In this document: piece by piece, positions 1 through 64,000 of the stretch | Position numbering within the stretch: the first letter of the stretch is position 1 | Layout of the letters: each line of letters opens with the position of its first letter | Source: a virus | Virus record (IMG/VR): IMGVR_UViG_3300045988_083604 | Location: 1-64,000 of that record | Strand: one strand, 5' to 3' | DNA length: 64,000 nucleotides | Notes under the pieces: model-generated | The model's input: only the letters and a program-made list of their open reading frames with translations | The model's database searches: none | Told to the model about the DNA's origin: nothing | Translations under genes and position numbers: made by a program

Positions 1-523
1 ATATTTTTTTCCTCTCTTCCTCTTGTTTGCTACGTAATTCTCTAACAGTCTTTACGAATTTTGCAAACTTTTCATCTTTGATAAGGATTATATATGCTTT
101 TTCTTTTATTGTATGAGATATAAATAGAACATCTCCCGCTTTCACCTCATTTGGATCAAAATCGATCACATAATTATCGTTTTCTGGTAATTTTAACGCA
201 CCATCTTGCTCAATGTAAAAAAACACGATATGCCAAATCCCATTTTATGTCTTCATTGCGAACAACATTTCCAGTCTCACTGTCTATGTTAAAGCATTCA
301 CCTGCTGTTATAATATTAACTTTCATGCGAACAATATTTTAAAGTTTTATTGTTTTTATATCGACGTTTTAGTTTAAATTTAAATAATTCATTTAGTAGA
401 ATATCATAATTGAAATCTAAATCTTTCATTTTATCAACTATGTCCTTAAATTGAAACATTATTATTTGATGTACAATCTATTCGTCTTCATTTAAATTTG
501 AACTTACTTGTTTACATACAGTA

Positions 524-922
524 TCAATTGTTGACTACGGCTACAACATCATAAATGCATATAATCTGTGTATCTTTTACAAGATCGAAATATTGTGCAG
601 CTCTATTTGGGTAAGCTATCGTGTCTCCGACTTTGATATCTGTATCTTTGTACTGATGTGGTACTTTCAACACTATTCCTTCTCTATAATCACAATCAAC
701 TTCTCTAGTCTCAGTTTTTGTACCTTCGAAATCAATTGCCTCAACACCGTCTTTATCTTTCTTCGGTTTCTTATCAACCGGAATTGGAACAACGAACTCT
801 TTCTTTACTTTCTTGAGAGGTAAAGGTTTTACGAGAAATTTAGTAAGTGTTTCGTATTTAATGTGATCACTCACACTTTCAGCAATTTTTGTCTGATCTG
901 TAACTTTAACTGTATTCATCAC
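524..922 (-). CDS. hypothetical protein, 132 aa; C-terminal half weakly GroES/Cpn10-like (GIVLKV...IKVGDTIAY)
   Basis: ORF track; 4-nt overlap with upstream ORF 919..1317; similarity judged by eye only. Confidence 0.5.
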   Translation of the reverse strand: MMNTVKVTDQTKIAESVSDHIKYETLTKFLVKPLPLKKVKKEFVVPIPVDKKPKKDKDGVEAIDFEGTKTETREVDCDYREGIVLKVPHQYKDTDIKVGDTIAYPNRAAQYFDLVKDTQIICIYDVVAVVNN

Positions 923-1317
923 TTCTTAAGAGATCTAAGGTAAGAAACTGTTTTAATAAGATTTCGAAGAACTGTCTCTTTCTCAATCTTTACACAAGCT
1001 GGAAGATTTTTCATATCCTCATCAAGATTATCAAGATCGGCATAATACGTCTCCAACATTGAATCCATTGTATCAAATACATTACAGAACTTATCAACTG
1101 GCTCAGAAAGATAACCATCTTCGATCAAAGCTTTTGCAAAATCTGGTGATATTGAATACACTGTTGTAGCTTTGCTTGTAATATCATCATTCTTACATAC
1201 TGAGTTATATTCAGTTGTGTGTGTATTTGTATACATCTTTCCGTCTTCGGAGAGCTCAAACGTTTCGCCGGGCTCCATCCAACCATACGGCTTAATAACT
1301 GTTAATGTTTTATTCAT
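919..1317 (-). CDS. hypothetical protein, 132 aa
   Basis: ORF track; co-oriented with and overlapping 524..922; followed by a divergent intergenic region. Confidence 0.55.
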   Translation of the reverse strand: MNKTLTVIKPYGWMEPGETFELSEDGKMYTNTHTTEYNSVCKNDDITSKATTVYSISPDFAKALIEDGYLSEPVDKFCNVFDTMDSMLETYYADLDNLDEDMKNLPACVKIEKETVLRNLIKTVSYLRSLKK

Positions 1318-1601
1318 ATTTTTTAATTTTATATTTTAACAAGGGTCTCACTACTTACATATCGTTTTCGTGGTATCTGCATCTGTAACGGGATTTTTTA
1401 TGCAAAAGGTTGCAACAACATAAAATTTTTTTATAAAAATGCAACTTTTTTATGTTTTTTACGTTATATGTATGTAAAAAGAAGGAGAAGAAGGGGGACT
1501 ATAGGGGGTTATTAAGGTAGTTTAAGCTGAGCTATATAAGTAATCTAGTAATATTGTAGTCTATATAATATTATAACCCTATAGTACTATATAACCTTTT
1601 A

Positions 1602-2054
1602 TTGTGTAAAGTAATATATAAATATATACAACATATGGATATAATAAACCCTAAGTATTATAAAGAACACCCTAGTGGTGTAGAATGTATAGATATAGCT
1701 AGACATTATTGTTTCAGTATAGGTAATGCTATAAAATATCTATGGAGAGCTGGTCTAAAAAAAGAAATTGGTATACACGATACTGCAAAAGAAATAGAAG
1801 ATCTTAATAAAGCAATTTGGTACATACAAGACAGAATAAAACAACTTAAAGAGATACAAAAACAATCTGTTGACGACATTGCAGATGGTGTTTCTGATCT
1901 ACTATTAGATCCAACTTCACATAAAGAACCATGCGTTGAAGATAGTAATTTCTGGGATAATACAGTTAGAGATTATGCCCATAAGGAATATAAACGATTA
2001 AAGAAAATCCAGCAAGAATATGATGAAAAAGAAACAAAAGAAGATGATAGATAA
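1602..2054 (+). CDS. DUF3310-family phage protein
   Basis: Motif IGNAIKYLWRAGLK plus KAIWYI, typical of DUF3310; the more likely start is ATG 1635. Confidence 0.7.
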   Translation: MCKVIYKYIQHMDIINPKYYKEHPSGVECIDIARHYCFSIGNAIKYLWRAGLKKEIGIHDTAKEIEDLNKAIWYIQDRIKQLKEIQKQSVDDIADGVSDLLLDPTSHKEPCVEDSNFWDNTVRDYAHKEYKRLKKIQQEYDEKETKEDDR

Positions 2055-2421
2055 ATATGATCCTGTGATATATCCAAGATTATTATATGTTTGTAAGAAC
2101 TGTACACTAAAGGATTTACGAGATCGTTTTACTACAAGAAAGGGATTAGAAATATCTGACGAATAGGATCCATCAAGTGAAACATTTACATTCTACGCTA
2201 TTGATAAGAAAACTAAAGACTGGGTAATTCTAGTTTGTATAGGTTACAAATCTGATAGTATGGAAGATTATATATCTGATATCTGTCATGAAGCAGAACA
2301 TGTGAAACAATCAATCTTTGAAGATATAGGATTACCTACAACAGTAGATTCACAAGAAGCAGATGCCTATTTAGTAGGATGGGCTGCAAAATGTATATAC
2401 ACAACTTTTATAAAGAAATAA
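2020..2421 (+). CDS. small HExxH-motif protein (CHEAEHV) interrupted by one in-frame TAG at 2164..2166; 133 codons if TAG is read through
   Basis: Hand translation of the frame starting at 2020: open from ATG 2020/2023/2044 to TAA 2419 except for a single TAG; both halves are under 60 aa and so absent from the ORF track. Confidence 0.5.
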
Positions 2422-2422
2422 T

Positions 2423-3061
2423 ATGAAATTAGCATCACATAACAGTTTAAGTTTTGTAAAACCATATAGTTGGTGGGAGAAATTAATAAATTTTACATCA
2501 AAGTGCCAATCACTTGATATACAATCACAATATGCAAATGGAGTACGTTTATTTGACATGAGATTACGTAGAAAGTGGATTTCTTGTTGTTCGCATGACT
2601 ATGATGCAATAGCTGCTCACGGATTAATAGAATATAGAAGCATTGATGTTTCCAATACATTGTATTATCTTAACAGCAAATCAACAAAAGATGATCCTGT
2701 ATATATACAATTAAATCTTGAAAATCTTAAGTCTGACGGAGATAGAGATTATGTATGGTTTGAAGAATTATTTAAAGAATGCTCAGAGCGTTATCCAAAT
2801 CTAATATTCTGTGGAGGATATGCTAAACACCCATGGCGTAAGATCATAGATTGTGAAGATCCTTCTATATGTCAAAAGAATTGGGAATTTTTTAATTATA
2901 AAGATCAACCTACTACACGAAAAAAGATAAAGTGTTTCTTTTCAAATTTATTACACTTTTCCCCAAAATACTGGGCTAAAAAGAATAATCAAAAATATAA
3001 ATCTGATGGTACGTCTGCTGATTTCTTAATGTTAGATTTTGTACAATATGGGGACATTTGA
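2423..3061 (+). CDS. hypothetical protein; possible PLC-like phosphodiesterase fold
   Basis: ORF track; SHNS...GVRLFDMRLR resembles the catalytic region of the PI-PLC X domain; by eye only. Confidence 0.35.
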   Translation: MKLASHNSLSFVKPYSWWEKLINFTSKCQSLDIQSQYANGVRLFDMRLRRKWISCCSHDYDAIAAHGLIEYRSIDVSNTLYYLNSKSTKDDPVYIQLNLENLKSDGDRDYVWFEELFKECSERYPNLIFCGGYAKHPWRKIIDCEDPSICQKNWEFFNYKDQPTTRKKIKCFFSNLLHFSPKYWAKKNNQKYKSDGTSADFLMLDFVQYGDI

Positions 3062-3581
3062 TTTCTTAAAAGCTGTAAGTTTAAATGCTGTATTATATTA
3101 TGCAGATTACTTAAGTTTATATTATACTTCAATACCTGTAACAGATACGTGTAAATATTTTATAATTTATGGGACACCAGTGAATGCTGCATATATGGAT
3201 GGACATTCTCCTATATATGATGAAAATAATCAATATTATAAACAAGCATTAGACGAATTATATAACATTCAAGCTAAAACAGGTAGATCCGGTATGATTT
3301 CATTCTTACAAAATTTATGCAATGTATTTGCTAGAGGATGTGTTAATGGAGAACAAATGTTAGATTGTATATTATATTATAAATCAAAGCGTGAAAAGAA
3401 AGATGCTAGAGCCAAATATAAAAACTATGTATCTAATATACGATATGAGCTACAACAAGAAGAAGACGGCGAATTGTACACCGTAGAATGTACAAAATAT
3501 GTAAAACACAACGGTATCAAACCTAATTACGATGACTGCGAAAAAATTAATAGATTATTTAAAGGATCCTTAGATGATTAA
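3039..3581 (+). CDS. hypothetical protein, 180 aa
   Basis: ORF track; tightly packed in a co-oriented gene array. Confidence 0.6.
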   Translation: MYNMGTFDFLKAVSLNAVLYYADYLSLYYTSIPVTDTCKYFIIYGTPVNAAYMDGHSPIYDENNQYYKQALDELYNIQAKTGRSGMISFLQNLCNVFARGCVNGEQMLDCILYYKSKREKKDARAKYKNYVSNIRYELQQEEDGELYTVECTKYVKHNGIKPNYDDCEKINRLFKGSLDD

Positions 3582-3592
3582 AGCAATAAAAG

Positions 3593-3814
3593 ATGCAACC
3601 AAAAGAGAAAACAAACGTTATAGATCAGGCGACTACAACATCTCTGATTACACGGGACAAAGTGGTGAGATATGACTTCCAAGGTTGGCCAGAATACCAA
3701 ATAAGGGTTATAGATCTCTTAAAAGTATTAAATATCCCAATAGATAATATATCTAAAGATATATTAGAAAAGCATATAGAAGTACTTGAAGATGATGGGA
3801 TGGGCTATGCGTAG
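3593..3814 (+). CDS. hypothetical protein, 73 aa; terminates at TAG
   Basis: ORF track; stop codon TAG at 3812..3814. Confidence 0.5.
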   Translation: MQPKEKTNVIDQATTTSLITRDKVVRYDFQGWPEYQIRVIDLLKVLNIPIDNISKDILEKHIEVLEDDGMGYA

Positions 3815-3864
3815 AAGACGTATAAAGCTGTAGATTGTGGAATAGATAATGATAAAATAAATAT

Positions 3865-4767
3865 TTGGATATGAGACTTATAAAATCTAATGTAGAACAA
3901 ATAAAACAGAAAAAAGGTTTATCCGGCATTAAAAAACAGATAGAAATAGCTGGTAGAACATGTTATAAATCTGAAGATAAAATAACAAATAAAAGCTGTG
4001 AAGAGTTTGTACAACGTATGATAAATTCAGGTCATACTGCGATGTTAGAGCATGGGACAGTATATTTAACAGTACCTGCAGAAGATGCAAACAATGGTTA
4101 TAAATATTCATTTAATAAGTATTCTAAAGTTAATTTTGACCCTACAGGTAAAGATACTAATATATACGTAACTACAAACTATAGAGTTATAACTGAAAAC
4201 AAGTGGGAAGATGACCTTAAATACCTTACAGAACCTACAAAAAACCACGAAAAACGTCTCACATTCCGTATAATATGTGATAGAATTACATCACAATCAA
4301 TAGTACGACACAGAGTTATGTCTTTCGCACAAGAATCTACAAGATATTGTAATTATGCCAAAGATAAATTCAACAGTGAGATAACATATGTAATTCCAAC
4401 ATGGTTAGAAGATAAATTACCAGAAGGTCAATATGTAGAATGGGATGGTGATTGGTGTGATATTGAAAAATTCACAATACAACATCATATTGACAACAGC
4501 GTTGAAAATGAATTTGTACAAACATTACAAAATTCAGAGTATTCATACATGTATTTCATAGAAAATGGATGGAAACCACAGCAAGCACGTAGTGTTCTCC
4601 CAAATGCCTTGAAAACAGAGATAATTGTAACTGGATTTATATCAGATTGGCTTAGATTTATAGCCATGAGAACAGCTCCAAATGCTCACCCAGACATACA
4701 AAAATTAGCAAATATAATATTGACAGATAAAGAGATTAAAAAGTATATAATAACAGATAAAAAATAA
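3865..4767 (+). CDS. thyX: FAD-dependent thymidylate synthase ThyX
   Basis: ThyX signature RHRxxSxxxxSxRY present as VRHRVMSFAQESTRY; probable ATG at 3871. Confidence 0.85.
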   Translation: MDMRLIKSNVEQIKQKKGLSGIKKQIEIAGRTCYKSEDKITNKSCEEFVQRMINSGHTAMLEHGTVYLTVPAEDANNGYKYSFNKYSKVNFDPTGKDTNIYVTTNYRVITENKWEDDLKYLTEPTKNHEKRLTFRIICDRITSQSIVRHRVMSFAQESTRYCNYAKDKFNSEITYVIPTWLEDKLPEGQYVEWDGDWCDIEKFTIQHHIDNSVENEFVQTLQNSEYSYMYFIENGWKPQQARSVLPNALKTEIIVTGFISDWLRFIAMRTAPNAHPDIQKLANIILTDKEIKKYIITDKK

Positions 4768-5268
4768 GATGAATAAAGTTATAAAACCATTAGGATATTG
4801 TAATAAAGTTACAGAAATTACAAGAGATAATATTAATAATATTGTTATAAATGCCTTAAACGTTTTAAAACATAAAACAAACAATAAATAATATGGGAGC
4901 GATAATTATAACGATAGTAAGTTGTATAGTATCATTTACAGTAGGTTATTTTATAGGCTATTGTGATGGTGTAAGATATTGAATTATGATAGAGAGTACA
5001 TTTCTCCTAGTAGGAGTTTTTATAGGGTATTATGCATGTTTAGTATTACATAAAGATAAATAATATATATGATCATCGGGGTTGACTTTGTCGATCTCGA
5101 TTTTTTTATGTCACTACGTTTGCACAATATAATTGAGAGTAAAAATTAAAAATTTTATTTTTTTTATTATAAGTGTGTAAAAATGTGAAACAGCAAATTT
5201 CAGACTCCCGTACCTGTTCTCGGAATGAAAGTGCCCGTATTGGGTTGCTATCCGTAAATGTGAATTTT

Positions 5269-5712
5269 ATGAAAAACGTTATTACTAAGGTCGTTGTAAA
5301 ATCGTTGGAGCTGTCGAAAACGGTAGATAATTCGTTGCAAGTCGAATGCGAGTCGTTAACGGACTTCGCAAATATGTCGGTAGAGGATATATTACTCTCT
5401 GGCGGTGTGCGCAAATATGTTTTTTTCTTAAAAAATTGTGCGGACAAGAAAGATATACTCACAACAGCATTAGTCAATAAGGACACGCACGTAATTGTAT
5501 ATACGTTCGATGTGTCGGAAATCGTAGTGGGTAAATCGTCCGTTAATGTTGTATCTGATGGAGAAGTGACTGGAACATATACGGCACTTACATATGTGTT
5601 GCCGTGTAAGGCTGATTTTCAACCATCGGAGCAAGATGTCGAAGGCGCAAAACAAGCGTTAACCGCACAAGTCGATAGACGTGTTGCAGCTGGTACGTAC
5701 GAACTTGTATGA
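5269..5712 (+). CDS. hypothetical protein, about 147 aa, GC-richer than neighbours
   Basis: ORF track 5173..5712, trimmed to the first ATG (MKNVITK); antisense shadow ORF 5106..5486; followed by a GAAA-loop hairpin at 5719..5745. Confidence 0.55.
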   Translation: MKNVITKVVVKSLELSKTVDNSLQVECESLTDFANMSVEDILLSGGVRKYVFFLKNCADKKDILTTALVNKDTHVIVYTFDVSEIVVGKSSVNVVSDGEVTGTYTALTYVLPCKADFQPSEQDVEGAKQALTAQVDRRVAAGTYELV

Positions 5713-6702
5713 CTTATTGGAGGGCAGTCGAAAGACTGTCTCTCCTTGCGTAATTAGTGTCACATTTGCCATTTACATAGAGAAATTCCTTCTTAATATA
5801 TAGCTTTTTACGAAACTTTATATAAATCCTGATTCAAACTTTAAATTCGGAATTATACATTCTGATGAGTTAACCGATGACGGTTGAGGTGAATACAACA
5901 CCAAGAACAGAAATAAATGTACAAGTATGTGTACGCTCACAAACATGCTTGATAAAGAGAGCTGGCAATACGGAAAGACGTATAAACTTGGTTAGTCATA
6001 TGGCCTGGTAAACCATATGCCGTCTTAATATAACTAAGGTTATATTGGTATGTAAGACGAAATGTTTTAACATCGCATTATATACATTGTATAGGTGTAC
6101 TGGAATGACATACCTGAGTCCAGTAGTCGGAATAGTTCCTGCAGATATTATTCTGTACTGATGTTATGTGTAATCGGGTGGTTACCGCACACTGATTACG
6201 ACGTTGTAGATGTACGACTACAATGTTTAATTAATTATGACAAGTCCTGAGCATGACTATAAACTGCTCATTTTTAATACATTTATGTTGTAATGTAGCC
6301 TTTGGCGGTTCCAAGCCCGCATGAGAAATACAGAGGACAACGAAACACACAGGTTTCACATCATAGTACACGTGATGTAAACGTATTGTATGTAAAAAGT
6401 ATCTAGTTCCTATCAGGCTTCTAAATGGAAAGGATATACATACAATACAGTGTACAATTCATAGTTAAATTATTAATTATGAAAGAAAGCCTGGTCATCC
6501 ACCGCAATGTCGAGAAGTGCGGTAGTAATAGAGCGACATCTGTTACGAACTATGTTCAACGGTCTACTTACGTTGTATGATAAGCATAGTTAGTACATTT
6601 TACCAGATGTACAATTCCAACTAAATTGGTCAATAGTTGTATGTCGCATAATCCCTGTAGGTGAGTAGACCACTTGCACTGCAGCTACAGGGATGTTTTA
6701 AA
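5713..6702 (+). ncRNA. ORF-free, helix-rich region of about 1 kb; candidate large structured RNA of unknown class
   Basis: No ORF of 60 aa or more on either strand. Many local hairpins (catatgg/ccatatg, accg-atga-cggt, ttgtag/ctacaa) and a long-range 7-bp pairing gtagtcg(6122-6128)/cgactac(6214-6220). Confidence 0.35.
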
Positions 6703-6780
6703 TGCCTCTTAGCTCAAAAGCCAGAGCCTCACAGATGTAATATCATGCGAGAGATGATGGTTCGAATCCATCAGAGGTAA
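6703..6780 (+). ncRNA. tRNA-like element with canonical acceptor, D and T arms but no 7-nt anticodon loop
   Basis: Acceptor tgcctct/agaggta (U1-A72); D arm gctc-aaaagcca-gagc; T arm gatgg-ttcgaat-ccatc. The 27 nt in between fold only into an irregular extended stem. Confidence 0.4.
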
Positions 6781-6801
6781 CTTCTTTTATAGGTTTAGTG
6801 T

Positions 6802-6840
6802 GAGGGTGAACTGTTCGTGAGAATCGTTCACTCTTATTTT
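6802..6840 (+). terminator. conserved-loop hairpin plus T-tract (family member 1)
   Basis: Stem gtgaac/gttcac, loop tgttcgtgagaatc, then tcttatttt. Confidence 0.55.
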
Positions 6841-7213
6841 ATTTAATACAGCTTGGGAGTTTATAAAATACAATAACATAAAATTAAAACATAATCAATA
6901 TGCGAGAAAAAGTAATAGAGTTTATTGTAGCTAATACGTCCTTTAGTTACGATGAACTTAAAACGTGGTCTAACAAAGAGTTAGATGACTTTATGGGACG
7001 TGCTTTTCCAGTAGAATATTAAAAAACATTATCAAGTATGAATAAATACAATCCTGAAGAACTAAGTGTTGCTATCAAAGCAGCACTTAATAAAGGTATC
7101 AAAGGAGAAAGAAATCGCAGAACATCTTAGTAGATATTTTGGAGTATTGATAACAGAAGCTAAATTTGGAGATCTTAAAGACTTCTCCGTTTTAGCATAT
7201 AAACCTGAAAACA

Positions 7214-7414
7214 ATGAGTAAATTAATGCTATCTTTCACAGCCACATTTTGTGCTACAATGTGTGCTGTTCTACTATATGTAGAAAGAGATAATTTAAGT
7301 ACTAGCACAGACGAAAATATTATTTTGAGTATACTTTTTGCGGTAATTGCCATATTGTCATTCTTGATATTCTATAAAGAGTGCAATGATTGGTTTCACT
7401 TAAATGAAGAATAA
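7214..7414 (+). CDS. small membrane protein, 66 aa
   Basis: ORF track; two hydrophobic segments. Confidence 0.5.
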   Translation: MSKLMLSFTATFCATMCAVLLYVERDNLSTSTDENIILSILFAVIAILSFLIFYKECNDWFHLNEE

Positions 7415-7715
7415 GGTTATGAAAATGGAAACAAAATATCTTATTGTAGATACGATAGGACTTGTTCTTATTTTCTGTCTCTCACTAACTTCAGCAATTG
7501 CACAATGCTCAACTGAGCGTGATAACAAGCGATTAACTGAAATAATTGAAAGACAGAAAAAGCTTATTGAAAAATATAAGCAGTTTGAAGATATATCTGT
7601 ACAAATCTACATTAACCAAGTAGATAGTACAGGTGATACATTCGATAGCTCGGACAATGGAGTGTTATTTTGGAACACTCTATCGGAAATCGATAGTCTA
7701 AGAAACTTAAAGTAG
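7404..7715 (+). CDS. small membrane-anchored protein, 103 aa; terminates at TAG
   Basis: ORF track; N-terminal hydrophobic segment; overlaps the previous ORF. Confidence 0.5.
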   Translation: MKNKVMKMETKYLIVDTIGLVLIFCLSLTSAIAQCSTERDNKRLTEIIERQKKLIEKYKQFEDISVQIYINQVDSTGDTFDSSDNGVLFWNTLSEIDSLRNLK

Positions 7716-7750
7716 TTCCATATCATTTACATTTTAAAATTAGACAAGGG

Positions 7751-7780
7751 CTCTACGGTTCGTGAGAATAGTAGAGTTTT
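7751..7780 (+). terminator. conserved-loop hairpin plus T-tract (family member 2)
   Basis: Stem ctctac/gtagag, loop ggttcgtgagaata, then tttt. Confidence 0.6.
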
Positions 7781-7921
7781 AACCATTACTGATGAGTCTT
7801 TGAAAATTAAGACGAAACACGAAAGTGTCTAATGGAGCCATATTTAGAATTTTGACTGTAATTCCTTTGTGTAATATCAAAGGGAACAATACTGGTCTGT
7901 GAAGATAGGTATTGTTTTTAT

Positions 7922-7992
7922 TGGACTATGGTGTAATGGGAACACAACAGTTTTTGGCGCTGTTGTTCCAGGTTCGAATCCTGGTAGTCCAA
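7922..7992 (+). tRNA. tRNA-Gln(UUG)
   Basis: Hand-folded cloverleaf: acceptor tggacta/tagtcca (U1-A72), D arm gtgt-aatggga-acac, anticodon arm acagt-ttTTGgc-gctgt, T arm ccagg-ttcgaat-cctgg; no encoded CCA. Confidence 0.85.
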
Positions 7993-8062
7993 CTAATAAC
8001 GATATAGGCAGAGTCAGCAATGCTATGCAATTTGTTTTTAATTGTTTATATTTATTAATTTT

Positions 8063-8092
8063 CTACACGATTCGTAAGAATAGTGTAGTTTT
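8063..8092 (+). terminator. conserved-loop hairpin plus T-tract (family member 3)
   Basis: Stem ctacac/gtgtag, loop gattcgtaagaata, then tttt. Confidence 0.6.
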
Positions 8093-8123
8093 CTTAGATT
8101 ACTCATTAAATATATATATATAC

Positions 8124-8588
8124 ATGACCGCAGAAGAATTTTTGAAAAACGACAATTCTTATCTTGTTGTCCCACATAAAACTACAAACATTTTCAGTAA
8201 GGCTTTTTGGGAAGAAGCTGATAATAAAAACCTTAACCATAAATTTGCAGGTTCCAAAGGAAATCAACGTGAAGCTTATGAAGCCGGAGTTAAGATAGGA
8301 TGGGAAGAAGCTACTAGAACTCTTAAGGATTCTTTGAAAGTTCCTAATAATGTTAACCTTACTGATAAAGAATATAAAGATATAATAGCACTTCTTAGTG
8401 CTTTTGGTTATCAATTTACATATATTAATCTTAATCCTTACATGGGTAATACAGGAAATTTAGTTCCAGGACTTAATATTTGTAAGAATATATCAGCTAT
8501 TGAAGCAGGTGTAGTTTTATCAGAAGAAGATAAGCAAGAAGTAATAAAAACTTTAAAAGAAAAAGCTAACCCACGTTTATTTAGTTAA
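8124..8588 (+). CDS. hypothetical protein, about 154 aa
   Basis: ORF track 7899..8588, trimmed to ATG 8124 because the upstream part overlaps tRNA-Gln and a terminator hairpin. Confidence 0.55.
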   Translation: MTAEEFLKNDNSYLVVPHKTTNIFSKAFWEEADNKNLNHKFAGSKGNQREAYEAGVKIGWEEATRTLKDSLKVPNNVNLTDKEYKDIIALLSAFGYQFTYINLNPYMGNTGNLVPGLNICKNISAIEAGVVLSEEDKQEVIKTLKEKANPRLFS

Positions 8589-8611
8589 AAATTATTTTAT
8601 ATGATTATCTC

Positions 8612-8736
8612 GGACATGTCTATGGTAGAAAGCAAAAGTCACACCGAAAGTCGTGAGTTCAATTCTCACCATATATAACCTTACCATAATTAATCGGTGT
8701 TGGCAGTAAAAATAAGTTCGATTCTTATCATGTCCA
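8612..8736 (+). ncRNA. 125-nt tRNA-like element with two T-arm-like hairpins
   Basis: Outer acceptor-like helix ggacatg/catgtcc; T arm ataag-ttcgatt-cttat next to the 3' strand; D-loop-like tatggtaga. An internal 7-bp helix acaccga/tcggtgt encloses a second hairpin gtgag-ttcaatt-ctcac. Confidence 0.3.
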
Positions 8737-9062
8737 CTACAAGCTATTTGTAAGTCCAAGACATCAGCTTATTAACTTCTTTATGTGACAGATAAAGAAG
8801 ATTTTAAATTCTAAACAATAGTATTGCAATACGTTTAGACAAGGACGCACGTAGTAGGTGAAGAGGAGTAGCTAATCCAAATTACCGAAACCTTGTAAAA
8901 TCCCCGTGCACGCATACAGAGTGATTCACTGTGAAGAATTTCGTAATTTCCTTAGGTCTCTATTGATGTTGTGAATAATAGTAGCAATGGTTAAAATGAG
9001 AATATTGCCTGTAGAAACAGGAATTTGGGCATTAAATTAAATCCTAGCCCGGGGTAAATAAA

Positions 9063-9356
9063 ATGAAAACAGAGCACAAATCAATTGTAGCAGTTTCAAC
9101 AGATGGTACTTATGCTGTACGAGCATTGTTTGATAAAAATTATCAGCTATGTGATATACAGCCAAGAGTACAAGGTAAATTTGTAGATGGTCGTTTTCGC
9201 AGCGTAACACAAGAGACGCTGAACATGTATCACGGTCAACCTTATGACGTGTGTCATGATGAAGTACTAATTAACTTAAAATGGATAGCTGACAATGAAA
9301 GAAACACATTCGAAGAAGGTTTTGCAGAACCAAGTGAATCCGCCGAAGAAGAGTAA
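9063..9356 (+). CDS. hypothetical protein, 97 aa
   Basis: ORF track. Confidence 0.55.
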   Translation: MKTEHKSIVAVSTDGTYAVRALFDKNYQLCDIQPRVQGKFVDGRFRSVTQETLNMYHGQPYDVCHDEVLINLKWIADNERNTFEEGFAEPSESAEEE

Positions 9357-9631
9357 GTGGAACCAAAAGTGTTGGAAAATATATTTCAAACACGATGGAT
9401 GTTCAATGTTGTTATTTGACAACTTGACAGGTGTTAATGCCATGATACGCGCAAAAACGTTATCAAGGTTATACAACAGCTGGAAAGGCAAGTTTATCAT
9501 TACAAAATAAGTTAATTATGGAAAAGACAATAATAATGCCTGGACAATTTGTGACATTCGAAAATGCAATATACAAAGCTAAAAAATGTTACACGAATAA
9601 GATTTAAAAGATCTATTAATAAAACGAAAAA

Positions 9632-9862
9632 ATGAAAATTATTGTTAACAACGCTTCTCATCTATGTAAATGTTATAGATGTGGATCAAAATTAGAGGTA
9701 AGTCCTAGCGACATAAAAAACAAAAGTTTCTCTGGAAGAGATTGTGAACTTGCTGAAAGATACTACTTTGTGTGTCCATGTTGTGAAGCAAAAAATGATG
9801 TGGATTTACAAACGTTTTATACTTTCGAACCTTATGTGGATAAAAACGCAATAATATTATAA
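9632..9862 (+). CDS. small zinc-ribbon protein (CxxC...CxxC)
   Basis: ORF track; CYRCGS and CPCCEA pairs. Confidence 0.55.
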   Translation: MKIIVNNASHLCKCYRCGSKLEVSPSDIKNKSFSGRDCELAERYYFVCPCCEAKNDVDLQTFYTFEPYVDKNAIIL

Positions 9863-9989
9863 AGATGAATCAGAAAACAAAAATAGCAGCAGTTAAAGCA
9901 TCGTTAAAACAGGATGAACGTACTACTTTAAATATCATCACTGATAAGTTATCAGATGATGATATTGATTATTTAACATCTAAAATTCT

Positions 9990-10205
9990 ATGATAAAAAA
10001 GCGTTTAAAGCCAGGACAGTTGTTCACAATGTACAATCATATTTGGCAAGTTCGAAAATGTACAAGATGGCCTTGTGGTAATTGTGAACTATATCCGTAT
10101 CGGATATCATTAATAGTAAAATGGGATGTTAATCCATGTGATCAATTATGTTTGTGTGGTAAAAACATCATACCTTCAGAATATGTTGCAGTATTAGTAA
10201 AATGA
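9990..10205 (+). CDS. hypothetical Cys-rich protein, 71 aa
   Basis: ORF track; ATGA overlap with the next ORF. Confidence 0.5.
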   Translation: MIKKRLKPGQLFTMYNHIWQVRKCTRWPCGNCELYPYRISLIVKWDVNPCDQLCLCGKNIIPSEYVAVLVK

Positions 10206-10624
10206 AAAATCAAGACGAACAGTATTCAAATGTATGCGGTAAAACATTAGCAATATTATTGTTGATAGTAATAGCACTATTAATAAGTGCTAATAAGTGT
10301 TCCGCACAGTCATATAAAACTGTAAAACCAACAGTACAATATGACACAATTCCAGTAATTAACAAAAATATATCTACAGTTTATCTCATGGAAAAAAGAA
10401 ACTATATGATATATAAGTATAAAGGATGTAATGAAGCTATTCAAGTTTCTAAATCCATTGTTGATTACATGTTATTATGCTGTGAACTTAAGTGTTCCTG
10501 TAATCTCGCCATCCTTAAACGTAAAAAGGACGGCGTATTCTCTCGTGTCATAAAATACAAACCAAATTATGACAGATCTCAATCAGAAAACGACATTCTA
10601 AATTTTAAAGTTTATCAAAAATGA
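10202..10624 (+). CDS. secreted or membrane-anchored protein, 140 aa
   Basis: ORF track; N-terminal signal-like segment ILLLIVIALLISANKCSA. Confidence 0.55.
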   Translation: MKNQDEQYSNVCGKTLAILLLIVIALLISANKCSAQSYKTVKPTVQYDTIPVINKNISTVYLMEKRNYMIYKYKGCNEAIQVSKSIVDYMLLCCELKCSCNLAILKRKKDGVFSRVIKYKPNYDRSQSENDILNFKVYQK

Positions 10625-10989
10625 AAACAGAATTGAAAAAACAAGCAGAGTTAATAATCGATGTATGCAACGCTAGAACATTCGCTCAGCAGATATTAGA
10701 TCCGATACTATCCTTCGGGAATAATGGTATTGGACTAACAAAATTGTCTATGAACCAAGCAGAAAACAAAATAAAGCTTGAAATATTCACAGTGACGGAC
10801 AAAGAACGTTACTTTAAGTTCATGGGTAAAATCTACGATGCAGCCGCTAAGTGGAATGCATCCCACAACATGATTGAAGAGGTCGCAAAAATAATGGAGG
10901 ATACCATTTATGGTGAGACACAGAACAAGACAACAAAGTGTGGAGGAACTCACAAAACGAAGATTCCACGCAGAGGTAAGAAAGCTTAA
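10621..10989 (+). CDS. hypothetical protein, 122 aa
   Basis: ORF track; ATGA overlap with the previous ORF. Confidence 0.55.
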   Translation: MKTELKKQAELIIDVCNARTFAQQILDPILSFGNNGIGLTKLSMNQAENKIKLEIFTVTDKERYFKFMGKIYDAAAKWNASHNMIEEVAKIMEDTIYGETQNKTTKCGGTHKTKIPRRGKKA

Positions 10990-11179
10990 AGCTGTATGTG
11001 AACAAGAGGGATGGGAATTAAGTCATTACGACTTATCCCGTCCCGATTGGGTGTGTATATTATCGGAAAGTGATTATGAATTAAAGTCGGACATGTATGA
11101 ATGTTCTGAGGATAATGAAAATTACTTCCTAAGTCCTGAAGATTATAATCAATATAAAGAAAAATATGAATACGAATAA
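10910..11179 (+). CDS. hypothetical acidic protein, 89 aa
   Basis: ORF track; overlaps the previous ORF by 80 nt, so the real start is uncertain. Confidence 0.4.
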   Translation: MVRHRTRQQSVEELTKRRFHAEVRKLKAVCEQEGWELSHYDLSRPDWVCILSESDYELKSDMYECSEDNENYFLSPEDYNQYKEKYEYE

Positions 11180-11759
11180 TGATCTTTTAATCAGAGAACT
11201 TAAAGCAGAATTGGGTTGCTGTAATGCCAAAATAAACAGATTGGTAAATATTATAGAGTTCTATAAAAACAAAACTGAAAAATTAGAAAAAGAGAATAAA
11301 GAACTTCGAGAAGAAAACGAAACGCTTGCCGAACAAATTACAAAAATTTATACAGAAGAGTCTACAGAAGATGATGTAAGAAAGGCGCATAACAATGGTT
11401 ACGGTACAGCGATAGGCAAAATGATAGCATTTCTAGCTAAAATAAAATTTGATCCTATTGCTCACACAGAGCAAGATTCAAATACTTTTCAAAAAAGTAT
11501 TTTGAAAGATTATGGAAATTACGATTTTAAAGTGTATGGATTTGCTAAAAACAGAATAATAAACAAGAAATTAAACATTATAAAAGCTCTAGAAGATGTT
11601 TATAATGCACCACGTATCGAAATAAAAAGTTATGTAGAATCATTGCCAACTGATAAATACGAAGTAACGTTGTTGAATCACGTAAGTGAAAGTACGTGTA
11701 AAAAACTAGTAGATATTTTAACAAAAGTTGATGTCGCATGTGAATATTTCGATATTTAA
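11166..11759 (+). CDS. coiled-coil protein, 197 aa
   Basis: ORF track; heptad-like KLEKENKELREENETLAEQ. Confidence 0.55.
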   Translation: MNTNNDLLIRELKAELGCCNAKINRLVNIIEFYKNKTEKLEKENKELREENETLAEQITKIYTEESTEDDVRKAHNNGYGTAIGKMIAFLAKIKFDPIAHTEQDSNTFQKSILKDYGNYDFKVYGFAKNRIINKKLNIIKALEDVYNAPRIEIKSYVESLPTDKYEVTLLNHVSESTCKKLVDILTKVDVACEYFDI

Positions 11760-11815
11760 AATAAAAACAGTTAGTATAAAATAATAGAATAACAAACTTT
11801 TAAATAAAAATAAGT

Positions 11816-12040
11816 ATGCGTAGTATTATAGACAATCTTAAAGAGATTGAAGAAGAAAATCTCAAAGAAGTCATCTCATTGACCAATGAGAATGACAGAT
11901 TAAAGAGAAGAATAGCTGCATTTGAAAAAGATGTAATACATACAAATATAGCTATTAAACGATCGTATGAAAAAGGATTTTTCGACGCAATAACAAAAGT
12001 TAAAGATGTAATTGACCAATTACGTCCTCAATGTGGATAA
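11816..12040 (+). CDS. small coiled-coil protein, 74 aa
   Basis: ORF track. Confidence 0.5.
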   Translation: MRSIIDNLKEIEEENLKEVISLTNENDRLKRRIAAFEKDVIHTNIAIKRSYEKGFFDAITKVKDVIDQLRPQCG

Positions 12041-12107
12041 AGTATTGCTCATGAATGTGATCCTCCTGAAAACGATGATACGAACACGTGTCGTAAATAA
12101 ACATTCC

Positions 12108-12146
12108 AATACAGAGGTATAGTATCAAACTATACTTCTGTATTTA
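12108..12146 (+). terminator. intrinsic terminator hairpin
   Basis: aatacagaggtatagt-atcaa-actatacttctgtatt followed by T-rich sequence. Confidence 0.55.
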
Positions 12147-12255
12147 CATAGTAAAATAACTACGGTATTCTTTCCGTAACGGTCCGAAGTCCGTGTAAAT
12201 ATTGACGGCTATAGAGTTAATTAACATATACTTAACGTTTTAAAATTTATCAAAA

Positions 12256-12696
12256 ATGAAAAAACTAAAATTTATCCATGTAATGCTAATTGTGGCATTC
12301 GCAACTTTGTGTTTCGCATCGTGTAAACACAAATCTGGACCAAATGGTTCAGACAAAGAAGCTGTACAAATCACACAAACTGATGTTGATTATGTACAAG
12401 CATGTCTAGAAGAAATCAACAACGAACGATACAAGTCAGTAGATGACTTTGTCTCGTCAATGATGGTTAAGAACTATGACATGCACATCGACAGTGTGAT
12501 CTGTTCTATTCCAACACGAAAATTGGAACAAATCTCTACAGCTGTATATTCCAAATATGGATATATAACTAAAGAGTTGATTGCAAAAGAATATGACGAA
12601 TATTACCAGCAGGTATATAAATACATACCTGTCGATATGTCGGAATCTGAAAACACTGTACCAGACACAACTATAAATAATAATAATAAACGATGA
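12256..12696 (+). CDS. lipoprotein, 146 aa
   Basis: Signal peptide with lipobox-like FASC (MKKLKFIHVMLIVAFATLCFASCK). Confidence 0.65.
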   Translation: MKKLKFIHVMLIVAFATLCFASCKHKSGPNGSDKEAVQITQTDVDYVQACLEEINNERYKSVDDFVSSMMVKNYDMHIDSVICSIPTRKLEQISTAVYSKYGYITKELIAKEYDEYYQQVYKYIPVDMSESENTVPDTTINNNNKR

Positions 12697-13232
12697 ACAG
12701 AGCTTTTGTAGTTTTATTCGATGGTAATGAAGTGCCAAAGAATGTAGTAGAGAGAATCGCTAACGAAATCGCAACTTGGTGTAGAGCAGATGTTGAAAAA
12801 ATGTCTATATTTACCTTCGATGAAAGTGAAATTTCACAGTCATTAATTAAGACGGTAATACCACCAAAGATTGGAGAGGATGTAGCTACTTATTTAAGCC
12901 ATCTTACAATAAAAGAAGCTGAACGTAGAAAGTATGGAGACGCAGCTATTAGAGAGTTGAATTCAGCGTTTCGTTTACGCAAAGATACAGTTCCAGCGAC
13001 ATTTTGTCTAGACCTATCTTTAAAAATGTTAAAGCTTTTGGACAAGGACAAAATAAAAGCTTGTAATGACGATGATATTCGTCTAATAAACGCAATAAGG
13101 AATCTTGGAAAAAATTGTCCTTATACGACATCTGTAGCTAAAGCGTACTACTATACGTCGGAAATCGATGAAGTGGTAAAAAGTGTATACAGAAAAATCT
13201 TTACAGAATCAGATGGCACATTCAAAAAATGA
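12693..13232 (+). CDS. hypothetical protein, 179 aa
   Basis: ORF track; ATGA overlap with the lipoprotein gene. Confidence 0.6.
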   Translation: MNRAFVVLFDGNEVPKNVVERIANEIATWCRADVEKMSIFTFDESEISQSLIKTVIPPKIGEDVATYLSHLTIKEAERRKYGDAAIRELNSAFRLRKDTVPATFCLDLSLKMLKLLDKDKIKACNDDDIRLINAIRNLGKNCPYTTSVAKAYYYTSEIDEVVKSVYRKIFTESDGTFKK

Positions 13233-13365
13233 TCGTATAAATTACGATCGTATTGAGAGACAAGAACGGCGTATGAAAAGGATAAAACCTTATAAACGCC
13301 AAAGTAAACAACGTATCTTCGACGACATCTATGATGACGACGAAGAAGAATATTATCCACAATAA
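13213..13365 (+). CDS. small basic/acidic protein, about 50 aa
   Basis: ORF track 13183..13365, trimmed to ATG (MAHSKNDR). Confidence 0.4.
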   Translation: MAHSKNDRINYDRIERQERRMKRIKPYKRQSKQRIFDDIYDDDEEEYYPQ

Positions 13366-13586
13366 TGTATAGGATAGATTTGTATATGAGAGTAAGGGAG
13401 AACAAGAAAAAATTGTTCTCCTCTTGCTGGTATCCATCAGAGAAACAAGCTATTAATGCTAGAAATGCTCTGATGAGTATACCAAAAGGTGTGTATTGTC
13501 AATCATTTGGCGAGAACAGACCTGTAAAGAAAAAAATACTTGGCGGTTGGGTTTGTTCTAACCCCATAAAAGACGATCGTTTCTAA
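13365..13586 (+). CDS. hypothetical protein, 73 aa
   Basis: ORF track. Confidence 0.4.
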   Translation: MYRIDLYMRVRENKKKLFSSCWYPSEKQAINARNALMSIPKGVYCQSFGENRPVKKKILGGWVCSNPIKDDRF

Positions 13587-13640
13587 CCCGATCATATAGA
13601 TAGGTTAGTAAGTTAATTAACAATTTAAATCATTATCAAA

Positions 13641-14162
13641 ATGGCAAAAGAAAAGAATTCAGCAGCAAAGGCAGTAGAAACTCCAGTAAATGACAATCTC
13701 GATACAACATTCGAGAATCTGAAGAAAGGTAACCTTGTATCACAGAACGTTAACGAAAAGGCTCTTGAAGCTATCGCAAAGTCGAAAGAAGAGGAGCAGA
13801 TTCGTATGGCACAACGTGTAATCAAGGAAGCAGAGTACAACAACTTGAAAACAGTTCTTCGATTGCGTGACCAACGTCGTCGTGCAAGAATTGCAAAAGA
13901 GGCTGCAACAGCAACAAAAGAGTTGCTTGAGGGTCTTGTTGGAAAGAAGGGAGACGATGGTAAGTTTGTACCAGGAACTCTGACTCCAACGGAGTATGAA
14001 AAGAAACGTAACGAGTTGAAGGACGATATTTCTAAGAAACTCAAGGAGGCTACGACAGCATTTAGTGAAGAGACTGACGAGCTGCACACTAAGTTCCCAG
14101 ATTATTGGGCATACGACAATTGCTGGGATAACATGATATTCAGAACCACTAACCGTTACTAA
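13641..14162 (+). CDS. Lys/Glu-rich helical protein, 173 aa, probably highly expressed
   Basis: ORF track; conserved leader cattatcaaaATG; GC-richer codon usage producing antisense shadow ORFs. Confidence 0.7.
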   Translation: MAKEKNSAAKAVETPVNDNLDTTFENLKKGNLVSQNVNEKALEAIAKSKEEEQIRMAQRVIKEAEYNNLKTVLRLRDQRRRARIAKEAATATKELLEGLVGKKGDDGKFVPGTLTPTEYEKKRNELKDDISKKLKEATTAFSEETDELHTKFPDYWAYDNCWDNMIFRTTNRY

Positions 14163-14183
14163 TATCACTAATTTCCAAAGTGT

Positions 14184-14467
14184 AGAATCTTAGAATCAGA
14201 CACTTATTTGCCAAACAGTTCGTATAAGTCGCAAATGGGTCGCGTCGATGATGGCGTTTTTAATGAATTGACATTAGCACAAAGAATCTTAGAATCATGT
14301 GGGAAGAAGACTCTCAACGTAGGGAGAATAAACTATACGTACACAGATCAAACAAATAACATTTGTGAACCATCGAGTCGTTTATTCTAAGATCACGTGA
14401 GGTGTAAGGAATAACCAAGTGTACTGTCAAAGTGTCAAGTTTATGACGTTCAAGAATCTCAGAATCA
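14184..14467 (+). repeat. three direct copies of the 15-mer AGAATCT(T/C)AGAATCA
   Basis: Copies at 14184-14198, 14283-14297 and 14453-14467 in ORF-free DNA; partial inverted copy near 14384. Confidence 0.7.
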
Positions 14468-14664
14468 GAACATTATCATAACAACATATTTAGTATATTA
14501 AACAGATATATCGAATCATATTACTACGAAGATTAAGAGTAGCTAACTTATGATTCAAAGTATATGCTGAGACAAACATTCTGTTTAATCTACCTAAGTA
14601 TATAGAATCTGATCAATTCTATATACTACAAAATGAAATCGTTTGAGTATGAGTTAATTATGTA

Positions 14665-14693
14665 GGACGAGGGTTCGAATCCCTCCACGTCCA
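14665..14693 (+). ncRNA. acceptor/T-arm minihelix (tRNA top-half mimic)
   Basis: ggacg-aggg-ttcgaat-ccct-cca-cgtcc-a; no matching distal 5' acceptor strand found upstream. Confidence 0.35.
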
Positions 14694-14857
14694 CTCTTGT
14701 TTATATATAAGGGCGTGACCGGTTTTGACTGCATAAGGAAGTAAATACGAGATTTCAGAAATCGATAAATCAGAACAATAACATTGTTGACTATACTCAC
14801 GTAGCGTGAGTATGAGTCCTGACAATTCCTTGAGTCAGTTGGAAAAATAGGATGGTT

Positions 14858-14909
14858 GGAGAAGTACTAATAACTACGGAGTTGTGGGGTTCGAATCCCT
14901 ACTTCTCCT
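14858..14909 (+). ncRNA. 51-nt mini tRNA-like element
   Basis: Perfect 7-bp acceptor ggagaag/cttctcc; T arm tgggg-ttcgaat-cccta; only 20 nt replace the D and anticodon arms. Confidence 0.4.
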
Positions 14910-14925
14910 CAAAAAATTCATAGAT

Positions 14926-15351
14926 ATGAGAGGATATAGAGCTATGATTAAAGACAGACTCGTACCAACCTGGGAGTTAGCATTATTATGGTGTAAAGCT
15001 AAAACTCGTTGGGTTGAGACGGTATATAACTGTCATATAAAAAGATTAGGAAACAATAAACAGTTGAAAAAAGAAACTGTATTATTTGTAACAGGACATA
15101 AAAACAAAAATGGAATTTATTGTAATTTCATGAGTACTGTTACAAATGATGATTGTTTCAGAGCTAACAATCCAGAAGAATGGGCATATTGGAATAGTGT
15201 GTATAATTGGGTGAAATGGTTTTCATCTAATATGCAGATAATGAAAGATGATTTAATTACAAAATCTAAATCTGAATTTCAATCAATTTTTTATGTGAAT
15301 GATGAATTATATAGATTTTTAATACGAAATATTCATTTGTACGCATCATGA
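14926..15351 (+). CDS. hypothetical protein, about 141 aa
   Basis: ORF track 14884..15351, trimmed to ATG 14926 because the 5' part overlaps the tRNA-like element. Confidence 0.55.
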   Translation: MRGYRAMIKDRLVPTWELALLWCKAKTRWVETVYNCHIKRLGNNKQLKKETVLFVTGHKNKNGIYCNFMSTVTNDDCFRANNPEEWAYWNSVYNWVKWFSSNMQIMKDDLITKSKSEFQSIFYVNDELYRFLIRNIHLYAS

Positions 15352-15782
15352 AACAAAAAGGATTTCCAGAAACTCCGGGATTGTACATAGCTCAACGCGA
15401 GTACGATGTAGTCTTATTAAAGATTACCGGAATGTATCCAACTTTACAGGTTGGAAAATGTGTGTATCTATCAGCATTGATAGGTGGTAATACAATCAAA
15501 GAAGCTCCAAAAGAAATTGTTGACAATATTATATTGTTCAGCAAAAACTGGGAGTTTTCAAAGATTGAAAGTATTGATACGCGTGTATTTCCCAAAACAG
15601 CGTTTAAAGTCAATGGAAGCTTGGATCTTGGTACAGACGAAAAACTATCTTTACGTAATACGTATTATCGTTTTGTACAAAGTGGAGTTTCATCGAGTAA
15701 AATTATTCGTGCATTAATGTACGAATACCATGTAACTATGGAGCAAATAATATCATTAATAAATGAATTTGATGCATGTTAG
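15348..15782 (+). CDS. hypothetical protein, 144 aa; terminates at TAG
   Basis: ORF track; ATGA overlap upstream. Confidence 0.6.
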   Translation: MKQKGFPETPGLYIAQREYDVVLLKITGMYPTLQVGKCVYLSALIGGNTIKEAPKEIVDNIILFSKNWEFSKIESIDTRVFPKTAFKVNGSLDLGTDEKLSLRNTYYRFVQSGVSSSKIIRALMYEYHVTMEQIISLINEFDAC

Positions 15783-16153
15783 TTACGGGACCATTCTTAA
15801 CTTATCTAAACCAAAATACACTGAAAGAGAAGTACAACATACTGCGAAAGATAGAATGGGCTTATAAATATGACATATACAATAGTTCTGCCATAATAAG
15901 TCCATATCCTAAGCAAATATGTATAACCAATAAAGAACTTCGAATTTGGTTAAACTGGGTAAATAGAAATATTGTACTTAGACTTGGTTTAGATTATGAA
16001 TTAACAATTCGTGTTAAAATAAGGATAGCATCGGGAATGTTATCTAAAATAAAATCTCTAACACAAATTGATAAATTGCAAATTTTTGCAAATCTTATAG
16101 AGAATATAAACACGGATTTTGAAATAATGGCAACAGAAGATTTGCCTTTTTAA
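15776..16153 (+). CDS. hypothetical protein, 125 aa
   Basis: ORF track. Confidence 0.55.
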   Translation: MLVTGPFLTYLNQNTLKEKYNILRKIEWAYKYDIYNSSAIISPYPKQICITNKELRIWLNWVNRNIVLRLGLDYELTIRVKIRIASGMLSKIKSLTQIDKLQIFANLIENINTDFEIMATEDLPF

Positions 16154-16159
16154 ATTTGT

Positions 16160-16720
16160 TTGATTATGAATACGCCCAAAATTACTCTAGAAGAAATTGG
16201 GATAATCAAAGATGCCAAAGCTGGTAAAGAATCAGCATTTAATTTGTTGTACCATAAATACAGAAGTTTTGTAATAGATTTATTAAATCAATACATAAAA
16301 GATATTGATGAGTCTAAAGACTTATCTAATCTTGTATTTCTAAAGGTACATCAAAAACTCTCGAAATTCAAAGACTATCATTCGTTTGGAGGATGGTTGA
16401 GAATACTAACAAAAAACACTGCCATTGATTATCTAAGGACATTGAAAAATAAAACAATATCTATAGATGATCAAGAAAACGGAATACAATTATCGGATAT
16501 CGGAGATATTGTTGATGAAAATGTTTCTATAACATACGATATGTTAATAGGAATGCTTGGTAAACAAACAGAAACCAATAGAAAAATCATCAAATTGTAT
16601 TACGAAGAAGGAATGACAGTATTACAAATCAGTAAAGCGATAAATGTGCCAGTGGGAACTATAAAGTCATATCTGCACAGGATTCGTAATAACCTCAAAA
16701 AACAATTAAAACTATGTTAA
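16160..16720 (+). CDS. ECF-type sigma-70 family RNA polymerase sigma factor
   Basis: Region 2-like FGGWLRILTKNTAIDYLR and region 4 HTH MTVLQISKAINVPVGTIKSYLHRIRNNLK. Confidence 0.8.
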   Translation: MIMNTPKITLEEIGIIKDAKAGKESAFNLLYHKYRSFVIDLLNQYIKDIDESKDLSNLVFLKVHQKLSKFKDYHSFGGWLRILTKNTAIDYLRTLKNKTISIDDQENGIQLSDIGDIVDENVSITYDMLIGMLGKQTETNRKIIKLYYEEGMTVLQISKAINVPVGTIKSYLHRIRNNLKKQLKLC

Positions 16721-17082
16721 ATCTTCTAACATTTATCATTGGAATAATTGGTATATTTCTTATTGCTCGATACAATAAGAGTAACAAATTGTTCTGGCTA
16801 CTGGTCATCTCAATGATGTCTGGTTTCATTGGCGGCACAATTGCAGCCAATATGAAGAGTGATAAGAAGAGTAACGTAGAATATGTTTCACAGAACATGA
16901 CACCTTGCAGTATGCCCACTGCAACATTCTTACCAGTAAATGGTGAGTATAAGGTAGTTCCAACTGTAGAGACATCAGTTGTAGCTTATGTTACAACATC
17001 TACCAAAACTCTTCTTAAAAAACAAAATTTCACAACTCTTTATCACGAAGGATTAACCCCCTTCATTTTTGACTCATCTTGA
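16714..17082 (+). CDS. two-TM membrane protein overlapping the sigma gene; possible anti-sigma factor
   Basis: ORF track; hydrophobic N-terminus; the anti-sigma role is inferred from position only. Confidence 0.4.
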   Translation: MLNLLTFIIGIIGIFLIARYNKSNKLFWLLVISMMSGFIGGTIAANMKSDKKSNVEYVSQNMTPCSMPTATFLPVNGEYKVVPTVETSVVAYVTTSTKTLLKKQNFTTLYHEGLTPFIFDSS

Positions 17083-17151
17083 ATATTTAATTCGATTCCA
17101 GGATAAGTTAGTTTCTTTTAATAAAATAACCCTTTAATAATTATCAAAATT

Positions 17152-18588
17152 ATGGCACAGAAGAATAAAAACATAACAACAAAGAAGACAAAGAAAAGTG
17201 TAAAACCAGTAGAAGCTCCAGTAGAGCAGACAGTTGTAGAAACAGTAGAGGAGACTAAAACTCCAAAGGAAAAGCCGGAAGAGAAGGCTAACGCTACAAA
17301 CATCACAACGAAGAACATGGTTGGTAGGGTAAATTCATCGCTCGATGCTAATCATCGCGTTGATTTGCTTAATCTTGCGGATGATATCTTCCGCAAAGAC
17401 CCAGATGCAGAAAGAAAATTTACACTTGAAATTCGTGATAGTGTAAACGCAATTGTAGCAGCGGGAGTAGTTGCAGCACTTGCAGACGAGTCTGTATATG
17501 GTACATCAACATTCTCAGCAGTGTTGAATCACGCCATGTATCCGCAGCTTGTTATAGCAGCTAAGGAGATGGGAGTTACACTTCCAAATGTAAAAGCTCT
17601 TCCTGTAAATGAAAAGAACGAGGTTATCGTTGAAAGCGACAAAATCAAGGTATCGAAGGATGCCAAGAAGAAGTTGCAGGAGGAGCATGCAATAGAAGAC
17701 AAGAAACCCGAACTTGATCCTGTAAAGGTGGCAGATATGGGTGAGGAAGCTTTGAAGGAGGCTCTTCAGTATCTTCTGATAGTTGGTCCTAAGAAGACCA
17801 ATATCAAGAATACACTTGTAAGTGTTGTTGATTTCATGCGTACATATCGTATGACAATGGCAGACAAGGCTGAGAACGTAGCTGAGGCAAAGCTGAAGTA
17901 TGACGGATATACAGTAGATAAGTGGTTGATGGACGCATTTAGCTACGTTAAACCTACTTTTCTTCTTCACGGGATTGGACGTGGTCTTATCACCATGGCG
18001 TCTCTCGCAAAGAGCCCTGTATCCTCATTCTGTATTCTCAGAAGGACTCTTACAGACCCTGAGACAAACAAGCCAGTATGGGACGATCAGTCTATTGCGG
18101 ATGCAGTAAAGGCTATCATATACCTCGTGGCAAGCAATGCTATTGCAGATGAACAGAAGAATCTCGACGCTCTCGATAAGAAGGCTAAGGATTATAAGGA
18201 GGTGTCTGAGAAGTATAAGAACTCAATAGACCATTATAAGAAAATTCTCGAATATGTTTCAAATCCGGATTTTGATGTAATAAACACTATGATCCAAAAG
18301 ATGGATGACGAGAAAGATCCTATTGCAACAAAGCTCTTCACTCATGTAAAGGATCAGTATTATCCTAACGTAGCGCGTGGCAGATACAAGAATCTTGATT
18401 ACGATGTAGTTCAGCGTGCCGGTATTATTACCAACATGTTTATAACAGAGGCAGACCGTAACGAGGACTATAACGAAGTAAACATTCAAGAGCTTGTAGC
18501 CTATACGACCGAAGAGATAAAAGAAATGCGTGAAGCTGAGGCAAAAGCCAAGGCAGAGGCTAAGAAAGAAGAGTCAAAAAACGCATAA
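17152..18588 (+). CDS. abundant-looking helical protein, 478 aa, function unknown
   Basis: ORF track; ttatcaaaa leader; GC-richer codon usage with antisense shadow ORFs; Lys/Glu-rich termini. Confidence 0.7.
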   Translation: MAQKNKNITTKKTKKSVKPVEAPVEQTVVETVEETKTPKEKPEEKANATNITTKNMVGRVNSSLDANHRVDLLNLADDIFRKDPDAERKFTLEIRDSVNAIVAAGVVAALADESVYGTSTFSAVLNHAMYPQLVIAAKEMGVTLPNVKALPVNEKNEVIVESDKIKVSKDAKKKLQEEHAIEDKKPELDPVKVADMGEEALKEALQYLLIVGPKKTNIKNTLVSVVDFMRTYRMTMADKAENVAEAKLKYDGYTVDKWLMDAFSYVKPTFLLHGIGRGLITMASLAKSPVSSFCILRRTLTDPETNKPVWDDQSIADAVKAIIYLVASNAIADEQKNLDALDKKAKDYKEVSEKYKNSIDHYKKILEYVSNPDFDVINTMIQKMDDEKDPIATKLFTHVKDQYYPNVARGRYKNLDYDVVQRAGIITNMFITEADRNEDYNEVNIQELVAYTTEEIKEMREAEAKAKAEAKKEESKNA

Positions 18589-18765
18589 AGGAGTTACGAT
18601 CAATTCGTAAAAAACGACATATACAATTAGTAATCGACGATGTAAAAGATTCATGTAAGAGATTCGCGAGCTCTGTAAAGAATCTTTTACACGTTGAACT
18701 AACTCCTCAAGGAACTCCAAAGTTCGGTCGTAACTCCTAGTAAATAACTTCAAAACATTATCAAA

Positions 18766-18927
18766 ATGTCAGAAATCCATGTAGGCAGCTATAAAAAGCT
18801 TAGAAAAGTGATTAATCGTTTAAACAGTGATGGGTATTCACACAACTTGCGTAAAAACATGCGAGTTCCTAGACATAATGGAATAACCGTTATTGTTGAT
18901 CACGATAAAAAAGAGGCTGTCGCTTAA
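18766..18927 (+). CDS. small basic protein, 53 aa
   Basis: Hand translation (MSEIHVGSYKKLRK...); exact cattatcaaaATG leader. Confidence 0.5.
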   Translation: MSEIHVGSYKKLRKVINRLNSDGYSHNLRKNMRVPRHNGITVIVDHDKKEAVA

Positions 18928-18947
18928 ACTTTAAAAACATTATCAAA

Positions 18948-19349
18948 ATGAAAAAGTTAACAACTATCATTTCGTGCTCAATACTACTAATATATGGATT
19001 ATTAGTAGGTATAAATAATAGAGTAGATCCTGGTGCAACAGCATATGCTGCGCCAGCGGCGCCAGTAATAGGCGCATTGCCATATGATCTCCAACAGAGT
19101 CATATGAAACGTGATACTGTCTATATCACAAAAGACAGTGTAGTGTGCAACTATAAAGAGAGAATAAAAGAGGTAAAAGTACCATATGCAGTACATGATA
19201 CGTTGTATGTGCCAGTGTTGTATATAGCTTCACCCAAGGTTCGTGAGGAGCAAACCTGTGGTAACTCTCAATCCGAGTATATTGTAAGGAAAGCTAGCTC
19301 TGAAGATATCGACCACAAAACGACATTCACTCCGGGAGAGAATAGTTAA
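18948..19349 (+). CDS. secreted protein, 133 aa
   Basis: ORF track; signal-like N-terminus; exact cattatcaaaATG leader. Confidence 0.6.
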   Translation: MKKLTTIISCSILLIYGLLVGINNRVDPGATAYAAPAAPVIGALPYDLQQSHMKRDTVYITKDSVVCNYKERIKEVKVPYAVHDTLYVPVLYIASPKVREEQTCGNSQSEYIVRKASSEDIDHKTTFTPGENS

Positions 19350-21400
19350 GGCTATTCAGTCGTAGACATCTCCGTCAGTACTTATAATGGGTCTCATTAG
19401 CCCATGTACGAAAGAAACTTGATCCGAGAATATGTTAACCTTCTCAAAAGGCGAGATCACTCAAAAGGTAGGATGAAATGTATTATATGTGAAAAGTATA
19501 ATATAAGTGGGGAGAGCGTTGTATTAACCCCAACAGCGTTATTGAGAACCGTCTGGCGAATAACGGCTTAGGAAGACGCGTAAGTCTCAAGAAGAGCAAA
19601 ACAATCCAGTAGCTAATACTCCTTGTAGTTTTGATGTAGACTACATTGGTAACTGAATACAAGTGTTGAAACATATGAAATTCCAAACTTCATATGATAC
19701 ATCATTGCTTAATCTAGTGTTCCACAGCTCCAAACTGTGTATGAAGGGATGAAAATTTTATTAGGGTGTAAGATAGGATAGAGAAGGACTTAGCAGGTAG
19801 TATGTGAGTCAGATCATACTATTGTCAGTTAGGCTAAGCTACGCAGTAAACGTAGTGTCCAGGGATAAATCTGTGCCGTTCGATTCGGCAACCTTTTGAG
19901 CCAAAGAAGGGTCCGGGGATGCAGTAAAGAGTTGAGGCTGAGAAAACTATCTGCTTACAATGAGATAAGACCGCCAGGCTTTGGTCGTTTATGCGGTATA
20001 TAAAAGTAAAATGACCAGATACGTGAAGCAAACTGTATAGCTCCCAGAGTCAGCGTTCATAGGACTGAGGGCAGGATTGTAATATAAGACATTAGCAATC
20101 TTATATTATATGAAATGTGGAATAAAGGTGATTACTTGACAATCAAAAACCACCATTTCGTATTTTATGGTTTAACATTAAATGCACATTTATAATATAA
20201 GCATAACACTCCAGTTATAACCTGAAAATTATAGATGCCTATAAAACATTTACAAAATTAGTATATACATATTCAATATAACATATAATATCTATTATCC
20301 TCTGTATAAAGAAAAAGAACCGTTAGGAATAATGATAGTTATTATATATAATAATAGTGCATATGTTATGAGTATAAGTAAATATACAAAATCGAGTATT
20401 GTAAGGTGTAGGAAAGAAGCTACATATCAAGTTCTAAAATAACATTTATTAACAAAAATTGATGTCCCCAGATAGTGAAAAACTTATGTTGTAAATAAGG
20501 AGTAATGAGGTCTGGAAGTTCGAGTGCCAACCGTTATGATAACCAGTGTAAAGTATACATCCGCAAGTGTATATGTACAGCTAAAGGTAGAATCAATACA
20601 GAAAACATAGTAGGCAGCATATTATTAAAATGAGAAATCATACTAGCAGTGCAAAAGCGTATGCCTGTGGGACGAACCCACCACGATCTACACTGTCTCT
20701 GTAGGGCGTGAAAATAATATGTGGGTGATAACATGTAAGTATGTACGGGGTTGAAATCCCTAATATTCGTGCACTATAAACAAAAGAGGTTTTTAGCAAG
20801 ATTTTCCATCGAATAATCACCGTAGAGTCGTAGATACCCCCTGAAGGCTAGACTGTCCGATAATGAAACGTTACTATTGATTATTCTGCTTACGTTTAAA
20901 AGGAAGAATAGTGGTTGATGCGCCTAAACAGTATCGTAAGACTGTACAGCATCGGGAGAATGTGTTTGTTGTTATTGGGAAATACACGACCAAGACATTC
21001 TCTATTTTTATTTTTGTTGGATAATACACATTATCTCAGCCAATGAACCCTCCGCGATTCCTGAAACATCAGAGCGTTGGACGGATGATGTGTATAAACT
21101 TTATTTCAAAAAATCTAGTTTTACTCTAAAAGATTTAGTATATGATATACAAAAGGTCATTCAAAGCTTTCCTATAGAGATATAGGATTAGTTGTATATA
21201 CTCATAAGAGGCTAAGCTGTTTCTACCGTTGAAACCCTCTTATGATGACTTACACGGAAAAGCGGTCAAAATAAAAGTTGACACCTTTATTTATAAATCT
21301 TGAGTATAAAAACTTTAAAGCTTTCTCTGAGCTGAGAGGAGAATAATATATAATTTATCGTGGGTGTAATCAAACACGATATCAAATAGGATAAATTATT
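19350..21400. other. about 2 kb ORF-free region: two helix-rich flanks around an AT-rich core; candidate large structured RNA(s) and/or origin
   Basis: Only short, non-overlapping ORFs (60-67 aa) in the ORF track. Many strong hairpins (catatgaa/ttcatatg, cataagagg/cctcttatg, atcgtg/cacgat, tgccg-ttcgatt-cggca). Group I R-like gtagactaca at 19636 and S-like tagtgtccag at 19851. Confidence 0.3.
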
Positions 21401-22009
21401 ATGGACAATAACAATGTAAATATCAATGTAAGATTAGTGGAAGACAATCGAGTAAATATCAGTAGTTTTGGTTCGCTTTATGGTAAGCGAATCTTTAAAG
21501 CAGTCAAACTCTCATGTGATCTTGACTTCCAAAAGCGTCTTCGTGACGCAAATGAGAATAATGGACTTGTAACCAACCGTGCTCCGCTGCGTTATAAGAT
21601 CGTACCTATTGACATAGTAGGTCTTGATCTTGACAAGGACGTTGACGGAACTAATGTAATTGTGATCAATAAGGGTCGCAAGGACGAGGCTGGTGAGTCT
21701 ATTGAGGTTCGTTGTCCAATTGACAACGAGAAGTTCACAAAGGATGTTACAACTGAGACTGTAACAGACGCGTTGAACAAGAAGGATTTTATTACTACAT
21801 ACTTCGCAAACGCAAAGAAGCTTGCTGAGGCACTGAATCCTGCAAATGCAACAGAGATGAACCGTATCGATGCTCTCATTCGAGATCTTGAGAAGCAGCG
21901 TAAGATGATCCAGGATACATTCGATAAGAATATTTCTGGTGTAAACGATTACTACCGTCAGCTCGATCAGAAGAAGAGCGAGGTACATGTAAATGTAACA
22001 GTTGACTAA
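21401..22009 (+). CDS. hypothetical protein, 202 aa, GC-richer codon usage
   Basis: ORF track; antisense shadow ORFs; stop overlaps the next start. Confidence 0.65.
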   Translation: MDNNNVNINVRLVEDNRVNISSFGSLYGKRIFKAVKLSCDLDFQKRLRDANENNGLVTNRAPLRYKIVPIDIVGLDLDKDVDGTNVIVINKGRKDEAGESIEVRCPIDNEKFTKDVTTETVTDALNKKDFITTYFANAKKLAEALNPANATEMNRIDALIRDLEKQRKMIQDTFDKNISGVNDYYRQLDQKKSEVHVNVTVD

Positions 22010-22536
22010 TGAAAAAGATTAGCCTTAAGAGCAAACTACAAATACAAATTCTTTTTTTGGACCCGACGATCAAACGGAACCTGATTGACGAGTCTAAAAA
22101 AGAATTATATAGTCGAATTACTATTAATGATGACGGATCTATCACTTTTGGAAAGACAGGGTGTCTTTGGTGGAATCGTCTTCTTGGTGATGAAATGACT
22201 ATATCTTTTGCAGATTTTGCAATTAAAACTGTAGCAGCTCTTGCAGGACAGGAACGTAATATCAACGATGTGATACTCAAAGGCTTGAGTGAGGAGGTAA
22301 TACGTAATGCTGTAATGCAAGATAAATACGACATGGTAGTCGATCGTTTATTTGATGCCGCAAGGTATGGTGTTAAAGGTCCTCTAAATACTGAGGGCTT
22401 CTCTGTAAGTGATAAAATAGATAAACACATTAAAATTGAAACCAAAGATGGTGTACGAGTAGCACGCTTGCCGGGATCAGGCGATCCCTTGTGCGAAATC
22501 AGAGTTGGTGTCAAGGGTGTTGATTTTTATGAATAG
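22009..22536 (+). CDS. hypothetical protein, 175 aa; terminates at TAG
   Basis: ORF track; a long antisense shadow ORF 21876..22514 was rejected. Confidence 0.6.
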   Translation: MKKISLKSKLQIQILFLDPTIKRNLIDESKKELYSRITINDDGSITFGKTGCLWWNRLLGDEMTISFADFAIKTVAALAGQERNINDVILKGLSEEVIRNAVMQDKYDMVVDRLFDAARYGVKGPLNTEGFSVSDKIDKHIKIETKDGVRVARLPGSGDPLCEIRVGVKGVDFYE

Positions 22537-22631
22537 TTATTTTGTAGGTTAAACAGGCGTTTGATTACAAATCTTACATACTATTATATATTCACTTTAG
22601 TGTTGGGGCACATAGTACCCCGACTCAATTA

Positions 22632-23158
22632 ACCTTCATGGCGGAATTGGTAGACGCTTTGGACTTATTAAACCTTAGTAATAAGGAATTTGAGTGCCCT
22701 ATGAGAAATCATAGGAGTAGAATCTCCCTAATCAAACAGTTGCTATGAAATCAACTGCGACAGAAGCCTCGCTTATGGTGACATAAGCTTTGGTGATGAC
22801 GAGCTAAATTGAAACAATATAAAATGATTAGTATTTCCCGAGACCGGTCAAGAAATATTAATAAGTTTGAATACAAAGTTTTATAATTCATAAATGTGTA
22901 GAGACTATAGAGGAGATGCCTAAGTTTAAGTATACAAATATGTATTACTTAAATATGGTAATAAAATAGTCCAGACCACAAAAACTTACATGAAAGGTAT
23001 TTCACTATAATCATTACTAAATGTGTTAAGTACTGTAACTTCATGCTAGCGTTGAACGTAATGAGTAGGACGTAAGTAAGTTTGCTTGTGTAAAAGCAAG
23101 TGTGGTAAGAAAATCCAATGACCATACGGTCGTGCGGGTTCGATCCCCGCTGGAGGTA
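22632..23158 (+). tRNA. tRNA-Leu(UAA) interrupted by a group I intron between anticodon positions 34 and 35
   Basis: 5' exon accttca-tg-gcggaattggtagacgc-t-ttgga-ctT. 3' exon AAaa-tccaa-tgaccatacggtcgt-gcggg-ttcgatc-cccgc-tggaggt-a. Acceptor 7 bp, anticodon stem ttgga/tccaa, class II variable arm gacc-atac-ggtc. Confidence 0.85.
22667..23109 (+). ncRNA. group I intron, about 443 nt, without an ORF
   Basis: Follows U34 and ends in G. R-like gtgtagagactatag (22896-22910) and S-like aatagtcc (22965-22972) give P7 gacta/tagtc. GUAA-capped hairpin cctta-gtaa-taagg near the 5' end. Confidence 0.75.
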
Positions 23159-23218
23159 CGATATTTTAGGAAACATTATTATTTATTATTACTATTTATT
23201 ATTTTGTTGAGTTTGTAA

Positions 23219-23249
23219 CTCTTCGGTTTGTGAAAATAGAAGAGTTTTT
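23219..23249 (+). terminator. conserved-loop hairpin plus T-tract (family member 4)
   Basis: Stem ctcttc/gaagag, loop ggtttgtgaaaata, then ttttt. Confidence 0.6.
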
Positions 23250-23250
23250 A

Positions 23251-23335
23251 CGGTGTGTTACAACAATCAAATAATCATTTGTTTACTGTTTCTCAATTTT
23301 GTAGGTAACATGAGGTGCAAGTCCTCACACACCGA
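23251..23335 (+). ncRNA. 85-nt tRNA-like element with an irregular anticodon arm
   Basis: Acceptor cggtgtg/cacaccg 7 bp; D stem acaa/ttgt with a 15-nt loop; T arm tgagg-tgcaagt-cctca; the central arm has a 10-14 nt loop containing ttCTCaa. Confidence 0.35.
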
Positions 23336-23395
23336 CTAGGTAAACGATTTTTTTCAAATTCATATCAATATGTTTAATTTAAATCAAATCGAAAT

Positions 23396-23950
23396 ATGAA
23401 TAAGAACAAATCAATGAAATTAAGCTCAAAGGATATCATTATTGCTCGTGATAACATTTGTAAGACAAAGACAAAGTATTGGCGTATTATACGTTCAGAG
23501 AACGTTATAAGTAAGAAGGCTAAGGCAGCCGGAATGGGTTCAGGTTTTGACCTAACACAATTGCATAATGAGATTCTTCAAATGTCTAATACACTCATTA
23601 AGATTAAACTTATGTTAAATGCTATTAATAATGGCATTAAGGAGTTTAACTTTGAGGAGGCTAAGAAGACACATTATTATACAATTTACGCAGCTTGTGA
23701 GAAGAAAGAGCAACTTGCACATTGGGAAGAGATTCTCAAGAAGAGTACAATTAATCCAGCTACGAAAGCTAAAGCTGGAACAAAGGGTACTGGAAAAATA
23801 GAGACGTTTACATCAGCTAAGATTACTGCAATAAAGAAGAAGTTGCAGCTTGAGATAAACAAGCTTGATGCTGATATTGCTAAGTTTAATAATGAGGCAA
23901 GTCTCGAAACATCAGATATTGATGATATTAAGCATTATTTTACAGCTTAA
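23396..23950 (+). CDS. hypothetical helical protein, 184 aa
   Basis: ORF track. Confidence 0.6.
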   Translation: MNKNKSMKLSSKDIIIARDNICKTKTKYWRIIRSENVISKKAKAAGMGSGFDLTQLHNEILQMSNTLIKIKLMLNAINNGIKEFNFEEAKKTHYYTIYAACEKKEQLAHWEEILKKSTINPATKAKAGTKGTGKIETFTSAKITAIKKKLQLEINKLDADIAKFNNEASLETSDIDDIKHYFTA

Positions 23951-24101
23951 ATAACATATAAATGCCTTATGAATATGGTCAGCACATAGATGCACAGGGT
24001 CGGGTCCTGTTATGGCAACAATTAAAATAAGACGATTTAAGCATATATAATATTATTCTGGATAGTTTTATCATCAGAGTAATTAAAACGCGTTAAAACG
24101 C

Positions 24102-24971
24102 ATGAAAACACGCTTAAAATCAATTTTTTTAACCATTAAAAGCATAATCAATATGAAAAAGAATAATATAAGTAAGAACCTCAAGAAAGTAGATATAAAT
24201 ACACAAATAGTAAAACGTTTTGACAATTTTTGCACAACCAAAAGAGCAGAAAATCTCGTTATAGATGTGGATAGACTTGGAATACAAGACTTGTTAAAGA
24301 AATATGGTCTTAAATATCTTACTAAATTAAGACCTTTTGGTTCAGAATACACAATACGACAATTTATAAGAATGCGTATGGAGAAGATTGGAATAAATCA
24401 TAATTATACGCATATTTATAACGGTGTATTCACTCCAAGAAAGGATTTGAATACAAAACTTCCATGGAATCTGACTAAAGAGGAGATTAATATGATATGG
24501 AAGAAACGAGAAAATGCTTTCAAATTAGGATATGCAGAGCGTTTGCATATGCTTGAGGATCATAAAGTTGATAAATGGGAGGAGAAACATCGTCCCACAT
24601 TTGAGGAGTTGAAACAGGATTTATTCCCCAGAGCACTATTACAAGGTTTTTTCGACCTTCGAGACAAAAAACGAGAGATTATACGAGAGGATTTAGCTGG
24701 AAAGTATCCTCCGAAGAATAGTTGTGTTGTTACTGTAAGATTTTATAGTGACGATGGAACTGTTATAAATGAAAAAGTATTCGGACATTTATATGATCCG
24801 ACAAACATAATAAACACACGTCCTAGTTATTATACTGTTCAGAAGAAAAGTGAACGAATTAAATCAGTCGCTACTAAGCTTAAAAATAGAGCTGTTGCTA
24901 TATTTGGAGACGATTTAATTTGTTTAAAGGTATTCTGTCATAATAGTAATGACGTAGGAATGTGGGTTTAA
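24102..24971 (+). CDS. hypothetical protein, about 275-289 aa
   Basis: ORF track; alternative start MKKNNISK at about 24144. Confidence 0.6.
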   Translation: MKTRLKSIFLTIKSIINMKKNNISKNLKKVDINTQIVKRFDNFCTTKRAENLVIDVDRLGIQDLLKKYGLKYLTKLRPFGSEYTIRQFIRMRMEKIGINHNYTHIYNGVFTPRKDLNTKLPWNLTKEEINMIWKKRENAFKLGYAERLHMLEDHKVDKWEEKHRPTFEELKQDLFPRALLQGFFDLRDKKREIIREDLAGKYPPKNSCVVTVRFYSDDGTVINEKVFGHLYDPTNIINTRPSYYTVQKKSERIKSVATKLKNRAVAIFGDDLICLKVFCHNSNDVGMWV

Positions 24972-24997
24972 CAATCTAGACCGACCTTGCGGTTGGA

Positions 24998-25114
24998 ACC
25001 CTATTTTCACATCTCACATAATGTTGTTCTTGCAAATCAGTGGATTCGCAGTTGCATAATTTTGAATTCAGTACCGAGAAGGGTGAACATCAGGTTCGAG
25101 TCCTGAATAGGGAA
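24998..25114 (+). ncRNA. Y-shaped tRNA-like element (acceptor, T arm and one long insert arm)
   Basis: Acceptor ccctat/ataggg; T arm tcagg-ttcgagt-cctga. Helix ttcac(25006-25010)/gtgaa(25084-25088) abuts both and replaces the D and anticodon arms. Confidence 0.3.
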
Positions 25115-25140
25115 CAATATTAACTAAGAATCATAGAATC

Positions 25141-27051
25141 ATGGTAATACACAATAAAACAGTCATGATTTACGATATCGAAGTTTTTCCTAACACATTT
25201 CATTGTGTATTATTAAATACAGATAATGAGGAATTATATAAGTTTGAAATATCTGAAAGAAAAAATCAAATACGAGAACTTGTACAATTCTTTACAAATC
25301 CTAAATATTTATTATGTGGATATAATAACAAACACTACGATGATGTTATTATTAATTACATTATAGATTATATAGACGAAATGCTTTGTAAAAGTATATA
25401 TGATGTAACATTATCTTTATTTAATTTATCACAGACGATAATTAATTTGGAAGACGGAAATATTAGTAAAATCAAAAGATGGAAATATGCTAATTATTTC
25501 GAATCAATGGATCTGCTCACAATGATGTTTAGTTCAAAACTTCGTGTTGGATTAAAATCAATGCAGATAACAATGCAATATCAGAATGTACAAGAATATT
25601 CTGGAGATTTTGGTAGTTTTTTACCGAAAGATAAAATTGATGAGATGATTAGTTACAACATTAACGATGTAAAATCGACATATTCACTTTTTAATTATCT
25701 TGTTAAAAATGGAGATATCGATTTGAGATTGTTTATAGAACAAGAGTACGGTTTTAACGCCCTGTCAATGGACAGTGTTAAGTTTGGAGAAACATTGATA
25801 GCTAAAAAAGTTTGTGAGGAATTACACATAAACAAAAGACAACTAGAACAAATGCGATCTCCAATGGACAACATACCATTGAAGGACGTTATATTACCGT
25901 TTATACGATATAAAAATCCAAAGTTTCAGGAAGCTTTAGAAGATATGAAAAAACAAGTAGTATCTTCTAAAAACAAAAAACCTGGAGAAAAAAACTACGA
26001 GAACAAGTTTGTCGTCTCGGGTGTACGATATTCGATTGGTGTTGGCGGAATTCATTCATTGAATGAACCACGAATATACGTTCCTAAAGAAGATGAATAT
26101 TTGGGTCACTTAGATGTGGCTTCAATGTATCCGTCATTCATCGTGCGCTATGGGTGGTTTCCTAGGCACTTAGGTAAAGCAGGTCTGGCTGTATATACTC
26201 AAATATACCATGAGAGAATACAAGCCAAACATAGCGGACAGAAACAAAAGAATTTAGCACTAAAGCTAACTTTAAATTCTGTCACAGGAAAAATGCAACA
26301 AGAGACTAGTTGGATGTACGATCCATTTAGTGTGTTTAAGATCAGGATAAACGGGCAATTAATCCTACTAATGTTGGCAGATTTATTACTACAACATTCT
26401 TGTGAGATTGTGCAAGTAAACACTGATGGTGTAATGTTTATTGCTAAAAAGGCGTACAAAGATGCTATAATGGAATCGGTAGCTAAACTTGAGCAATTAA
26501 CAAAACTCTCTTTTGAAGCAGATAGCTATGAAGCGTTTTATCAGTTCGCTGTCAACGACTACTTTGGTGTGGTTGACGGATTTTCTCAATCTAGAAATCC
26601 AAAACTGATAGAAAAAAAAGGTATGTTTATAACAGAACCTGTGTTGGGTAAAGGATTAGCACCAACCATTATCCCAGAGGCTGTTATAAACTACTTTGTA
26701 TATAACATTCCAGTAGAAGATACAATACATAATTGTAACGATATACGTAAATTCTTAATGTCTCAACGAGTAGATAGAAAATTTAAAGTTGAGTATGACG
26801 ATAAATATATACAAAGAATTAATCGCTGGTATGCTAGTACAAATGGATGTTATCTATATACAGTAGATGAATCTAAAACACCTGTAAAATACTCAAATCT
26901 ATTAAAGAAGAGTGGTGTTACGATTTTAAATTACATAGATGACATATCCACAAAAAACAGAAAAATTAACTACCCTTACTATATAAGTGAGGCACGAAAA
27001 ATAATAGATCAATTGGTATGTAGACAATTAGATCTATTCCAGTCTTGTTAA
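25141..27051 (+). CDS. family B DNA polymerase
   Basis: Exo I YDIEVF, Exo II GYNNKHYD, Exo III YNINDV, motif A LDVASMYPS, motif B KLTLNSVTGK, motif C VNTDGV. Confidence 0.85.
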   Translation: MVIHNKTVMIYDIEVFPNTFHCVLLNTDNEELYKFEISERKNQIRELVQFFTNPKYLLCGYNNKHYDDVIINYIIDYIDEMLCKSIYDVTLSLFNLSQTIINLEDGNISKIKRWKYANYFESMDLLTMMFSSKLRVGLKSMQITMQYQNVQEYSGDFGSFLPKDKIDEMISYNINDVKSTYSLFNYLVKNGDIDLRLFIEQEYGFNALSMDSVKFGETLIAKKVCEELHINKRQLEQMRSPMDNIPLKDVILPFIRYKNPKFQEALEDMKKQVVSSKNKKPGEKNYENKFVVSGVRYSIGVGGIHSLNEPRIYVPKEDEYLGHLDVASMYPSFIVRYGWFPRHLGKAGLAVYTQIYHERIQAKHSGQKQKNLALKLTLNSVTGKMQQETSWMYDPFSVFKIRINGQLILLMLADLLLQHSCEIVQVNTDGVMFIAKKAYKDAIMESVAKLEQLTKLSFEADSYEAFYQFAVNDYFGVVDGFSQSRNPKLIEKKGMFITEPVLGKGLAPTIIPEAVINYFVYNIPVEDTIHNCNDIRKFLMSQRVDRKFKVEYDDKYIQRINRWYASTNGCYLYTVDESKTPVKYSNLLKKSGVTILNYIDDISTKNRKINYPYYISEARKIIDQLVCRQLDLFQSC

Positions 27052-27067
27052 CCAAAGAGTATAAGAG

Positions 27068-27637
27068 ATGATAGTAGAATTAAATACTAAACTTCTGGAA
27101 CTTCCAGAAAAAATCAATTTGAATCAGTTAGTATTCCTTAGTATGGTATTGAATAAGAATCAAAGTACATATGATCAAGACGTTCGCAAGTTAGTCAGCC
27201 TTATGCGTGACGACGAAATATCATACTTAATCGAGCAGGGTTTGGTTACTTCGATGGAGAGAAGTAAATCTATACTATATAAAGCAAGTCAAAAACTTGA
27301 AGACTTTATGGAACCTCCTAAAGATCTATTTGACTTGTTTTATGAAATGTATCCTATATATGTCTTACGTTCTGACGGAAGTAAATCTTTCTTAAGGACA
27401 AATAAAAACAAATGTCGTAACCTTTATAATATACTTACGGGAGGTAATAACGCAATGTGTGAACATATTAATAAATGTTTACAGTTTGAAATCGATAAAA
27501 AGATGAAAACTGGAAAGATGTGTTATATGAAAACAATGTTGCGGTGGTTACAAGATAGACAATGGGAAACCTCAGACGAAGAAATGAACAATACAGAACA
27601 AACAAAACAGAACAGTTATGGAACAGAGTTGTTTTAA
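27068..27637 (+). CDS. putative replication initiation/helicase-loading protein (DnaD / Phg_2220_C-like C-terminus)
   Basis: FYEMYPIY...MLRWLQDRQWE pattern upstream of and overlapping the helicase gene; by eye only. Confidence 0.4.
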   Translation: MIVELNTKLLELPEKINLNQLVFLSMVLNKNQSTYDQDVRKLVSLMRDDEISYLIEQGLVTSMERSKSILYKASQKLEDFMEPPKDLFDLFYEMYPIYVLRSDGSKSFLRTNKNKCRNLYNILTGGNNAMCEHINKCLQFEIDKKMKTGKMCYMKTMLRWLQDRQWETSDEEMNNTEQTKQNSYGTELF

Positions 27638-28568
27638 ATTAAAAATTAGACCAATATCTGTCGTAACTGATGAAGCATTAAGTTATATAAAAGCTAGAAA
27701 AGATAATGATATAACATCATTAGCTACTAGGTGGAATAAGCTTAATATGTGTTGTATGGGAGGTATTGAACCAAATTGTGTATATACAATAGCGGGTATT
27801 TCTGGAAGTGGTAAGAGTTCATTTGCAAATCTTATCGCTACTGATTTAATTGATTATAATCCAAAGGTTAACACTATTGTTTTGGCGTTTTCATTAGAAA
27901 TGGTTGGATTTAGGCAAATCGGAAGAACGCTTTCTAATAAGTTACGGAAAACGACTTCTTATTTGTATAGTTCTCAACAGAACCTAGACGATTCTACATT
28001 TGAACAAGTCGTCAATGTTTCCAATCAAATCAGGAATTATCCTATTTATTTTGTGGATGATCCTGGTACACCTGAACAAATAGATGAAACAATTCAAGCT
28101 TTTTATTCAAAGTATGTAAAAGGGCAAAATAAGCATTTTGTAATCATGTATGATCACACTTTGCTTACTAAACGTATAGGAAGTGCTATCGAGACTTTAA
28201 GTGCATTACAAGAAGTTTTCATTAGAACTAAAAAATTGCCTTTGACATCTATTATACAGTTGTCACAAATGAATAGAAGGATTGAAGAACCTGAAAGGAT
28301 TAATAACCCTGCTTCTCATTACCCTATGAGAAGTGATTTATCATCATCTGATTCAATATTTCAAGCTAGTGATTACGTGCTTGTTATACATAGACCTGAG
28401 ATATTAGGAATTCAAGAGTACGGTCCAAATCGTTTACCTACTACAGACAAGGTATATATTCACATCTTAAAGAATAGAGATGCTGGAAAACCTTGTATTT
28501 TGCAATTTGAAAACGACCTTGCTTTTAATAACTTGATAGAATCAGAAATTGTTTCAGATATTAATTAA
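27618..28568 (+). CDS. DnaB-like replicative helicase (RecA-type C-terminal domain)
   Basis: Walker A GISGSGKSSF, Walker B-like FVIMYDHT, SQMNRR arginine-finger region. Confidence 0.7.
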   Translation: MEQSCFKLKIRPISVVTDEALSYIKARKDNDITSLATRWNKLNMCCMGGIEPNCVYTIAGISGSGKSSFANLIATDLIDYNPKVNTIVLAFSLEMVGFRQIGRTLSNKLRKTTSYLYSSQQNLDDSTFEQVVNVSNQIRNYPIYFVDDPGTPEQIDETIQAFYSKYVKGQNKHFVIMYDHTLLTKRIGSAIETLSALQEVFIRTKKLPLTSIIQLSQMNRRIEEPERINNPASHYPMRSDLSSSDSIFQASDYVLVIHRPEILGIQEYGPNRLPTTDKVYIHILKNRDAGKPCILQFENDLAFNNLIESEIVSDIN

Positions 28569-28588
28569 CATTTTAAAGGCTGAAAATT

Positions 28589-29038
28589 ATGAAGAAGTAT
28601 ACTTTTAAACTCGATAACACCAAGAAGATTAACAATGAGTCAACTAACAACTATTCTAAGATTATTGATGATATTATATCTGCTAATATAATTAAGAATA
28701 ACCCTTATTTCGATAGTATTCCAAGTACAACGAAGAGTAAGACGATTAACATTGATATTCATCTCGGTAAGAAGTCTCCGAAGTATGATAAGAAGAGTTT
28801 TGATTATGGTGACATTTTCGATGCTCTTAAGACTATTTACAATTTGAAGAATGAGAAGCCTATGTACGACTTTAAGTTGTATGATGGTACTCCTGTGAAG
28901 ATATTCTCTGATGAGATTCAGATTGGTTATGATCTGATCCCACTTACTGGATTTACTCGTGAGTACTACAATTCTCTTTCTGAGAGTACGCGTAAGCATA
29001 TTATTGATATTACTATTGATATTCAGCGAGCAGCGTAA
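28589..29038 (+). CDS. hypothetical protein, 149 aa
   Basis: ORF track; antisense shadow ORF 28640..29059. Confidence 0.55.
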   Translation: MKKYTFKLDNTKKINNESTNNYSKIIDDIISANIIKNNPYFDSIPSTTKSKTINIDIHLGKKSPKYDKKSFDYGDIFDALKTIYNLKNEKPMYDFKLYDGTPVKIFSDEIQIGYDLIPLTGFTREYYNSLSESTRKHIIDITIDIQRAA

Positions 29039-29079
29039 TTGTAAATAGTGAACTAACAAATAAATAGATGCATTGACAC

Positions 29080-30652
29080 ATGAGCGGTTTTATATTACCT
29101 ACACAACCAATTCCAGCAGTTTCAACAAATCCTAAATTTTTAATTTTATATGGTCGTCCTAAAGCAGGAAAGACTAGTGCATTAGCACAGCTTCCTAATA
29201 ATCTAATTATAGATTTGGAAGGAGGATCACAATTTATAGACGCAATGGCAGTACAAGCCAGAAGTGTTGGAGATTTAGGAGAAATTGCACAAGCAATCAG
29301 AGCTAAAAACTCTGAAACAAAACATAATTTTTATAAGCATATAACAATAGACAATGCTACTCGATTAGAGGAGATGTGTTTACCGTATGCAAAGACACTC
29401 TGTAATAATGGAGCTTTAAATAGAAATATTTATAGAAAATTCCGTGAATTGCTGGAACCTCTTTCATTTGTCATAATATATAACAATAAGAAAGAAAATC
29501 AGCAGCATTTATGAAACAAGAAACTTTAAAAAAGTATATTGGTAAAACATGGGGTGTTTTAACTTGTTTAGGAATCGATCATGAAGATTACGATAAAGAC
29601 AAATAGAGAAAAAGAACATATTTTAAAGTAAAATGTTCTAGATGTGGTTCTGAATCTGTAGTTAGAGCTGATCGTTTCTTTGGAACATATGTTCCAAAAT
29701 CATGTACACATTGTGTAAATGATTTACAAGTTGAAACAGCAAATAAAAAGTATCCTAAAAATAGAAGATTATTAAATTCAAGAATATCAAAATACACACA
29801 TATAAGCAACAGAAAAGGAAAAACAGTAAAATCTTACTTATCAAAAATTGAAGCAGAAAAATTGCTTACTTCTAAGTGTTTTTATTGTGGAAAAGAAAAT
29901 GCAATGGGAATAGACAGAATAGATTCATCTAAAGATTATACTTTAGATAATTGTGTTTCGTGTTGCGGAATGTGTAATATTATGAAGAATAAATTTGATA
30001 TTGATGAATGGTTTTCTAAAATAGGAGAAATTTATAGAAATCATGTTGATAGATGTTCAACGACTATCTCGAAAGAGAGTACATCACAAGTTAATGGTGA
30101 TGGAAGTGCGGAACTTCTGACTGCCGCATAGGTAAAAGAAGATGATATAGTCTATTCTGCATAGTGATATGCAGCAGTTCATAAGAGAACGTATATAGTG
30201 TTACGAACTATATAGAATATAAAGATATGCAAACACCAATGGGAAAGAACTACAAAGGAGACGATGTACGTACTTTACCAAATGGTTCTGGATATATGTA
30301 TCTAAGACAAGCTGTACGCAAAGTTTTAGATATGTTTAAGAGTCTTTGTGATGAATTTATTTTAATTGGACACGTGAAAGATGTTCAAATAGAACAAAAC
30401 GGAGAAGAGCTTAATCAGATGGCATTGGATCTTGTTGGAAAACTAGGATCTATTGTATGTGGTGAAGCAGATGCTGTGGGATATGTTTATAGAAAAGGTA
30501 ACGAAACTCACATAAGCTTTAAAGGCGGTGATGGTACCATTAAAGAAGCCAGAGCACCTCATCTTAGAGGCAACGATATTGTTATCGCAACTGGTAATGA
30601 AGATGGAACTATTACTACTTATTGGGACAGAATTTTTAAATCAGAAAACTAA
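29080..30652 (+). CDS. Sak4-like AAA_24 ATPase (RecA-like), split gene: join(29080..29401,30225..30652) gives 249 aa
   Basis: Exon 1 has Walker A YGRPKAGKTS, DLEGGS and Walker B ITIDNAT. Exon 2 continues the family (ILIGHVKD...). The proposed splice keeps the frame (322+428=750 nt) and gives the junction AKTL-Y-MQTPMGK. Confidence 0.7.
29402..30224 (+). mobile_element. group I intron (about 823 nt) carrying an HNH homing endonuclease gene
   Basis: 5' exon ends in U and the intron ends in G. P1 cucU/Ggag with a U-G wobble (29398-29401 with 29410-29413). R element gttcaacgactatc (30055-30068) and S element aagatgatatagtc (30139-30152) give P7 gacta/tagtc. P9-like hairpin ctgcata/tatgcag. Confidence 0.75.
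29511..30131 (+). CDS. intron-encoded HNH endonuclease, 206 codons with one in-frame TAG at 29604..29606
   Basis: Hand translation: the frame is open from ATG 29511 to TAG-free stop TAG? no, to stop at 30129..30131, except for one internal TAG. C-terminal CFYCGK...IDRID...NCVSCCGMCNIMKNK HNH core; the ORF track shows only 29862..30131. Confidence 0.65.
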
Positions 30653-30660
30653 TAGAAGAT

Positions 30661-31251
30661 ATGTTTAGTACTAAAACAGCTGTATTTGACAGTTCAAACA
30701 AATATATGAACGCCGGTATTAATGACAACGTAACTCTTAAAGAAGTAAATGTCTTGAAATCTCCAAACGGGCGTGATTACCTTGAGATAATATTTGAGGA
30801 TGCTGATGGAGCAATAGCCTCTCTTACAGAGTGGAAAAATGAGAAGAATGCGTGGATTAAAACTGATGAAGAACGTCAAAATCGTGATAATCAGCAATTC
30901 GGACGAATGCTTCAAATTCTCAAATGTTATTTTGAAACTATTGAAGATGTAGAACTTAACACATTTGTCGATATGATAACATGGGTTAAGAGTAAACTTG
31001 ATACTGTAATAAGTGGAAAGAAGCTTCTACGTCTTAAAACAACATACGATAACAAAGGTTTTATTCGTGTATCAACTTATGGTATATTTGTAGAACCAAT
31101 GGATGTTGAAGAAACTCAGATAGTATTAACAGGTCGTGATAAGACAGTACGACCAGAAATAAAAGTAGATACTGAAATACCTACTAATCTGCTTGGTAAT
31201 ACCACTCCAGACAATACTATTGAAGCAGTAAAGCGCGATCTACCGTTTTAA
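30661..31251 (+). CDS. hypothetical protein, possibly ssDNA-binding
   Basis: ORF track; position between the recombinase-like ATPase and the primase; acidic C-terminal tail; weak inference. Confidence 0.35.
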   Translation: MFSTKTAVFDSSNKYMNAGINDNVTLKEVNVLKSPNGRDYLEIIFEDADGAIASLTEWKNEKNAWIKTDEERQNRDNQQFGRMLQILKCYFETIEDVELNTFVDMITWVKSKLDTVISGKKLLRLKTTYDNKGFIRVSTYGIFVEPMDVEETQIVLTGRDKTVRPEIKVDTEIPTNLLGNTTPDNTIEAVKRDLPF

Positions 31252-31538
31252 TGTAGATCTGGTGGAGCGTTGACTCCAGTCAACTAAGAATGGTAAATAT
31301 GAACTATGGGAGGATCGCAACCTCCTACCATTCCACATGAAGCTCTATAAAGTCGACGTGAGGAGCAACGTAACACACAGGTTTTCTAATCGATGTAAAT
31401 CTAGCCCTGTTTCCAAGCGTATCTTGGATGTGTTCTGACACATGTGTGTATGTCAGGGAGAATGGCACAATTGCAAAGGGTGCATAGAAAGTTCGATTCT
31501 TTCCATTCTACATATATTTAGAGCTAAAAGCCAATAAT
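31252..31538 (+). ncRNA. ORF-free structured region ending in a T-arm-like hairpin, upstream of the primase gene
   Basis: Hairpins gaatggta/taccattc enclosing ggagg-atcgcaa-cctcc; ccaag-cgtat-cttgg; ctgaca/tgtcag; T-arm-like gaaag-ttcgatt-ctttc followed by cattcta. Confidence 0.3.
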
Positions 31539-32522
31539 ATGTATAGTACAAAAAAAGCTACAATTGATACATCTTTACGAGATATCATAGAGATGTTAGA
31601 CGATTACGATATCTACTCATATTATATCGGATCTTTTAAAATAAATAAACTTATGAATAGTCCTCTACGCAATGATGATAGAAATCCATCATTTGCAGTA
31701 TTTGTAGGACGAGAAGGTCGTTTGTTTTTTAAAGATCATGGCAGTGGAGTAGGTGGAAACGCTATAACGTTTGTAAAAACTATTTGTAATATACAATCAA
31801 AAGAAGAATTAGAAAAAGAACTTCTAAGGATTTTGCGAAAACAGAATCCTAATAAAGTAAAAAGGGTTAATATAAAGAAATACGAATCTGCTCACAATAC
31901 TGTAATTGGTATTGCTAGACAACCGTTTACTAATACTGATTTACAGTATTGGGGGCAGTTTCATATTTCTAAATCTACTCTTGACAAATACCGTGTTTTT
32001 AGTATAAAATATTTTCTTTGTAATGGAACCGTCAGAGGAGTCTACAAAGAAACCTGTCCTATGTATGCGTATAAAGTGTTCGATAGATTTAAAATTTATA
32101 GACCTTTAGCTTCCAAGTATACTAAATGGCGTTCTAATCTGACAAATTACGACGTTCAGGGGCTTGCTGAAATACCTCAGGGAGGAGGCGATCTTCTCAT
32201 CATTACAAAATCTTTAAAGGATGTAATGACTCTATATGAGATGGGATACAATGCTATTGCTGCATCTAGTGAAACAACATTCATTCCGGATGAGATATTG
32301 AATAAACTTCAAACAAAATGGAAGACAATTCTCATTTTATATGATAGAGATGTAACAGGAATGAAAAAAGCTAGAGATTATAGTAGAAAATATCATTTTG
32401 ATGCATTTTTTATTAATAAGAGATTTAAAGCAAAAGATATTTCAGACGCGGTAAAAAATAATTCTTATAATGATGTAAAACAATGGTTAAATAAAGAATT
32501 ACGACGTTATGACAACCTCTAA
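31539..32522 (+). CDS. DNA primase (DnaG/TOPRIM type)
   Basis: Degenerate zinc-binding region SPLRNDDRNPSFAVF; TOPRIM-like LLIITKSLKDVMTL and LYDRDVTG. Confidence 0.7.
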   Translation: MYSTKKATIDTSLRDIIEMLDDYDIYSYYIGSFKINKLMNSPLRNDDRNPSFAVFVGREGRLFFKDHGSGVGGNAITFVKTICNIQSKEELEKELLRILRKQNPNKVKRVNIKKYESAHNTVIGIARQPFTNTDLQYWGQFHISKSTLDKYRVFSIKYFLCNGTVRGVYKETCPMYAYKVFDRFKIYRPLASKYTKWRSNLTNYDVQGLAEIPQGGGDLLIITKSLKDVMTLYEMGYNAIAASSETTFIPDEILNKLQTKWKTILILYDRDVTGMKKARDYSRKYHFDAFFINKRFKAKDISDAVKNNSYNDVKQWLNKELRRYDNL

Positions 32523-32931
32523 AGGAAGGGTAAGAAATGCGACAAAGGTCAGTAAGTATGGAATAAATTTCAGGTCTAAACTTGAATGTTATACTTATGA
32601 AGCTTTTATGAATGCAGGAATTCCTGTACAATATGAGCCAAAGCATTTCACATTATTACCTAAATTTGAGTACTTAAATGAAAAAATACGTCCTATAACA
32701 TATTTACCTGATTTTATAGGTAAAGATTTTATTGTAGAGTGTAAAGGTCTTATGGGAGATTCATTCCCATTAAGATATAAATTGTTTAAGTATTATTTGA
32801 AAAAACATCGAAGTAAAAAACGATGTTATCTTGTGAGAAATCACAAGCAAGTTGATGAAATGATAAAAGACATTAAATGCAATTATGAGTCAGTTTGTAA
32901 GAATAGAAAACGAGATTGTTCCGAAACCTAA
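32509..32931 (+). CDS. PD-(D/E)XK nuclease (DUF1064-like)
   Basis: Motif YLPDF...IVECKG. Confidence 0.55.
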   Translation: MTTSKGRVRNATKVSKYGINFRSKLECYTYEAFMNAGIPVQYEPKHFTLLPKFEYLNEKIRPITYLPDFIGKDFIVECKGLMGDSFPLRYKLFKYYLKKHRSKKRCYLVRNHKQVDEMIKDIKCNYESVCKNRKRDCSET

Positions 32932-33676
32932 AGGAATAGATTATGATTTGATTAATGGTAAGTGTTATTGCTTAATTAGAAAAGATGACTGGGATGGTAC
33001 TCTATTTCTAAAAGAAGAAAATACTGTAAAATTAGCAACAGATCATATATATGAATCGAAACAAGATGCCTTGTTCAAACAGAGAGTTATTAACAATTTT
33101 AACTCTTCTGAAAAAACAACGGGTGTATTGCTTGCAGGATTGAAAGGTTCTGGAAAAACATTAGCAGCTAAATTGTTATGTAAACAAGCAAATCTACCTA
33201 TTATTATCGTAGATCCATCATTTAGTTCTAGAGATCTAAATAGATTCTTTACGTCATTTAATACTCCTGTTGCGATTATCTTTGATGAAGTAGATAAAAA
33301 TACTGATAAAAGATGGGACACTGCCCAAATGCTGAGTTTTCTTGATGGAATGCAAGATACAGGTAAAAAACTCGTAGTATTTACATGTAATGAGACAAAA
33401 TCATTAGATGAAAATCTATTAGATAGATGTAGTCGTATTCGTTATTATAAATGCTATAAAGCATTGGATCGCGATACTGTAAAACTTATTATTGATGATA
33501 TTATTAAAGATGATAGAGATACAGTAATACTATTAGATTTTATAATGAATTATATAAAAACTGTAAATTATGATAATATTATATCTTTTGTAAAAGAGGT
33601 ATATGAATATTGTGATGAAATTACAGAAGATTCATTAATGGATCTAATTAAAGATATGAACATTGAAACTATTTAA
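32885..33676 (+). CDS. AAA+ ATPase
   Basis: Walker A GLKGSGKTLAAK, Walker B IIFDEVDK, sensor-like FTCNE. Confidence 0.7.
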   Translation: MSQFVRIENEIVPKPKGIDYDLINGKCYCLIRKDDWDGTLFLKEENTVKLATDHIYESKQDALFKQRVINNFNSSEKTTGVLLAGLKGSGKTLAAKLLCKQANLPIIIVDPSFSSRDLNRFFTSFNTPVAIIFDEVDKNTDKRWDTAQMLSFLDGMQDTGKKLVVFTCNETKSLDENLLDRCSRIRYYKCYKALDRDTVKLIIDDIIKDDRDTVILLDFIMNYIKTVNYDNIISFVKEVYEYCDEITEDSLMDLIKDMNIETI

Positions 33677-33829
33677 CAATGGATATTATCGAAGAAGGAA
33701 AGATACGAAAAGAAATAAACGATGTTAAAAATCAAGTGTATTCTGCAGTAGCAAGTAATGACCCTAAAACAGTCATGAAGCTTATTTGTAGAATACAAGA
33801 ATTAGATCATCGATTATACGATAACAGAA

Positions 33830-34804
33830 ATGATGAATATTGATATTCCTTATTATGAGGATAAATCTCGAATAAATAATACGGCAATAGGGTGGTTTCT
33901 TAATCGGGGACCATCCTATTTTCGTAAAAAAATGTCTGGTGAAATTCCAGATGAAGAATCACGAGCTATGAGCAAAGGAACCATGATTCATATGTGGCTT
34001 TTGCAACCAGATGAGTTTAAGAAACATTATCGAGTTTCAGGTATGCAGAAACCTAAATCTCAGCAACAGGAGAAATTCTGTCAAGAGTTGGTTAATACGA
34101 CTGAAATAGAGCCTGATTTAGCTCTTCTAGACGCTTATAAGAAGGTGTATAGTATAGTTGGTAAGTCTGAAGCTAAAATGCTCTCAGAAGCGAAGGAAAT
34201 AGCCTCTACGTTGAATTCTTATATCGAATCACTTAAAGATACAGAACATACATATATTACACAGTATGATATGAAGTTGTTATGGTCTATTAAGCAGAAT
34301 ATAAACAATCATGTAGCGGCAAAACCTTTATTAGATGATCCTGATGCGCACCATGAGTTTCATATAAATTGGGATTTCCCAACAGATGACGGTCGTGCGC
34401 TATGTAAATCTCTCTTGGATAGTGTTAAGTTTGACACTGAAAAGAAAGAGTGTACAATAATGGATCTTAAGACAACTGTACATATACATAATTTTGAAAA
34501 AAGTGTAGAAGAATATGACTATTTTAGGCAATTTATGTTTTATCGTTTGGCTGCAGAATGGTATATACGAAACGAACTACACCAAGATAGTAAAGGGTGG
34601 ACATTTAGGGTCTACATAATTGCTATCGATACAGTGTCTGACAACGAAGTGAGGGTATTTGAGTTTACTCCGGAACAGCTTGAATCTCGTTTCGCTGACA
34701 TTAAGTCCGTTATATGTGATATAATGTGGTGTATTAAAACAGGTAACTGGGCACATACTCGTGATTATTATAGAAATAAAGGTATAGAATATTTGAATCT
34801 TTGA
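33830..34804 (+). CDS. PD-(D/E)XK exonuclease (RecB/YqaJ-like)
   Basis: ORF track; D...MDLKT motif region and conserved H/E upstream; by eye only. Confidence 0.5.
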   Translation: MMNIDIPYYEDKSRINNTAIGWFLNRGPSYFRKKMSGEIPDEESRAMSKGTMIHMWLLQPDEFKKHYRVSGMQKPKSQQQEKFCQELVNTTEIEPDLALLDAYKKVYSIVGKSEAKMLSEAKEIASTLNSYIESLKDTEHTYITQYDMKLLWSIKQNINNHVAAKPLLDDPDAHHEFHINWDFPTDDGRALCKSLLDSVKFDTEKKECTIMDLKTTVHIHNFEKSVEEYDYFRQFMFYRLAAEWYIRNELHQDSKGWTFRVYIIAIDTVSDNEVRVFEFTPEQLESRFADIKSVICDIMWCIKTGNWAHTRDYYRNKGIEYLNL

Positions 34805-34975
34805 ATCTAAAAATATTTTAATTATGAACAATACTAAAGATACTAAAGATACAACAGTATTAGTCGAAAATCCAATTGATAATGAATTGATTATAACAGA
34901 TCAAAATGAAGAGCTTCAGATTGGAGCAGAAGTAGATTTGGAAGAATTTTTATCATTAATTGGAATTAAATTGTA

Positions 34976-35368
34976 ATGTTTTTAAAAGACTTTGATCTAA
35001 ACAAATACAATAAAAATTTATATTTATTGAGTGATTTGTGTATATCTAATAAAAATATAATAATATCAAATGCTTTAAAAGATGTTGATATATCATATTG
35101 CGGCATAAATTCTGTATTCGTATTATATTATAATATGGATTTATTAGATATAAAGCATTTAATAAATATGAAAATAAATTTTGAAAAAGAAAAAAACATA
35201 CGTAATATATCAATTATTGGAAATGTATTACGTATTGTTTTTACAATACCTCAAAAATATATGCTTGACTATAGGTTACGTATTAAATATGGTATAAAGT
35301 ATATAAATAAAACAGCATTGCAAAAAATGATGTTATTTTGGGGAGAATATAATTATTCATTTTCATAA
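34976..35368 (+). CDS. hypothetical protein, 130 aa
   Basis: ORF track; last gene of the plus-strand block. Confidence 0.5.
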   Translation: MFLKDFDLNKYNKNLYLLSDLCISNKNIIISNALKDVDISYCGINSVFVLYYNMDLLDIKHLINMKINFEKEKNIRNISIIGNVLRIVFTIPQKYMLDYRLRIKYGIKYINKTALQKMMLFWGEYNYSFS

Positions 35369-35384
35369 ATTTACATTTACAAAG

Positions 35385-35417
35385 AAACCCGAGCAGCTTA
35401 TAAAGCTGTCCGGGTTT
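35385..35417. terminator. bidirectional terminator hairpin between convergent gene blocks
   Basis: aaacccgagcagctt-ata-aagctgtccgggttt, flanked by A-tract and T-tract. Confidence 0.7.
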
Positions 35418-35421
35418 TATT

Positions 35422-38400
35422 TTATTCTTTTTGTTTATACATTTGATTTTGTACATATTTACGTTTAGCATATGAATTATCCCATTGTTCTTTAAGGTTT
35501 TTAAAAGGTGTTAATTTCATTAACGCTCTTTCTTTTTTAGTCCAACCTTCGTATACACCAGTTTGTACAATTTCGTTATTTTCTTCACTATCACTAAAAG
35601 CACTCTTGACGTTTGAGAACATGTTCCATAGAGAATTTTCAGGAGTTTTATAACTGTTAAAACTGTCTGCGAAAACATTTAAACCATCCCAAACAGAAGT
35701 CATAGCTGTTGGTGATTTCATAGTATTAAGCATATCTGCAAATCGATATTGGTTAAACGACTCCCATCTAAATGAGATAGCTATATATGCTATAAGCTAT
35801 AGTAATTTATTATCCTTATCGTCGTCAGCTTTATGTAATAATAACGAAACTAATGGAGATATTAATAGATTATAAATCATAACTTCCGCAAAAACACGTT
35901 TAACAGCCTATCTGTTGATAGGATCTGCAAATGTTTCAGCGATTTGTGCTTTCAATCCGTGTTTTATACCACCGAAGAAAGCTTTTATTTTCTAAGACAA
36001 AGAAATATCTGAAATATTTATCGCTTCTTTATTTAAAAGTCTTATTGCTTGAATACCGTCTTTATATGGATTAATCAATAAATCAGCGACCGCTCTTATA
36101 CCACCATAAGTGTATTGCTACATTTCTAAGTTATATTGTTTTGCACCAAAATACTACTGTATAAGTGGCTGCAAATACTGTTTATGCATCATTATCGCCT
36201 ATCCAGCCATACCTGTCATAAAAGCGGCTTTTTGTGTAGGATTCATAACACCATCTGCACGAGCAGCATAATTCTATGCACGTTTCTGTATATAGAAAAA
36301 TGATTTATCAACTGCGTTTTTATATTCAGACGGTATATTGAACATATTTAACCTATTACCTGTTCTGTGCGCTTCTTTTAATACTTGTAAAAATGTTTTT
36401 CCATCTTTCCATTTTTTGAGAGCTTCTTGATATTCATCTCCGCCATCTATAGAGTTTTTATCGGCATATAATCTACGTAAATCATCTTTTGATATAAATT
36501 TACCGTCAAAAAATCTATGGGCTGCTAGAGTAGCATCTAATATAGTACCTTTTGATAAATAATCAGCTGTTGTTAGTCCGCCAAATGCCCAGTTTTCCAT
36601 AATTTGATTTACAAGAATATTTCTATCTGTATGTTTGTATTTTTTTTCAGATTGATCTGCGAGATTGAAAAGTTCCATTAGATTTTGTTGAAAAAGTCTT
36701 GAATTTTGACTAATTATTCTAGCACCAAATCTGGAATTTATTAAAGATCCCAACATTTCAGCATTAGCTACGCCCCATTCTTTTAATCCATATTCTTTCC
36801 CAGTGACTGCATTCATTATCCCAGAATAATATGCTGTAGCAAAACCAACAGTTGCAACCTTAATACTACAACCTAAGTTTATCAATGTAGTCCATGCTTT
36901 TGCATATTTAAATGGTTTATTTATATTAAAACTTCCAATTTCAGATTTGTCTTCACGTTGATCATAAAGGTTCATATTTAAAAACTTACGTGCCATCTAA
37001 TAAGTATTTGTTTCAAGTCCACTTTTTACAAATCTTGTACCTATAAATTTACGACGTGATATTAAATCTAATATCGTTTCACACTGATCTTTTATATTTG
37101 TTTTTTCTTTATACTGTTGACCTTTTGCGTAATACTGTGATATTATGCCAACTAGATCTGTACTTATCTAAGTAGGATTTTTTAATGCGGCAGTGTACGG
37201 TTGTGGAATAAAACTCAATTGATGTCCATCCGGTCTAGTTGCAGCCTATCTGTTCATATCAATATCCTTTTCTGTAGTTATAAATAATCGACCAATACGA
37301 TCTTTAAATAAAGATTTCCATTTTCCACCACGAGATCGTTTTATCATATTTTTCCAATCAGTTCCAGTTATTCCAGGAAGCTAATAATCATTTTTAAATG
37401 GTATATTAGAATATATCTCATTTGTTTCATGTATAGTATTTATTACTTCATTATACAAATTTTTTAATGTTTGGCTACTTTGTACACTCTCGTACGCTTT
37501 TGAATTATCGTAAGAGAATTTTACTCCGTTGTATATACCATTTATTTTTGGAATATACGTTTCATTTTCGTCCGGTTTGAATTTTTTATCTAAAAATGAT
37601 GATTCAGGATCTTGTTCTATATAATTATCCCCGGGCGCAACCTCAACATATTTATCATAATCTTTAGGTACTATTTTTGTATAAAACTAATAAGGTGTAA
37701 ATTTTTCAAGAATTCCACCCATACCATCGTCATACAATTTTAAAAATCCATGAGTAACAAGAAATTTTTTAACGTTTGTATTTTCATCATCTTGTATTGA
37801 TAATATACCATTTTTCGACTGTTCCTACATATCCAAACGCCGTGCTTCAGCTAACATATCCGCGAACTGCTAAGTCCATTTTATATCGTAATATTCTTTG
37901 CCTAGTTCTGATAATTTTTTGCGAATACGTTTTTTTAATGTTGTCTTACTATCTTTTAATATTTTACCATTTTCTTTTTGTAATGCTATAACTTTTTGTT
38001 TTATTAATTCTGGTAAAATATTAGCATCGACATCACCAGTATCTAATCTACGGTATGGTGCAAGCATTTTATTTATACGATCCTTGTTCTTTTTATATGT
38101 ACTGTCTCCATCCAAAAGATCTTCTATCTGTTTATCCGTAAATCCATTTTTCTCTAAAAGTTCTATTTTTGCCTTACGGATATCGTCAAATAATTTTATA
38201 GTACCATCGTCATTTAGTTTAAATTGTGTTTTACTATTACGTTCATCCCACTCGTCTAATTTTTTCCAATCGAAATTAATGTTAGAACGACCTTTTTCCA
38301 TTTCTTCTAATCCGCCACACTCAGCAATTACTTTATTTCTTAATGTTTGCCATTTATTGGTATTTCGCTTTGCTTTATTTCCATCATATAATGACTTATT

Positions 38401-40983
38401 AAGTTCTTGTAATTCTTGAGCTATTGTTAAATCATCACCTTGTTTGAGTTCACCAGTAACATCATATATATTAGCGAGCTGTCTACGCTACATATATAAA
38501 ACCTTTAATTGCTACCAAGAATCCGGATCCAGATCATCATAATTGTAAAATGTACCATCGTCCGATAAAACTTTAGATCGTATTGCGTTTATTGCAATTT
38601 GAATATCATCTCTGCGTTGTTTTGTAATATCTGATAATTGTGCAAATTTATTATAATATTCAGCATTAAATCTTCTATGACAATGTGCGCCGAGCCATTC
38701 ATTTCGTTCCATCTACCATTTAATTCGATTCTCTTTATTAGTCGGAGGAATTCTATTTCCAGGATCTAATGGCTCGTCTTTTGTACTATATTTACTATTA
38801 AGCTATTCCATAAATTTATTATAATCGCGCTTAAATTTTCCATAGTTTAAGTTTCTAACAAGATATCCTGTAGGCAACCCATTTTCATCCAATTCGTATA
38901 ACTGTTTTACACTTTCTCCAAATTTTAATGAATGCTACAACATTTGTAATTTTGCAACGCGATTATTTGTAGACATTTCTGCTGAACTTATTGCTTTGCT
39001 AACAATATATGAAAGCGCTCGTACAGCATGATCTGAACTTGCATCAGCACTTCCAAAAACTCTACCAAGCTTTGAAATATCATGTGTAGTAGATGATCCT
39101 AATTCAGAAGAAATATAATCTTCCATATCTGTTATATTTCCAGTTTCATACCCTATGTTTTCTAATCTAGCAATAACGTTTGCAGAACATATATTCTTTA
39201 ATATATTTATAGAAGTATCACATAACGATTTACATGTTTCTGTTTTTTCAATAAAATCGTTTAAAGAGGACATTAATGAAAGATTATCTGATTCATAATC
39301 TTTCATAGCTTCGTTTATACCAGGATGTGCAAAAACTCCAAGGAGTTCATCCAAAATACTTTGATACACACCAAAATAATCATGTATTTCATACATATAT
39401 TCGGCATCTGATAAAACATAAACACCATCTTTATATAATTTTTGTGCAGCATTATGAATTTTTTGTGATTCGTCAATAATATCAGGTAATACAGCATTTA
39501 ACACATAAGCTATGGAGTTTAAACTACTCATTGTATTAGACTTCAAAGAAGATATTTGAGATTCTAATCCGAGTAATATTTTATGTTTCTAATCTTCTGG
39601 CATTTTAACAACTTTTACAGCTTTTAATCTGGTTTCTAGCATTTGTATTATTTGTGGAATAATTGTATCGAAAGATTCCTATACGTCTTTTTTTAATAGC
39701 GCCTGACGTTGTTCTTTTTTCTATTTACTCTACGCCAATTTTTGCTAGTATTCTGAGTTGTTTTGTATAAATCTATTTATAACACTTGCACCTAGTGTGA
39801 AATTATATCTTTTAACAACAGGGTGTAATTTTTGTAATAATTCGTCACCTTCTAATACATTTTCAGCTATAAATTTATAAGTATCTACACTTTTTATTAA
39901 ATCTTTTAATTGTTGTTCTGATTTTATATTACCATTCACAATGGCATTTTTATTATTTATATAATTAAAAAGCTAAAGTTGGTATTTTTCAAGATTTTCC
40001 GTGTTAGACTTTTTATTGACAAGAAAATTTATAACATTTTGTACAAACGATTTTAAAGATTTTAACACAGGCTATTTATTATTATTTTTATCAAGTTGTT
40101 TTGCTTTATCAAATAATAATTGTCTGAAAGACTGATTTGTTAAAAATTCAGCTACAAATTCATATTTATCCTAAAAACCATTATATCCGTTTGTATAATC
40201 ATTCCTACTAAACCTTTCAGATGGAAATTGTTTACTATAAAGATTAAAAAGTTTTTCTGTAATTCTGTTCAGTTTTCTATCGAATATAGGAGAATCTTCA
40301 CGCAAACCTTCTGTTGTAAGAGCATGTACAACCTCATGCATTAATTTTTCAGCAGCGAATCCTGTACTTACACGTTTTAAAACTTTCGGATTTATTGATA
40401 TAATCACTCCGCCCTCATTGTCAACAAAAGTAGACATAAGGTTGTTTGAATTTTCTTCCGACATAACAATTGGAATATTATGTCTTGCTAATATTTCTGC
40501 AAACGGTTTAAATGGAGCAGCTATATACGAATCGTTAATCAGCTACTATAATAACTGTTGAGTATTGTTATTTTCCTTCAAAAAAAGATCGTTATTATCA
40601 TTTGAAAACAAATTAACCAGTGTGTCTTTAGATTCAAACGCGTCATTTTTAGGCTTATTCTATTCTGTAAAATTTACGTGCGGCTCCCCGTTCTCATCAA
40701 GTGGAATCTTAGATTTTCCTTCATACCATTTTCCGTTCCGATCGGTATACTTACTAAGATACATCGCGGCTTTTTTCTACATCGCGAGATTATAATCACC
40801 ATGATATTTTTCTAACAATTTTTGGAATAACAAAGACTCAGCCCCGTTTGGAGCTGAAGTCAATGCATATCCATTATTTCTATGCCAGACAAGATATGCC
40901 TAATCTTCTCCGACAGCTTGCACAAGGTCTTCAAACTCTTGTCTAACTTGTGCATTACTTAAATTTGGACAATATGTATTCAT
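35422..40983 (-). CDS. large virion-associated protein, 1853 codons, with N-terminal zincin HExxH motif; about 32 in-frame TAG
   Basis: Seven ORF-track fragments share one frame. I read every intervening codon and found only TAG. ATG 40983 overlaps the TGA of the upstream gene (ATGA); the stop is TAA at 35422. HEVVH lies at 40324-40338. Confidence 0.7.
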
Positions 40984-43900
40984 TTTTTACAATCATTTTT
41001 GCGCTATTCGGCCTCATCTTTATCCTACTCACTCATTTCACTTTGTTCTATCTGTGGCATACCACTTAAATCAATCCCAGTAGACTACAATAAACTAGAC
41101 AAGTCTAATTCACCACCAATTTCCGAAAGACTGGGATCATTCTTTTTCAAACCATCTTCAACTTGTAATTCTTGTGTTTCATCAGACATCTATTGTTCAT
41201 CAACAGATAATTCAGAAGGGACTTGCTTTTGCTTATCAGTTTCTTCATCTTGTTTCTATGGTTGTTCTTTACTTAAATTATTATTTGAATCCTATAGAAC
41301 CGAAGATTCAATATTATCTTTCTATAATTCTTGTTCGGATGTTACAACCTATGTTTCATCCAAAACGACAGGTCTATATGGTTCATATTCCAACCTAATA
41401 GTTTTTTTACCGAGTCGCTTGAAAAACATTTCATTTTGTTTAGATCGTTCTATATTTAACTCCTATTTAATTTCATCCTCAGTCAACGATATCTTAGTTC
41501 CCGGTCTTTGTTGTTCACCAGTTCCAACAAATGTTTCCAAATTGTTTTCTGCGAAAATCGAAACATTATCATCAGAAAAGAATTCATATTGTTTATTTTT
41601 ACCATCCTACAAACTAAGTTTATTTGTAATCATGTATACATTTTTGAACGGATATCGTGTTTCTTTTCCAGTTTCCTTATCGTAATTTACTTTATATTGT
41701 GTTCCTACTTTTTTAAACAAGAATATTTTTTTATTATTTTTACCATATTCTATTTTTATATATGGTGTATTTGCACCGCGAAAATCACTTTCTGAAGCAA
41801 TCGGAAGAGCTAAAGCTATTGGGATATTTCTAAGATTATCTAATGTATTACCACGATCAATCATTTTCACAATAAATTCACCAACTGGAGAGTATACAGA
41901 CGAACTTTTTTGTCTCCTTGTGTATGTCGGAACAATATTTTCATCTTTCCAAAAATTCTTACATAAAGTATCTAGAATATTTAAAACATTCAAAGCACCA
42001 AATTGATCAGATTCTATATCGGTACCGAGAACACTTTGTGCCATTACTTCATCAGAATTACTACCATTACGTAATGCAACTTTCATGGCATTGTCGTATA
42101 AAATTCTATATGTTGGCGGAACTAATTCAAAAAATTGATTTACACCACCGTTATTATAAGTAGTATAATAAGCATATGTTATTAAATCTCTAGCTATATT
42201 TTGTATAGCTTTCACATATGTTATATCTTGACTTAAAGTTGAACTTGTTTGCAAGCTTAACAACTCTTCAAAAGCAGACTGTAATTGTGATTTATCCTAC
42301 GAATCAATATCCATAGACGATGATGCAAGTACAATTCTGTCAACATAAGATCCAGTTTTATCTAAAATAGGATTTAAGTAATTTAAAAACTCATTTTTAA
42401 TAACTCCGTTATCATCACATAATTGCTACAACCAATCTGGTAACTGTTCGTTATTTTGTAATTTATCAAATACCAATTGTTTTAACGTCGCTTTCATTAT
42501 TGATAATCTTCTTGCTAACGATGGAGTCTTATCATTCCCGTATAACAAATCGATTACTTTTTGCCTGGTCGTGACTTCGTTACCACCAAACGTCAAATCT
42601 GGAAATTCCTAAAATCCGTCTTGGATTTGATTATAAGCAAGAAACGCACGATGCCTGAATATTGATTCCAAAGCTTTTCCAATAGCCTGAACCTAATCAT
42701 CGCTCATTACTTTTTGATAACCGAATTTAAAATCATAAATCGGTTTACCTTTTTCATCAAAACCCTTTGGAACTCTATATACAATATCTCCAAATATCGC
42801 AGCCATTGTACTATTAAATACTTTTCCAAATAATGGTGTAGCTGAAAATGATTGATTTCGTAACAATGATTTTGTCAGCTATGTTGCATTACGTAATTTT
42901 TTATCTAAAAACGTATGTTCAAAATAAGTATACATTGGAAGTTCTTTATGTTCTCTACCGTCATCAATGTAAAAATATTTATTTGCATCGTCATCGTTTT
43001 TAAAGTTGTTATAACTATTTAGGAAATTCATTTGGGATATTATATTATTTCCAAATTTTTTAGTGTCTATTCTCGAATTACTAACAAGATCTGATAATAA
43101 ATTAGCCGCTTCTGATATATCTCCAATAAACTAAAGAGATAATGCTTGGAACATACACCATCTTGCGTATTCGTATGAATTATAATTTTGTGGAGTTTTT
43201 AAATATGATTTCGCAGTTTCAAAATCAAGCAATTTCAATTCTTCGTCAGAATATAATATTTCTTTTGTTTTTGCTTCATCTTTAATTATAAATTCAGCTA
43301 CTCTGTTCGGATCGAATGTAGATTTGTCTTGTTCTATACAAGCTTTCCATTTTGTCAGTTTTTGTTTTTGTTCTTCCGAAATGTTTTCAGAACTCAACAA
43401 ATTTGAAGAAATTGTCAAAAAACTTTTTATGTATTTACGCATCAAATCTCCACGAATTTCGTTTTGCCATCTTAAAGACTTCCTTTCACGTATTTCTCTA
43501 GCATCAAAACCAAGTTTCTGTCCATACATTCCTTTACTATTAATAACCATGTTAGCCATTCTTTTCAACGCAGGTTGCGCTAAAAGTGTAAATGTAGCCA
43601 TTCCTTGCCCAGTTCTTAATAAAAAGTTAGTATATTTATAAGTAGCACTATTTACATTTAAATTTAATATATAAGGATCTTTCGCAACATCCACATGTGC
43701 GTTTACCATTGCAGAAAGCCATGCAGAAATCATATAACCGTCTTTTCCAACAACATCGTTGATATTTCCAAAATCGAAACACTTGTTTAACAATTTGTCA
43801 TTTTTACCAAACTTCATTTTTAAACCTACCGCCTGAGTCATGGCTAGATTAGTAACATTTAGTGCAAAAGGACCGATTCCGGATTTACCAGTACTATATT

Positions 43901-46900
43901 CCATTTTTCTACGAGCTTGAAAAGATGGAAGTAGTTCATACATTGATTCTGCGTATTTTGTTGTTTGATCAGACAAATAAGGTATAATTTCATCTTTTAA
44001 CTTCGATGTTAACACATCAATGGATGCACGAGCATCTGCTGTATTTTTATAATCTGAAATTATATCAATATAATCATCGAGAAGTTTATTACGCAATGCT
44101 CCAATGTCTTCTTTCAAATAGTCAACATATTTCATATCAGATTTAGATGATGTTTTATAGCGTGTACTTGTATTACCGTTTCTTTCATATGAATATGTGG
44201 CCATATACAACTTATCGACGTCAAAGTCAGAACCTGTCTAGGCAGTAAATTCAGTAGGTACAATGATTAAATCTCCAGATGTTTCTGGAAGAACATCTGC
44301 TACAATAAAACCAAATGTTGAAGACATACCCTGTGTAGGAATACGGTAGCCTACACCGTATGGTTTCGGATCACTCTACGTATCATCAGATTTTGTACCG
44401 TTTATAATATCATTGTCTACAAGCCATTGACGAGCTGTTGTATAATCAGTGTTGTATTTTTCAGGAATAACGTCTCTAAAGAAGTTCAGAGACAACATAA
44501 CTTCCATTGTACCTTTACCGTTGTACCAACGTAATGACTTTCCATCATTTAAAACATGTCGATTTGACACATTAGTATTTTTTAATTGCTCTTCTGAAAC
44601 AACATTATTTTTACCATAACCAACAAATCCAAAACAAGACTACTGTACCGCAGCACCACCATTTGTATTGATATCTACAACCTCTTTGTTGACCATTGAA
44701 CTTATAGACTATTCGAATATTTGTCTTGCTGTAAGAGACGCAACCTTTCCGCCAGATCTAATTATTTCTTCAGACGATAATCCAAGATCATTATTCTCAC
44801 AAATAGATAATATATAATTTTGTATACGCTGCTAATTTGGTATTACATATCTACCTTCTTTATTCTTTTTAAAGAAACGCTTTTTGATGTTGTCTGTACC
44901 AATCTATGTCATAGCATTTACAAGATTCATTATATCGTTCCTGATAGCACTGCCTAAACGTCCCTCTCCTTTCTATCCATCTTTTCCATACCTCATGTGT
45001 GGATCAACATTGGAAAAACATATCTTCATCATCTATGTACCTATTCCGCGTTCCGTACTTTCATGTGCATCTGTATTCAACTACAAGTGAAGATTATTCA
45101 TATCTTGAATTTGTACAGCAAGACATTCTTTTTGTGGTAATGCTTGATATATCTCTCCTGTTTGATAATTAATAGAGTTATTTGACGGAAGACTTAATGA
45201 TTCAGTATCCATTAATGAAAGGTCCGAAACTCCTTTTTTATATGGTGTATACATTTCCTGGTTACATCCAACTTTTACAGCTGATTCAAATCCTAGCATG
45301 TCTATTTCATTACCAGGCATATTCATACGATTATACAACGCTTTACCTGTTTCACTTTGACAAACATATTTGAACATAGGGAACATTGCCATCTTATTAT
45401 ATACTGGTAGTGACACGTTATGTGCACCAATTTTTGCAGTTGTTGAATTTGAAAAATAACTCATCTTTAACGGTTTCAACATCAATCTTCTACCAATACT
45501 ATATTTTTCAGGATCACTCATCCAATCATCTTCATTTTCAATGATGTTGTACGCTTTCTCGTCACTATATCCAGTTTCATCTTCTGCAAATGACCATTCA
45601 CCAGTTGCAATTCTTAGTTTTCTATACATCGATGGTCTAAGACAAACTTCAGCATCTGCTACAGTTATTCCCTCATAAGGATTTATTGAATTTTTCACTC
45701 TATTCTAAATATCTTCAACCAAAACTTCGCTTTTTGCTGAATTTTTAAGTGCTGTTAATACCTTATCTATATATTCAGGATGACTATATATTGTATAGTA
45801 TACTTTTTCTACTCTAGTTATATTTTTTGGATCCAATCCTACAACTTTAGCAAAATGGTCTATGATATATTTATCATCAAAAGATCTCTTTAACACAGAT
45901 ACAATTTCATTCTATGTGAATATATCACGCATGTTATCCAAATATATAGATTTTGCCTTTATGTCTGAAGTATTCATGAAAGTATACTTACCGGTTCCAA
46001 AATCCTTCAATACGGCTTTTTCTTTATCAGTCCATTGTGTTTTTAAGTTAGTACCTGGAGACAATACAGCACCAAGACGTTTAATTTTGTCGACATCTTT
46101 TGACTACAACATACTCACAGAAACTTTTTCTTTCGAACCATCTTCTAAAGTAACCTCTCTAGTCAAGTGATTTTTTGTAGTTTCAGACAATTGTTTGTCT
46201 TTATACGAAATCCATTTATACATTGCAGGATCACCGGTAAAAATCTTTTCTACTTCGATTATCGACATTATTGTACGCAATGTATGATTAGCAACAGCCG
46301 AATATATAGCACTGTCTCTCAATGTAGATTCGTCTATTTCACCATATTGTGACTTTATTTGATTCTAGTAGTGTTTTAAGATATCATTTGGGAGACCATT
46401 ATTTATATAATGATCATCAACATGTGAAATTAAATGTATATTTTCATCAGTAGAAAGTGCATCAAGTTCGCTACGTACTTTTTCTAACAACATTGCATTT
46501 ATCGAATTACGTAACTATTCTACAGAATTTTTATATGTTTCAGATTCAACATTATCTTCGAGTATGCCAGTTAGAAATTTCCTTATTCTTTCGAATCCGT
46601 CTGTAATATGATCAACATCTCCAATACTTGCACGCTTTGCATTTTCTAACTACTCTGTTTTATACTCTAATTCTAACTATTGATTTAAATTTAAACCGTG
46701 ATTTTTAGATATATCATAGAAGTATCTAAACTTACCACCATTACCGTCAAAATTCAAATGTTTATATTTGTATTTTTTACCATTTGGTAATGTGTATTCA
46801 TCAGTTACTATTTTACCATGAAAATTAACTAACAATTCATTTGGATTCTTTAAAAGTGCTTTTATATTTTCTTTAGAATAATATTCTTTTAATGAATTTA

Positions 46901-49900
46901 ATTCATCTACAAAATATGATGAAAATATATCAATCGTTTCTGGCGATAATTTTGGATCTTCACTATTTGTGATTATTATGTCAGTATTTAGATTATCAGT
47001 AAGCCATTGTGATGTTATACTATACCATGTTTTTTTATCCGCCATTGTTGGGAAAATCAAATGCTTATTATAAGTCATTATGAATTTAGCCATATAATCC
47101 TCTAACGGAGTTATTCCGAAATAATCTGCACTTTTTCCACTTTCCGCATCTTTAACACATACGAATGTATTCAAATGGAGTTTTTCTTCTTCAGGAGTAG
47201 AATAGACTCTATCGTTTTCAGCGTTTTGTACAATTAAAGATCCTTGTGTATACGAAGTAGCTTTTTTATTTTCTAACTCACCATCGGTATTACACTGTAA
47301 ACGATGTAAGAAATCGGATACAGCATTATTTTGATTTATCGGATATATTTGAGCGCCGTTTGCACCGGTGACTGACATTTCCGCAGAAGATGGGTATGTT
47401 TTAGCATATGCCACTGTAAGTTTACCTACCCAGGGAAGACCCTTAGTAGTTTTTTTACCATTTACACGAGACATAGATGTACTGTATCCTTTATAAAATC
47501 CACTTAAGTCTTTTTTACCATCTTTTCCAATAGTTATAGTTTTTCCACGATTTGCAGTAGCTAATTGTCCATATAACTTCTGTATTGTTGCAGTACCAGA
47601 TCCGTTTAACATAGCTCTTAGAACATGTCTCTCTTTTTCTTCAAATACTGTTTCTGGATAAGCTTTCGGGTTTAAAGATAATTCGGTGTTTATAAGTTGC
47701 TATAAAACTTGACCATCTGCAGGTATTGCCATATAATTTAAGACGTTACATACTGCTATTTTTGCACTTTCAACCGACTTGTACTTATTAGATTTAGCAA
47801 AATTCTAAGTTTGAGTACCTTGTTTTTTAGTTGCCGATACTGCTTCATTTATTAAAGATTTTAATTTTTGCATGTATGAGCTACTTATAAACATATCTCC
47901 AGTTTTAGGATCTGTTTCTACAATACCACTACCAGACAATAAATTTTCAGACCATGTTCTCGCTAATATATATTTAGATTGTAAATGTTCACTATCTTGA
48001 ATAGTCCATTGTTTCTAAACATCTATCAGAATATCTGGACTAGATTTCCTCTGTTCTACTTCTTCTCCAAGTGGTTCATTTGAAATCATATCCATCTAAG
48101 TGTCTTGTTTTTTATTGGTTTTTATCGGCGTATCAATAGACAACACGGTGATTCTATTTTTAGAACTCTGAATTGTATTTAATATCTGTGTTTTTATTTC
48201 AAGTTTCTCTTCCAGAGACATTGATTCATCTTCTTCATCTATTAATGGTTCTATTTTCTCTTCTAAAGCATGGAAAAATTTATCACCGCTTCTAGACAAT
48301 CGTTGAACCATTCTAACCAATGAAGTAGATGTATATTGTCCAGTTTCACTATCGATAGCATCGAAGTTATCACAATTCCATAATTCGGACATTATTTTAT
48401 TCCAACCTTTTGAAAAACTCCAATAATTTTGTGATCCGAATAATGCGTCAACATTTGGAACATACTATAAATTACCATTCTTATCTGTTTTTACATCATA
48501 CATTGGAATTGTGCTGAAAAACAATTTCGCTTTAAATCCTACATTTATTTTTTTACTAACTTCCATATGATCAATATCATAAATATTGTCTGCAACATCT
48601 CCGTTATCTTTACCTGTAGAAATATCAGCGTCTAATTTTAACTTTTTATGTTTTACATCTATCGAAAACGTTTTCAACATTGTAGAAATTGTCTTATAAA
48701 AAGCATCTTTATTATTTACAACATCTTGTAATAATTTTGAATTTTCAGATTCTGGATCGCTTTCAATCTACTACTGAATTCCGTCAAAAATAGCGTCAAA
48801 ATCTTCTTTAGAATAATTCTTAAGTTTTGATACTGATGACAAATCAAGACCTTCCATCACTTTATTGCACAACAATTTAGCACATTGATAATATTGATGA
48901 TAGTTCTATATATTTGTAAATTTGGTAACTTGATCATCTGTTAATCCTGGGATTTCGAAATACACGCCATCTGGATAATTTCTTTTAAATTCGTTTATAG
49001 ATTCTTGGTCTAATTTTGCACCGACATATTTTCTATTTTTTATATTTTTATATGCCTAATATACAATATCGGGTTTTCCAAAGAATGTCTTTACAATCTG
49101 TTTTATATTTTTGAAAAATCTCTTTATTCTAGCACTCCAAGATTTATCCTCAAACCCAAACATATACGATCGAAAATCTTCAGCTAACGATTCCTCGATA
49201 TCCTACAATTTTGCATCTTTCAACTCTTTGTGTTTAGATCTATAATCTTCATATATTTTCATTCGCATTGTTCTGTTATGTAACAATAAGTTTACATAAT
49301 GCCACGCTTCATGATATTCGAGACCTTTTCCACTTTTTTTCGATAATGTGATAAAACCATAAACAGAATCTACAATTGAAGAACATGCGAGATTTGTAAC
49401 ACCATAAACTGTTTCATTATGAAGACCTTTCATTATACCGTTAGTCACCAATACCTAATCATCGGATAATCCCAATGTGGTTTGCAACCATGTTTTCGCA
49501 GATTTAGTATCTATAGAACCTTTCCCACGTTTTTGTGAGTATACACCACTTACAGTTGTTGGTTTTGTTTGAAAATCTATAGTTAAAAATGCAGTACCGT
49601 CATCTTTAACGTGTAAGAATACATTAAAACCTTTAAACTTTTTATAAGTGTTGAATACTTTTATAGATTTTTCGTCTATTTTAATACCATGTTTTTCAAG
49701 TTCTGCAAATTTTTCAAGCATTACTTGTTTTAACTTATCTGCATTTGACTTATTCCATCCAAGTTGTTTCCCAGTTTTTCCAATTGTTGTAGCCGTCACT
49801 AAATATGTAGTAGTTGGATTTTTTTCATCTACTTTTACACTCTTATACGCATCATCTTCCGGTATTGTAAAAGTTACATTCGGAATATCTTTCTTTTTAG

Positions 49901-52900
49901 ATTCTTTTTTATTAGAATCTTCTATCACCTTTTCAATTTTTGTTTTTTGTTTTTTAGGCTGAGTAGTTTTCTTAGGTTTAGAAGGTTGTTTTGGAAGTGC
50001 TGACGTTTTTACTCCGTTAGCAAAAACATATGGTGCTTTAAACATATCATCACCGTGAGTTCCGACATCTGTAGTAAGTTTGTAATTTTTTATCATCCAA
50101 GCTAACACCAATGGGTTTTTTCTACTTCCGTCTTGATTATAAAAATCATCATATGAGAATGTAAAGTTTACATTTCCGAATGGGTTAAATACAGATATTG
50201 GTTTACCATTAGATTTTTTTCGTTGTTTTTTATCATCGAAAAAATATTGATCTAATACACTATACAACGACTGATCATCTAATGTTGACATTAAACGTTC
50301 TATATTTGTATTCCAATGCATATTTTTCTCAATCAATGCTATAACATGTCTTCTGTTTTTTGCACATTGTTCTTTCAATTCTTCACTTGCATTATCACTT
50401 GGAAATAATTCCTACATTTTATATTCATGCAAAAATGCCTTATCTTCGTCGTCACGATCACCTATATAGAAAGAAATGGTACCATCAGCATGTTCAATAT
50501 ACGCAAGCTGTTTGTCAGAATAAAACCCTAATCGTTGTGACAGATATGCATTTTTCTATGATGGTTTTATGTTTCCAAACATGTCCGGTTTAACAATACC
50601 GATAAGTGTTTGTTTACCATGATTTATTAATAAATCTGATAATGCCTCTATTGTTTCATCACTAAGACCTATTGTGTTCAAACCTCGTCTACCTAAAACA
50701 ATACTTTGTTTATTTATACGTTTTGTAATAAGTCTAAAAGCAATTTCTGCTAAAGATGGTGGATTGTTCAAATCTGCAACCCCATCTAATGTGAATGATT
50801 CTGTTACAGTATCATCGGAAGGATCTAATTCCGTACTTAATTTTTGTTCTGTAAGTTGTACGTATACTTGTTTTTTAGCTGTTCCCGGCTAACTTTCATC
50901 CGGTACTTTTATATATAGTTTACCAGCTTTTCCAGTACCGGGTATTTCTTCAGAAGTTCCGTTTATTGGTCTAATCCTATTAGGTCCTGGATTTTCGCCA
51001 AAAGGACCTGTACCAACACCAAATTGAATTTGACCACTTTCAATCTCGTCAGATATATCAGAAATAGTGGTACCAAGATGAAAACCACCTAATTCGCCAA
51101 ATATAGGTCTCTATATAGATGTTCCAAAATCATCTCTTTGATTGTTTAAATTACCATTTGTCAATTGTACAGATTGTGGTTGTACATCTTCGCGAACTTG
51201 ATCTGGAATATTATATGTACCATCTTCATTTCTAGTACAATATGCTTCAATTATCTACTTTCTCTATTCACGCAAACGCTGCAAATACTCTTCTATTTCG
51301 TTATTTGTGAAAACTCTTAGATTTTTAGATATTGCAGATTGTAATCTACAACGTTCTTGTAATTCTTCATATTGTGATATAAACTTTTCAGCCCACTAAC
51401 GTTCGGTTAACGATGTTTTATATTTGAGATTATATGCTGTAGTTATTGATTGTAAAGCGTTATTTAATAAAGCATGATATAATTCTGTATTTACATTTAA
51501 GAATTTAAGTCTATTTATAATATGCAACAACCTTGATTCTTCTCCTTTTATAAAATGTCTAGCGGAAGGTTCACGCATTGCAACATTATATATTATGTTT
51601 GGATTATCAGGGTCTTCCATAATCATAACAACAGTTAAATCATCAGCTTCTGATTTGTCATAACCACTAACAATATAATATTTTTTTGTAATTCTACTAA
51701 ACCATCCAGGTATTGATAACATTTTATTCAATTCTGCACCAGTTGCCATCTGTTTGTCGGTAAATATTGGTTTACCATTGTGTTCATATGGTATTCTAAC
51801 ATCAGAATCCGGTCTATAATTAAATGGGTTTCCTATTTCAGACGTTACAACAGATCTTTCAGCTTCGACTTTACCTTCATCAACCTATTCGTCATACATA
51901 TCATCTAACCCAGAGAAAGATAATAATTCGTCATCTATAAGTTTGCCTGCTATAGTTATCGAACCATCGTCTTTAACGTCCAAATCATTTAAACTGTTAT
52001 CTTCATCGGATTGTGGAACGTGAATTAATTGATCTTTATTAGGAATGGGATATTTATCATAAAATTGTTGAAGTACATAATCTATGTCTGGAGCTATTCT
52101 ATCAATTTCTTTTATACAATCTTCATAAGAAAGTCCACGGACCCATCTTTCTAGAAACTATTTGGCGATACGTGAAGCTGTTTCTTTATTAACAAATACA
52201 GCATTCATTATATCATCAGTGAGCTAAGAGATTGCAGAAATATGTTTTGACTCATCGTGTAATTCATCTTGTTTTTCATCTTTTTCCTGCTATCCCTCAT
52301 CACCAGATTCATCTACTGCAGGTTCATCTATTATCGATTTCTATTTTTGTTCACCTGTGTTTGTATTAGTATCGTTGTTTTCTGGTGCTTGCGGATCTTG
52401 ATTTTGAGTTGGTGGAATTATTGTAACAGATCCATCTTTTCCGATTTCAATGTCTGCTTCACCTCCAATCTACTCCTCATCATTTTGTATATCTATAATC
52501 TGTCCTTCGGCATCTTCTACAACAGGTTGTATATCTTCATTATTATCTTCTACCTAAGGTTGTGTAAGATGATTATCGTCTGAAAGTTGTACGTCCGGAT
52601 TGGAATCATTATTATCATGTAACGATTTTATAATTTTATCTAAATAATCCTTTATATGACGTTGTGCATTTTTACCATTTTGTACACCTATATCCGTTTT
52701 ACCAAACAATAAATTATTTAAAGATTCAGAATCTAATTGTTGACTATTTGGATTTTCGCTGAAAATCAAATGACCATTTTGTCTAAACCACATCACACTT
52801 TGTTCATATGCAAAGTTTTCATTTAGTATTTTTTGAATTTTAGAAATTTGATCGATACCATAACCAACTTCCATTTCTTTAATTCCATCTTTTATAAGCC

Positions 52901-55900
52901 AATTTCCTTTCTCGCCATGTACAGAATCACCGATTCCAAAAAATGGATACCATTGATTTTTGTGTTTACCGTCTGTACCACTTGATGATTTATAAAATGG
53001 AAGTAAAACACCATTTATATTTGCAACAACAAATTCTCTACCATTTACAATACCCCATTGTCCTGTAAGTGTTCCGTTTTTTACGAGTGTATTATAAATA
53101 TCTCGAATTTTATCTAATCCTGATAACTATTCTTCCGACTCTTTGTTTTCCTTTTTACGAATTGCTTCATAAGCTTTTACAAATTCATCAGCCCATTCTT
53201 CTGAAATGTTTAGTTTTTGTTGTAAATATATTGATGGGTCTGTTGTATCATTTGTAGGTTTCTTTTTTAACAAGTCTATTGCCTTAATTAAAGCTTCACG
53301 TTTATGTTCAGCTTCGTCTTGCATCTGATCTTGTTTTTCTGCTTCTTCTATAGTAGTATTTTCACCAACATAACCTTCTACAGAAGTATTCATACTTGCA
53401 GAACCTCCTTCTACATTTTCTTCAATTAATTGATCTATTGCATCGCTGGTAATAGTTGCTTTTTCAGCTTTTCTTTTTGCCTTTTCTGTAAGTTCATCTG
53501 ATTTTTCACCATATACCTTACGTCTAGCTTCGTCTATTTGTTTTTGATGCGCATCTATGTCCTATTCAGTAACCTACTGTTTTGCAGTTTCTGTTGCCTT
53601 CTTTTGGTCTTCGTCTTGTTGAGACTGAGCCTCATTTATTATCTTTTTTTGAGCTTTTTCATCTCCATTATTAGCATTATCTAAATCCTAAATAGTTAAA
53701 GGTTCTTCCTGTTCTTTTTCTAAACGAACCATTTGTCTTCTCTAAAATCTGTCTGACATATCCTATTCTATTATAAGATGTGCAGCAGATTTTTCAAGAT
53801 TTTCAATTTGTTCTTGTTCATCAATAGGTGTGAGTGCTTTATCTGTACCTCTATTTTTATCAATATCCTCTCGCTTTTTTTTCAATTTAGAGGCTTGTAG
53901 ATTTAACAATCTATTTCGATTAATCCATTCTTTTTTGAAATCTAAACTACTCACATCTTCACCTTTAGCCTATTTTTCACGAACAAGATTGTTCTAAAAA
54001 TTAGTACGTTGTTCATCTGTAAGATTTTCCCATTTTACACGAGGTATATTAAATCTGACGTTTTTAGGATCTACAGAATTAAATGCATACGCTTGGTATT
54101 TCACAGACAATGCATGTAATATCGCATTATTTAGTGAGTTTACTGTTATTTTTTCGTTTAAATCTTCACTATTAACAATATCTTCGTATTTCTGTAATAA
54201 TTTTTTATTATTTCCTTCGTTTACAATCAATGAATATTTCTTTTCTATAGCATTAATTTGATCTTTTATGGAGTTTTTCATACCATAAAGACTTTCTATA
54301 TTTATTTTATATCCGAAAGCTTTTTTTATCGAAGAAAGTTTGTCGGATTGAGAATTTAATTTACTATATAAACCCTTTAAAATACGAAGTTTCTTTAGAT
54401 TATATAAAGTAGTAATGATCCTGTCTGCATAATCTTCCTCAGATAAATTCAAATCATTCTCAATTTTTTCTTTTTCGGTTTGTAACGGTTTTACTTTATC
54501 TTGGTATTCTTTTTCTCTAGCTTCATCTTCAGCTCGTTGTTTTTCTATTTCAGACTGTTCAGTTAATACAGGAGATGCACTTGGTTTATGATATTTAGCA
54601 TATAAATCATCGATCTACTTATTTATTTCAGAAATTCTATCATTTTTTTCAATCTTATCAGAAACATATGTTTTTTTAATTAATTCTTTAAATGATTTTA
54701 TAAGAGGTTCGTTTTCAATATTCTACGATTCACCTTCTTTATATTGTCTTACATTTCTAATTATATCATTTAAACGAGAAGTCACATCATGGTCGCTGAT
54801 ATTAGCAAGTTCTGCAACATTTTTAAAATCCAAAATCACACGAGACGCCTATTTTACATACTCTTTATGGTCTTCAGATCCTCTAGTTATGTGTAAATCA
54901 TCTAATATTTTATTTTTCTTTTTGTTAGTCTCTGTGTATACATTATAAGCAGTCCTGGCTAAAGTAATATCATCTTGTAAATCTTGATCACTTACCACTT
55001 CGTCATTTTTCAAATATTTAAAAGCTTCATACGATTTTGCAATTTTGTCCGCATTTCCACCATTTTTAAAACTATCAAAAAACATACCAAGATGAATATC
55101 ATCCTATTGTGCTTTATAATTATTAGCAACATATCGCATCAAATTCTTATCGAATTTGTATTGATTTATATATGCTCGTAACGATTCTGGGTTATTTGTA
55201 ACTGATGCTAAACCTTGATGAAGTAAACCAAACCAAAATGATGTTAAAGAACCAATTTCCATCTGTTGTCGTAAAGAATCGCTACCATTTAATGGGTCGC
55301 CAAAATCCAATCCAAAATATGCTAATACAGATTCTGTAGCAAGTTTTCCGTTGTCTACAAGTGATCTTAAATCGACACCTCTACCATAATCATAATCCGG
55401 AGAACTTTCGTCATAAACCCCTCTCCCATATCTATCTTGTAGAAATGCCTGTTGTCCTTCTTCAATACCTTCGCTAGCTGCAACAAATGCTGCTTTTTTA
55501 CCAAGACTTAATCCGGAATTTATTAAATTGCGTCTTGCAATTTGTTTTTCTATAGAACCTCCATATTTTTTAAGAACGTTGTCAATTTTTCTACTTATAA
55601 AACCTTGTGCTAATCTACGCTTTGTTTCAGATGATATACTATTTTCTGCAAATTTTGAAACAGCATCAAACATATCTTCAGATGTATATCTAAGATTTTT
55701 TTTGTATACCATATTTCTCGCAACTTTGTCAGCATAGTCTTTAATAATAGAACCTCCAGATCCGGCAAATGGTAATGCTTCTATATAGTCCATATACCCT
55801 AAAGCGTTATTTTGTGCTTTAAGTTTGTTTATACCTAACCTCGCATCTCGTTTGATTTTTTCAAAATTTGAATCACCTGTCTGGATATTATAAGAAAGTG

Positions 55901-57362
55901 CTAATTGTAACAAGTCTTGTTCATTAAGACCTTCTGTTTCAATACCATTTGATTTACAAAATTGTTTTGTAATATTCAATATCCTGCCGAGATTTATATT
56001 GTTCTTAATAGATTCATCCTGTACACGTTGTAAATAAGCGTCTGTAGCTTCTGAATTTGTTTCATCTTGACGCATTGAATAAGCTGTAGCAACAGATCCG
56101 AGTTGTGTAAGAAGTTGCACAGATAATCCGGCAACTGGATTTTTAGCAGCTAATGATTTAGATATCGCACCACCTATCCACTATAAACCTAATTGAGCCA
56201 TAAACGCTTTTGCAGAAGAAAAAGAAGATCCTATTTCAGGTAAAGAATATAATAGTGCATTTATTCCCTTTTCATTCAAATCTCGAAACGGGGAATTGGT
56301 AGAGCTTTCTTGTTCAAAATTTTTATCGATATTTTTAGGATTATAAAACCACGAACCTTTTCTATATAAATCAAGTGTACTTTTTACATTGATAGATTGT
56401 TCGTCAATATCTGGTTGCAGATCTTTTATACGTTTATCTATATCTTTTTGAAATAATTGTAATGATGCTCCGTTTAAATGTTCTAAATCATATCTTTGTA
56501 ATTTTTGTAAATCAAATTCGTTTAAAGATCCTCTGGCAATAGCGGCTCTTGTGTGTTTTTCTGAAGACGGGTTTGAAATAAAATCAAGAAAATTAGATGC
56601 TCCTTGAACTGCTTTATTGAAAAATCTTAAAATTGAATTATCTGGTTGATCTTTAGAAACATGATCTAGAGCATCGAATGCAACTTTTGCTCCTATTTCA
56701 CCAGCGTCTTTAAGGTTATCTGGAGCACTGTTATACATTAAACGTTGTAATGTTGGATTTGTTTTTATAGCTTGTTTATAATAATCAATTTGTGTCTAAA
56801 AATCACCATATTTATTTTCAATATCCCTTTGCAATAATTGTGCATTATACATATCACCATTTAATCTATACACATTTAATTTTTGCAAATCATTTTTATA
56901 TTGATCATATTTATCTATAAAGTCTCTAAATCCTTCTAGATCCGATTGTTCCTATTTTAGATTTTGTAATTCTTCTTCTTCACTACCAAGATGAGATTGT
57001 AATTGTCTCTTAACAGTTTGATTCCATGCAGACGTCCAATCAAAATTATACAAATCTGATGGTATACTTGCTACGTTTTTAACACCTTTCCATATACCAT
57101 CAGCAAGATTACCAAAAAAACTACTGTCAGAATCATTTTCAACAGTTGTATCCGAAGGTGTTATTGGCTAATAATAATCCGGACCACCTGTTTGAGAGTA
57201 TTCACTTGTAAATTCAGGATTGAAATATACACCAGAGTTTACATTCGATTTTTCCTAAACTCGCAATTCTTCTGAGGAACCTTGCCTCATACTTTGACCA
57301 ATGTTGCCATATAATGTAGCATACCTAGGATTGTATATCTATTTGTTTTTCTTTTTAGCCAT
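40980..57362 (-). CDS. giant ORF, 5460 codons, including a crAss-type virion RNA polymerase-like region (GSDFDVDKL); about 75 in-frame TAG
   Basis: 24 ORF-track fragments from 41607 to 56738 share one frame. All gaps were read codon by codon and contain only TAG. ATG 57362 is preceded by an in-frame TAATAA; the stop is TGA at 40980. DFDVD lies at 44214-44228. Confidence 0.6.
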
Positions 57363-57371
57363 AATTATTTA

Positions 57372-59276
57372 TTATTCTAAATTTTCAGATCTTGCTAAAG
57401 ATTCCGCCTGTCTTTCGCCGGCTAACTTGTATGCATTAGAAGATCCATACTGTGATTTATCATATTCTATATCACCAAATGCTTGTGAAGGATTGTCTTT
57501 TTCCGTATACGAAGTTGAAAATTTAAATAAATCTCCGTATTTCCTTTCTTTATTTTTATCTATAAACTATTTAGATGTGTCTCTAACGATTCCAAGATGT
57601 TTCATAACAGCGTTTTCAGATAAAGGATTTGAACTATTGGTGTTATAATATTTCATAAATTCAGCAAGTTTATCTTTCGTTATGTACGTATTAAAATAAT
57701 ATGTATTTACTCCAGATGTAGTGCTTCCAGCAGACCTATCTTGACGAATTGTTTCACCAGTCATGTATGCTCTAATATTATTTGATTTCAACCAATTATT
57801 AAACATCTTTTGAAGTTTTGATCCTTTTCTACCATACATACCTTTTACTTTTATTGCAGAATATGTATATTTTCCAGTACCGTAGTCAACAACTCTATGT
57901 TTTTCTGTTGTCCCAGGAATAGGTTGCCATTCATTACTAATACTGTTTTTCATTCTGGTAGCGGTTTTTCCTGCAAATTCTGCTGTTTTGGAATTTATAT
58001 ATTTCGCAGTTATTTCCGAATTACCTTTCGTCATATTATCTTTTAAATCCTAAGCATATCTAGAGCGTAATGAATTAGTAGGTAATACAGTTCCATTTTT
58101 ATCTACAGTTAGTAATGGTGTTAATCCTTTACCAGGATTGTATGGGTTTTTCGAAATAGCATTCCAATAATTTAAATATGTCTGTGCATCTTTATATTCT
58201 TTAGATCCTTTTTTACTCCTATTACGAATATTTGTCCAATATTTCGTTTTATATGATACCAATGTTGGTAACCATTTTACAATATTATCACGCTATGTAT
58301 TTGTAACTGTTCTGTTTCTTATAGACGATTCGCTAGCAGGATATACTTCTGGCGTTTCATCTTGATGCTACAAATTATGTTCAATCTATTTTAATCGAAC
58401 ACTGTAACTAAACTTTCTAGCTTCTGCAGCTCTATCATATTTATCTTTTTCCGCCAACATAGCATATGGATCCGTTTCTGGAAGCATTATCAATTTTTCA
58501 TGATGAGATTGAGCAATATCAGATATAAACTATTTGCCGACTGCTTCTTTAATCTCCTATTCTGTGGCATTTGGATATTTATTCTTAAAGCCTTCTTCTA
58601 TTAAATGTTTATAATATTTTCCAAGGTCTGTATTTGAAAATGCTTGAGCTCTAGGTTTTGCAATATTTATAAGATCATTCATATCAATACCTCTCCAAAG
58701 ATATCCGTTTTTAGAACCTTTATCTGTAGGTTTTATTTCATCATACCAATCGTTAGTAGCCTTACCCAATGTCTTATATACGCTAGGTGCTGTTCTATCC
58801 CATTGTCCATTTTTAAGTGTTGAGAAATCGTTGAAACTTGGTAAACCTGATTGTTGTAGTAAAAAATCTTCAAATTGTTGATCGTATTCACCCCTTCTTC
58901 GAGCATCTTGTATTGCTGCAAGATATTGCTAACCTATTTTAGATGATTGTCTTAACTAAGCTATATCTCCAACAGGTGTTGTTCGTATAAGCCTTGCAAC
59001 GGCTGCTCTACCTTCAGCTGACCGTAATGGATCTATACCTCTTTTTTGTAAATCGTCTAATAAATTATTCATTCTTCCATATACAAGTCTATCATAATCC
59101 TTCACATCTTGTTGAAAAGGAGATGTAAAATCACTGTATTTAGACAGATATTCATCCATTCTTTTTTCTCCGGATTCATATTGATCTTTTACAGCATTTA
59201 AATAAGCATTCATAATACCAGTATCATATAATTCTGGAACAGGCATGTCTACTGGCTAATCATATCTATATATCAT
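57372..59276 (-). CDS. late protein, 634 codons, about 10 in-frame TAG
   Basis: Fragments 57567..59246 share one frame. ATG 59276 lies 5 nt after the TAA of the upstream gene; the gene ends in a double TAA at 57369-57374. Confidence 0.6.
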
Positions 59277-59281
59277 AATAA

Positions 59282-61435
59282 TTATTGTTTATACGGATTA
59301 ATAAATGGAATTGGTTGAGGAATATTTACTAATGACTTAGTTAAATCCATAAGGCTTGGTGATACTGGCTTATACGGATTTGTAAAAGTTACATTTTGAG
59401 GAATAGGTACCAATGATTTAACAAGATTCATAAAGTTCGGCTAGAATGGTTTATATGGATTTTTAAAATCAACGTTTCGAGGAACAGGTACTAATAATTT
59501 AGCAAGGTTCATAAAATCTTTATTATTTGGTACGGATGTAGATGTGTCGCCAAACAATCTATTAATTCGATTTTTACGCCCTGTTTTACCCATTAAATCC
59601 TCACGTCTTATACCCAGGTCATCTTGATATAATTTAACAGTATCACGCCATCTACTATCATCTACGCGTTTCTTATCCCATCTGTAGATATTCTCCATAA
59701 AATCTTTTCTAGCTTGGTTAGCCATTGCTAATTTAGCAGCATGTGCTTTTTCAAACGCATCTTGGTCGTATCTCATAGCATTTGTTCTATTCTCTCTATC
59801 AGCTTCACCTGCACGCATTAAAGCATCGTAATATTGCTGTTTATATTTATTATTCTATTCATCAGCTATTCCATAAAGCTTTGCAGCATTATTTATATAA
59901 CTATTATAAAGATCATTTCTCGCAATATATTTCTAACCTGCAGTAAGACCTCCTGTTTGGTCTATATTATATTTATTCTATCTAAGACTATCTCTATACT
60001 CTTTAAGTTGAGGATATATGTTATATCTAAGACCAGCTAAACCATTTAATGCTCTATTAGCGTATTGATTTTGACTATATGTATCATACTTAGGAATACT
60101 TTGTTTATTGACATTTGACAATCTAGAAAGTGCTTCTGTAACTCCTAAAAGTGACGGAAGTCCAATCTGAAGTTCATTCTACCAATCTTTGCCAATCGCA
60201 TATTGTCTTCTATAATTATTCATTTGTCCTTCTATATTATGTTGTTTTGCCTATTGTTGTGCGAGATCTTTAAGCTTATTAAAAGATTCTTGTTTTGACT
60301 GTTGTATATTTTTATTATACAAATCACTTGTAGCTTTAGATAAAGAACTCAATTTACCATATCGTCCAACTTTGTTCTAAGCTTTATTCATACTTTGAAT
60401 TTGCATAGTATACGGTGCAGCTTGCCTTGCGAACGTATCACCAGTTCTCCAATCAACATCATTACCAAGTATTACATTACTATCATCTTCTCTTACAGAC
60501 GATGGTTGATTATCAACACCAACTGTACCTTTGTCAACAATAGTTGCACTACCGTTGTTGAAATCTATAATAGATTCTCCTTTACCAACGTTGCTTTCGT
60601 GCGGTCCATTTATAACACCGTACGGAGAATATACTTGTTTGTAATCATCTTCGGATTTACCATTATTATAATACTTAGAATCTTTTCCTCTATTTGCTAC
60701 TAATATTCCATCTTTAGTATTTCCATAATCCTACAAATAATCCTATTGTAATCCTGTGGTTTGAGCACCTGCTTTATTAAACGTAGTGATAGCATTTGCT
60801 TTCTGTTGTGCAACAGCCATTCTATGTTTTAAGATCCTTTTCTTACGTGCAGCAGAAGCTCCTCCGAATATACCTCCTATAAGAGTTCCTACAGCAGCTC
60901 CAATACCGGAGCCAAGTGGACCGCCTATCATACCTATCGCAGCACCTGCTCCAGCACCACCTCCAATAGCTTTCATTGTGTTTCCAGATGTTTGAGCTTT
61001 AAGGTTTGCAAGTTCTGTATCTTCGTCAATACCATTTTGAATATCATAACCAATTCCATTTATCATACCTTGTGAGGTACCTGCATTCGATAACAATTGT
61101 GATTGATTTGCAACAGGTTGTTTATAAGCATCTATAAGATTTCCTGCAAAAGCGATACCTTGTTGTACCATCGCACCGTAGTTGGCATTTTTAAGATTTG
61201 TTTTAAAAGCACTAGGACCTTTTGGAACGTTTTCTTGAGGACCTTTAGGAGTTTGAGGAGTTTGTTGAGCGGGTGTTTGGTTAAAATTTTGGTTTTGCGG
61301 AAGAGTTTTCTAATAGTCTAAAAATTCTTTAGCATCATCAGCAGGACCATTATAAGAATTCCAATCTAGAGGATTTTTACCGACATCAAAGCTTGGTCTC
61401 TAATTACGTATATATTTAAAAGCTGTTAAATCCAT
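59282..61435 (-). CDS. late protein, 717 codons, with a Gly-zipper hydrophobic segment and a C-terminal 27-aa triple repeat; about 11 in-frame TAG
   Basis: Fragments 59441..59818 and 60743..61171 share one frame with only TAG between them. GGGAGAGAAIGMIGGPLGSGIGAAVGTLIGGIFGG segment; TAA at 59282. Confidence 0.6.
59285..59530 (-). repeat. three tandem 81-nt (27-codon) repeats at the 3' end of the gene
   Basis: tatacggatt / tatacggatt / tatatggatt at 59290, 59371 and 59452; peptide units end in NPYKP(F/V/Q). Confidence 0.7.
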
Positions 61436-64000
61436 GATTTTCTAAATTTATTTATTATATAAGAAATCGAAGTGTTCTTTAAATTATCTATCTCACAAAT
61501 CATATATTTACCACGTTGTCTATTTCCATATTCAACGTTTCCATATCTTGGTATAGAATATCTAAAATTACCTTCTCTGTTTGTAATACCAATTTCACTT
61601 CCAGATTTCTATACTTCTGAATTTAAATTTGTAGACCATTTAAATATACAGTCGTTATAAGAATAATCTTTTGTTAATTGATCGTTTGTTATTATCTCTT
61701 GATTATCAAATACTTTTGTTTCAGTAGGTGATGTATTTACTACATATTTTATAATAGTATTTGGATATAATGTACTATTTTTAGTATTCCATTTGTTTAT
61801 AACTAATCTATTGTCTTCACAAGACATCAAGTATATATCATTGTCGAATGTAATACTTTCTTCGAAATCAACTGTATATACAGATGTAAACGCTCTTAAT
61901 AAACTACTAAATGCTAAAGATTGTTCTTCTCCATTCTTTAACAATACTTTTGAAACAAGTTCATCATAACGTTTATCATAGAATAATTTTGGTTGTTTTA
62001 TACCACACCTTTCATGCATTATATTTTGTGTACCGAACATCTTATTCATCGCAACGCTACCATCTGATGTCAACTATTTCAATTCGTTGTTATGCGAATC
62101 AAACCAGAATAGAGCTGTAGAAGATTGAGCATCACAATATTGTTCTCTATGCATTCCTGTTTTTGTATCCAAATAATCATATCTTGATAAAACACCTCCG
62201 GTTCCTAATACAAGTGGTTTTCCAGAATCATCTGTTATCTGAGATCTTTCATTCACGCTAAATTGACCAAATGCGTGTTCCTACCAAAAGAATAACTAAT
62301 TATTAAAGGTTCTAAGGTTTGTTATTTCACCATATCTGTCATCTACATCTAAGAAGTTTGCAGGTTTGAATACACACCACGAATCACTATTTTCATTATT
62401 AGTCTTCTTATCTGAGTAATAACATCTGTAATCTACGCTTGTGAGTGTATTTGAATCTTTTGATAAATCTGTAGATTCTGTTGATTTAATTTGAGGTTGT
62501 ATAGAATATGCAGAATTGTACTCATATTGTGGTTTTTCCTAAGTCCATATTGAATTAACTTGTGCAGGATCTTCTTGTATATTGGAAGCTTTACCATCTG
62601 TCTATGCACTAAACTCTACTCCCGATGTATATGCAAGATTTATGCTTGTTTCAACAGGTATTGAATAAACAAGACACGCAGTTACAGACATTCCTACATT
62701 CTTATCATAATATTTATGACATGATACATATTCAAACGGTTGTATGTAACAATCACCATTAAACACATTTGCTACTTTCTAATCTGCTGCAAATACATCT
62801 CCATAAGATACATATGTATTCAAACATCTTGCTGAATAATCATATCCTCCATAAGGTGTTGTTCTTTGACGTAGATTACACAAATATGTTCCAGATATAC
62901 TACTTCTGTATATATTTATTTTAGTTATTTTATAAGTATCATAGATATAATCTACATATGCACTATTGTCTTTTGATTCTACGGATTGATTTGATTTGTA
63001 TATTATGTTACCATCTTCTTTTGCACCAGGTATTACTTCAAAATCACCTGTTGTAAACCCGTTTGGAATTTTATAATCATTATCTGTAAACCCAGCAGCC
63101 TATACTGTAAGTGTGTTCGTATGAGGTTTTTGTATAACGTTTGTACAAATATTTTTATAAAATATATTGTTTGCGTTTTCTAATTTCAACAAGATACAAG
63201 ACCCTCCAGTACCCATTAAAGCAGATCTTCCGTCACAATCATCGAGTCTATTACGATATTTATCATCAGATACAAATATACCAAAAGCATTATCAGTACT
63301 CAGTACTTTATTAGTATTATTAAACGTACCGCTGTCTACAACATTACAGTATTGTAAATTGCCAACTACAACCGTATCGTTTGTATATTTTGCAGAATAT
63401 GTTGTAGTCTTATTTGCGGTTTTAGAATCAAACAAACCATTCCACGGTATTTGTGAAACAACATTACAAGCCTATACTTTATAAGAGCGTTTATTTTTAT
63501 TCAAATCAATAGTTTCGTAATCTGTATCATTTCCGTATTTTGTTTTAACAAGTGATGATCCATATATTCTATTAAATACGATATTACTTTGTTCATACAG
63601 TTTAGTGTATCCAAATTGATTATAATTGTATATATTATCAAGACCATCAGCGCTTCCAAATCCACGTACATAACATGTATTGTCTATATCACCTATTGTT
63701 TGATATGACATAAATGATGGTGCTTTACCAACTGTCCTAAAAACATATTGAGCACCTCTATATTTATCAAGTCTATGTTCGTTTAAACAAGCAGGGTACG
63801 CCTAATAATATGAAGGATTTGTTCTACCGTATGGTTGACATATAAACATTGACTATAGACCACTTATCGGCTTCTTTTTATTACTATTCTCGTCATCAGA
63901 TTCATATACTATATATGTAGATAATTTGTATTCTATTTTATTAGTTAATCGACCATATAAATCTTTATATATGATTTCATTATTATATATAGGGTTATTA
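61426..64000 (-). CDS. late protein, partial (5' end beyond the window), more than 857 codons, about 11 in-frame TAG
   Basis: Fragments 61609..63711 share one frame with only TAG between them. TAA at 61426 overlaps the start of the next gene by 10 nt. Confidence 0.6.

What the first reader, a model, noticed from the sequence alone, without database searches (positions are those of the whole stretch)
29080..30652. Sak4-like ATPase gene split by a group I intron whose HNH endonuclease carries an in-frame TAG
ORFs 29080..29514 and 30227..30652 are the N- and C-terminal halves of one AAA_24/Sak4-type ATPase.

The sequence between them has these group I intron hallmarks:
- The exon ends in U, paired as U-G in a P1 hairpin (cucU / Ggag).
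- R element gttcaacgactatc.
- S element aagatgatatagtc, forming P7.
- A terminal G at 30224.

Splicing 29401 to 30225 restores a 249-aa frame.

The intron ORF (29511..30131) encodes an HNH endonuclease. Its N-terminal third is connected to the HNH core only through TAG 29604. The homing endonuclease would then be made in full only after the code switch.

The ORF start ATG also overlaps the TGA that ends the unspliced exon-1 frame.
Basis: partly seen in the sequence, partly recalled or inferred. Interest (0 to 1): 0.75.

Follow-up and report, generated by a model that had tools for sequence, protein, structure and literature searches.

The report
Intron-split phage ATPase; TAG-gated homing nuclease

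Summary

- **Intron.** Window 29402-30224 is an 823-nt group I (IA2-type) intron. It splits a Sak4-like/AAA_24 ATPase gene (exons 29080-29401 and 30225-30652).
- **Junction.** Intron-less alleles (85-98% amino-acid identity) align without gaps across it.
- **RNA structure.** Across 27 related introns, 95% of proposed base pairs hold and 50 of 76 pairs show compensatory change.
- **Rfam.** The window scores only sub-threshold half-hits, because the ORF sits in P6. An ORF-less relative passes the curated cut-off.
- **Nuclease ORF.** It starts at ATG 29511 and encodes a PacI-like HNH nuclease with TAG at codon 32 (29604-29606).
- **TAG is decoded.** Relatives have Gln there. A second allele shares the TAG. 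Codons 33-117, which have no ATG/GTG/TTG start, show pN/pS 0.13. So this is not a pseudogene.
- **Host phage.** It is a TAG-recoded Crassvirales (Suoliviridae-like) phage. Late genes are full of TAG, and no other forward-strand early ORF needs TAG read-through.

- The N-terminal piece is 15% of the protein, not a third.
- The ORF's own "stop" (30129-30131) is also TAG, so the late product probably ends at TGA 30165-30167.
- Equally recoded relatives lack the internal TAG, so adaptive timing is unproven.

Both the intron site (ATP_43b) and the "recoded intron endonuclease is made late" idea are already published.

The parts
29080..29401 (+). Exon 1 of the Sak4-like/AAA_24 ATPase (codons 1-107 plus the first base of Tyr108), with Walker A motif GRPKAGKT
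   Evidence: Pfam PF13479 profile positions 5-86 and PHROG 124. Alignment to intron-less homologues.
29402..30224 (+). Group I intron, 823 nt, IA2-type, with its ORF looped out of P6
   Evidence: Exact junction. Covariation over 27 homologous introns. Rfam half-hits. An ORF-less relative scores 53.0 bits against a gathering score of 50.
30225..30652 (+). Exon 2 of the ATPase (last two bases of Tyr108 through the stop codon)
   Evidence: Pfam PF13479 profile positions 96-187. L087 alignment resumes at 30225.
29398..29413 (+). P1: CUCU|GU paired with AUGGAG. The splice-site pair is U29401-G29410.
   Evidence: The U-G pair is present in 24 of 26 sequences. The neighbouring pairs covary with the exon sequence (CUCU/GGAG, CUGU/GCAG, UUGU/GCAA).
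29417..29432 (+). P2 hairpin with GAAA loop
   Evidence: All 6 pairs show compensatory change; 98.8% of cells paired.
29440..29445 (+). P3 5' strand (UUCCGU), pairing with 30108-30113 (GCGGAA)
   Evidence: 100% of cells paired; 4 of 6 pairs compensatory.
29449..29505 (+). P4 (29449-29454 with 29500-29505) enclosing P5 (29460-29465 with 29490-29495)
   Evidence: 98% and 97% of cells paired. P5 has 5 of 6 pairs compensatory.
29506..29512 (+). P6 5' strand (CAUUUAU), pairing with 30049-30055. It contains the A and U of the nuclease start codon.
   Evidence: Weaker support: the outermost C-G pair is invariant, the other six pairs are 68% paired. The start-codon sequestration is inferred.
29511..30131 (+). 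Intron ORF for a PacI-like HNH (beta-beta-alpha-metal) homing endonuclease, 206 codons to the first terminal TAG
   Evidence: PHROG 1035/3118/2214. Profile match to PacI 3ldy, E = 3e-7. About 205-aa homologues with 100% coverage.
29604..29606 (+). In-frame TAG, codon 32 of the nuclease ORF
   Evidence: The column is mostly Gln in homologues. L003 has CAA; L001 and L002 have TAG.
29512..29514 (+). TGA ending the exon-1 frame after it has run 37 codons into the intron. It overlaps the nuclease ATG (ATGA).
30055..30068 (+). P7 is 30062-30066 with 30148-30152.
   Evidence: All 5 P7 pairs are invariant in 27 sequences. This matches the Rfam consensus UUCAaAGACUA.
30067..30102 (+). P7.1 (30067-30078) and P7.2 (30082-30102) joined by GUA (30079-30081), the IA2 hallmark
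   Evidence: 99% and 100% of cells paired; 3 of 4 and 5 of 6 pairs compensatory. The hallmark is defined in PMC3428280.
30114..30141 (+). P8 (30114-30118 with 30137-30141)
   Evidence: 100% of cells paired; 4 of 5 pairs compensatory.
30141..30153 (+).
   Evidence: Invariant GAUAUAGUC.
30157..30214 (+). P9 (30157-30174), P9.1 (30177-30190) and P9.2 (30192-30214)
   Evidence: 100%, 100% and 93% of cells paired. P9.2 has 8 of 8 pairs compensatory.
30129..30167 (+). Terminal TAG (30129-30131), a 10-codon extension, TAG (30162-30164), then TGA (30165-30167). This is the likely late-phase end of the nuclease (218 aa).
   Evidence: Database protein P0121 (218 aa) is this read-through product in L001.

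Best explanation
**What it is.** This is a mobile group I intron of subgroup IA2 (29402-30224). It sits after the first base of a conserved Tyr codon in the Sak4-like/AAA_24 ATPase gene of a TAG-recoded crAss-like (Suoliviridae-like) phage. This gene is probably the one called ATP_43b in the crAss literature.

**Shown in silico.**
- Removing the intron restores the 249-aa ATPase exactly.
- The RNA has a conserved, covarying P1-P9.2 fold with an invariant P7.
- A PacI-like HNH nuclease ORF is looped out of P6. It runs about 75 nt into the ribozyme core (P6', P7, P7.1, P7.2, P3', part of P8).
- Codon 32 of that ORF is TAG. It must be decoded, as Gln, for anything beyond a 31-residue peptide to be made.
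- The ORF downstream of the TAG is under purifying selection.

**Inferred mechanism.**
1. Early in infection UAG terminates. The replication-module transcript therefore yields spliced ATPase mRNA. Ribosomes that enter the nuclease ORF fall off at UAG 29604, about 440 nt before the 3' half of the ribozyme core.
2. Late in infection a phage suppressor tRNA, not in this window, reads UAG as Gln. Full-length nuclease is then made (206 aa, or 218 aa if the terminal UAG is also read through to UGA 30165-30167).
3. The nuclease can cut intron-less alleles in co-infecting phages and so spread the intron.

Whether the TAG was selected for this timing, or is simply a late-synonymous Gln codon that drifted in, is open.
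For: **Junction.**

**Fold.**
- 95% of cells paired, 50 of 76 pairs compensatory, 0 of 500 shuffles as high, and slid controls at 39-52%.
- P7.1 and P7.2 are joined by GUA, the IA2 criterion of PMC3428280.
- Rfam half-hits score 33.3 bits (E = 1.7e-6) and 16.2 bits.
- The ORF-less relative in the cr118_1 DNA polymerase scores 53.0 bits against a gathering score of 50.
- The 3' core is 79-87% identical to annotated split or intron-containing genes of cr53_1, cr118_1, Salmonella phage Vi06 and Klebsiella phage Pylas.

**Nuclease.**

**TAG is decoded.**
- Gln column, CAA in L003.
- Same TAG in L001 and L002.
- Window versus L001: dN/dS 0.14 overall.
- Codons 33-117 have no ATG/GTG/TTG, show 14 synonymous against 7 non-synonymous changes, pN/pS 0.13, Fisher p = 2e-6.

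**Code switch.**
- Reverse-strand ORFs of 1854 and 5462 codons exist only if TAG is sense (32 and 75 TAGs).
- The 38 forward-strand ORFs need no TAG read-through, and three of them end in TAG.
- In a 95%-identical late-gene orthologue, 7 of 11 sites where one phage has TAG and the other a sense codon are Gln.

**Precedent.**
- T4 I-TevI: when its regulatory hairpin is mutated, ribosomes occupy core intron sequences and splicing suffers. The cited study is titled 'delayed translation ... is required for efficient splicing' (PMC3073962).
- Recoded intron endonuclease in TGA-recoded Agate phages (bioRxiv 10.1101/2021.08.26.457843).
Against: - No expression or splicing data are available.
- No CUA suppressor tRNA lies in the 64-kb window, so the timing of suppression is assumed from the literature on recoded phages.
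- Relatives L091-L093 are equally TAG-recoded, yet their HNH ORF (read in L004, L006 and L007, the same IMG/VR contigs) has no in-frame TAG. The internal TAG is therefore lineage-specific (two independent alleles) and not required.
- The ORF's natural stop is also TAG. This is awkward for a design built purely around 'TAG = late sense codon'.
- In this clade the exon-1 frame runs 37 codons into the intron. Ribosomes therefore already invade the 5' half of the ribozyme early, which weakens a simple 'keep ribosomes out' rationale.
- The window itself does not reach Rfam's curated threshold.
Confidence: 0.8

Rival explanations
1. The intron and nuclease are as described, but the internal TAG has no regulatory role. 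In a phage whose late translation reads TAG as Gln, a CAA/CAG-to-TAG change in a gene that is only useful late is effectively synonymous. It drifted to fixation in one sub-lineage.
For: - Relatives L091-L093 are TAG-recoded, yet their HNH ORF (read in L004, L006, L007, the same contigs) has no in-frame TAG. L003 has CAA at this codon.
- More distant relatives L111 and L113 also have a real Gln codon there.
- Internal TAGs occur sporadically at other positions in other lineages: L078 has three, and L037, L046, L071, L074 and L075 have one each.
- There is only one TAG in 206 codons, fewer than the roughly 3 expected at late-gene density.
Against: - No other forward-strand early-block ORF in the window needs TAG read-through. 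The nuclease is therefore the one gene in that block free of the early-gene constraint.
- Borges et al. found intron endonucleases significantly enriched for recoded stops in another phage clade.
- Drift and function are not mutually exclusive. The mechanistic consequence (no full-length protein without suppression) holds either way.
Confidence: 0.45
2. The nuclease gene is a decaying pseudogene. On this view TAG 29604 is a nonsense mutation in a homing endonuclease that is no longer needed once the intron is fixed.
For: - Homing endonuclease genes commonly degenerate after fixation (general knowledge).
- The ORF's natural stop is TAG, as expected for a gene that evolved under the standard code.
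- An ORF-less relative of the intron exists in cr118_1.
Against: - There is exactly one interruption, no frameshift, and the other two frames carry 16 and 28 stops.
- The same TAG is kept in a second allele that differs at 22 synonymous but only 14 non-synonymous positions: dN/dS 0.14 overall and 0.13 in the start-less codons 33-117.
- The position is Gln in relatives, which is what this phage's TAG appears to encode.
- Intron-less alleles at 94% nucleotide identity still circulate, so homing targets exist.
Confidence: 0.07
3. It is not an intron. On this view a free-standing nuclease gene has split the ATPase into two separately translated polypeptides that assemble (a 'fractured gene'), or the intervening element is an intein.
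For: - Gene callers annotate two AAA_24 fragments plus a nuclease.
- Exon 2 happens to contain an ATG at 30227.
Against: - Non-coding flanks of about 110 and 95 nt form a covarying group I fold with invariant P7, a U-G pair at the 5' splice site and a terminal G.
- P1 covaries with the exon sequence.
- The break falls inside a Tyr codon.
- The insert is in a different frame, and its frame is closed by stops, so it cannot be an intein.
- The family reaches the Rfam threshold when ORF-less.
Confidence: 0.02

Closest known systems
[quoted passage not shown] Examples are PhiI/W31 with I-TslI (Bonocora and Shub 2004, PMC529087, as cited in PMC3428280), Pf-WMP3 with I-PfoP3I, and the homologous insertion in Salmonella phage Vi06.
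   Same: - Same subgroup hallmark: P7.1 and P7.2 joined by GUA.
- The ORF is looped from P6 and extends into P7/P7.1/P7.2.
- The 3' core is 79% identical at DNA level to the Vi06 insertion.
- The Vi06 nuclease shares the DR.D..K.Y...N motif and the core-encoded tail TTISKESTS.ANADGSA.
   Different: - The host gene is a Sak4-like ATPase, not a DNA polymerase.
- The host is a Bacteroidota-type crAss-like phage with TAG recoding.
- The nuclease has an extra N-terminal CxxC...CxxC module and an in-frame TAG.
- The exon-1 frame is not closed at the junction.
[quoted passage not shown] 2021, PMC7886860)
   Same: - Same phage order. The closest annotated genome is cr130_1, Suoliviridae (83% ATPase identity).
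- Probably the same host gene.
- Same combination of introns with alternative coding. That paper shows intron ORFs carrying TGA codons that must be suppressed.
   Different: - That work identified introns through their endonuclease domains. It gave no junction, RNA structure or selection analysis for this site.
- The equation of ATP_43b with this AAA_24 gene is my inference.
Recoded group I intron endonuclease in TGA-recoded 'Agate' phages (Borges et al., bioRxiv 10.1101/2021.08.26.457843)
   Same: An intron in an early gene whose endonuclease ORF carries in-frame recoded stops. [quoted passage not shown]
   Different: - A different phage clade and a different codon (TGA to Trp, against TAG to Gln here).
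- There the enrichment was statistical across a gene family. Here it is a single codon in one sub-lineage.
T4 td intron / I-TevI delayed translation (Gibb and Edgell 2010, as reviewed in PMC3073962)
   Same: - The nuclease ORF overlaps core ribozyme sequence.
- Mutating the hairpin that regulates I-TevI translation gives a pronounced splicing defect from ribosomes occupying core intron sequences. The cited study is titled 'delayed translation ... is required for efficient splicing'.
   Different: - The T4 control described in the review is an RNA hairpin that sequesters the ribosome-binding site. Here the proposed gate is a stop codon whose meaning changes.
- The nuclease families differ (GIY-YIG against HNH).
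PacI restriction endonuclease (PDB 3ldy/3m7k)
   Same: It is the best solved-structure match to the nuclease profile (E = 3e-7, residues 65-162). It shares CxxC...GxDRxDS..Y..N...C.iCN.
   Different: PacI is a stand-alone restriction enzyme of 142 residues. The relationship is remote, and the single-sequence search gives only E = 0.39.

Membership tests
Group I intron (subgroup IA2) | 5' exon ends in U, paired as U-G at the end of P1 | tested here: met
   U29401-G29410. The U-G pair is present in 24 of 26 related introns, and the flanking P1 pairs covary with the exon.
Group I intron (subgroup IA2) | Intron ends in G (omega G), and excision restores the host reading frame | tested here: met
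   G30224. The spliced product is 249 aa and is collinear with intron-less homologues at protein and DNA level.
Group I intron (subgroup IA2) | Conserved core P3-P8 with the P3/P7 pseudoknot, supported by covariation | tested here: met
   76 pairs, 95% of cells paired, 50 pairs compensatory, 0 of 500 shuffles as high. P7 is invariant.
Group I intron (subgroup IA2) | P7.1 and P7.2 between P7 and P3', linked by G-U-A (criterion as given in PMC3428280) | tested here: met
   P7.1 at 30067-30078, GUA at 30079-30081, P7.2 at 30082-30102. Both helices covary.
Group I intron (subgroup IA2) | Rfam RF00028 covariance model at or above the gathering score (50 bits) | tested here: inconclusive
   The window gives two half-hits of 33.3 and 16.2 bits because about 540 nt of ORF sit in P6. 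The ORF-less family member in cr118_1 scores 53.0 bits under the permissive filters but was not listed in the gathering-mode run.
Group I intron (subgroup IA2) | Guanosine-dependent self-splicing | not testable with these tools
   This needs in vitro transcription and splicing, or RNA-seq.
HNH (beta-beta-alpha-metal) homing endonuclease | Sequence membership in an HNH/Endo VII-type family | tested here: met
   PHROG 1035 'endonuclease VII' at 4e-17, plus PHROGs 3118, 2214 and 2118 'HNH endonuclease'. The profile matches PacI at 3e-7 and weaker HNH chains.
HNH (beta-beta-alpha-metal) homing endonuclease | Match to a curated Pfam or NCBIfam HNH model; canonical catalytic His of the HNH motif | tested here: not met
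   No Pfam or NCBIfam HNH hit. The motif reads GIDRIDS...N...CN, with Arg where canonical HNH has His, and PacI also reads DR at that position. It is best filed as a PacI-like variant of the fold.
HNH (beta-beta-alpha-metal) homing endonuclease | Cleaves or nicks the intron-less allele near the insertion site | not testable with these tools
   Candidate target from L087...GCAAAGACCTTAT|ATATGCAAAGTCC....
Sak4-like / AAA_24 phage ATPase | Full-length match to PF13479 / PHROG 124 with a Walker A motif | tested here: met
   The two halves cover profile positions 5-86 and 96-187 of 195. GRPKAGKT is present. Annotated homologues are named 'RecA protein' or 'Sak4-like ssDNA annealing protein'.
Stop-codon-recoded phage (TAG to Gln, late genes) | Many in-frame TAGs in late or structural genes and none in early genes | tested here: met
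   Reverse-strand ORFs of 638-5462 codons carry 10-75 TAGs each. The 38 forward-strand ORFs need no read-through, and 3 of them end in TAG.
Stop-codon-recoded phage (TAG to Gln, late genes) | Phage-encoded suppressor tRNA with anticodon CUA | tested here: not met
   ARAGORN (with and without introns) and Rfam find only tRNA-Gln(UUG) and an odd tRNA-like element in the window. The window covers about 64 kb of a genome of about 100 kb, so the tRNA may lie outside it.
Stop-codon-recoded phage (TAG to Gln, late genes) | TAG aligns with Gln in orthologues | tested here: met
   7 of 11 TAG/sense discordant sites are Gln in a 95%-identical late-gene orthologue. The nuclease codon 32 column is mostly Gln. 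The sample is small.

The most novel reading that the evidence does not exclude
In this sub-clade the nuclease may be expressed by ribosomes that read in from the host gene. The evidence for that:
- The usual stop codon at the exon-intron junction has been lost. 15 other lineages with the intron at the same site have T|AA or T|GA there.
- The exon-1 frame stays open for 37 codons (42 in the L003-L007 lineage, despite a 15-nt indel).
- That frame ends in a TGA overlapping the nuclease ATG (ATGA), and the ATG itself lies in P6.

On this reading nuclease synthesis is coupled to translation of unspliced pre-mRNA. The TAG at codon 32 is then a second, code-dependent gate. It stops those ribosomes before they reach the 3' ribozyme core until the late code switch. 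This would be a two-tier control not described for any intron.
Probability: 0.2. Interest if true: 0.6.

Novelty: new member of a known kind. Interest (0 to 1): 0.4.

Why it matters
**What the case offers.** It is a well-resolved instance of two selfish or regulatory layers meeting: a mobile ribozyme and a virus-controlled change of the genetic code. Here the junction, the RNA structure, the nuclease family and the evidence that the stop codon is decoded can all be documented from sequence.

**What it makes testable.** Does a phage's code switch time the expression of the parasites that live inside its own early genes?

**Practical use.**
- Gene callers split this ATPase into two 'genes' and truncate or mistranslate the nuclease.
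- The same intron site, and a second site in the Walker A motif, recur across many crAss-like genomes.

**Limit.** Both the intron site and the timing idea are already published, so the gain is depth, not a new principle.

Tried and rejected
- **Rfam at gathering threshold.** The window gave no intron hit. Vi06, cr53_1, Pylas and cr118_1 also gave none. Only the permissive mode revealed the half-hits and the 53-bit ORF-less relative.
- **Suppressor tRNA.** ARAGORN default, intron mode and lowered threshold, plus Rfam on 31200-31560, all found nothing. The long-intron ARAGORN calls look spurious.
- **What TAG encodes.** A tblastn search of a late protein against GenBank phages gave hits of 37% identity or less, too divergent to use. 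Late-gene alignments to L109 and L091-L093 were not alignable (about 20% identity). Only L110 was usable.
- **TAG at codon 32 in more distant relatives.** I checked relatives whose database proteins had been translated with TAG = Gln (P0147, P0162). They have a real Gln codon at position 32 and TAG only at the natural stop.
- **More copies of the intron in the window.** Core-motif searches found none beyond chance.
- **Rejected readings.** Intein, fractured gene and pseudogene; see the rival explanations.
Full report
**Setting.** The window has 32% G+C. It holds a forward-strand block (about 1,500-35,000) and a reverse-strand block (35,400-64,000). Under the standard code the reverse-strand block is fragmented. 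If TAG is read as sense it collapses into ORFs of 638, 721, 857, 1854 and 5462 codons carrying 10-75 TAGs each, while reading TGA as sense does not help. The 38 forward-strand ORFs (7,576 codons) need no read-through. Of these, 26 end in TAA, 9 in TGA and 3 in TAG. The neighbouring genes are a DnaB-like helicase, a primase-like gene and AAA ATPases. The closest annotated genome by ATPase identity (83%) is crAssphage cr130_1, Crassvirales, Suoliviridae. This is a TAG-recoded crAss-like phage with recoding confined to late genes, as described by Yutin et al. 2021 (PMC7886860).

**The split gene.**
- ORF 29080-29514 matches Pfam AAA_24 profile positions 5-86. ORF 30227-30652 matches positions 96-187. 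Both match PHROG 124 'Sak4-like ssDNA annealing protein'.
- Joining 29401 to 30225 gives 249 residues.
- A search of 5.8 billion proteins returns thousands of uninterrupted 245-249-residue homologues. The best is 98% identical over 100% of the query.
- They align without a gap through ...CLPYAKTL-Y-MQTPMGKNYKGDD..., and the junction Tyr is invariant.
- At DNA level the intron-less allele L087 (94% identical) aligns to window 28885-29396 upstream and resumes exactly at 30225. The five remaining exon bases hold synonymous differences (ACA CTC T against ACC TTA T).
- These are the bases that pair with the internal guide sequence in the intron-bearing allele.
- Identity to the intron-less allele dips next to the insertion site: 82% in the last stretch of exon 1 and 88% in the first 50 nt of exon 2, against 96-100% further into exon 2. 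This is usual around homing sites.

**The RNA.** Rfam gives nothing for the intron at its curated threshold. In a permissive scan of 29300-30350 the Intron_gpI model hits twice. It scores 33.3 bits (E = 1.7e-6) on 29996-30174 (P7 to P9) and 16.2 bits on 29391-29606 (P1 to P6). That is what is expected when about 540 nt of ORF are looped out of P6.

I collected 83 related loci through the nuclease plus others. I aligned the 5' and 3' non-ORF parts of 27 distinct introns. I then tested a hand-drawn structure:

| Helix | Window coordinates |
|---|---|
| P1 | 29398-29413 |
| P2 | 29417-29432 |
| P3 | 29440-29445 / 30108-30113 |
| P4 | 29449-29454 / 29500-29505 |
| P5 | 29460-29465 / 29490-29495 |
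| P6 | 29506-29512 / 30049-30055 |
| P7 | 30062-30066 / 30148-30152 |
| P7.1 | 30067-30078 |
| P7.2 | 30082-30102 |
| P8 | 30114-30118 / 30137-30141 |
| P9 | 30157-30174 |
| P9.1 | 30177-30190 |
| P9.2 | 30192-30214 |

Results:
- 95.0% of 2,041 cells form standard pairs (shuffles 81%, slid controls 39-52%).
- 50 of 76 pairs show changes on both sides.
- None of 500 shuffles reaches any of the five measures.
- P7 is invariant. P6 is the weakest helix (its six inner pairs are 68% paired).

Further support:
- P1 covaries with the exon (CUCU/GGAG, CUGU/GCAG, UUGU/GCAA).
- P7.1 and P7.2 joined by G-U-A is the criterion used to assign phage introns to subgroup IA2 (PMC3428280).
- The 3' core is 79-87% identical to split or intron-containing genes of cr53_1 and cr118_1 (DNA polymerase), Salmonella phage Vi06 (T7-like DNA polymerase) and Klebsiella phage Pylas ('HNH intron splits the protein').
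- The ORF-less cr118_1 copy scores 53.0 bits on Intron_gpI against a gathering score of 50.

I regard the intron as established short of an RNA experiment.

**The nuclease.**
- The ORF from ATG 29511 has about 80 homologues. Most are about 205 residues long with 100% coverage, so the first 31 residues belong to the protein.
- Pfam and NCBIfam do not recognise it.
- PHROGs do: endonuclease VII at 4e-17, plus several HNH families.
- A profile of 25 members matches the HNH restriction enzyme PacI at E = 3e-7. It shares C..C...G.DR.DS..Y..N...C.iCN.
- The Vi06 intron endonuclease shares this motif.
- The last about 25 residues (SSTTISKESTSQANGDGSGELLTAA) are almost invariant even at 35% overall identity. 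They are encoded by P7, P7.1, P7.2 and P3', so the constraint there is on the RNA.

**The TAG.** Codon 32 (29604-29606) is TAG. The evidence that it is decoded:
- The aligned column is mostly Gln.
- Some database proteins had evidently been translated with TAG = Gln, so I checked the DNA. L003 (88% identical) has CAA there. L004-L007 read Gln at that position and have no in-frame TAG. L001 and L002 (two contigs, identical in this ORF) have TAG at the same codon. L111, L112 and L113 also read Gln.
- After the TAG no ATG, GTG or TTG occurs in frame until TTG 29862 (codon 118).
- Window versus L001 gives 22 synonymous and 14 non-synonymous differences (dN/dS 0.14).
- For the start-less codons 33-117 the figures are 14 and 7 (pN/pS 0.13, Fisher p = 2e-6).
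- The other two frames hold 16 and 28 stops.

So the region behind the TAG has been translated and kept functional since the two TAG-bearing alleles diverged. The only evident route is initiation at 29511 with read-through.

That TAG means Gln in this phage is supported, on a small sample, by a 95%-identical late-gene orthologue. There 7 of 11 sites that are TAG in one phage and a sense codon in the other are Gln.

- The upstream peptide is 31 of 206 residues, not a third.
- The ORF's terminator (30129-30131) is also TAG. Under the late code the protein runs on through QVKEDDIVYSAQ to TGA 30165-30167. This is the 218-residue form that one source already predicts for L001 (P0121).
- Relatives L091-L093 are just as TAG-recoded (17-39 TAGs in the adjacent late ORF). 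Their nuclease ORF, read in L004, L006 and L007 from the same contigs, has no in-frame TAG. The TAG is therefore a feature of one sub-lineage.
- No suppressor tRNA is in the window.

**An additional observation.**
- In 15 other lineages with the intron at the same Tyr codon, the first two intron bases complete a stop (T|AA or T|GA). A further 0-6 in-frame stops follow.
- This is the usual arrangement that keeps ribosomes out of group I introns (PMC3073962).
- In the window, in L001, and in L003, L004 and L006 the intron begins GT or AT. The exon-1 frame then stays open for 37 or 42 codons and ends in a TGA overlapping the nuclease ATG.
- A composition-matched shuffle gives about 2% for 37 stop-free codons.
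- By my own reading of the gene calls and upstream sequences, which I did not run through a script, L112 and L111 close the frame earlier. The feature is therefore restricted to this sub-clade.
- It suggests termination-reinitiation coupling of the nuclease to host-gene translation on unspliced RNA. This is inference only.

**Mechanism and rivals.** The best-supported account is a mobile IA2 intron whose nuclease can be completed only when UAG is suppressed. That the gate delays nuclease synthesis follows from the published model of late suppression, not from data here. The main rival is that the TAG is merely a late-synonymous Gln codon fixed by drift. This cannot be excluded, and I give it comparable weight as an explanation of origin. 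Pseudogene, fractured-gene and intein readings are contradicted by the selection and structure data.

**Novelty.**
- Yutin et al. list ATP_43b among the genes typically interrupted by group I introns in Delta-group crAss-like phages. They also show intron ORFs that need stop-codon suppression.
- Borges et al. explicitly proposed that in-frame recoded stops keep an intron homing endonuclease in an early gene from being made until late.
- The T4 I-TevI work shows why delaying translation of a core-overlapping nuclease ORF matters for splicing.

The finding is therefore a well-documented new member of a known kind. The read-in arrangement is a possible variant worth testing.

Noticed in passing
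window 29401-29514: The exon-1 reading frame is not closed at the exon-intron junction. It runs 37 codons through P1-P5 and ends in a TGA overlapping the nuclease ATG. 15 other lineages with the intron at the same site have a stop exactly at the junction. L003, L004 and L006 keep the open frame (42 codons) despite a 15-nt indel. The chance estimate for 37 stop-free codons is about 0.02.
   Followed up: partly
window 14634-14809 (+): Rfam permuted tmRNA (RF04321) hit above the curated threshold: 63 bits against 47, E = 8e-10. It lies in the early block of a stop-codon-recoded phage. I did not examine it further.
   Followed up: no
window 12148-12212 (+) and 6287-6341 (+); also 8979-9056 (+): Two sub-threshold matches to the type-P1 twister ribozyme: 47.4 bits (E = 2e-7) and 44.3 bits (E = 1.6e-6), against a gathering score of 67.2. 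There is also a sub-threshold RAGATH-12 match (43.1 bits against 75).
   Followed up: no
window 6703-6780 (+): A tRNA-like sequence (Rfam tRNA 39.7 bits) with a 14-nt anticodon loop. ARAGORN calls it only when allowed a 7-nt 'intron', as Asp(AUC). It is not a CUA suppressor. tRNA-Gln(UUG) lies nearby at 7922-7993.
   Followed up: partly
window 7404-7715, 15348-15782, 22009-22536 (+): Three early-block ORFs end in TAG. Under late-phase suppression they would be extended by 38, 5 and 31 codons to the next TAA.
   Followed up: partly
window 31360-31450 (+), intergenic, upstream of the gene at 31539: A non-coding stretch of about 90 nt is strongly conserved with cr130_1: CAACGTAACACACAGG...TAGCCCTGT.TC.AAGCGTATCTT.GATGTGTTC. 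In cr130_1 this intergenic region also carries tRNA-Gln and tRNA-Leu. Here there are only acceptor/T-arm-like fragments (about 31290-31338 and 31457-31511), and no tRNA is called.
   Followed up: partly
L032-L045, L047-L059, L071, L074, L075 (IMG/VR loci): A second insertion site for the same intron family lies in the Walker A motif of the same ATPase family (exon 2 begins ...GKPKAGKTT / KSGKTT). A third site lies in another gene (L038, L060-L073). The family is widespread in crAss-like genomes.
   Followed up: partly
L110 7146-9058 versus L109 8108-9058: In a phage almost identical to L109 around the ATPase, the DnaB-like helicase gene is called as three pieces with a 248-aa ORF in between. 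This suggests another mobile insertion that differs between near-identical genomes.
   Followed up: no
L078 (IMGVR_UViG_3300045988_100340) 2387-3067: A distant member of the nuclease family carries three internal in-frame TAGs, one of them close to the position of the window's TAG. L037, L046, L071, L074 and L075 carry one TAG each near the C-terminus.
   Followed up: no

What the first reader, a model, noticed from the sequence alone, without database searches (positions are those of the whole stretch)
35422..64000. The whole late-gene block is translatable only if TAG is a sense codon
The minus strand from 64000 down to 35422 appears in the ORF track as about 40 short fragments in only three frames.

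I read every gap between fragments codon by codon. Every interruption is TAG (cta on the plus strand), about 140 in total.

In-frame TAA or TGA occurs at only five places, and each is a plausible gene end:
- TGA at 40980, overlapping ATG 40983 (ATGA).
- TAATAA at 57369-57374, followed by ATG 57362.
- TAA at 59282, followed by ATG 59276.
- TAA at 61426, overlapping ATG 61435.
- TAA at 35422, followed by the terminator hairpin.

The roughly 40 plus-strand early genes contain no internal TAG, with two exceptions reported separately.

TAG-to-Gln recoding (translation table 15) restricted to late genes has been reported in crAss-like and other gut phages. The phenomenon is therefore known, but this window is a very clean case of it. 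The amino acid identity (Gln) is inferred, not shown.
Basis: partly seen in the sequence, partly recalled or inferred. Interest (0 to 1): 0.8.

Follow-up and report, generated by a model that had tools for sequence, protein, structure and literature searches.

The report
Amber-recoded late genes, crAss-like phage
The late genes of this crAss-like gut phage read the TAG stop codon as an amino acid (very probably glutamine), which is a known phenomenon, but the phage's own TAG-reading tRNA gene sits just outside the window and is split by a self-splicing intron that hides it from standard tRNA finders.

Summary
On the minus strand of 35422-64000 there are 140 in-frame TAGs. TAA and TGA occur only at the five gene ends. 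With TAG as sense the region becomes five ORFs, of 1853, 5460, 634 and 717 aa plus an 857-aa partial.

- The window is 64 kb of a 99-kb crAss-like phage contig (Suoliviridae-like).
- Standard-code relatives encode the same proteins as uninterrupted ORFs.
- The giant ORF contains the virion RNA polymerase, and a TAG lies 5 codons before its catalytic motif.
- In relatives that are 85-95% identical, TAG pairs with CAA or CAG in 11 of 16 informative codon comparisons.

TAG-to-Gln recoding of late genes in crAss-like phages is published and has been validated by proteomics. The finding itself is therefore a new member of a known kind.

One thing is added. No tRNA(CUA) exists in the window. On the parent contig, 523-783 nt beyond window position 1, a tRNA(CUA) gene sits at the head of the late unit. 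It is interrupted between anticodon positions 35 and 36 by a 189-nt group-I-like intron. A 94%-identical phage has the exact empty site, and homologous introns occur in other crAss-like phages and in Lak megaphages. I found no published description of an intron-split suppressor.

The parts
61426..63999 (-). 3' part (857 codons, open at the window edge) of a virion structural protein gene. It has 11 in-frame TAGs and ends in TAA at 61426-61428.
   Evidence: PHROG 28748 'virion structural protein', E = 1.8e-61. Syntenic with cr7_1 gp28.
59282..61435 (-). 717-aa protein with a glycine-zipper stretch. It has 11 in-frame TAGs, plus one more 3 codons upstream of the ATG, and ends in TAA at 59282.
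   Evidence: Weak PHROG hits. Same position as the cr7_1 'peptidoglycan-associated/glycine zipper' gene plus gp30.
57372..59276 (-). 634-aa protein with 10 in-frame TAGs. It ends in TAATAA, in the same frame as the next gene.
   Evidence: Orthologues of 560-751 aa occur in all relatives.
40980..57362 (-). Giant 5460-aa gene with 75 in-frame TAGs. It contains the crAss-type virion RNA polymerase domain (TGSDFDVDK motif). Its TGA overlaps the next ATG (ATGA).
   Evidence: Match to PDB 6VR4, the phi14:2 gp66 RNA polymerase, E = 2.9e-24. It is a single CDS in cr7_1 (16332 nt) and a single uninterrupted ORF in the standard-code relatives.
44238..44240 (-). Example TAG codon lying 5 codons before the catalytic DFDVD aspartates of the polymerase. 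It pairs with CAA in the 85%-identical relative and with Lys in phi14:2 gp66.
35422..40983 (-). 1853-aa last gene of the late block, with 32 in-frame TAGs. It ends in TAA at 35422.
   Evidence: Orthologues of 1206-1949 aa occur in relatives.
35385..35417 (.). Hairpin between the converging late and early blocks, a probable bidirectional terminator.
   Evidence: -18.7 kcal/mol, z = -4.7. Sequence shown.
1602..35368 (+). Early/replication block readable in the standard code: ThyX, DnaB-type helicase, primase, AAA ATPases, PDDEXK nuclease and a sigma-70-like factor. No release factor, tRNA synthetase or amidotransferase was found.
524..1317 (-). First two small ORFs of the leftward transcription unit, with no in-frame TAG. 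The unit continues beyond window position 1 to the intron-containing tRNA(CUA). That gene lies at L068 11841-12101, 523-783 nt beyond position 1, and is followed by dUTPase and then TAG-rich packaging genes.
7922..7993 (+). tRNA-Gln with anticodon UUG. It is an ordinary CAA reader, not the suppressor. Its D and T arms resemble those of the suppressor.
29490..30167 (+). HNH endonuclease ORF inside the early block with an in-frame TAG at 29604-29606. It is the exception to the otherwise TAG-free early genes.

Best explanation
The window is 64 kb of a roughly 99-kb crAss-like phage (Crassvirales, nearest to Suoliviridae/Oafivirinae). The phage uses two reading conventions.

**Early block.** The rightward early/replication genes can be read with the host's standard code.

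**Late block.** The long leftward unit needs UAG to be read as an amino acid, very probably glutamine (translation table 15). TAA and TGA remain its only stops. The unit covers packaging genes, the virion structural proteins, the giant RNA-polymerase-containing protein and the last 1853-aa protein.

**Decoding agent (inferred).** It is a phage tRNA with anticodon CUA, derived from tRNA-Gln. It lies at the head of the late unit, 523-783 nt outside the window, next to dUTPase. This is the same position as the intron-less tRNA(CUA) of cr7_1.

**The intron.** In this phage the gene is interrupted between anticodon nucleotides U35 and A36 by a 189-nt group-I-type intron. The suppressor can form only after the intron is spliced out.

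**Expected consequence (inferred).** Before the spliced suppressor accumulates, late messages terminate at the first UAG. Afterwards full-length proteins are made. This is the timing model proposed in the literature for such phages.

**Shown here:**
- the codon pattern;
- the continuity of the genes;
- the Gln preference at TAG-aligned codons;
- the tRNA gene, its exact intron boundaries and its conserved fold.

**Inferred:** splicing, charging with Gln by the host enzyme, and the timing role.
For: **Codon pattern**
- 140 in-frame TAGs and no internal TAA or TGA in 9537 codons.
- The longest TAA/TGA-free run is 5462 codons; the maximum in shuffles was 190.
- Coding density is 99.4% under table 15 and 53.7% under table 11.

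**Real genes**
- Gene order matches cr7_1.
- Standard-code relatives have uninterrupted orthologues.
- The polymerase core matches PDB 6VR4, and a TAG lies inside it.

**Gln**
- 11 of 16 informative codon pairs in relatives 85-95% identical are CAA or CAG. CAA differs from TAG at two positions, so synonymy explains the pairing and mutational proximity does not.
- Gln is the commonest partner in 40%-identical relatives: 17 of the aligned TAGs against a 4% background.
- Gln ranks first in a BLOSUM likelihood test.

**Parent contig**
- ENA ERZ1690186 NODE_42 (99111 nt) shows 0 mismatches over 11317 nt of overlap with the window.

**Suppressor tRNA**
- ARAGORN in intron mode calls tRNA(cta) with a 189-nt intron at position 35/36.
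- A 93-95%-identical phage (L083) lacks exactly L068 11876-12064. Its tRNA equals the predicted spliced product.
- The 5' exon ends in U, paired to G in a 6-bp P1 helix, and the intron ends in G.
- The Rfam group I model aligns end to end, E = 1.6e-4.
- On four homologues, 94.2% of cells are paired and 16 pairs show compensatory change. No shuffle out of 500 reached this, and slid controls gave 35-44%.
- All in-silico spliced homologues are called tRNA(cta).
- cr7_1 has a single tRNA(CUA), at the same position.
- Genes downstream of the tRNA carry 22 and 21 TAGs. The small genes upstream mostly carry none.

**Literature**
- Code 15 in late genes of crAss-like phages (PMC7886860; 10.1101/2021.08.26.457843), with peptide proof (PMC9523058).
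Against: - There is no peptide or RNA evidence for this phage.
- Against distant relatives Gln is only marginally ahead of Glu and Lys. Three of the 16 close comparisons are Lys.
- The suppressor gene is outside the window. Its splicing is not shown.
- The Rfam group I score (26.6 bits) is below the gathering score of 50.
- The covariation rests on four sequences, and I drew the structure from one of them.
- About 26 kb of the parent contig was not seen, so a second, intact tRNA(CUA) cannot be excluded.
- The D-arm shared with Bacteroidales tRNA-Gln also occurs in tRNA-His and tRNA-Arg of other phyla. tRNA identity is therefore only suggestive.
- How host release factor 1 is outcompeted is unknown. 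No release factor gene was found in the window.
Confidence: 0.85

Rival explanations
1. TAG is read through, but not by the intron-containing tRNA. That gene would be a dead remnant. Suppression would come from another phage tRNA(CUA) in the unseen 26 kb of the genome, from a host suppressor, or from near-cognate reading by tRNA-Gln.
For: - The contig was only partly inspected.
- Published surveys report many recoded phages with no detectable suppressor (10.1101/2021.08.26.457843; PMC7886860).
- The phage also encodes tRNA-Gln(UUG) and an odd tRNA-like gene at 6703-6780.
Against: - Exons and intron are conserved with compensatory changes in three crAss-like phages and in Lak phages. A decaying pseudogene would not show this.
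- The fully scanned relative cr7_1 has only one tRNA(CUA), at the same position.
- Near-cognate reading by anticodon UUG would also read through TAA, which is the main true stop here.
Confidence: 0.1
2. TAG encodes an amino acid other than glutamine, for example lysine or glutamate.
For: - Lys pairs with TAG in 3 of 16 close codon comparisons, Glu in 1 and Ser in 1.
- Glu and Lys score close to Gln against distant relatives.
Against: - Gln accounts for 11 of 16 close pairs, against a background of about 4%.
- Lys and Glu are the usual substitutes for Gln, and control Gln codons gave the same ranking (Q, E, K).
- A bona fide tRNA-Gln(UUG) (L089) carries the same 17-nt 5' sequence that defines the suppressor family. 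Bacteroidales tRNA-Gln(UUG) (L106, L173) share its D arm and A73.
- Peptide evidence for Gln exists in other crAss-like phages (PMC9523058).
Confidence: 0.04
3. The TAGs are true stops. The block would then be about 145 small genes, decayed pseudogenes or an assembly artefact.
For: Under table 11, 39 ORFs of at least 60 aa can be called in the block.
Against: - Every fragment continues in the same frame, with no TAA or TGA for up to 5462 codons.
- Standard-code relatives have single ORFs across the same positions.
- A TAG lies inside the polymerase catalytic core.
- The same pattern recurs in independent assemblies.
Confidence: 0.01

Closest known systems
TAG-to-Gln (table 15) recoding of late genes in crAss-like phages (Yutin et al. 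2021, PMC7886860; Borges et al., 10.1101/2021.08.26.457843; Peters et al. 2022, PMC9523058)
   Same: - In-frame TAG only in the late/structural block, with TAA and TGA as stops.
- Early genes readable in the standard code.
- A phage tRNA(CUA) of tRNA-Gln type.
- Low G+C (32%).
   Different: - Here the suppressor gene carries a group-I-type intron inside the anticodon. Default ARAGORN and the Rfam tRNA model both miss it.
- None of the papers I read describes this.
Uncultured phage cr7_1 (Burzaovirus coli, Suoliviridae, NC_055895.1)
   Same: - Same gene order, including a 5443-aa giant gene and a 1945-aa last gene.
- Same TAG recoding.
- tRNA(CUA) next to dUTPase at the head of the late unit.
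- A tmRNA-like gene in the early block.
   Different: - Only 51% amino-acid identity in the polymerase core and about 36% overall.
- Its tRNA(CUA) has no intron.
Lak megaphages of Prevotella (Devoto et al. 2019, PMC6784885)
   Same: - TAG recoding.
- tRNA genes with 'enigmatic' introns.
- Lak-B1, B3, B6 and B9 carry a tRNA(CUA) split at the same position by a 245-nt homologue of this intron.
   Different: - Unrelated 540-kb phages that also encode release factor 2.
- The paper lists introns in tRNA-Tyr, Phe, Gly and Thr, not in the suppressor. It does not class them as group I.
Group I introns in bacterial tRNA anticodon loops (cyanobacterial/plastid tRNA-Leu(UAA), Azoarcus tRNA-Ile). This comparison is from my own knowledge.
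   Same: A small ORF-less self-splicing intron inside the anticodon loop, with a P1 helix built from the 5' half of the anticodon stem-loop.
   Different: - The host gene is a phage suppressor tRNA.
- The insertion is between positions 35 and 36.
- Related phages carry larger introns with an HNH endonuclease gene at the same site.

Membership tests
Phage stop-codon recoding, translation table 15 (TAG = Gln) | In-frame TAG inside conserved genes whose orthologues elsewhere are uninterrupted | tested here: met
   140 TAGs in five genes. The orthologues in cr10_1, cr118_1 and cr50_1 are uninterrupted.
Phage stop-codon recoding, translation table 15 (TAG = Gln) | TAA and TGA remain stops, and TAG is not used as a stop in the recoded block | tested here: met
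   The five gene ends are TAA (four) and TGA (one). There is no internal TAA or TGA.
Phage stop-codon recoding, translation table 15 (TAG = Gln) | TAG-aligned positions prefer Gln | tested here: met
   11 of 16 informative codon pairs in relatives 85-95% identical. Gln is the top partner in 40%-identical relatives. It leads only marginally against the most distant ones.
Phage stop-codon recoding, translation table 15 (TAG = Gln) | Phage-encoded suppressor tRNA with anticodon CUA | tested here: met
   None in the window. It is present on the parent contig 523-783 nt beyond position 1 and is interrupted by a 189-nt intron.
Phage stop-codon recoding, translation table 15 (TAG = Gln) | Recoding confined to late/structural genes, with early genes readable in the standard code | tested here: met
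   The 42 early ORFs tabulated (called under table 11, 7853 codons) include full-length replication domains. The one exception is the HNH endonuclease ORF.
Phage stop-codon recoding, translation table 15 (TAG = Gln) | Peptides spanning TAG positions carry Gln | not testable with these tools
   Shown for two other crAss-like phages in PMC9523058, not for this one.
Crassvirales (Suoliviridae-like) | Giant virion protein with the crAss-type RNA polymerase (two-barrel fold, DxDxD motif) | tested here: met
   Match to PDB 6VR4, E = 2.9e-24, with TGSDFDVDK aligned to TGSDFDIDK.
Crassvirales (Suoliviridae-like) | Conserved order of late genes and of the converging replication block | tested here: met
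   Same order as cr7_1, cr53_1, cr60_1, cr113_1, cr118_1 and cr50_1.
Crassvirales (Suoliviridae-like) | Placement by capsid, portal and terminase phylogeny | not tested
   Those genes lie outside the window.
Group I self-splicing intron | 5' exon ends in U paired with G in P1, and the intron ends in G | tested here: met
   GGCUCU pairs with GGAGCU, with U.G at the splice site, and the last intron base is G. The pairing is invariant in four homologues.
Group I self-splicing intron | Conserved catalytic core (P3-P8 with P7) | tested here: inconclusive
   The Rfam RF00028 match is full length, but at 26.6 bits it is below the gathering score of 50. My P1-P9 model has 94.2% of cells paired and 16 compensatory pairs on four sequences. 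The larger introns of L085 and L087 gave no Rfam hit.
Group I self-splicing intron | Precise presence/absence polymorphism at the insertion site | tested here: met
   L083 is 93-95% identical and lacks exactly L068 11876-12064.
Group I self-splicing intron | Self-splicing with guanosine in vitro | not testable with these tools
   Needs an experiment.
tRNA-Gln identity of the suppressor | Sequence features shared with host-clade tRNA-Gln | tested here: inconclusive
   The D arm, U1 and A73 are shared with Bacteroidales and Hallella tRNA-Gln(UUG). The same D arm also occurs in tRNA-His and tRNA-Arg of other phyla.

The most novel reading that the evidence does not exclude
Intron-split suppressor tRNAs may be a recurrent and overlooked feature of TAG-recoded gut phages.

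- **Recurrence.** The tRNA(CUA) family shared by crAss-like and Lak phages is repeatedly invaded at anticodon position 35/36. The invaders are group I introns: ORF-less forms of 189 and 245 nt, and forms of about 975 nt that carry an HNH endonuclease gene.
- **Consequence for surveys.** This would explain part of the 'recoded phage without a detectable suppressor' problem. Published surveys detect TAG suppressors in only about 40% of recoded genomes.
- **Stronger form.** Splicing of the intron gates the switch from the standard code to the alternative code. RNA self-splicing would then be a checkpoint for late-gene translation.
Probability: 0.3. Interest if true: 0.75.

Novelty: new member of a known kind. 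Interest (0 to 1): 0.45.

Why it matters
The recoding itself matters mainly for annotation. Under the standard code this phage's 63-kb late unit breaks into dozens of meaningless fragments, and its 5460-aa polymerase protein disappears.

The intron-split suppressor matters more.
- Several papers leave open why many TAG-recoded phages lack a detectable suppressor tRNA.
- A tRNA(CUA) gene hidden by an intron in the anticodon is a concrete answer for at least some of them, and it can be tested.
- It adds an RNA-processing step that could influence when the code switch happens.
- The same intron occurs in crAss-like and Lak phages. This points to exchange of the code-change gene between unrelated phages, possibly within shared Prevotella/Segatella hosts.

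Tried and rejected
- **Megablast** of the giant gene against GenBank phages found no match.
- **PHROGs** on four late proteins gave only one informative hit.
- **Residue tabulation and BLOSUM likelihood** against relatives 30-50% identical put Gln first but barely ahead of Glu and Lys. I replaced these with codon-level comparison to closer relatives.
- **tRNA-Gln(UUG) at 7922-7993 as the suppressor:** rejected, because the anticodon loop reads UUUUGGC.
- **The odd tRNA-like gene at 6703-6780 as the suppressor:** there is no CUA in its anticodon region.
- **A genome-wide scan for the suppressor's D-arm pattern,** meant to prove Gln identity, was not specific. It mostly hit tRNA-His of CPR (candidate phyla radiation) bacteria.
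- **Rfam on the 972-983-nt introns** of L085 and L087 gave no group I hit.
- **A degenerate-codon pattern** meant to fetch the giant gene of the 94%-identical relative returned only distant phages.
As a result about 26 kb of the contig stayed unseen.
- **The simple terminator scan** missed the hairpin at 35385-35417. Folding confirmed it.

Full report
**1. The observation**

I scanned the window stop-to-stop under four codes.
- With TAG as sense, the minus strand of 35422-63999 becomes five ORFs: 35422-40986 (1855 codons), 40980-57368 (5463), 57372-59288 (639), 59282-61447 (722) and 61426-63999 (858, open at the edge).
- Making TGA or TAA sense gives nothing comparable.
- In these frames there are 140 TAGs and no TAA or TGA except at the ends. 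The off-frames hold 500 and 1085 TAA+TGA.
- The longest TAA/TGA-free run is 5462 codons. In 200 shuffles the mean was 117 and the maximum 190.
- Coverage by ORFs of at least 60 aa is 53.7% under table 11 (39 ORFs), 57.2% under table 4 and 99.4% under table 15.
- The hairpin after TAA 35422 folds at -18.7 kcal/mol, z = -4.7.

**2. What the genes are**

- A 641-aa stretch of the giant ORF finds 100 crAss-like phage records by tblastn. The best is cr7_1 (Suoliviridae, Oafivirinae) at 51% identity.
- The same stretch matches the solved phi14:2 gp66 RNA polymerase (6VR4, E = 2.9e-24). TGSDFDVDK aligns to the catalytic TGSDFDIDK, and a TAG lies 5 codons upstream.
- cr7_1 has the same gene order, with a 16332-nt single CDS and a 5838-nt last gene.
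- Three family members (cr10_1, cr118_1, cr50_1) use the standard code. Their five orthologues are uninterrupted, including giant ORFs of 4461, 4949 and 4775 aa.
- The 5460-aa ORF is therefore one real gene. It is not a string of same-frame genes.
- Five other relatives show the same TAG-only interruption.

**3. Which amino acid**

- Against relatives 30-50% identical, Gln is enriched two- to four-fold at TAG columns. It ranks first in a BLOSUM likelihood test, but Glu and Lys are close.
- Closer relatives decide the question.
  - In L042 (85% identical over 521 codons), window TAGs pair with CAA/CAG 6 times, AAA 2 times and TAG 2 times. Its own TAGs pair with window CAA 3 times, AAA once and GAA once.
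  - In L083 (94.7% nucleotide identity) the changes are TAG/CAG, CAA/TAG and TAG/TCG.
- In total 11 of 16 informative pairs are Gln, against a background of about 4%.
- The commonest partner, CAA, differs from TAG at two bases. This fits synonymy and does not fit mutational neighbourhood.
- Relatives 40% identical (L043, L044) also give Gln as the top partner.
- Peptide proof of TAG = Gln exists for other crAss-like phages (PMC9523058).

**4. The decoding agent**

*What the window holds.*
- It contains tRNA-Gln(UUG) at 7922-7993 and an aberrant tRNA-like gene at 6703-6780. It contains no tRNA(CUA), even at permissive thresholds.
- Pfam finds no release factor, tRNA synthetase or amidotransferase among 45 ORFs: 43 from the early block and the two small leftward ORFs.

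*Where relatives keep the suppressor.* cr7_1 carries one tRNA(CUA), next to dUTPase at the head of the leftward unit.

*The parent contig.*
- I recovered it through an exact protein look-up. It is ENA ERZ1690186 NODE_42, 99111 nt, with 0 mismatches over 11317 nt of overlap. The window corresponds to record positions 18462-82461.
- The intergenic space before dUTPase holds both halves of a cr7_1-like tRNA, separated by 189 nt.
- ARAGORN in intron mode calls tRNA(cta) with the intron at position 35/36.

*Evidence for a group I intron.*
- The 5' exon ends in U, paired to G in a 6-bp P1 helix (GGCUCU/GGAGCU).
- The intron ends in G.
- The Rfam group I model aligns over its full length. At 26.6 bits (E = 1.6e-4 in a 1-kb search) it is below the gathering score.

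**5. Independent support for the intron**

- A scan of IMG/VR for the 5' exon found 21 loci. Most are intron-less tRNA(CUA).
- L083 is 93-95% identical to the parent contig. Its alignment breaks exactly at L068 11875|12065, and its tRNA equals my predicted spliced product.
- L085 and L087 carry 983- and 972-nt introns at the same site, each with an HNH endonuclease ORF.
- The 189-nt intron recurs in two other crAss-like contigs, L091 and L093.
- A 245-nt homologue splits the same tRNA in Lak-B1, B3, B6 and B9 and in three IMG/VR contigs.
- On the four distinct sequences, my model (tRNA arms plus P1-P9.1) has 94.2% of cells paired and 16 pairs with compensatory change. No shuffle out of 500 reached this, and slid controls gave 35-44%. 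The caveat is that there are few sequences and I drew the structure from one of them.
- All in-silico spliced versions are called tRNA(cta).

**6. Layout**

- On the parent contig the leftward unit starts with small ORFs that mostly lack TAG. The tRNA gene follows.
- Next come dUTPase (one TAG, 8 codons before its TAA) and a 172-aa gene.
- Then come a 1201-aa intein-containing protein with 22 TAGs and an 826-aa protein with 21 TAGs.
- If the genome is circular, the recoded unit runs about 63 kb and ends at window 35422.

**7. Literature**

- Recoding of late genes with TAG = Gln is well described (PMC7886860; 10.1101/2021.08.26.457843).
- The same papers, plus PMC12386605 and a 2026 preprint (10.64898/2026.08.21.746148), note that suppressors are often undetectable.
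- Devoto et al. (PMC6784885) reported 'enigmatic' tRNA introns in Lak phages, but not in the suppressor.
- Four full-text searches found no description of an intron-split suppressor tRNA. This is absence of evidence within the library I could search.

**8. Verdict**

- The phenomenon is known, and this phage is a new, divergent member.
- The intron in the suppressor gene is the one feature that may be new. It lies outside the window, and its splicing is inferred.

Noticed in passing
window 19350-21400: About 2 kb in the early block has no ORF of at least 80 aa on either strand under any single stop reassignment. Patches of it are nevertheless 74-81% identical at the DNA level to cr130_1, cr131_1, Dulem virus 42, cr7_1 (also an annotation gap there), cr124_1 and others. 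The late proteins compared for cr7_1 and Dulem virus 42 are only about 32-36% identical to those of this phage. It is a candidate conserved noncoding RNA or DNA element.
   Followed up: partly
window 14634-14809 (+): Rfam permuted tmRNA match above the gathering score (63 bits against 47). cr7_1 has an annotated tmRNA with a tag peptide at the equivalent place in its early block. A phage tmRNA in a stop-codon-recoding phage may be worth a look.
   Followed up: partly
window 6287-6341, 12148-12212, 7771-7835, 8979-9056 (+): Sub-threshold but low-E-value Rfam matches in intergenic parts of the early block. There are two twister-P1-like matches (E about 1e-6 to 1e-7), a hammerhead-like match and a RAGATH-12-like match.
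   Followed up: no
window 6703-6780 (+): A tRNA-like gene (Rfam tRNA, 39.7 bits) has normal acceptor, D and T arms but an over-long anticodon arm. ARAGORN calls it only in relaxed mode, with contradictory anticodons. No CUA is present.
   Followed up: partly
window 29490-30167 (+): An HNH homing-endonuclease ORF in the early block has an in-frame TAG at 29604-29606. This would delay its translation until the suppressor is available.
   Followed up: partly
window 3593-3814, 7404-7715, 15348-15782, 22009-22536 (+): Four early ORFs end in TAG. With the suppressor present they would be extended by about 5 to 32 codons of unconvincing sequence. TAG seems to serve as a genuine stop in a few early genes.
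   Followed up: partly
L068 13258-16863 (parent contig, outside the window): A 1201-aa late protein has Hint/intein and LAGLIDADG domains. The 94%-identical relative L083 lacks L068 14100-15190, an intein-free allele.
   Followed up: partly
L068 11730-11780 (parent contig, outside the window): Just upstream of the suppressor tRNA there is a short element with a perfect T arm (CUCGGGUUCGAUUCCCGA) inside a stem. It could be a tRNA-like minihelix.
   Followed up: no
L090 (Lak-B1, MK250020.1 412033-412353): Lak-B1, B3, B6 and B9 carry the intron-split tRNA(CUA). The published tRNA table, as far as the flattened text can be read, lists 72-nt Sup-CTA genes near this position for only some of the baboon genomes. 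This suggests the split copies went undetected there.
   Followed up: partly
L005 (Bohxovirus 'endotrachealis', PV686213.1): Its late block is not restored to long ORFs by any single stop reassignment, unlike all other relatives. The cause may be frameshift errors or a double reassignment.
   Followed up: no
L083 and L010 compared with the window: A phage 93-95% identical in the tRNA, dUTPase and packaging region exists. However, no giant polymerase gene more than about 60% identical was found in the same collection. This suggests strong mosaicism or fast evolution of that gene.
   Followed up: partly

What the first reader, a model, noticed from the sequence alone, without database searches (positions are those of the whole stretch)
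40980..57362. Single 5460-codon ORF that includes the virion RNA polymerase-like region
With TAG read through there is no TAA or TGA in this frame for 16,383 nt.

The product would be about 5460 aa. It contains YRIPTQGMSS...TGSDFDVDKLY (DFDVD at 44214-44228). This resembles the DxDxD metal-binding motif of the crAss-type, YonO-like single-subunit virion RNA polymerase.

That polymerase is about 2200 aa in the prototype crAssphage. Here it would be fused to several thousand residues of additional sequence, possibly other ejected or cargo proteins. That suggests either a polyprotein or an unusually large multidomain ejection protein.
Basis: partly seen in the sequence, partly recalled or inferred. 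Interest (0 to 1): 0.75.

Follow-up and report, generated by a model that had tools for sequence, protein, structure and literature searches.

The report
Giant fused virion RNA polymerase gene
This is a real 5,460-codon gene of a gut crAss-like phage that reads the TAG stop codon as glutamine. It joins a large virion protein to the phage's packaged RNA polymerase, an arrangement already annotated and described for this phage family, so it is a new example and not a new kind of thing.

Summary
It has 5,460 sense codons, 75 in-frame TAG and no other TAA or TGA (chance about 1e-163).

TAG behaves as a glutamine codon. In a 95%-identical relative, every one of our TAGs that changed became CAG or CAA. 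The same genome carries a tRNA(CUA) just outside the window.

The product (622 kDa) has two modules:
- The N-terminal half resembles phi14:2 gp67 and the crAss001-type gp47, and contains a conserved HEAWH motif.
- The C-terminal half is the crAss-type virion RNA polymerase. Its SDFDVDKLY aligns with the catalytic SDFDIDKMY of PDB 6VR4.

All seven Suoliviridae (delta crAss-like) genomes I examined have the same giant gene (4,400-5,794 aa). One of them, cr118_1, uses the standard code and has a 4,946-aa ORF with no stop of any kind. That argues against some TAGs still terminating.

Giant RNA polymerase genes of up to about 6,000 aa, fusion into a "huge polyprotein", and TAG-to-Gln recoding of late genes are all published. 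Whether the product is cleaved remains untested.

Verdict: genuine, well explained, a new member of a known kind, low novelty.

The parts
40980..57362 (-). Giant ORF: ATG 57362 to TGA 40982-40980. 5,460 aa, 622 kDa, pI 5.45, 75 in-frame TAG read as Gln.
   Evidence: The gene call on the same genome in ENA ERZ1690186 NODE_42 is also 5,460 aa.
48858..57362 (-). N-terminal module, aa 1 to about 2835, resembling phi14:2 gp67 and the crAss001-type gp47 (virion cargo protein / 'RNA-polymerase subunit'). Function not assigned.
   Evidence: aa 1436-1562 match phi14:2 gp67 aa 1389-1510. aa 2624-2793 match Kehishuvirus gp47-like aa 2104-2263 of 2311. aa 302-1268 and 1843 onward are collinear with cr7_1 gp32. 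Pfam and PHROGs give no hit on the whole module.
52619..53119 (-). Accessory domain, aa about 1415-1581. Present here and absent as a clean in-frame 501-nt indel in a 95%-identical relative.
   Evidence: The domain is homologous to phi14:2 gp67 and, at 47% identity, to structural proteins of Cellulophaga phages phi17:2 and phi4:1. It matches phrog_32390 at E=3.8e-16.
48963..49514 (-). Conserved zincin-like region, aa 2617-2800. HEAWH lies at aa 2684-2688 (window 49299-49313), followed about 35 aa later by IEESLAEDF.
   Evidence: There is exactly one HE[AG][WF]H in each of 7 Suoliviridae giant ORFs and near the C-terminus of Kehishuvirus gp47-like. YHEAWHYVNLLLH and EExxAExF are conserved in alignments. 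The fold is not confirmed: the AF2 model has pLDDT 47.6 and a PDB profile search found nothing.
41463..48857 (-). Virion RNA polymerase module, aa about 2836-5300.
   Evidence: The N-terminal boundary is estimated three ways, all giving aa about 2830-2840: gp66 offset (3664-833), Kehishuvirus RNAP offset (3893-1061), and the end of Kehishuvirus gp47-like. The module is collinear with cr7_1, cr6_1 and cr118_1 to aa about 5255-5277.
43545..46373 (-). Polymerase core with detectable sequence homology to phi14:2 gp66 (PDB 6VR4), aa 3664-4606.
   Evidence: phmmer against PDB gives E=1.2e-23. Stretches 4324-4393 and 4419-4606 align to gp66 1319-1389 and 1486-1675.
44214..44228 (-). DFDVD catalytic metal-binding motif, aa 4379-4383.
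   Evidence: SDFDVDKLY aligns with SDFDIDKMY of 6VR4. One DFD[VI]D is present in every homologue. 59 TAG codons lie upstream of it in the ORF.
40983..41345 (-). Acidic, hydrophobic-poor C-terminal tail (aa 5340-5460) ending ...RKNDCKK.
   Evidence: composition; a Cys within the last 1-6 residues in 6 of the 7 giant homologues; cr273_1 lacks it.
35422..40983 (-). Downstream gene, 1,853 aa with 32 TAG. Its start overlaps the giant ORF's stop (ATGA). It resembles phi14:2 gp65 and the crAss001-type gp49, with HEVVH at aa 216.
   Evidence: The HExxH is conserved in 5 of 7 orthologues.
57372..63849 (-). Three upstream late genes (634, 717 and 807 aa), each with 10-11 TAG. The first ends 9 nt before the giant ORF's ATG.
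   Evidence: The 807-aa product matches the Kehishuvirus 'stabilization protein'. Gene order is the same as in cr7_1 and the other Suoliviridae.
7922..7993 (+). Phage tRNA-Gln(UUG). It is about 70% identical to the amber-suppressor tRNA(CUA), which lies about 0.55 kb beyond the window's left edge.

Best explanation
The interval is one genuine late gene of a crAss-like phage of the Suoliviridae (delta) type, translated with TAG read as glutamine.

Its 622-kDa product joins two virion proteins end to end. In other Crassvirales these are separate: a gp67/gp47-like protein (aa 1 to about 2835, with a conserved HExxH zincin-like motif about 150 aa before the junction) and the two-barrel single-subunit virion RNA polymerase (aa about 2836-5300, catalytic DFDVD at 4379).

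Inferred from the characterised homologues phi14:2 gp66 and crAss001 gp47/gp49/gp50:
- The protein is made late and packed into the capsid as cargo.
- It is pushed through the tail in a partly unfolded state at infection.
- It transcribes the phage's early, standard-code genes.

Because 59 TAG codons precede the catalytic motif, polymerase can only be made once amber suppression is nearly complete. At 99% read-through per codon, only about half of ribosomes would finish the ORF. The suppressor is a phage tRNA(CUA) related to tRNA-Gln.

Whether the chain is then cut near aa 2835 into two mature proteins is not shown. I lean slightly (about 55:45) towards cleavage.

Shown here: the ORF, the recoding, the homologies, and conservation of the fusion. 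Inferred: packaging, ejection, early transcription and processing.
For: ORF statistics.

TAG reads as Gln:
- Of 70 of our TAGs covered in a 95%-identical relative, 61 stay TAG, 8 are CAG and 1 is CAA, with nothing else. In the reverse direction, the relative's TAG corresponds to our CAG (4), CAA (2) and other codons (3).
- Against cr7_1, 29% of our TAGs align to Gln, versus a 5% background and 22% for our own CAA/CAG codons.
- 52 of the 75 TAGs lie inside conserved aligned blocks.
- The plus-strand early genes are almost free of TAG.

Suppressor:
- An intronless tRNA(CUA) is present in sister strains.
- The same tRNA, split by an intron, is present in this genome.

Polymerase homology and motif alignment.

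Module map.

Conservation of the fusion:
- cr7_1 5,443 aa, cr273_1 5,794, cr118_1 4,946, cr53_1 4,645, cr125_1 4,502, cr6_1 4,400. Each is followed by a 1,561-2,043-aa gene in the five genomes where that gene lay wholly within the fetched stretch.
- cr118_1 has no TAG, TAA or TGA in frame and aligns to our aa 356-833 and 2671-5255.

Independent assembly: a 99.8%-identical contig has the ORF open for at least 4,270 codons.

Literature:
- Fusion into 'a single huge polyprotein, likely cleaved' (10.1101/2020.03.07.982082).
- RNA polymerase genes 'up to ~6000 aa' and TAG-to-Gln confirmed by metaproteomics in a Suoliviridae phage (PMC10136315).
- gp47, gp49 and gp50 found as virion cargo (PMC10172136).
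- Late-gene recoding in the delta group (PMC7886860).
Against: - There is no protein-level evidence for this phage. Packaging, ejection and activity rest on homologues that are 23-35% identical.
- The N-terminal 2,800 aa have no profile or structure match beyond other phage virion proteins.
- Both structure predictions failed.
- One 95%-identical relative has a single in-frame TGA at aa 3642. A split form may therefore be tolerated, or that contig carries a defect.
- The Gln identity of the suppressor is inferred from codon substitutions and about 70% similarity to tRNA-Gln, not from charging data.
Confidence: 0.88

Rival explanations
1. Some of the 75 TAG codons still terminate. The interval would then encode a series of separate proteins, for example a gp47-like protein ending at the tandem TAG-TAG at aa 2864-2865 and a separately initiated polymerase.
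For: A tandem TAG-TAG (triple in the 95% relative) lies about 30 aa after the estimated module junction. The modules are separate genes in Steigviridae. Suppression is never 100% efficient, which is general knowledge.
Against: - The standard-code relative cr118_1 has one uninterrupted 4,946-aa ORF across the same junction.
- The tandem TAG is not conserved: it is K-E-Q in a 58% relative and K-N-N in cr7_1.
- TAGs sit inside conserved blocks and exchange only with CAG/CAA.
- The catalytic core itself would be cut into pieces of at most 368 aa.
- Not one TAA or TGA occurs at any putative boundary in 16.4 kb.
Confidence: 0.05
2. The full-length 622-kDa chain is the mature form. It is packaged and ejected uncut, so that the polymerase stays tethered to the gp47-like module.
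For: - The fusion is conserved in all seven Suoliviridae examined, across five subfamilies.
- Sequence conservation runs straight through the junction with no obvious disordered linker there. The hydrophobic-poor segments are at aa 1637-1709, 2449-2499 and 5340-5404, not at about 2835.
- The HExxH motif also exists in the unfused Kehishuvirus gp47-like protein, so it is not there specifically to process a fusion.
Against: - The modules work as separate proteins in phi14:2 and crAss001.
- The authors of the polymerase structure consider cleavage likely.
- Passage of a 5,460-residue chain through the tail is demanding, although N4 ejects a 3,500-residue polymerase (PMC13434306 abstract).
Confidence: 0.4
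3. The long ORF is an assembly artefact: a chimeric join or collapsed frameshifts.
For: It comes from a metagenome assembly at low coverage. The contig name gives cov 4.6.
Against: - It is collinear over aa 302-5277 with cr7_1.
- The same ORF appears in a 99.8%-identical Logan contig from another sample and, apart from one codon, in a 95%-identical ENA contig.
- The coding signature is uniform.
Confidence: 0.01

Closest known systems
Giant 'transcription block' ORFs of Suoliviridae (delta crAss-like phages), e.g. cr7_1 gp32 (YP_010112776, 5,443 aa), cr273_1 gp35 (5,794 aa), cr118_1 gp14 (4,946 aa, standard code)
   Same: - Same gene order: three ~600-800-aa late genes, the giant ORF, a 1.5-2.0-kaa gene, then divergent replication genes.
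- The same single HE[AG][WF]H lies 1,475-1,876 aa before a single DFD[VI]D.
- Collinear alignment over most of the length.
- Most also use TAG as Gln in late genes.
   Different: - Only 23-37% amino-acid identity to the RefSeq representatives.
- No megablast match to any deposited phage record.
- N-terminal lengths differ.
- This genome carries an accessory 167-aa domain that even a 95% relative lacks.
Cellulophaga phage phi14:2 gp66 virion RNA polymerase (PDB 6VR4) with neighbours gp67 and gp65
   Same: - Homologous polymerase core with the aligned catalytic motif.
- Homologues of gp67 (upstream) and gp65 (downstream) sit in the same order.
- All lie in the late operon.
   Different: - In phi14:2 the three are separate genes (1,797, 2,180 and 1,421 aa) and the code is standard.
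- Here the gp67-like and gp66-like parts are one ORF, with about 1,000 extra residues between the gp67-like domain and the polymerase. That stretch includes the HEAWH region, which phi14:2 gp67 lacks.
crAss001 / Kehishuvirus gp47, gp50 and gp49 (RNA-polymerase-associated cargo proteins)
   Same: - The gp47-like C-terminal HEAFH region matches aa 2624-2793.
- The polymerase matches aa 3893-4604.
- The gp49-like protein matches the downstream 1,853-aa ORF.
- These proteins are detected in virions as cargo.
   Different: In Kehishuvirus the gp47-like gene is on the opposite strand from the polymerase gene, so no fusion is possible.
Coliphage N4 virion RNA polymerase (~3,500 aa)
   Same: It works alike: a giant polymerase packaged in the capsid and ejected to transcribe early genes (literature).
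   Different: It has an unrelated fold (T7-like single-subunit, from established knowledge). It shows no sequence similarity here and has no stop-codon recoding.
Code-15 (TAG to Gln) late-gene recoding in gut phages
   Same: In-frame TAG is confined to the late, structural strand. A phage suppressor tRNA(CUA) is present. TAG exchanges with CAG/CAA between strains.
   Different: In this genome the suppressor tRNA gene is interrupted by a 189-nt group I intron. I did not find that detail in the papers read.

Membership tests
crAss-type virion RNA polymerase (phi14:2 gp66 family) | Significant sequence homology to gp66 / PDB 6VR4 | tested here: met
   phmmer E=1.2e-23, with three significant stretches covering gp66 aa 854-1675. 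blastp and phmmer repeated locally.
crAss-type virion RNA polymerase (phi14:2 gp66 family) | DFDxD catalytic metal-binding motif at the homologous position | tested here: met
   TGSDFDVDKLY aligns with TGSDFDIDKMY of 6VR4. The motif is conserved in all homologues.
crAss-type virion RNA polymerase (phi14:2 gp66 family) | Two double-psi beta-barrel domains in one polypeptide | not testable with these tools
   No usable structure model.
crAss-type virion RNA polymerase (phi14:2 gp66 family) | Packaged in the virion and active in early transcription | not testable with these tools
   Known only for phi14:2 and crAss001.
Suoliviridae giant fused transcription-block ORF | Single ORF carrying both the gp47-type HExxH region and the polymerase DFDxD motif | tested here: met
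   HEAWH at aa 2684 and DFDVD at aa 4379 lie in one frame. The same holds in 7 of 7 Suoliviridae homologues.
Suoliviridae giant fused transcription-block ORF | Synteny: followed by a 1.5-2.0-kaa gp65/gp49-like gene, then divergently transcribed exonuclease, ATPase and primase genes | tested here: met
Suoliviridae (taxon) | Phylogeny of TerL, MCP, portal and primase, and shared gene content | not tested
   TerL, MCP and portal lie outside the window. Placement rests on the best hits of the giant ORF, all of which are Suoliviridae. The neighbouring family Darmviridae is not excluded.
Genetic code 15 (TAG to Gln) phage recoding | In-frame TAG inside conserved genes, at positions aligned to sense codons | tested here: met
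Genetic code 15 (TAG to Gln) phage recoding | TAG interchanges with Gln codons between close relatives | tested here: met
   9 of 9 changes of our TAG are to CAG or CAA. 6 of 9 in the reverse direction are from CAG or CAA.
Genetic code 15 (TAG to Gln) phage recoding | Phage-encoded suppressor tRNA with anticodon CUA | tested here: met
   It is not in the window. It is present in the same genome 0.55 kb to the left, split by an intron (L013 7582-7843), and is intronless in sister strains.
Genetic code 15 (TAG to Gln) phage recoding | Peptides with Gln at TAG positions | not testable with these tools
   Shown for another Suoliviridae phage by metaproteomics (PMC9523058 and PMC10136315).
Proteolytically processed viral polyprotein | An embedded protease domain | tested here: inconclusive
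   There is a conserved HExxH plus a downstream EExxAExF motif. There is no Pfam or PDB match and no confident model.
Proteolytically processed viral polyprotein | Defined cleavage sites and separate mature products | not testable with these tools
   This needs virion proteomics. The literature only calls cleavage 'likely'.

The most novel reading that the evidence does not exclude
The 622-kDa chain is not cleaved. It is packaged and ejected as one molecule. The gp47-like half would then anchor at the envelope or ejection channel while the tethered polymerase half transcribes, and perhaps helps pull in, the entering genome.

Its synthesis would be gated twice: by the need to read 75 TAG codons, and by self-splicing of the group I intron that interrupts the only suppressor tRNA(CUA) found in the parts of this genome I could read.
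Probability: 0.2. Interest if true: 0.55.

Novelty: new member of a known kind. Interest (0 to 1): 0.2.

Why it matters
The finding mainly confirms existing knowledge.

- This genome is divergent. It has at most 37% identity to named Suoliviridae in this gene and no deposited phage record at the nucleotide level, so it extends the family's known range.
- With 59 TAGs before the catalytic site, it is a demanding natural test of how complete amber suppression must be in an infected cell.
- The open biological question is unchanged. Nobody has shown whether these fused proteins are cut. This gene and its standard-code cousin in cr118_1 would be good substrates for that experiment.

Tried and rejected
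- **Plus-strand reading of the given coordinates:** 346 stops.
- **Pfam and PHROGs on the whole protein:** nothing, apart from one marginal PHROG hit of unknown function (E=5.8e-4). On sub-domains, the only hit was phrog_32390 of unknown function.
- **Structure prediction:**
  - A 58%-identical homologue of the HExxH region with a 7-sequence alignment gave pLDDT 47.6.
  - The TAG-free accessory domain as a single sequence gave pLDDT 38.3.
  - I ran no fold search because the models are too poor.
- **Profile of the HExxH region against PDB sequences:** no match even at E=10.
- **Close relatives in public collections:** none in IMG/VR, JGI metagenome contigs or GenBank phages at the nucleotide level. 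They exist only in ENA and Logan assemblies, reached through exact-protein look-ups.
- **Exact look-up of code-15 products:** P0001 is not indexed.
- **Second tRNA-like sequence at 6703-6780 as a possible hidden suppressor:** rejected. It has no CUA and a misshapen anticodon arm.
- **In-frame TGA in relative L012 as evidence for two genes:** rejected. It cuts inside a conserved polymerase block, and the 57 codons between it and the next ATG stay in frame and conserved. It sits in one of 16 short mismatch clusters.
- **L018 as an independent assembly:** rejected. It is 100% identical to the window and comes from the same contig as L013.
Full report
**1. The observation**

The coordinates are right, but the frame is on the minus strand.
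- On the plus strand the interval has 346 stops in frame.
- On the minus strand, counting only TAA and TGA as stops, the longest open frame in the window is 40980..57368. The gene runs from ATG 57362 to TGA 40982-40980, which is 5,460 sense codons.
- It contains 75 TAG codons. The two other frames of the same stretch contain 298 and 621 TAA/TGA.
- From the ORF's own composition, the chance of 5,460 codons without TAA or TGA is about 1e-163. Shuffles of the 28.6-kb block never exceeded 190 codons.
- The codon-position GC pattern is the same in all thirteen 420-codon windows, so there is no hidden spacer.

**2. TAG is a sense codon here, most likely glutamine**

- All five minus-strand late ORFs in the window (35.4-63.8 kb) carry 10-75 in-frame TAGs and end in TAA or TGA. 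On the plus strand, among ORFs of at least 100 aa read with TAG as sense, only seven carry an in-frame TAG; under the standard code, only 3 of 37 ORFs of at least 90 aa end in TAG.
- A contig from another sample is 95% identical in DNA (ENA ERZ13616926, L012). Of 70 of our TAGs covered there, 61 are TAG, 8 are CAG and 1 is CAA, with nothing else. Where that contig has TAG and we do not, we have CAG (4), CAA (2) and other codons (3).
- Against the more distant cr7_1, 29% of our TAGs align with Gln. The background is 5%, and our ordinary Gln codons reach 22%.
- The window itself holds only tRNA-Gln(UUG).
- Four sister contigs carry a 72-nt tRNA with anticodon CUA just left of the window.
- The contig that is 100% identical to the window (ENA ERZ1690186 NODE_42, 99,111 bp) has the same tRNA at L013 7582-7843, interrupted by a 189-nt insertion after anticodon base 35.
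  - ARAGORN in intron mode calls it tRNA(cta) i(36,189), and the spliced form is a clean cloverleaf.
  - Rfam's group I intron model matches at E=1.6e-4.
  - The exon end GGCUCU pairs with GGAGCU in the intron, with a U.G pair at the splice site, and the intron ends in G.
  - The tRNA is about 70% identical to the phage's tRNA-Gln.

**3. What the protein is**

Pfam and PHROGs do not recognise it, apart from one marginal PHROG hit of unknown function at E=5.8e-4. Three other lines of evidence identify it.
- A search of PDB sequences finds one entry, 6VR4, the virion RNA polymerase gp66 of Cellulophaga phage phi14:2 (E=1.2e-23). TGSDFDVDKLY aligns to TGSDFDIDKMY.
- tblastn against deposited phages hits only Crassvirales. 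The best matches are Suoliviridae (cr7_1, 37% identity over 89% of the C-terminal 2,660 aa).
- The N-terminal 2,800 aa match the same ORFs in those phages. They also match the C-terminus of the Kehishuvirus 'RNA-polymerase subunit' (crAss001 gp47 type) at aa 2624-2793, and phi14:2 gp67 at aa 1436-1562.

The downstream 1,853-aa ORF matches phi14:2 gp65 and the Kehishuvirus gp49-like protein. It shares their HExxH at about aa 216-251.

The phi14:2 gene order is gp67, gp66, gp65. The same order is kept here, with the first two joined.

Three independent offsets place the junction at aa about 2830-2840.

**4.

Related genomes do not show TAA/TGA-delimited separate genes at collinear positions.
- RefSeq annotates single CDSs in all seven Suoliviridae I examined, which span five subfamilies.

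| Genome | Giant CDS (aa) |
|---|---|
| cr7_1 | 5,443 |
| cr273_1 | 5,794 |
| cr118_1 | 4,946 |
| cr53_1 | 4,645 |
| cr125_1 | 4,502 |
| cr6_1 | 4,400 |

- In the five genomes where it lay wholly within the fetched stretch, the next gene is 1,561-2,043 aa.
- Six of the seven genomes are TAG-recoded. cr118_1 is not: its 4,946-aa ORF has no TAG, TAA or TGA in frame. It aligns to our aa 356-833 and 2671-5255, straight across the junction.
- Every one of these proteins has exactly one HE[AG][WF]H, lying 1,475-1,876 residues before exactly one DFD[VI]D. In Kehishuvirus the two motifs sit in two genes on opposite strands.
- The single exception is one in-frame TGA in L012 at our aa 3642. It lies inside a conserved polymerase block, in one of 16 short mismatch clusters, and the downstream sequence is conserved in frame. 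I read it as a defect or strain variant, not a gene boundary.
- A 99.8%-identical contig from a further sample has the ORF open to its contig end, at least 4,270 codons.

**5. How it most likely works**

From the homologues, these proteins are made late and packed in the capsid as cargo. They are ejected partly unfolded, and the polymerase transcribes early genes.

Here the early genes are in standard code and the polymerase gene is not. The enzyme used at the start of one infection therefore has to be made at the end of the previous one, after the code switch.

With 59 TAGs before the catalytic motif and 75 in all, read-through must be close to complete. At 99% per codon about 47% of ribosomes would finish the ORF, and at 95% about 2% would.

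Cleavage into a gp47-like protein and a polymerase is plausible. The authors of the polymerase structure favour it, and there is a conserved HExxH...EExxAExF motif about 150 aa upstream of the junction. However, that motif is also present where no fusion exists, no linker is evident at the junction, and nothing here tests cleavage.

**6. Comparison with what is known, and novelty**

The following are all published:
- their occasional fusion into a 'huge polyprotein';
- TAG-to-Gln recoding of late genes in the delta group;
- its proteomic confirmation.

This genome is divergent and has no deposited phage record at the nucleotide level. The feature itself is a new member of a known kind.

**7. 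Side observations**

- A 58%-identical relative has a group I intron with a LAGLIDADG gene inserted exactly inside the catalytic motif (..TGSD | FDVDKLY..).
- A 167-aa domain of the N-terminal module is present or absent between 95%-identical strains.
- Six of the seven giant proteins end in a short tail with a Cys within the last few residues.
- The window also holds a permuted-tmRNA-like RNA and an odd tRNA-like sequence.

Noticed in passing
L013 7582-7843 (minus strand), same genome as the window, about 0.55 kb beyond window position 1: The amber-suppressor tRNA(CUA) gene is split by a 189-nt group I intron between anticodon bases 35 and 36. Sister strains (L014-L017) have the same tRNA without the intron. 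Standard tRNA finders miss the split gene, which may explain some reports of recoded crAss-like phages 'without a suppressor tRNA'.
   Followed up: partly
L020 about 15,730-16,620 (ENA ERZ27279233 k141_435192, 58%-identical relative): The giant ORF there is interrupted exactly inside the catalytic motif (..TGSD | FDVDKLY..) by an insertion of about 0.9 kb. The insertion has group I intron signatures (Rfam E=1.4e-10) and a LAGLIDADG endonuclease ORF. The window's copy has no such insertion.
   Followed up: partly
window 52619-53119 (giant ORF aa about 1415-1581): A clean in-frame 501-nt presence/absence difference with a 95%-identical relative (L012). The segment is a domain shared with phi14:2 gp67 and, at 47% identity, with structural proteins of the unrelated Cellulophaga phages phi17:2 and phi4:1. 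A 12-nt repeat, TTAGATAAAATT, lies near both ends.
   Followed up: partly
L012 9830-9832, corresponding to window 46437-46439: There is a single in-frame TGA (ours is ATA, aa 3642) in the relative's giant ORF. It lies inside an 11-mismatch patch of 45 nt. The ENA gene caller split the gene there into 3,474-aa and 1,762-aa products.
   Followed up: partly
window 14634-14809 (+): Rfam match to permuted tmRNA (RF04321, 63 bits against a gathering score of 47, E about 1e-9) in the early/middle gene region. ARAGORN did not call it.
   Followed up: no
window 6703-6780 (+): A tRNA-like sequence (Rfam tRNA, 39.7 bits) with good acceptor, D and T arms but an oversized, irregular anticodon arm and no CUA. 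ARAGORN did not call it.
   Followed up: partly
window 48768-48773 (giant ORF aa 2864-2865): Tandem TAG-TAG about 30 residues after the estimated junction of the two modules. The 95% relative has three TAGs in a row there. The site is not conserved in more distant relatives.
   Followed up: partly
window 40983-41003 (C-terminus of the giant ORF): Six of the seven Suoliviridae giant proteins, and the Kehishuvirus gp47-like protein, end in a short tail with a Cys within the last 1-6 residues (..NDCKK, ..NKKC, ..KKECK, ..NCKGK, ..KKECE, ..HCKGE, ..RCS). In the giant proteins the tail follows an acidic stretch. cr273_1 lacks the Cys.
   Followed up: no
L013 2821-6426 and L015 3463-6609, compared with L014 4552-6609: A gene left of the window is 1,201 or 1,048 aa with Hint/intein and LAGLIDADG domains in some strains, and 685 aa without them in others. 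This is an intein presence/absence polymorphism.
   Followed up: no
window 1-35400 (+ strand): Early and middle genes avoid TAG both as a sense codon and as a stop. Only 3 of 37 ORFs of at least 90 aa end in TAG. GC skew changes sign at about 36 kb, where the two gene blocks diverge.
   Followed up: partly
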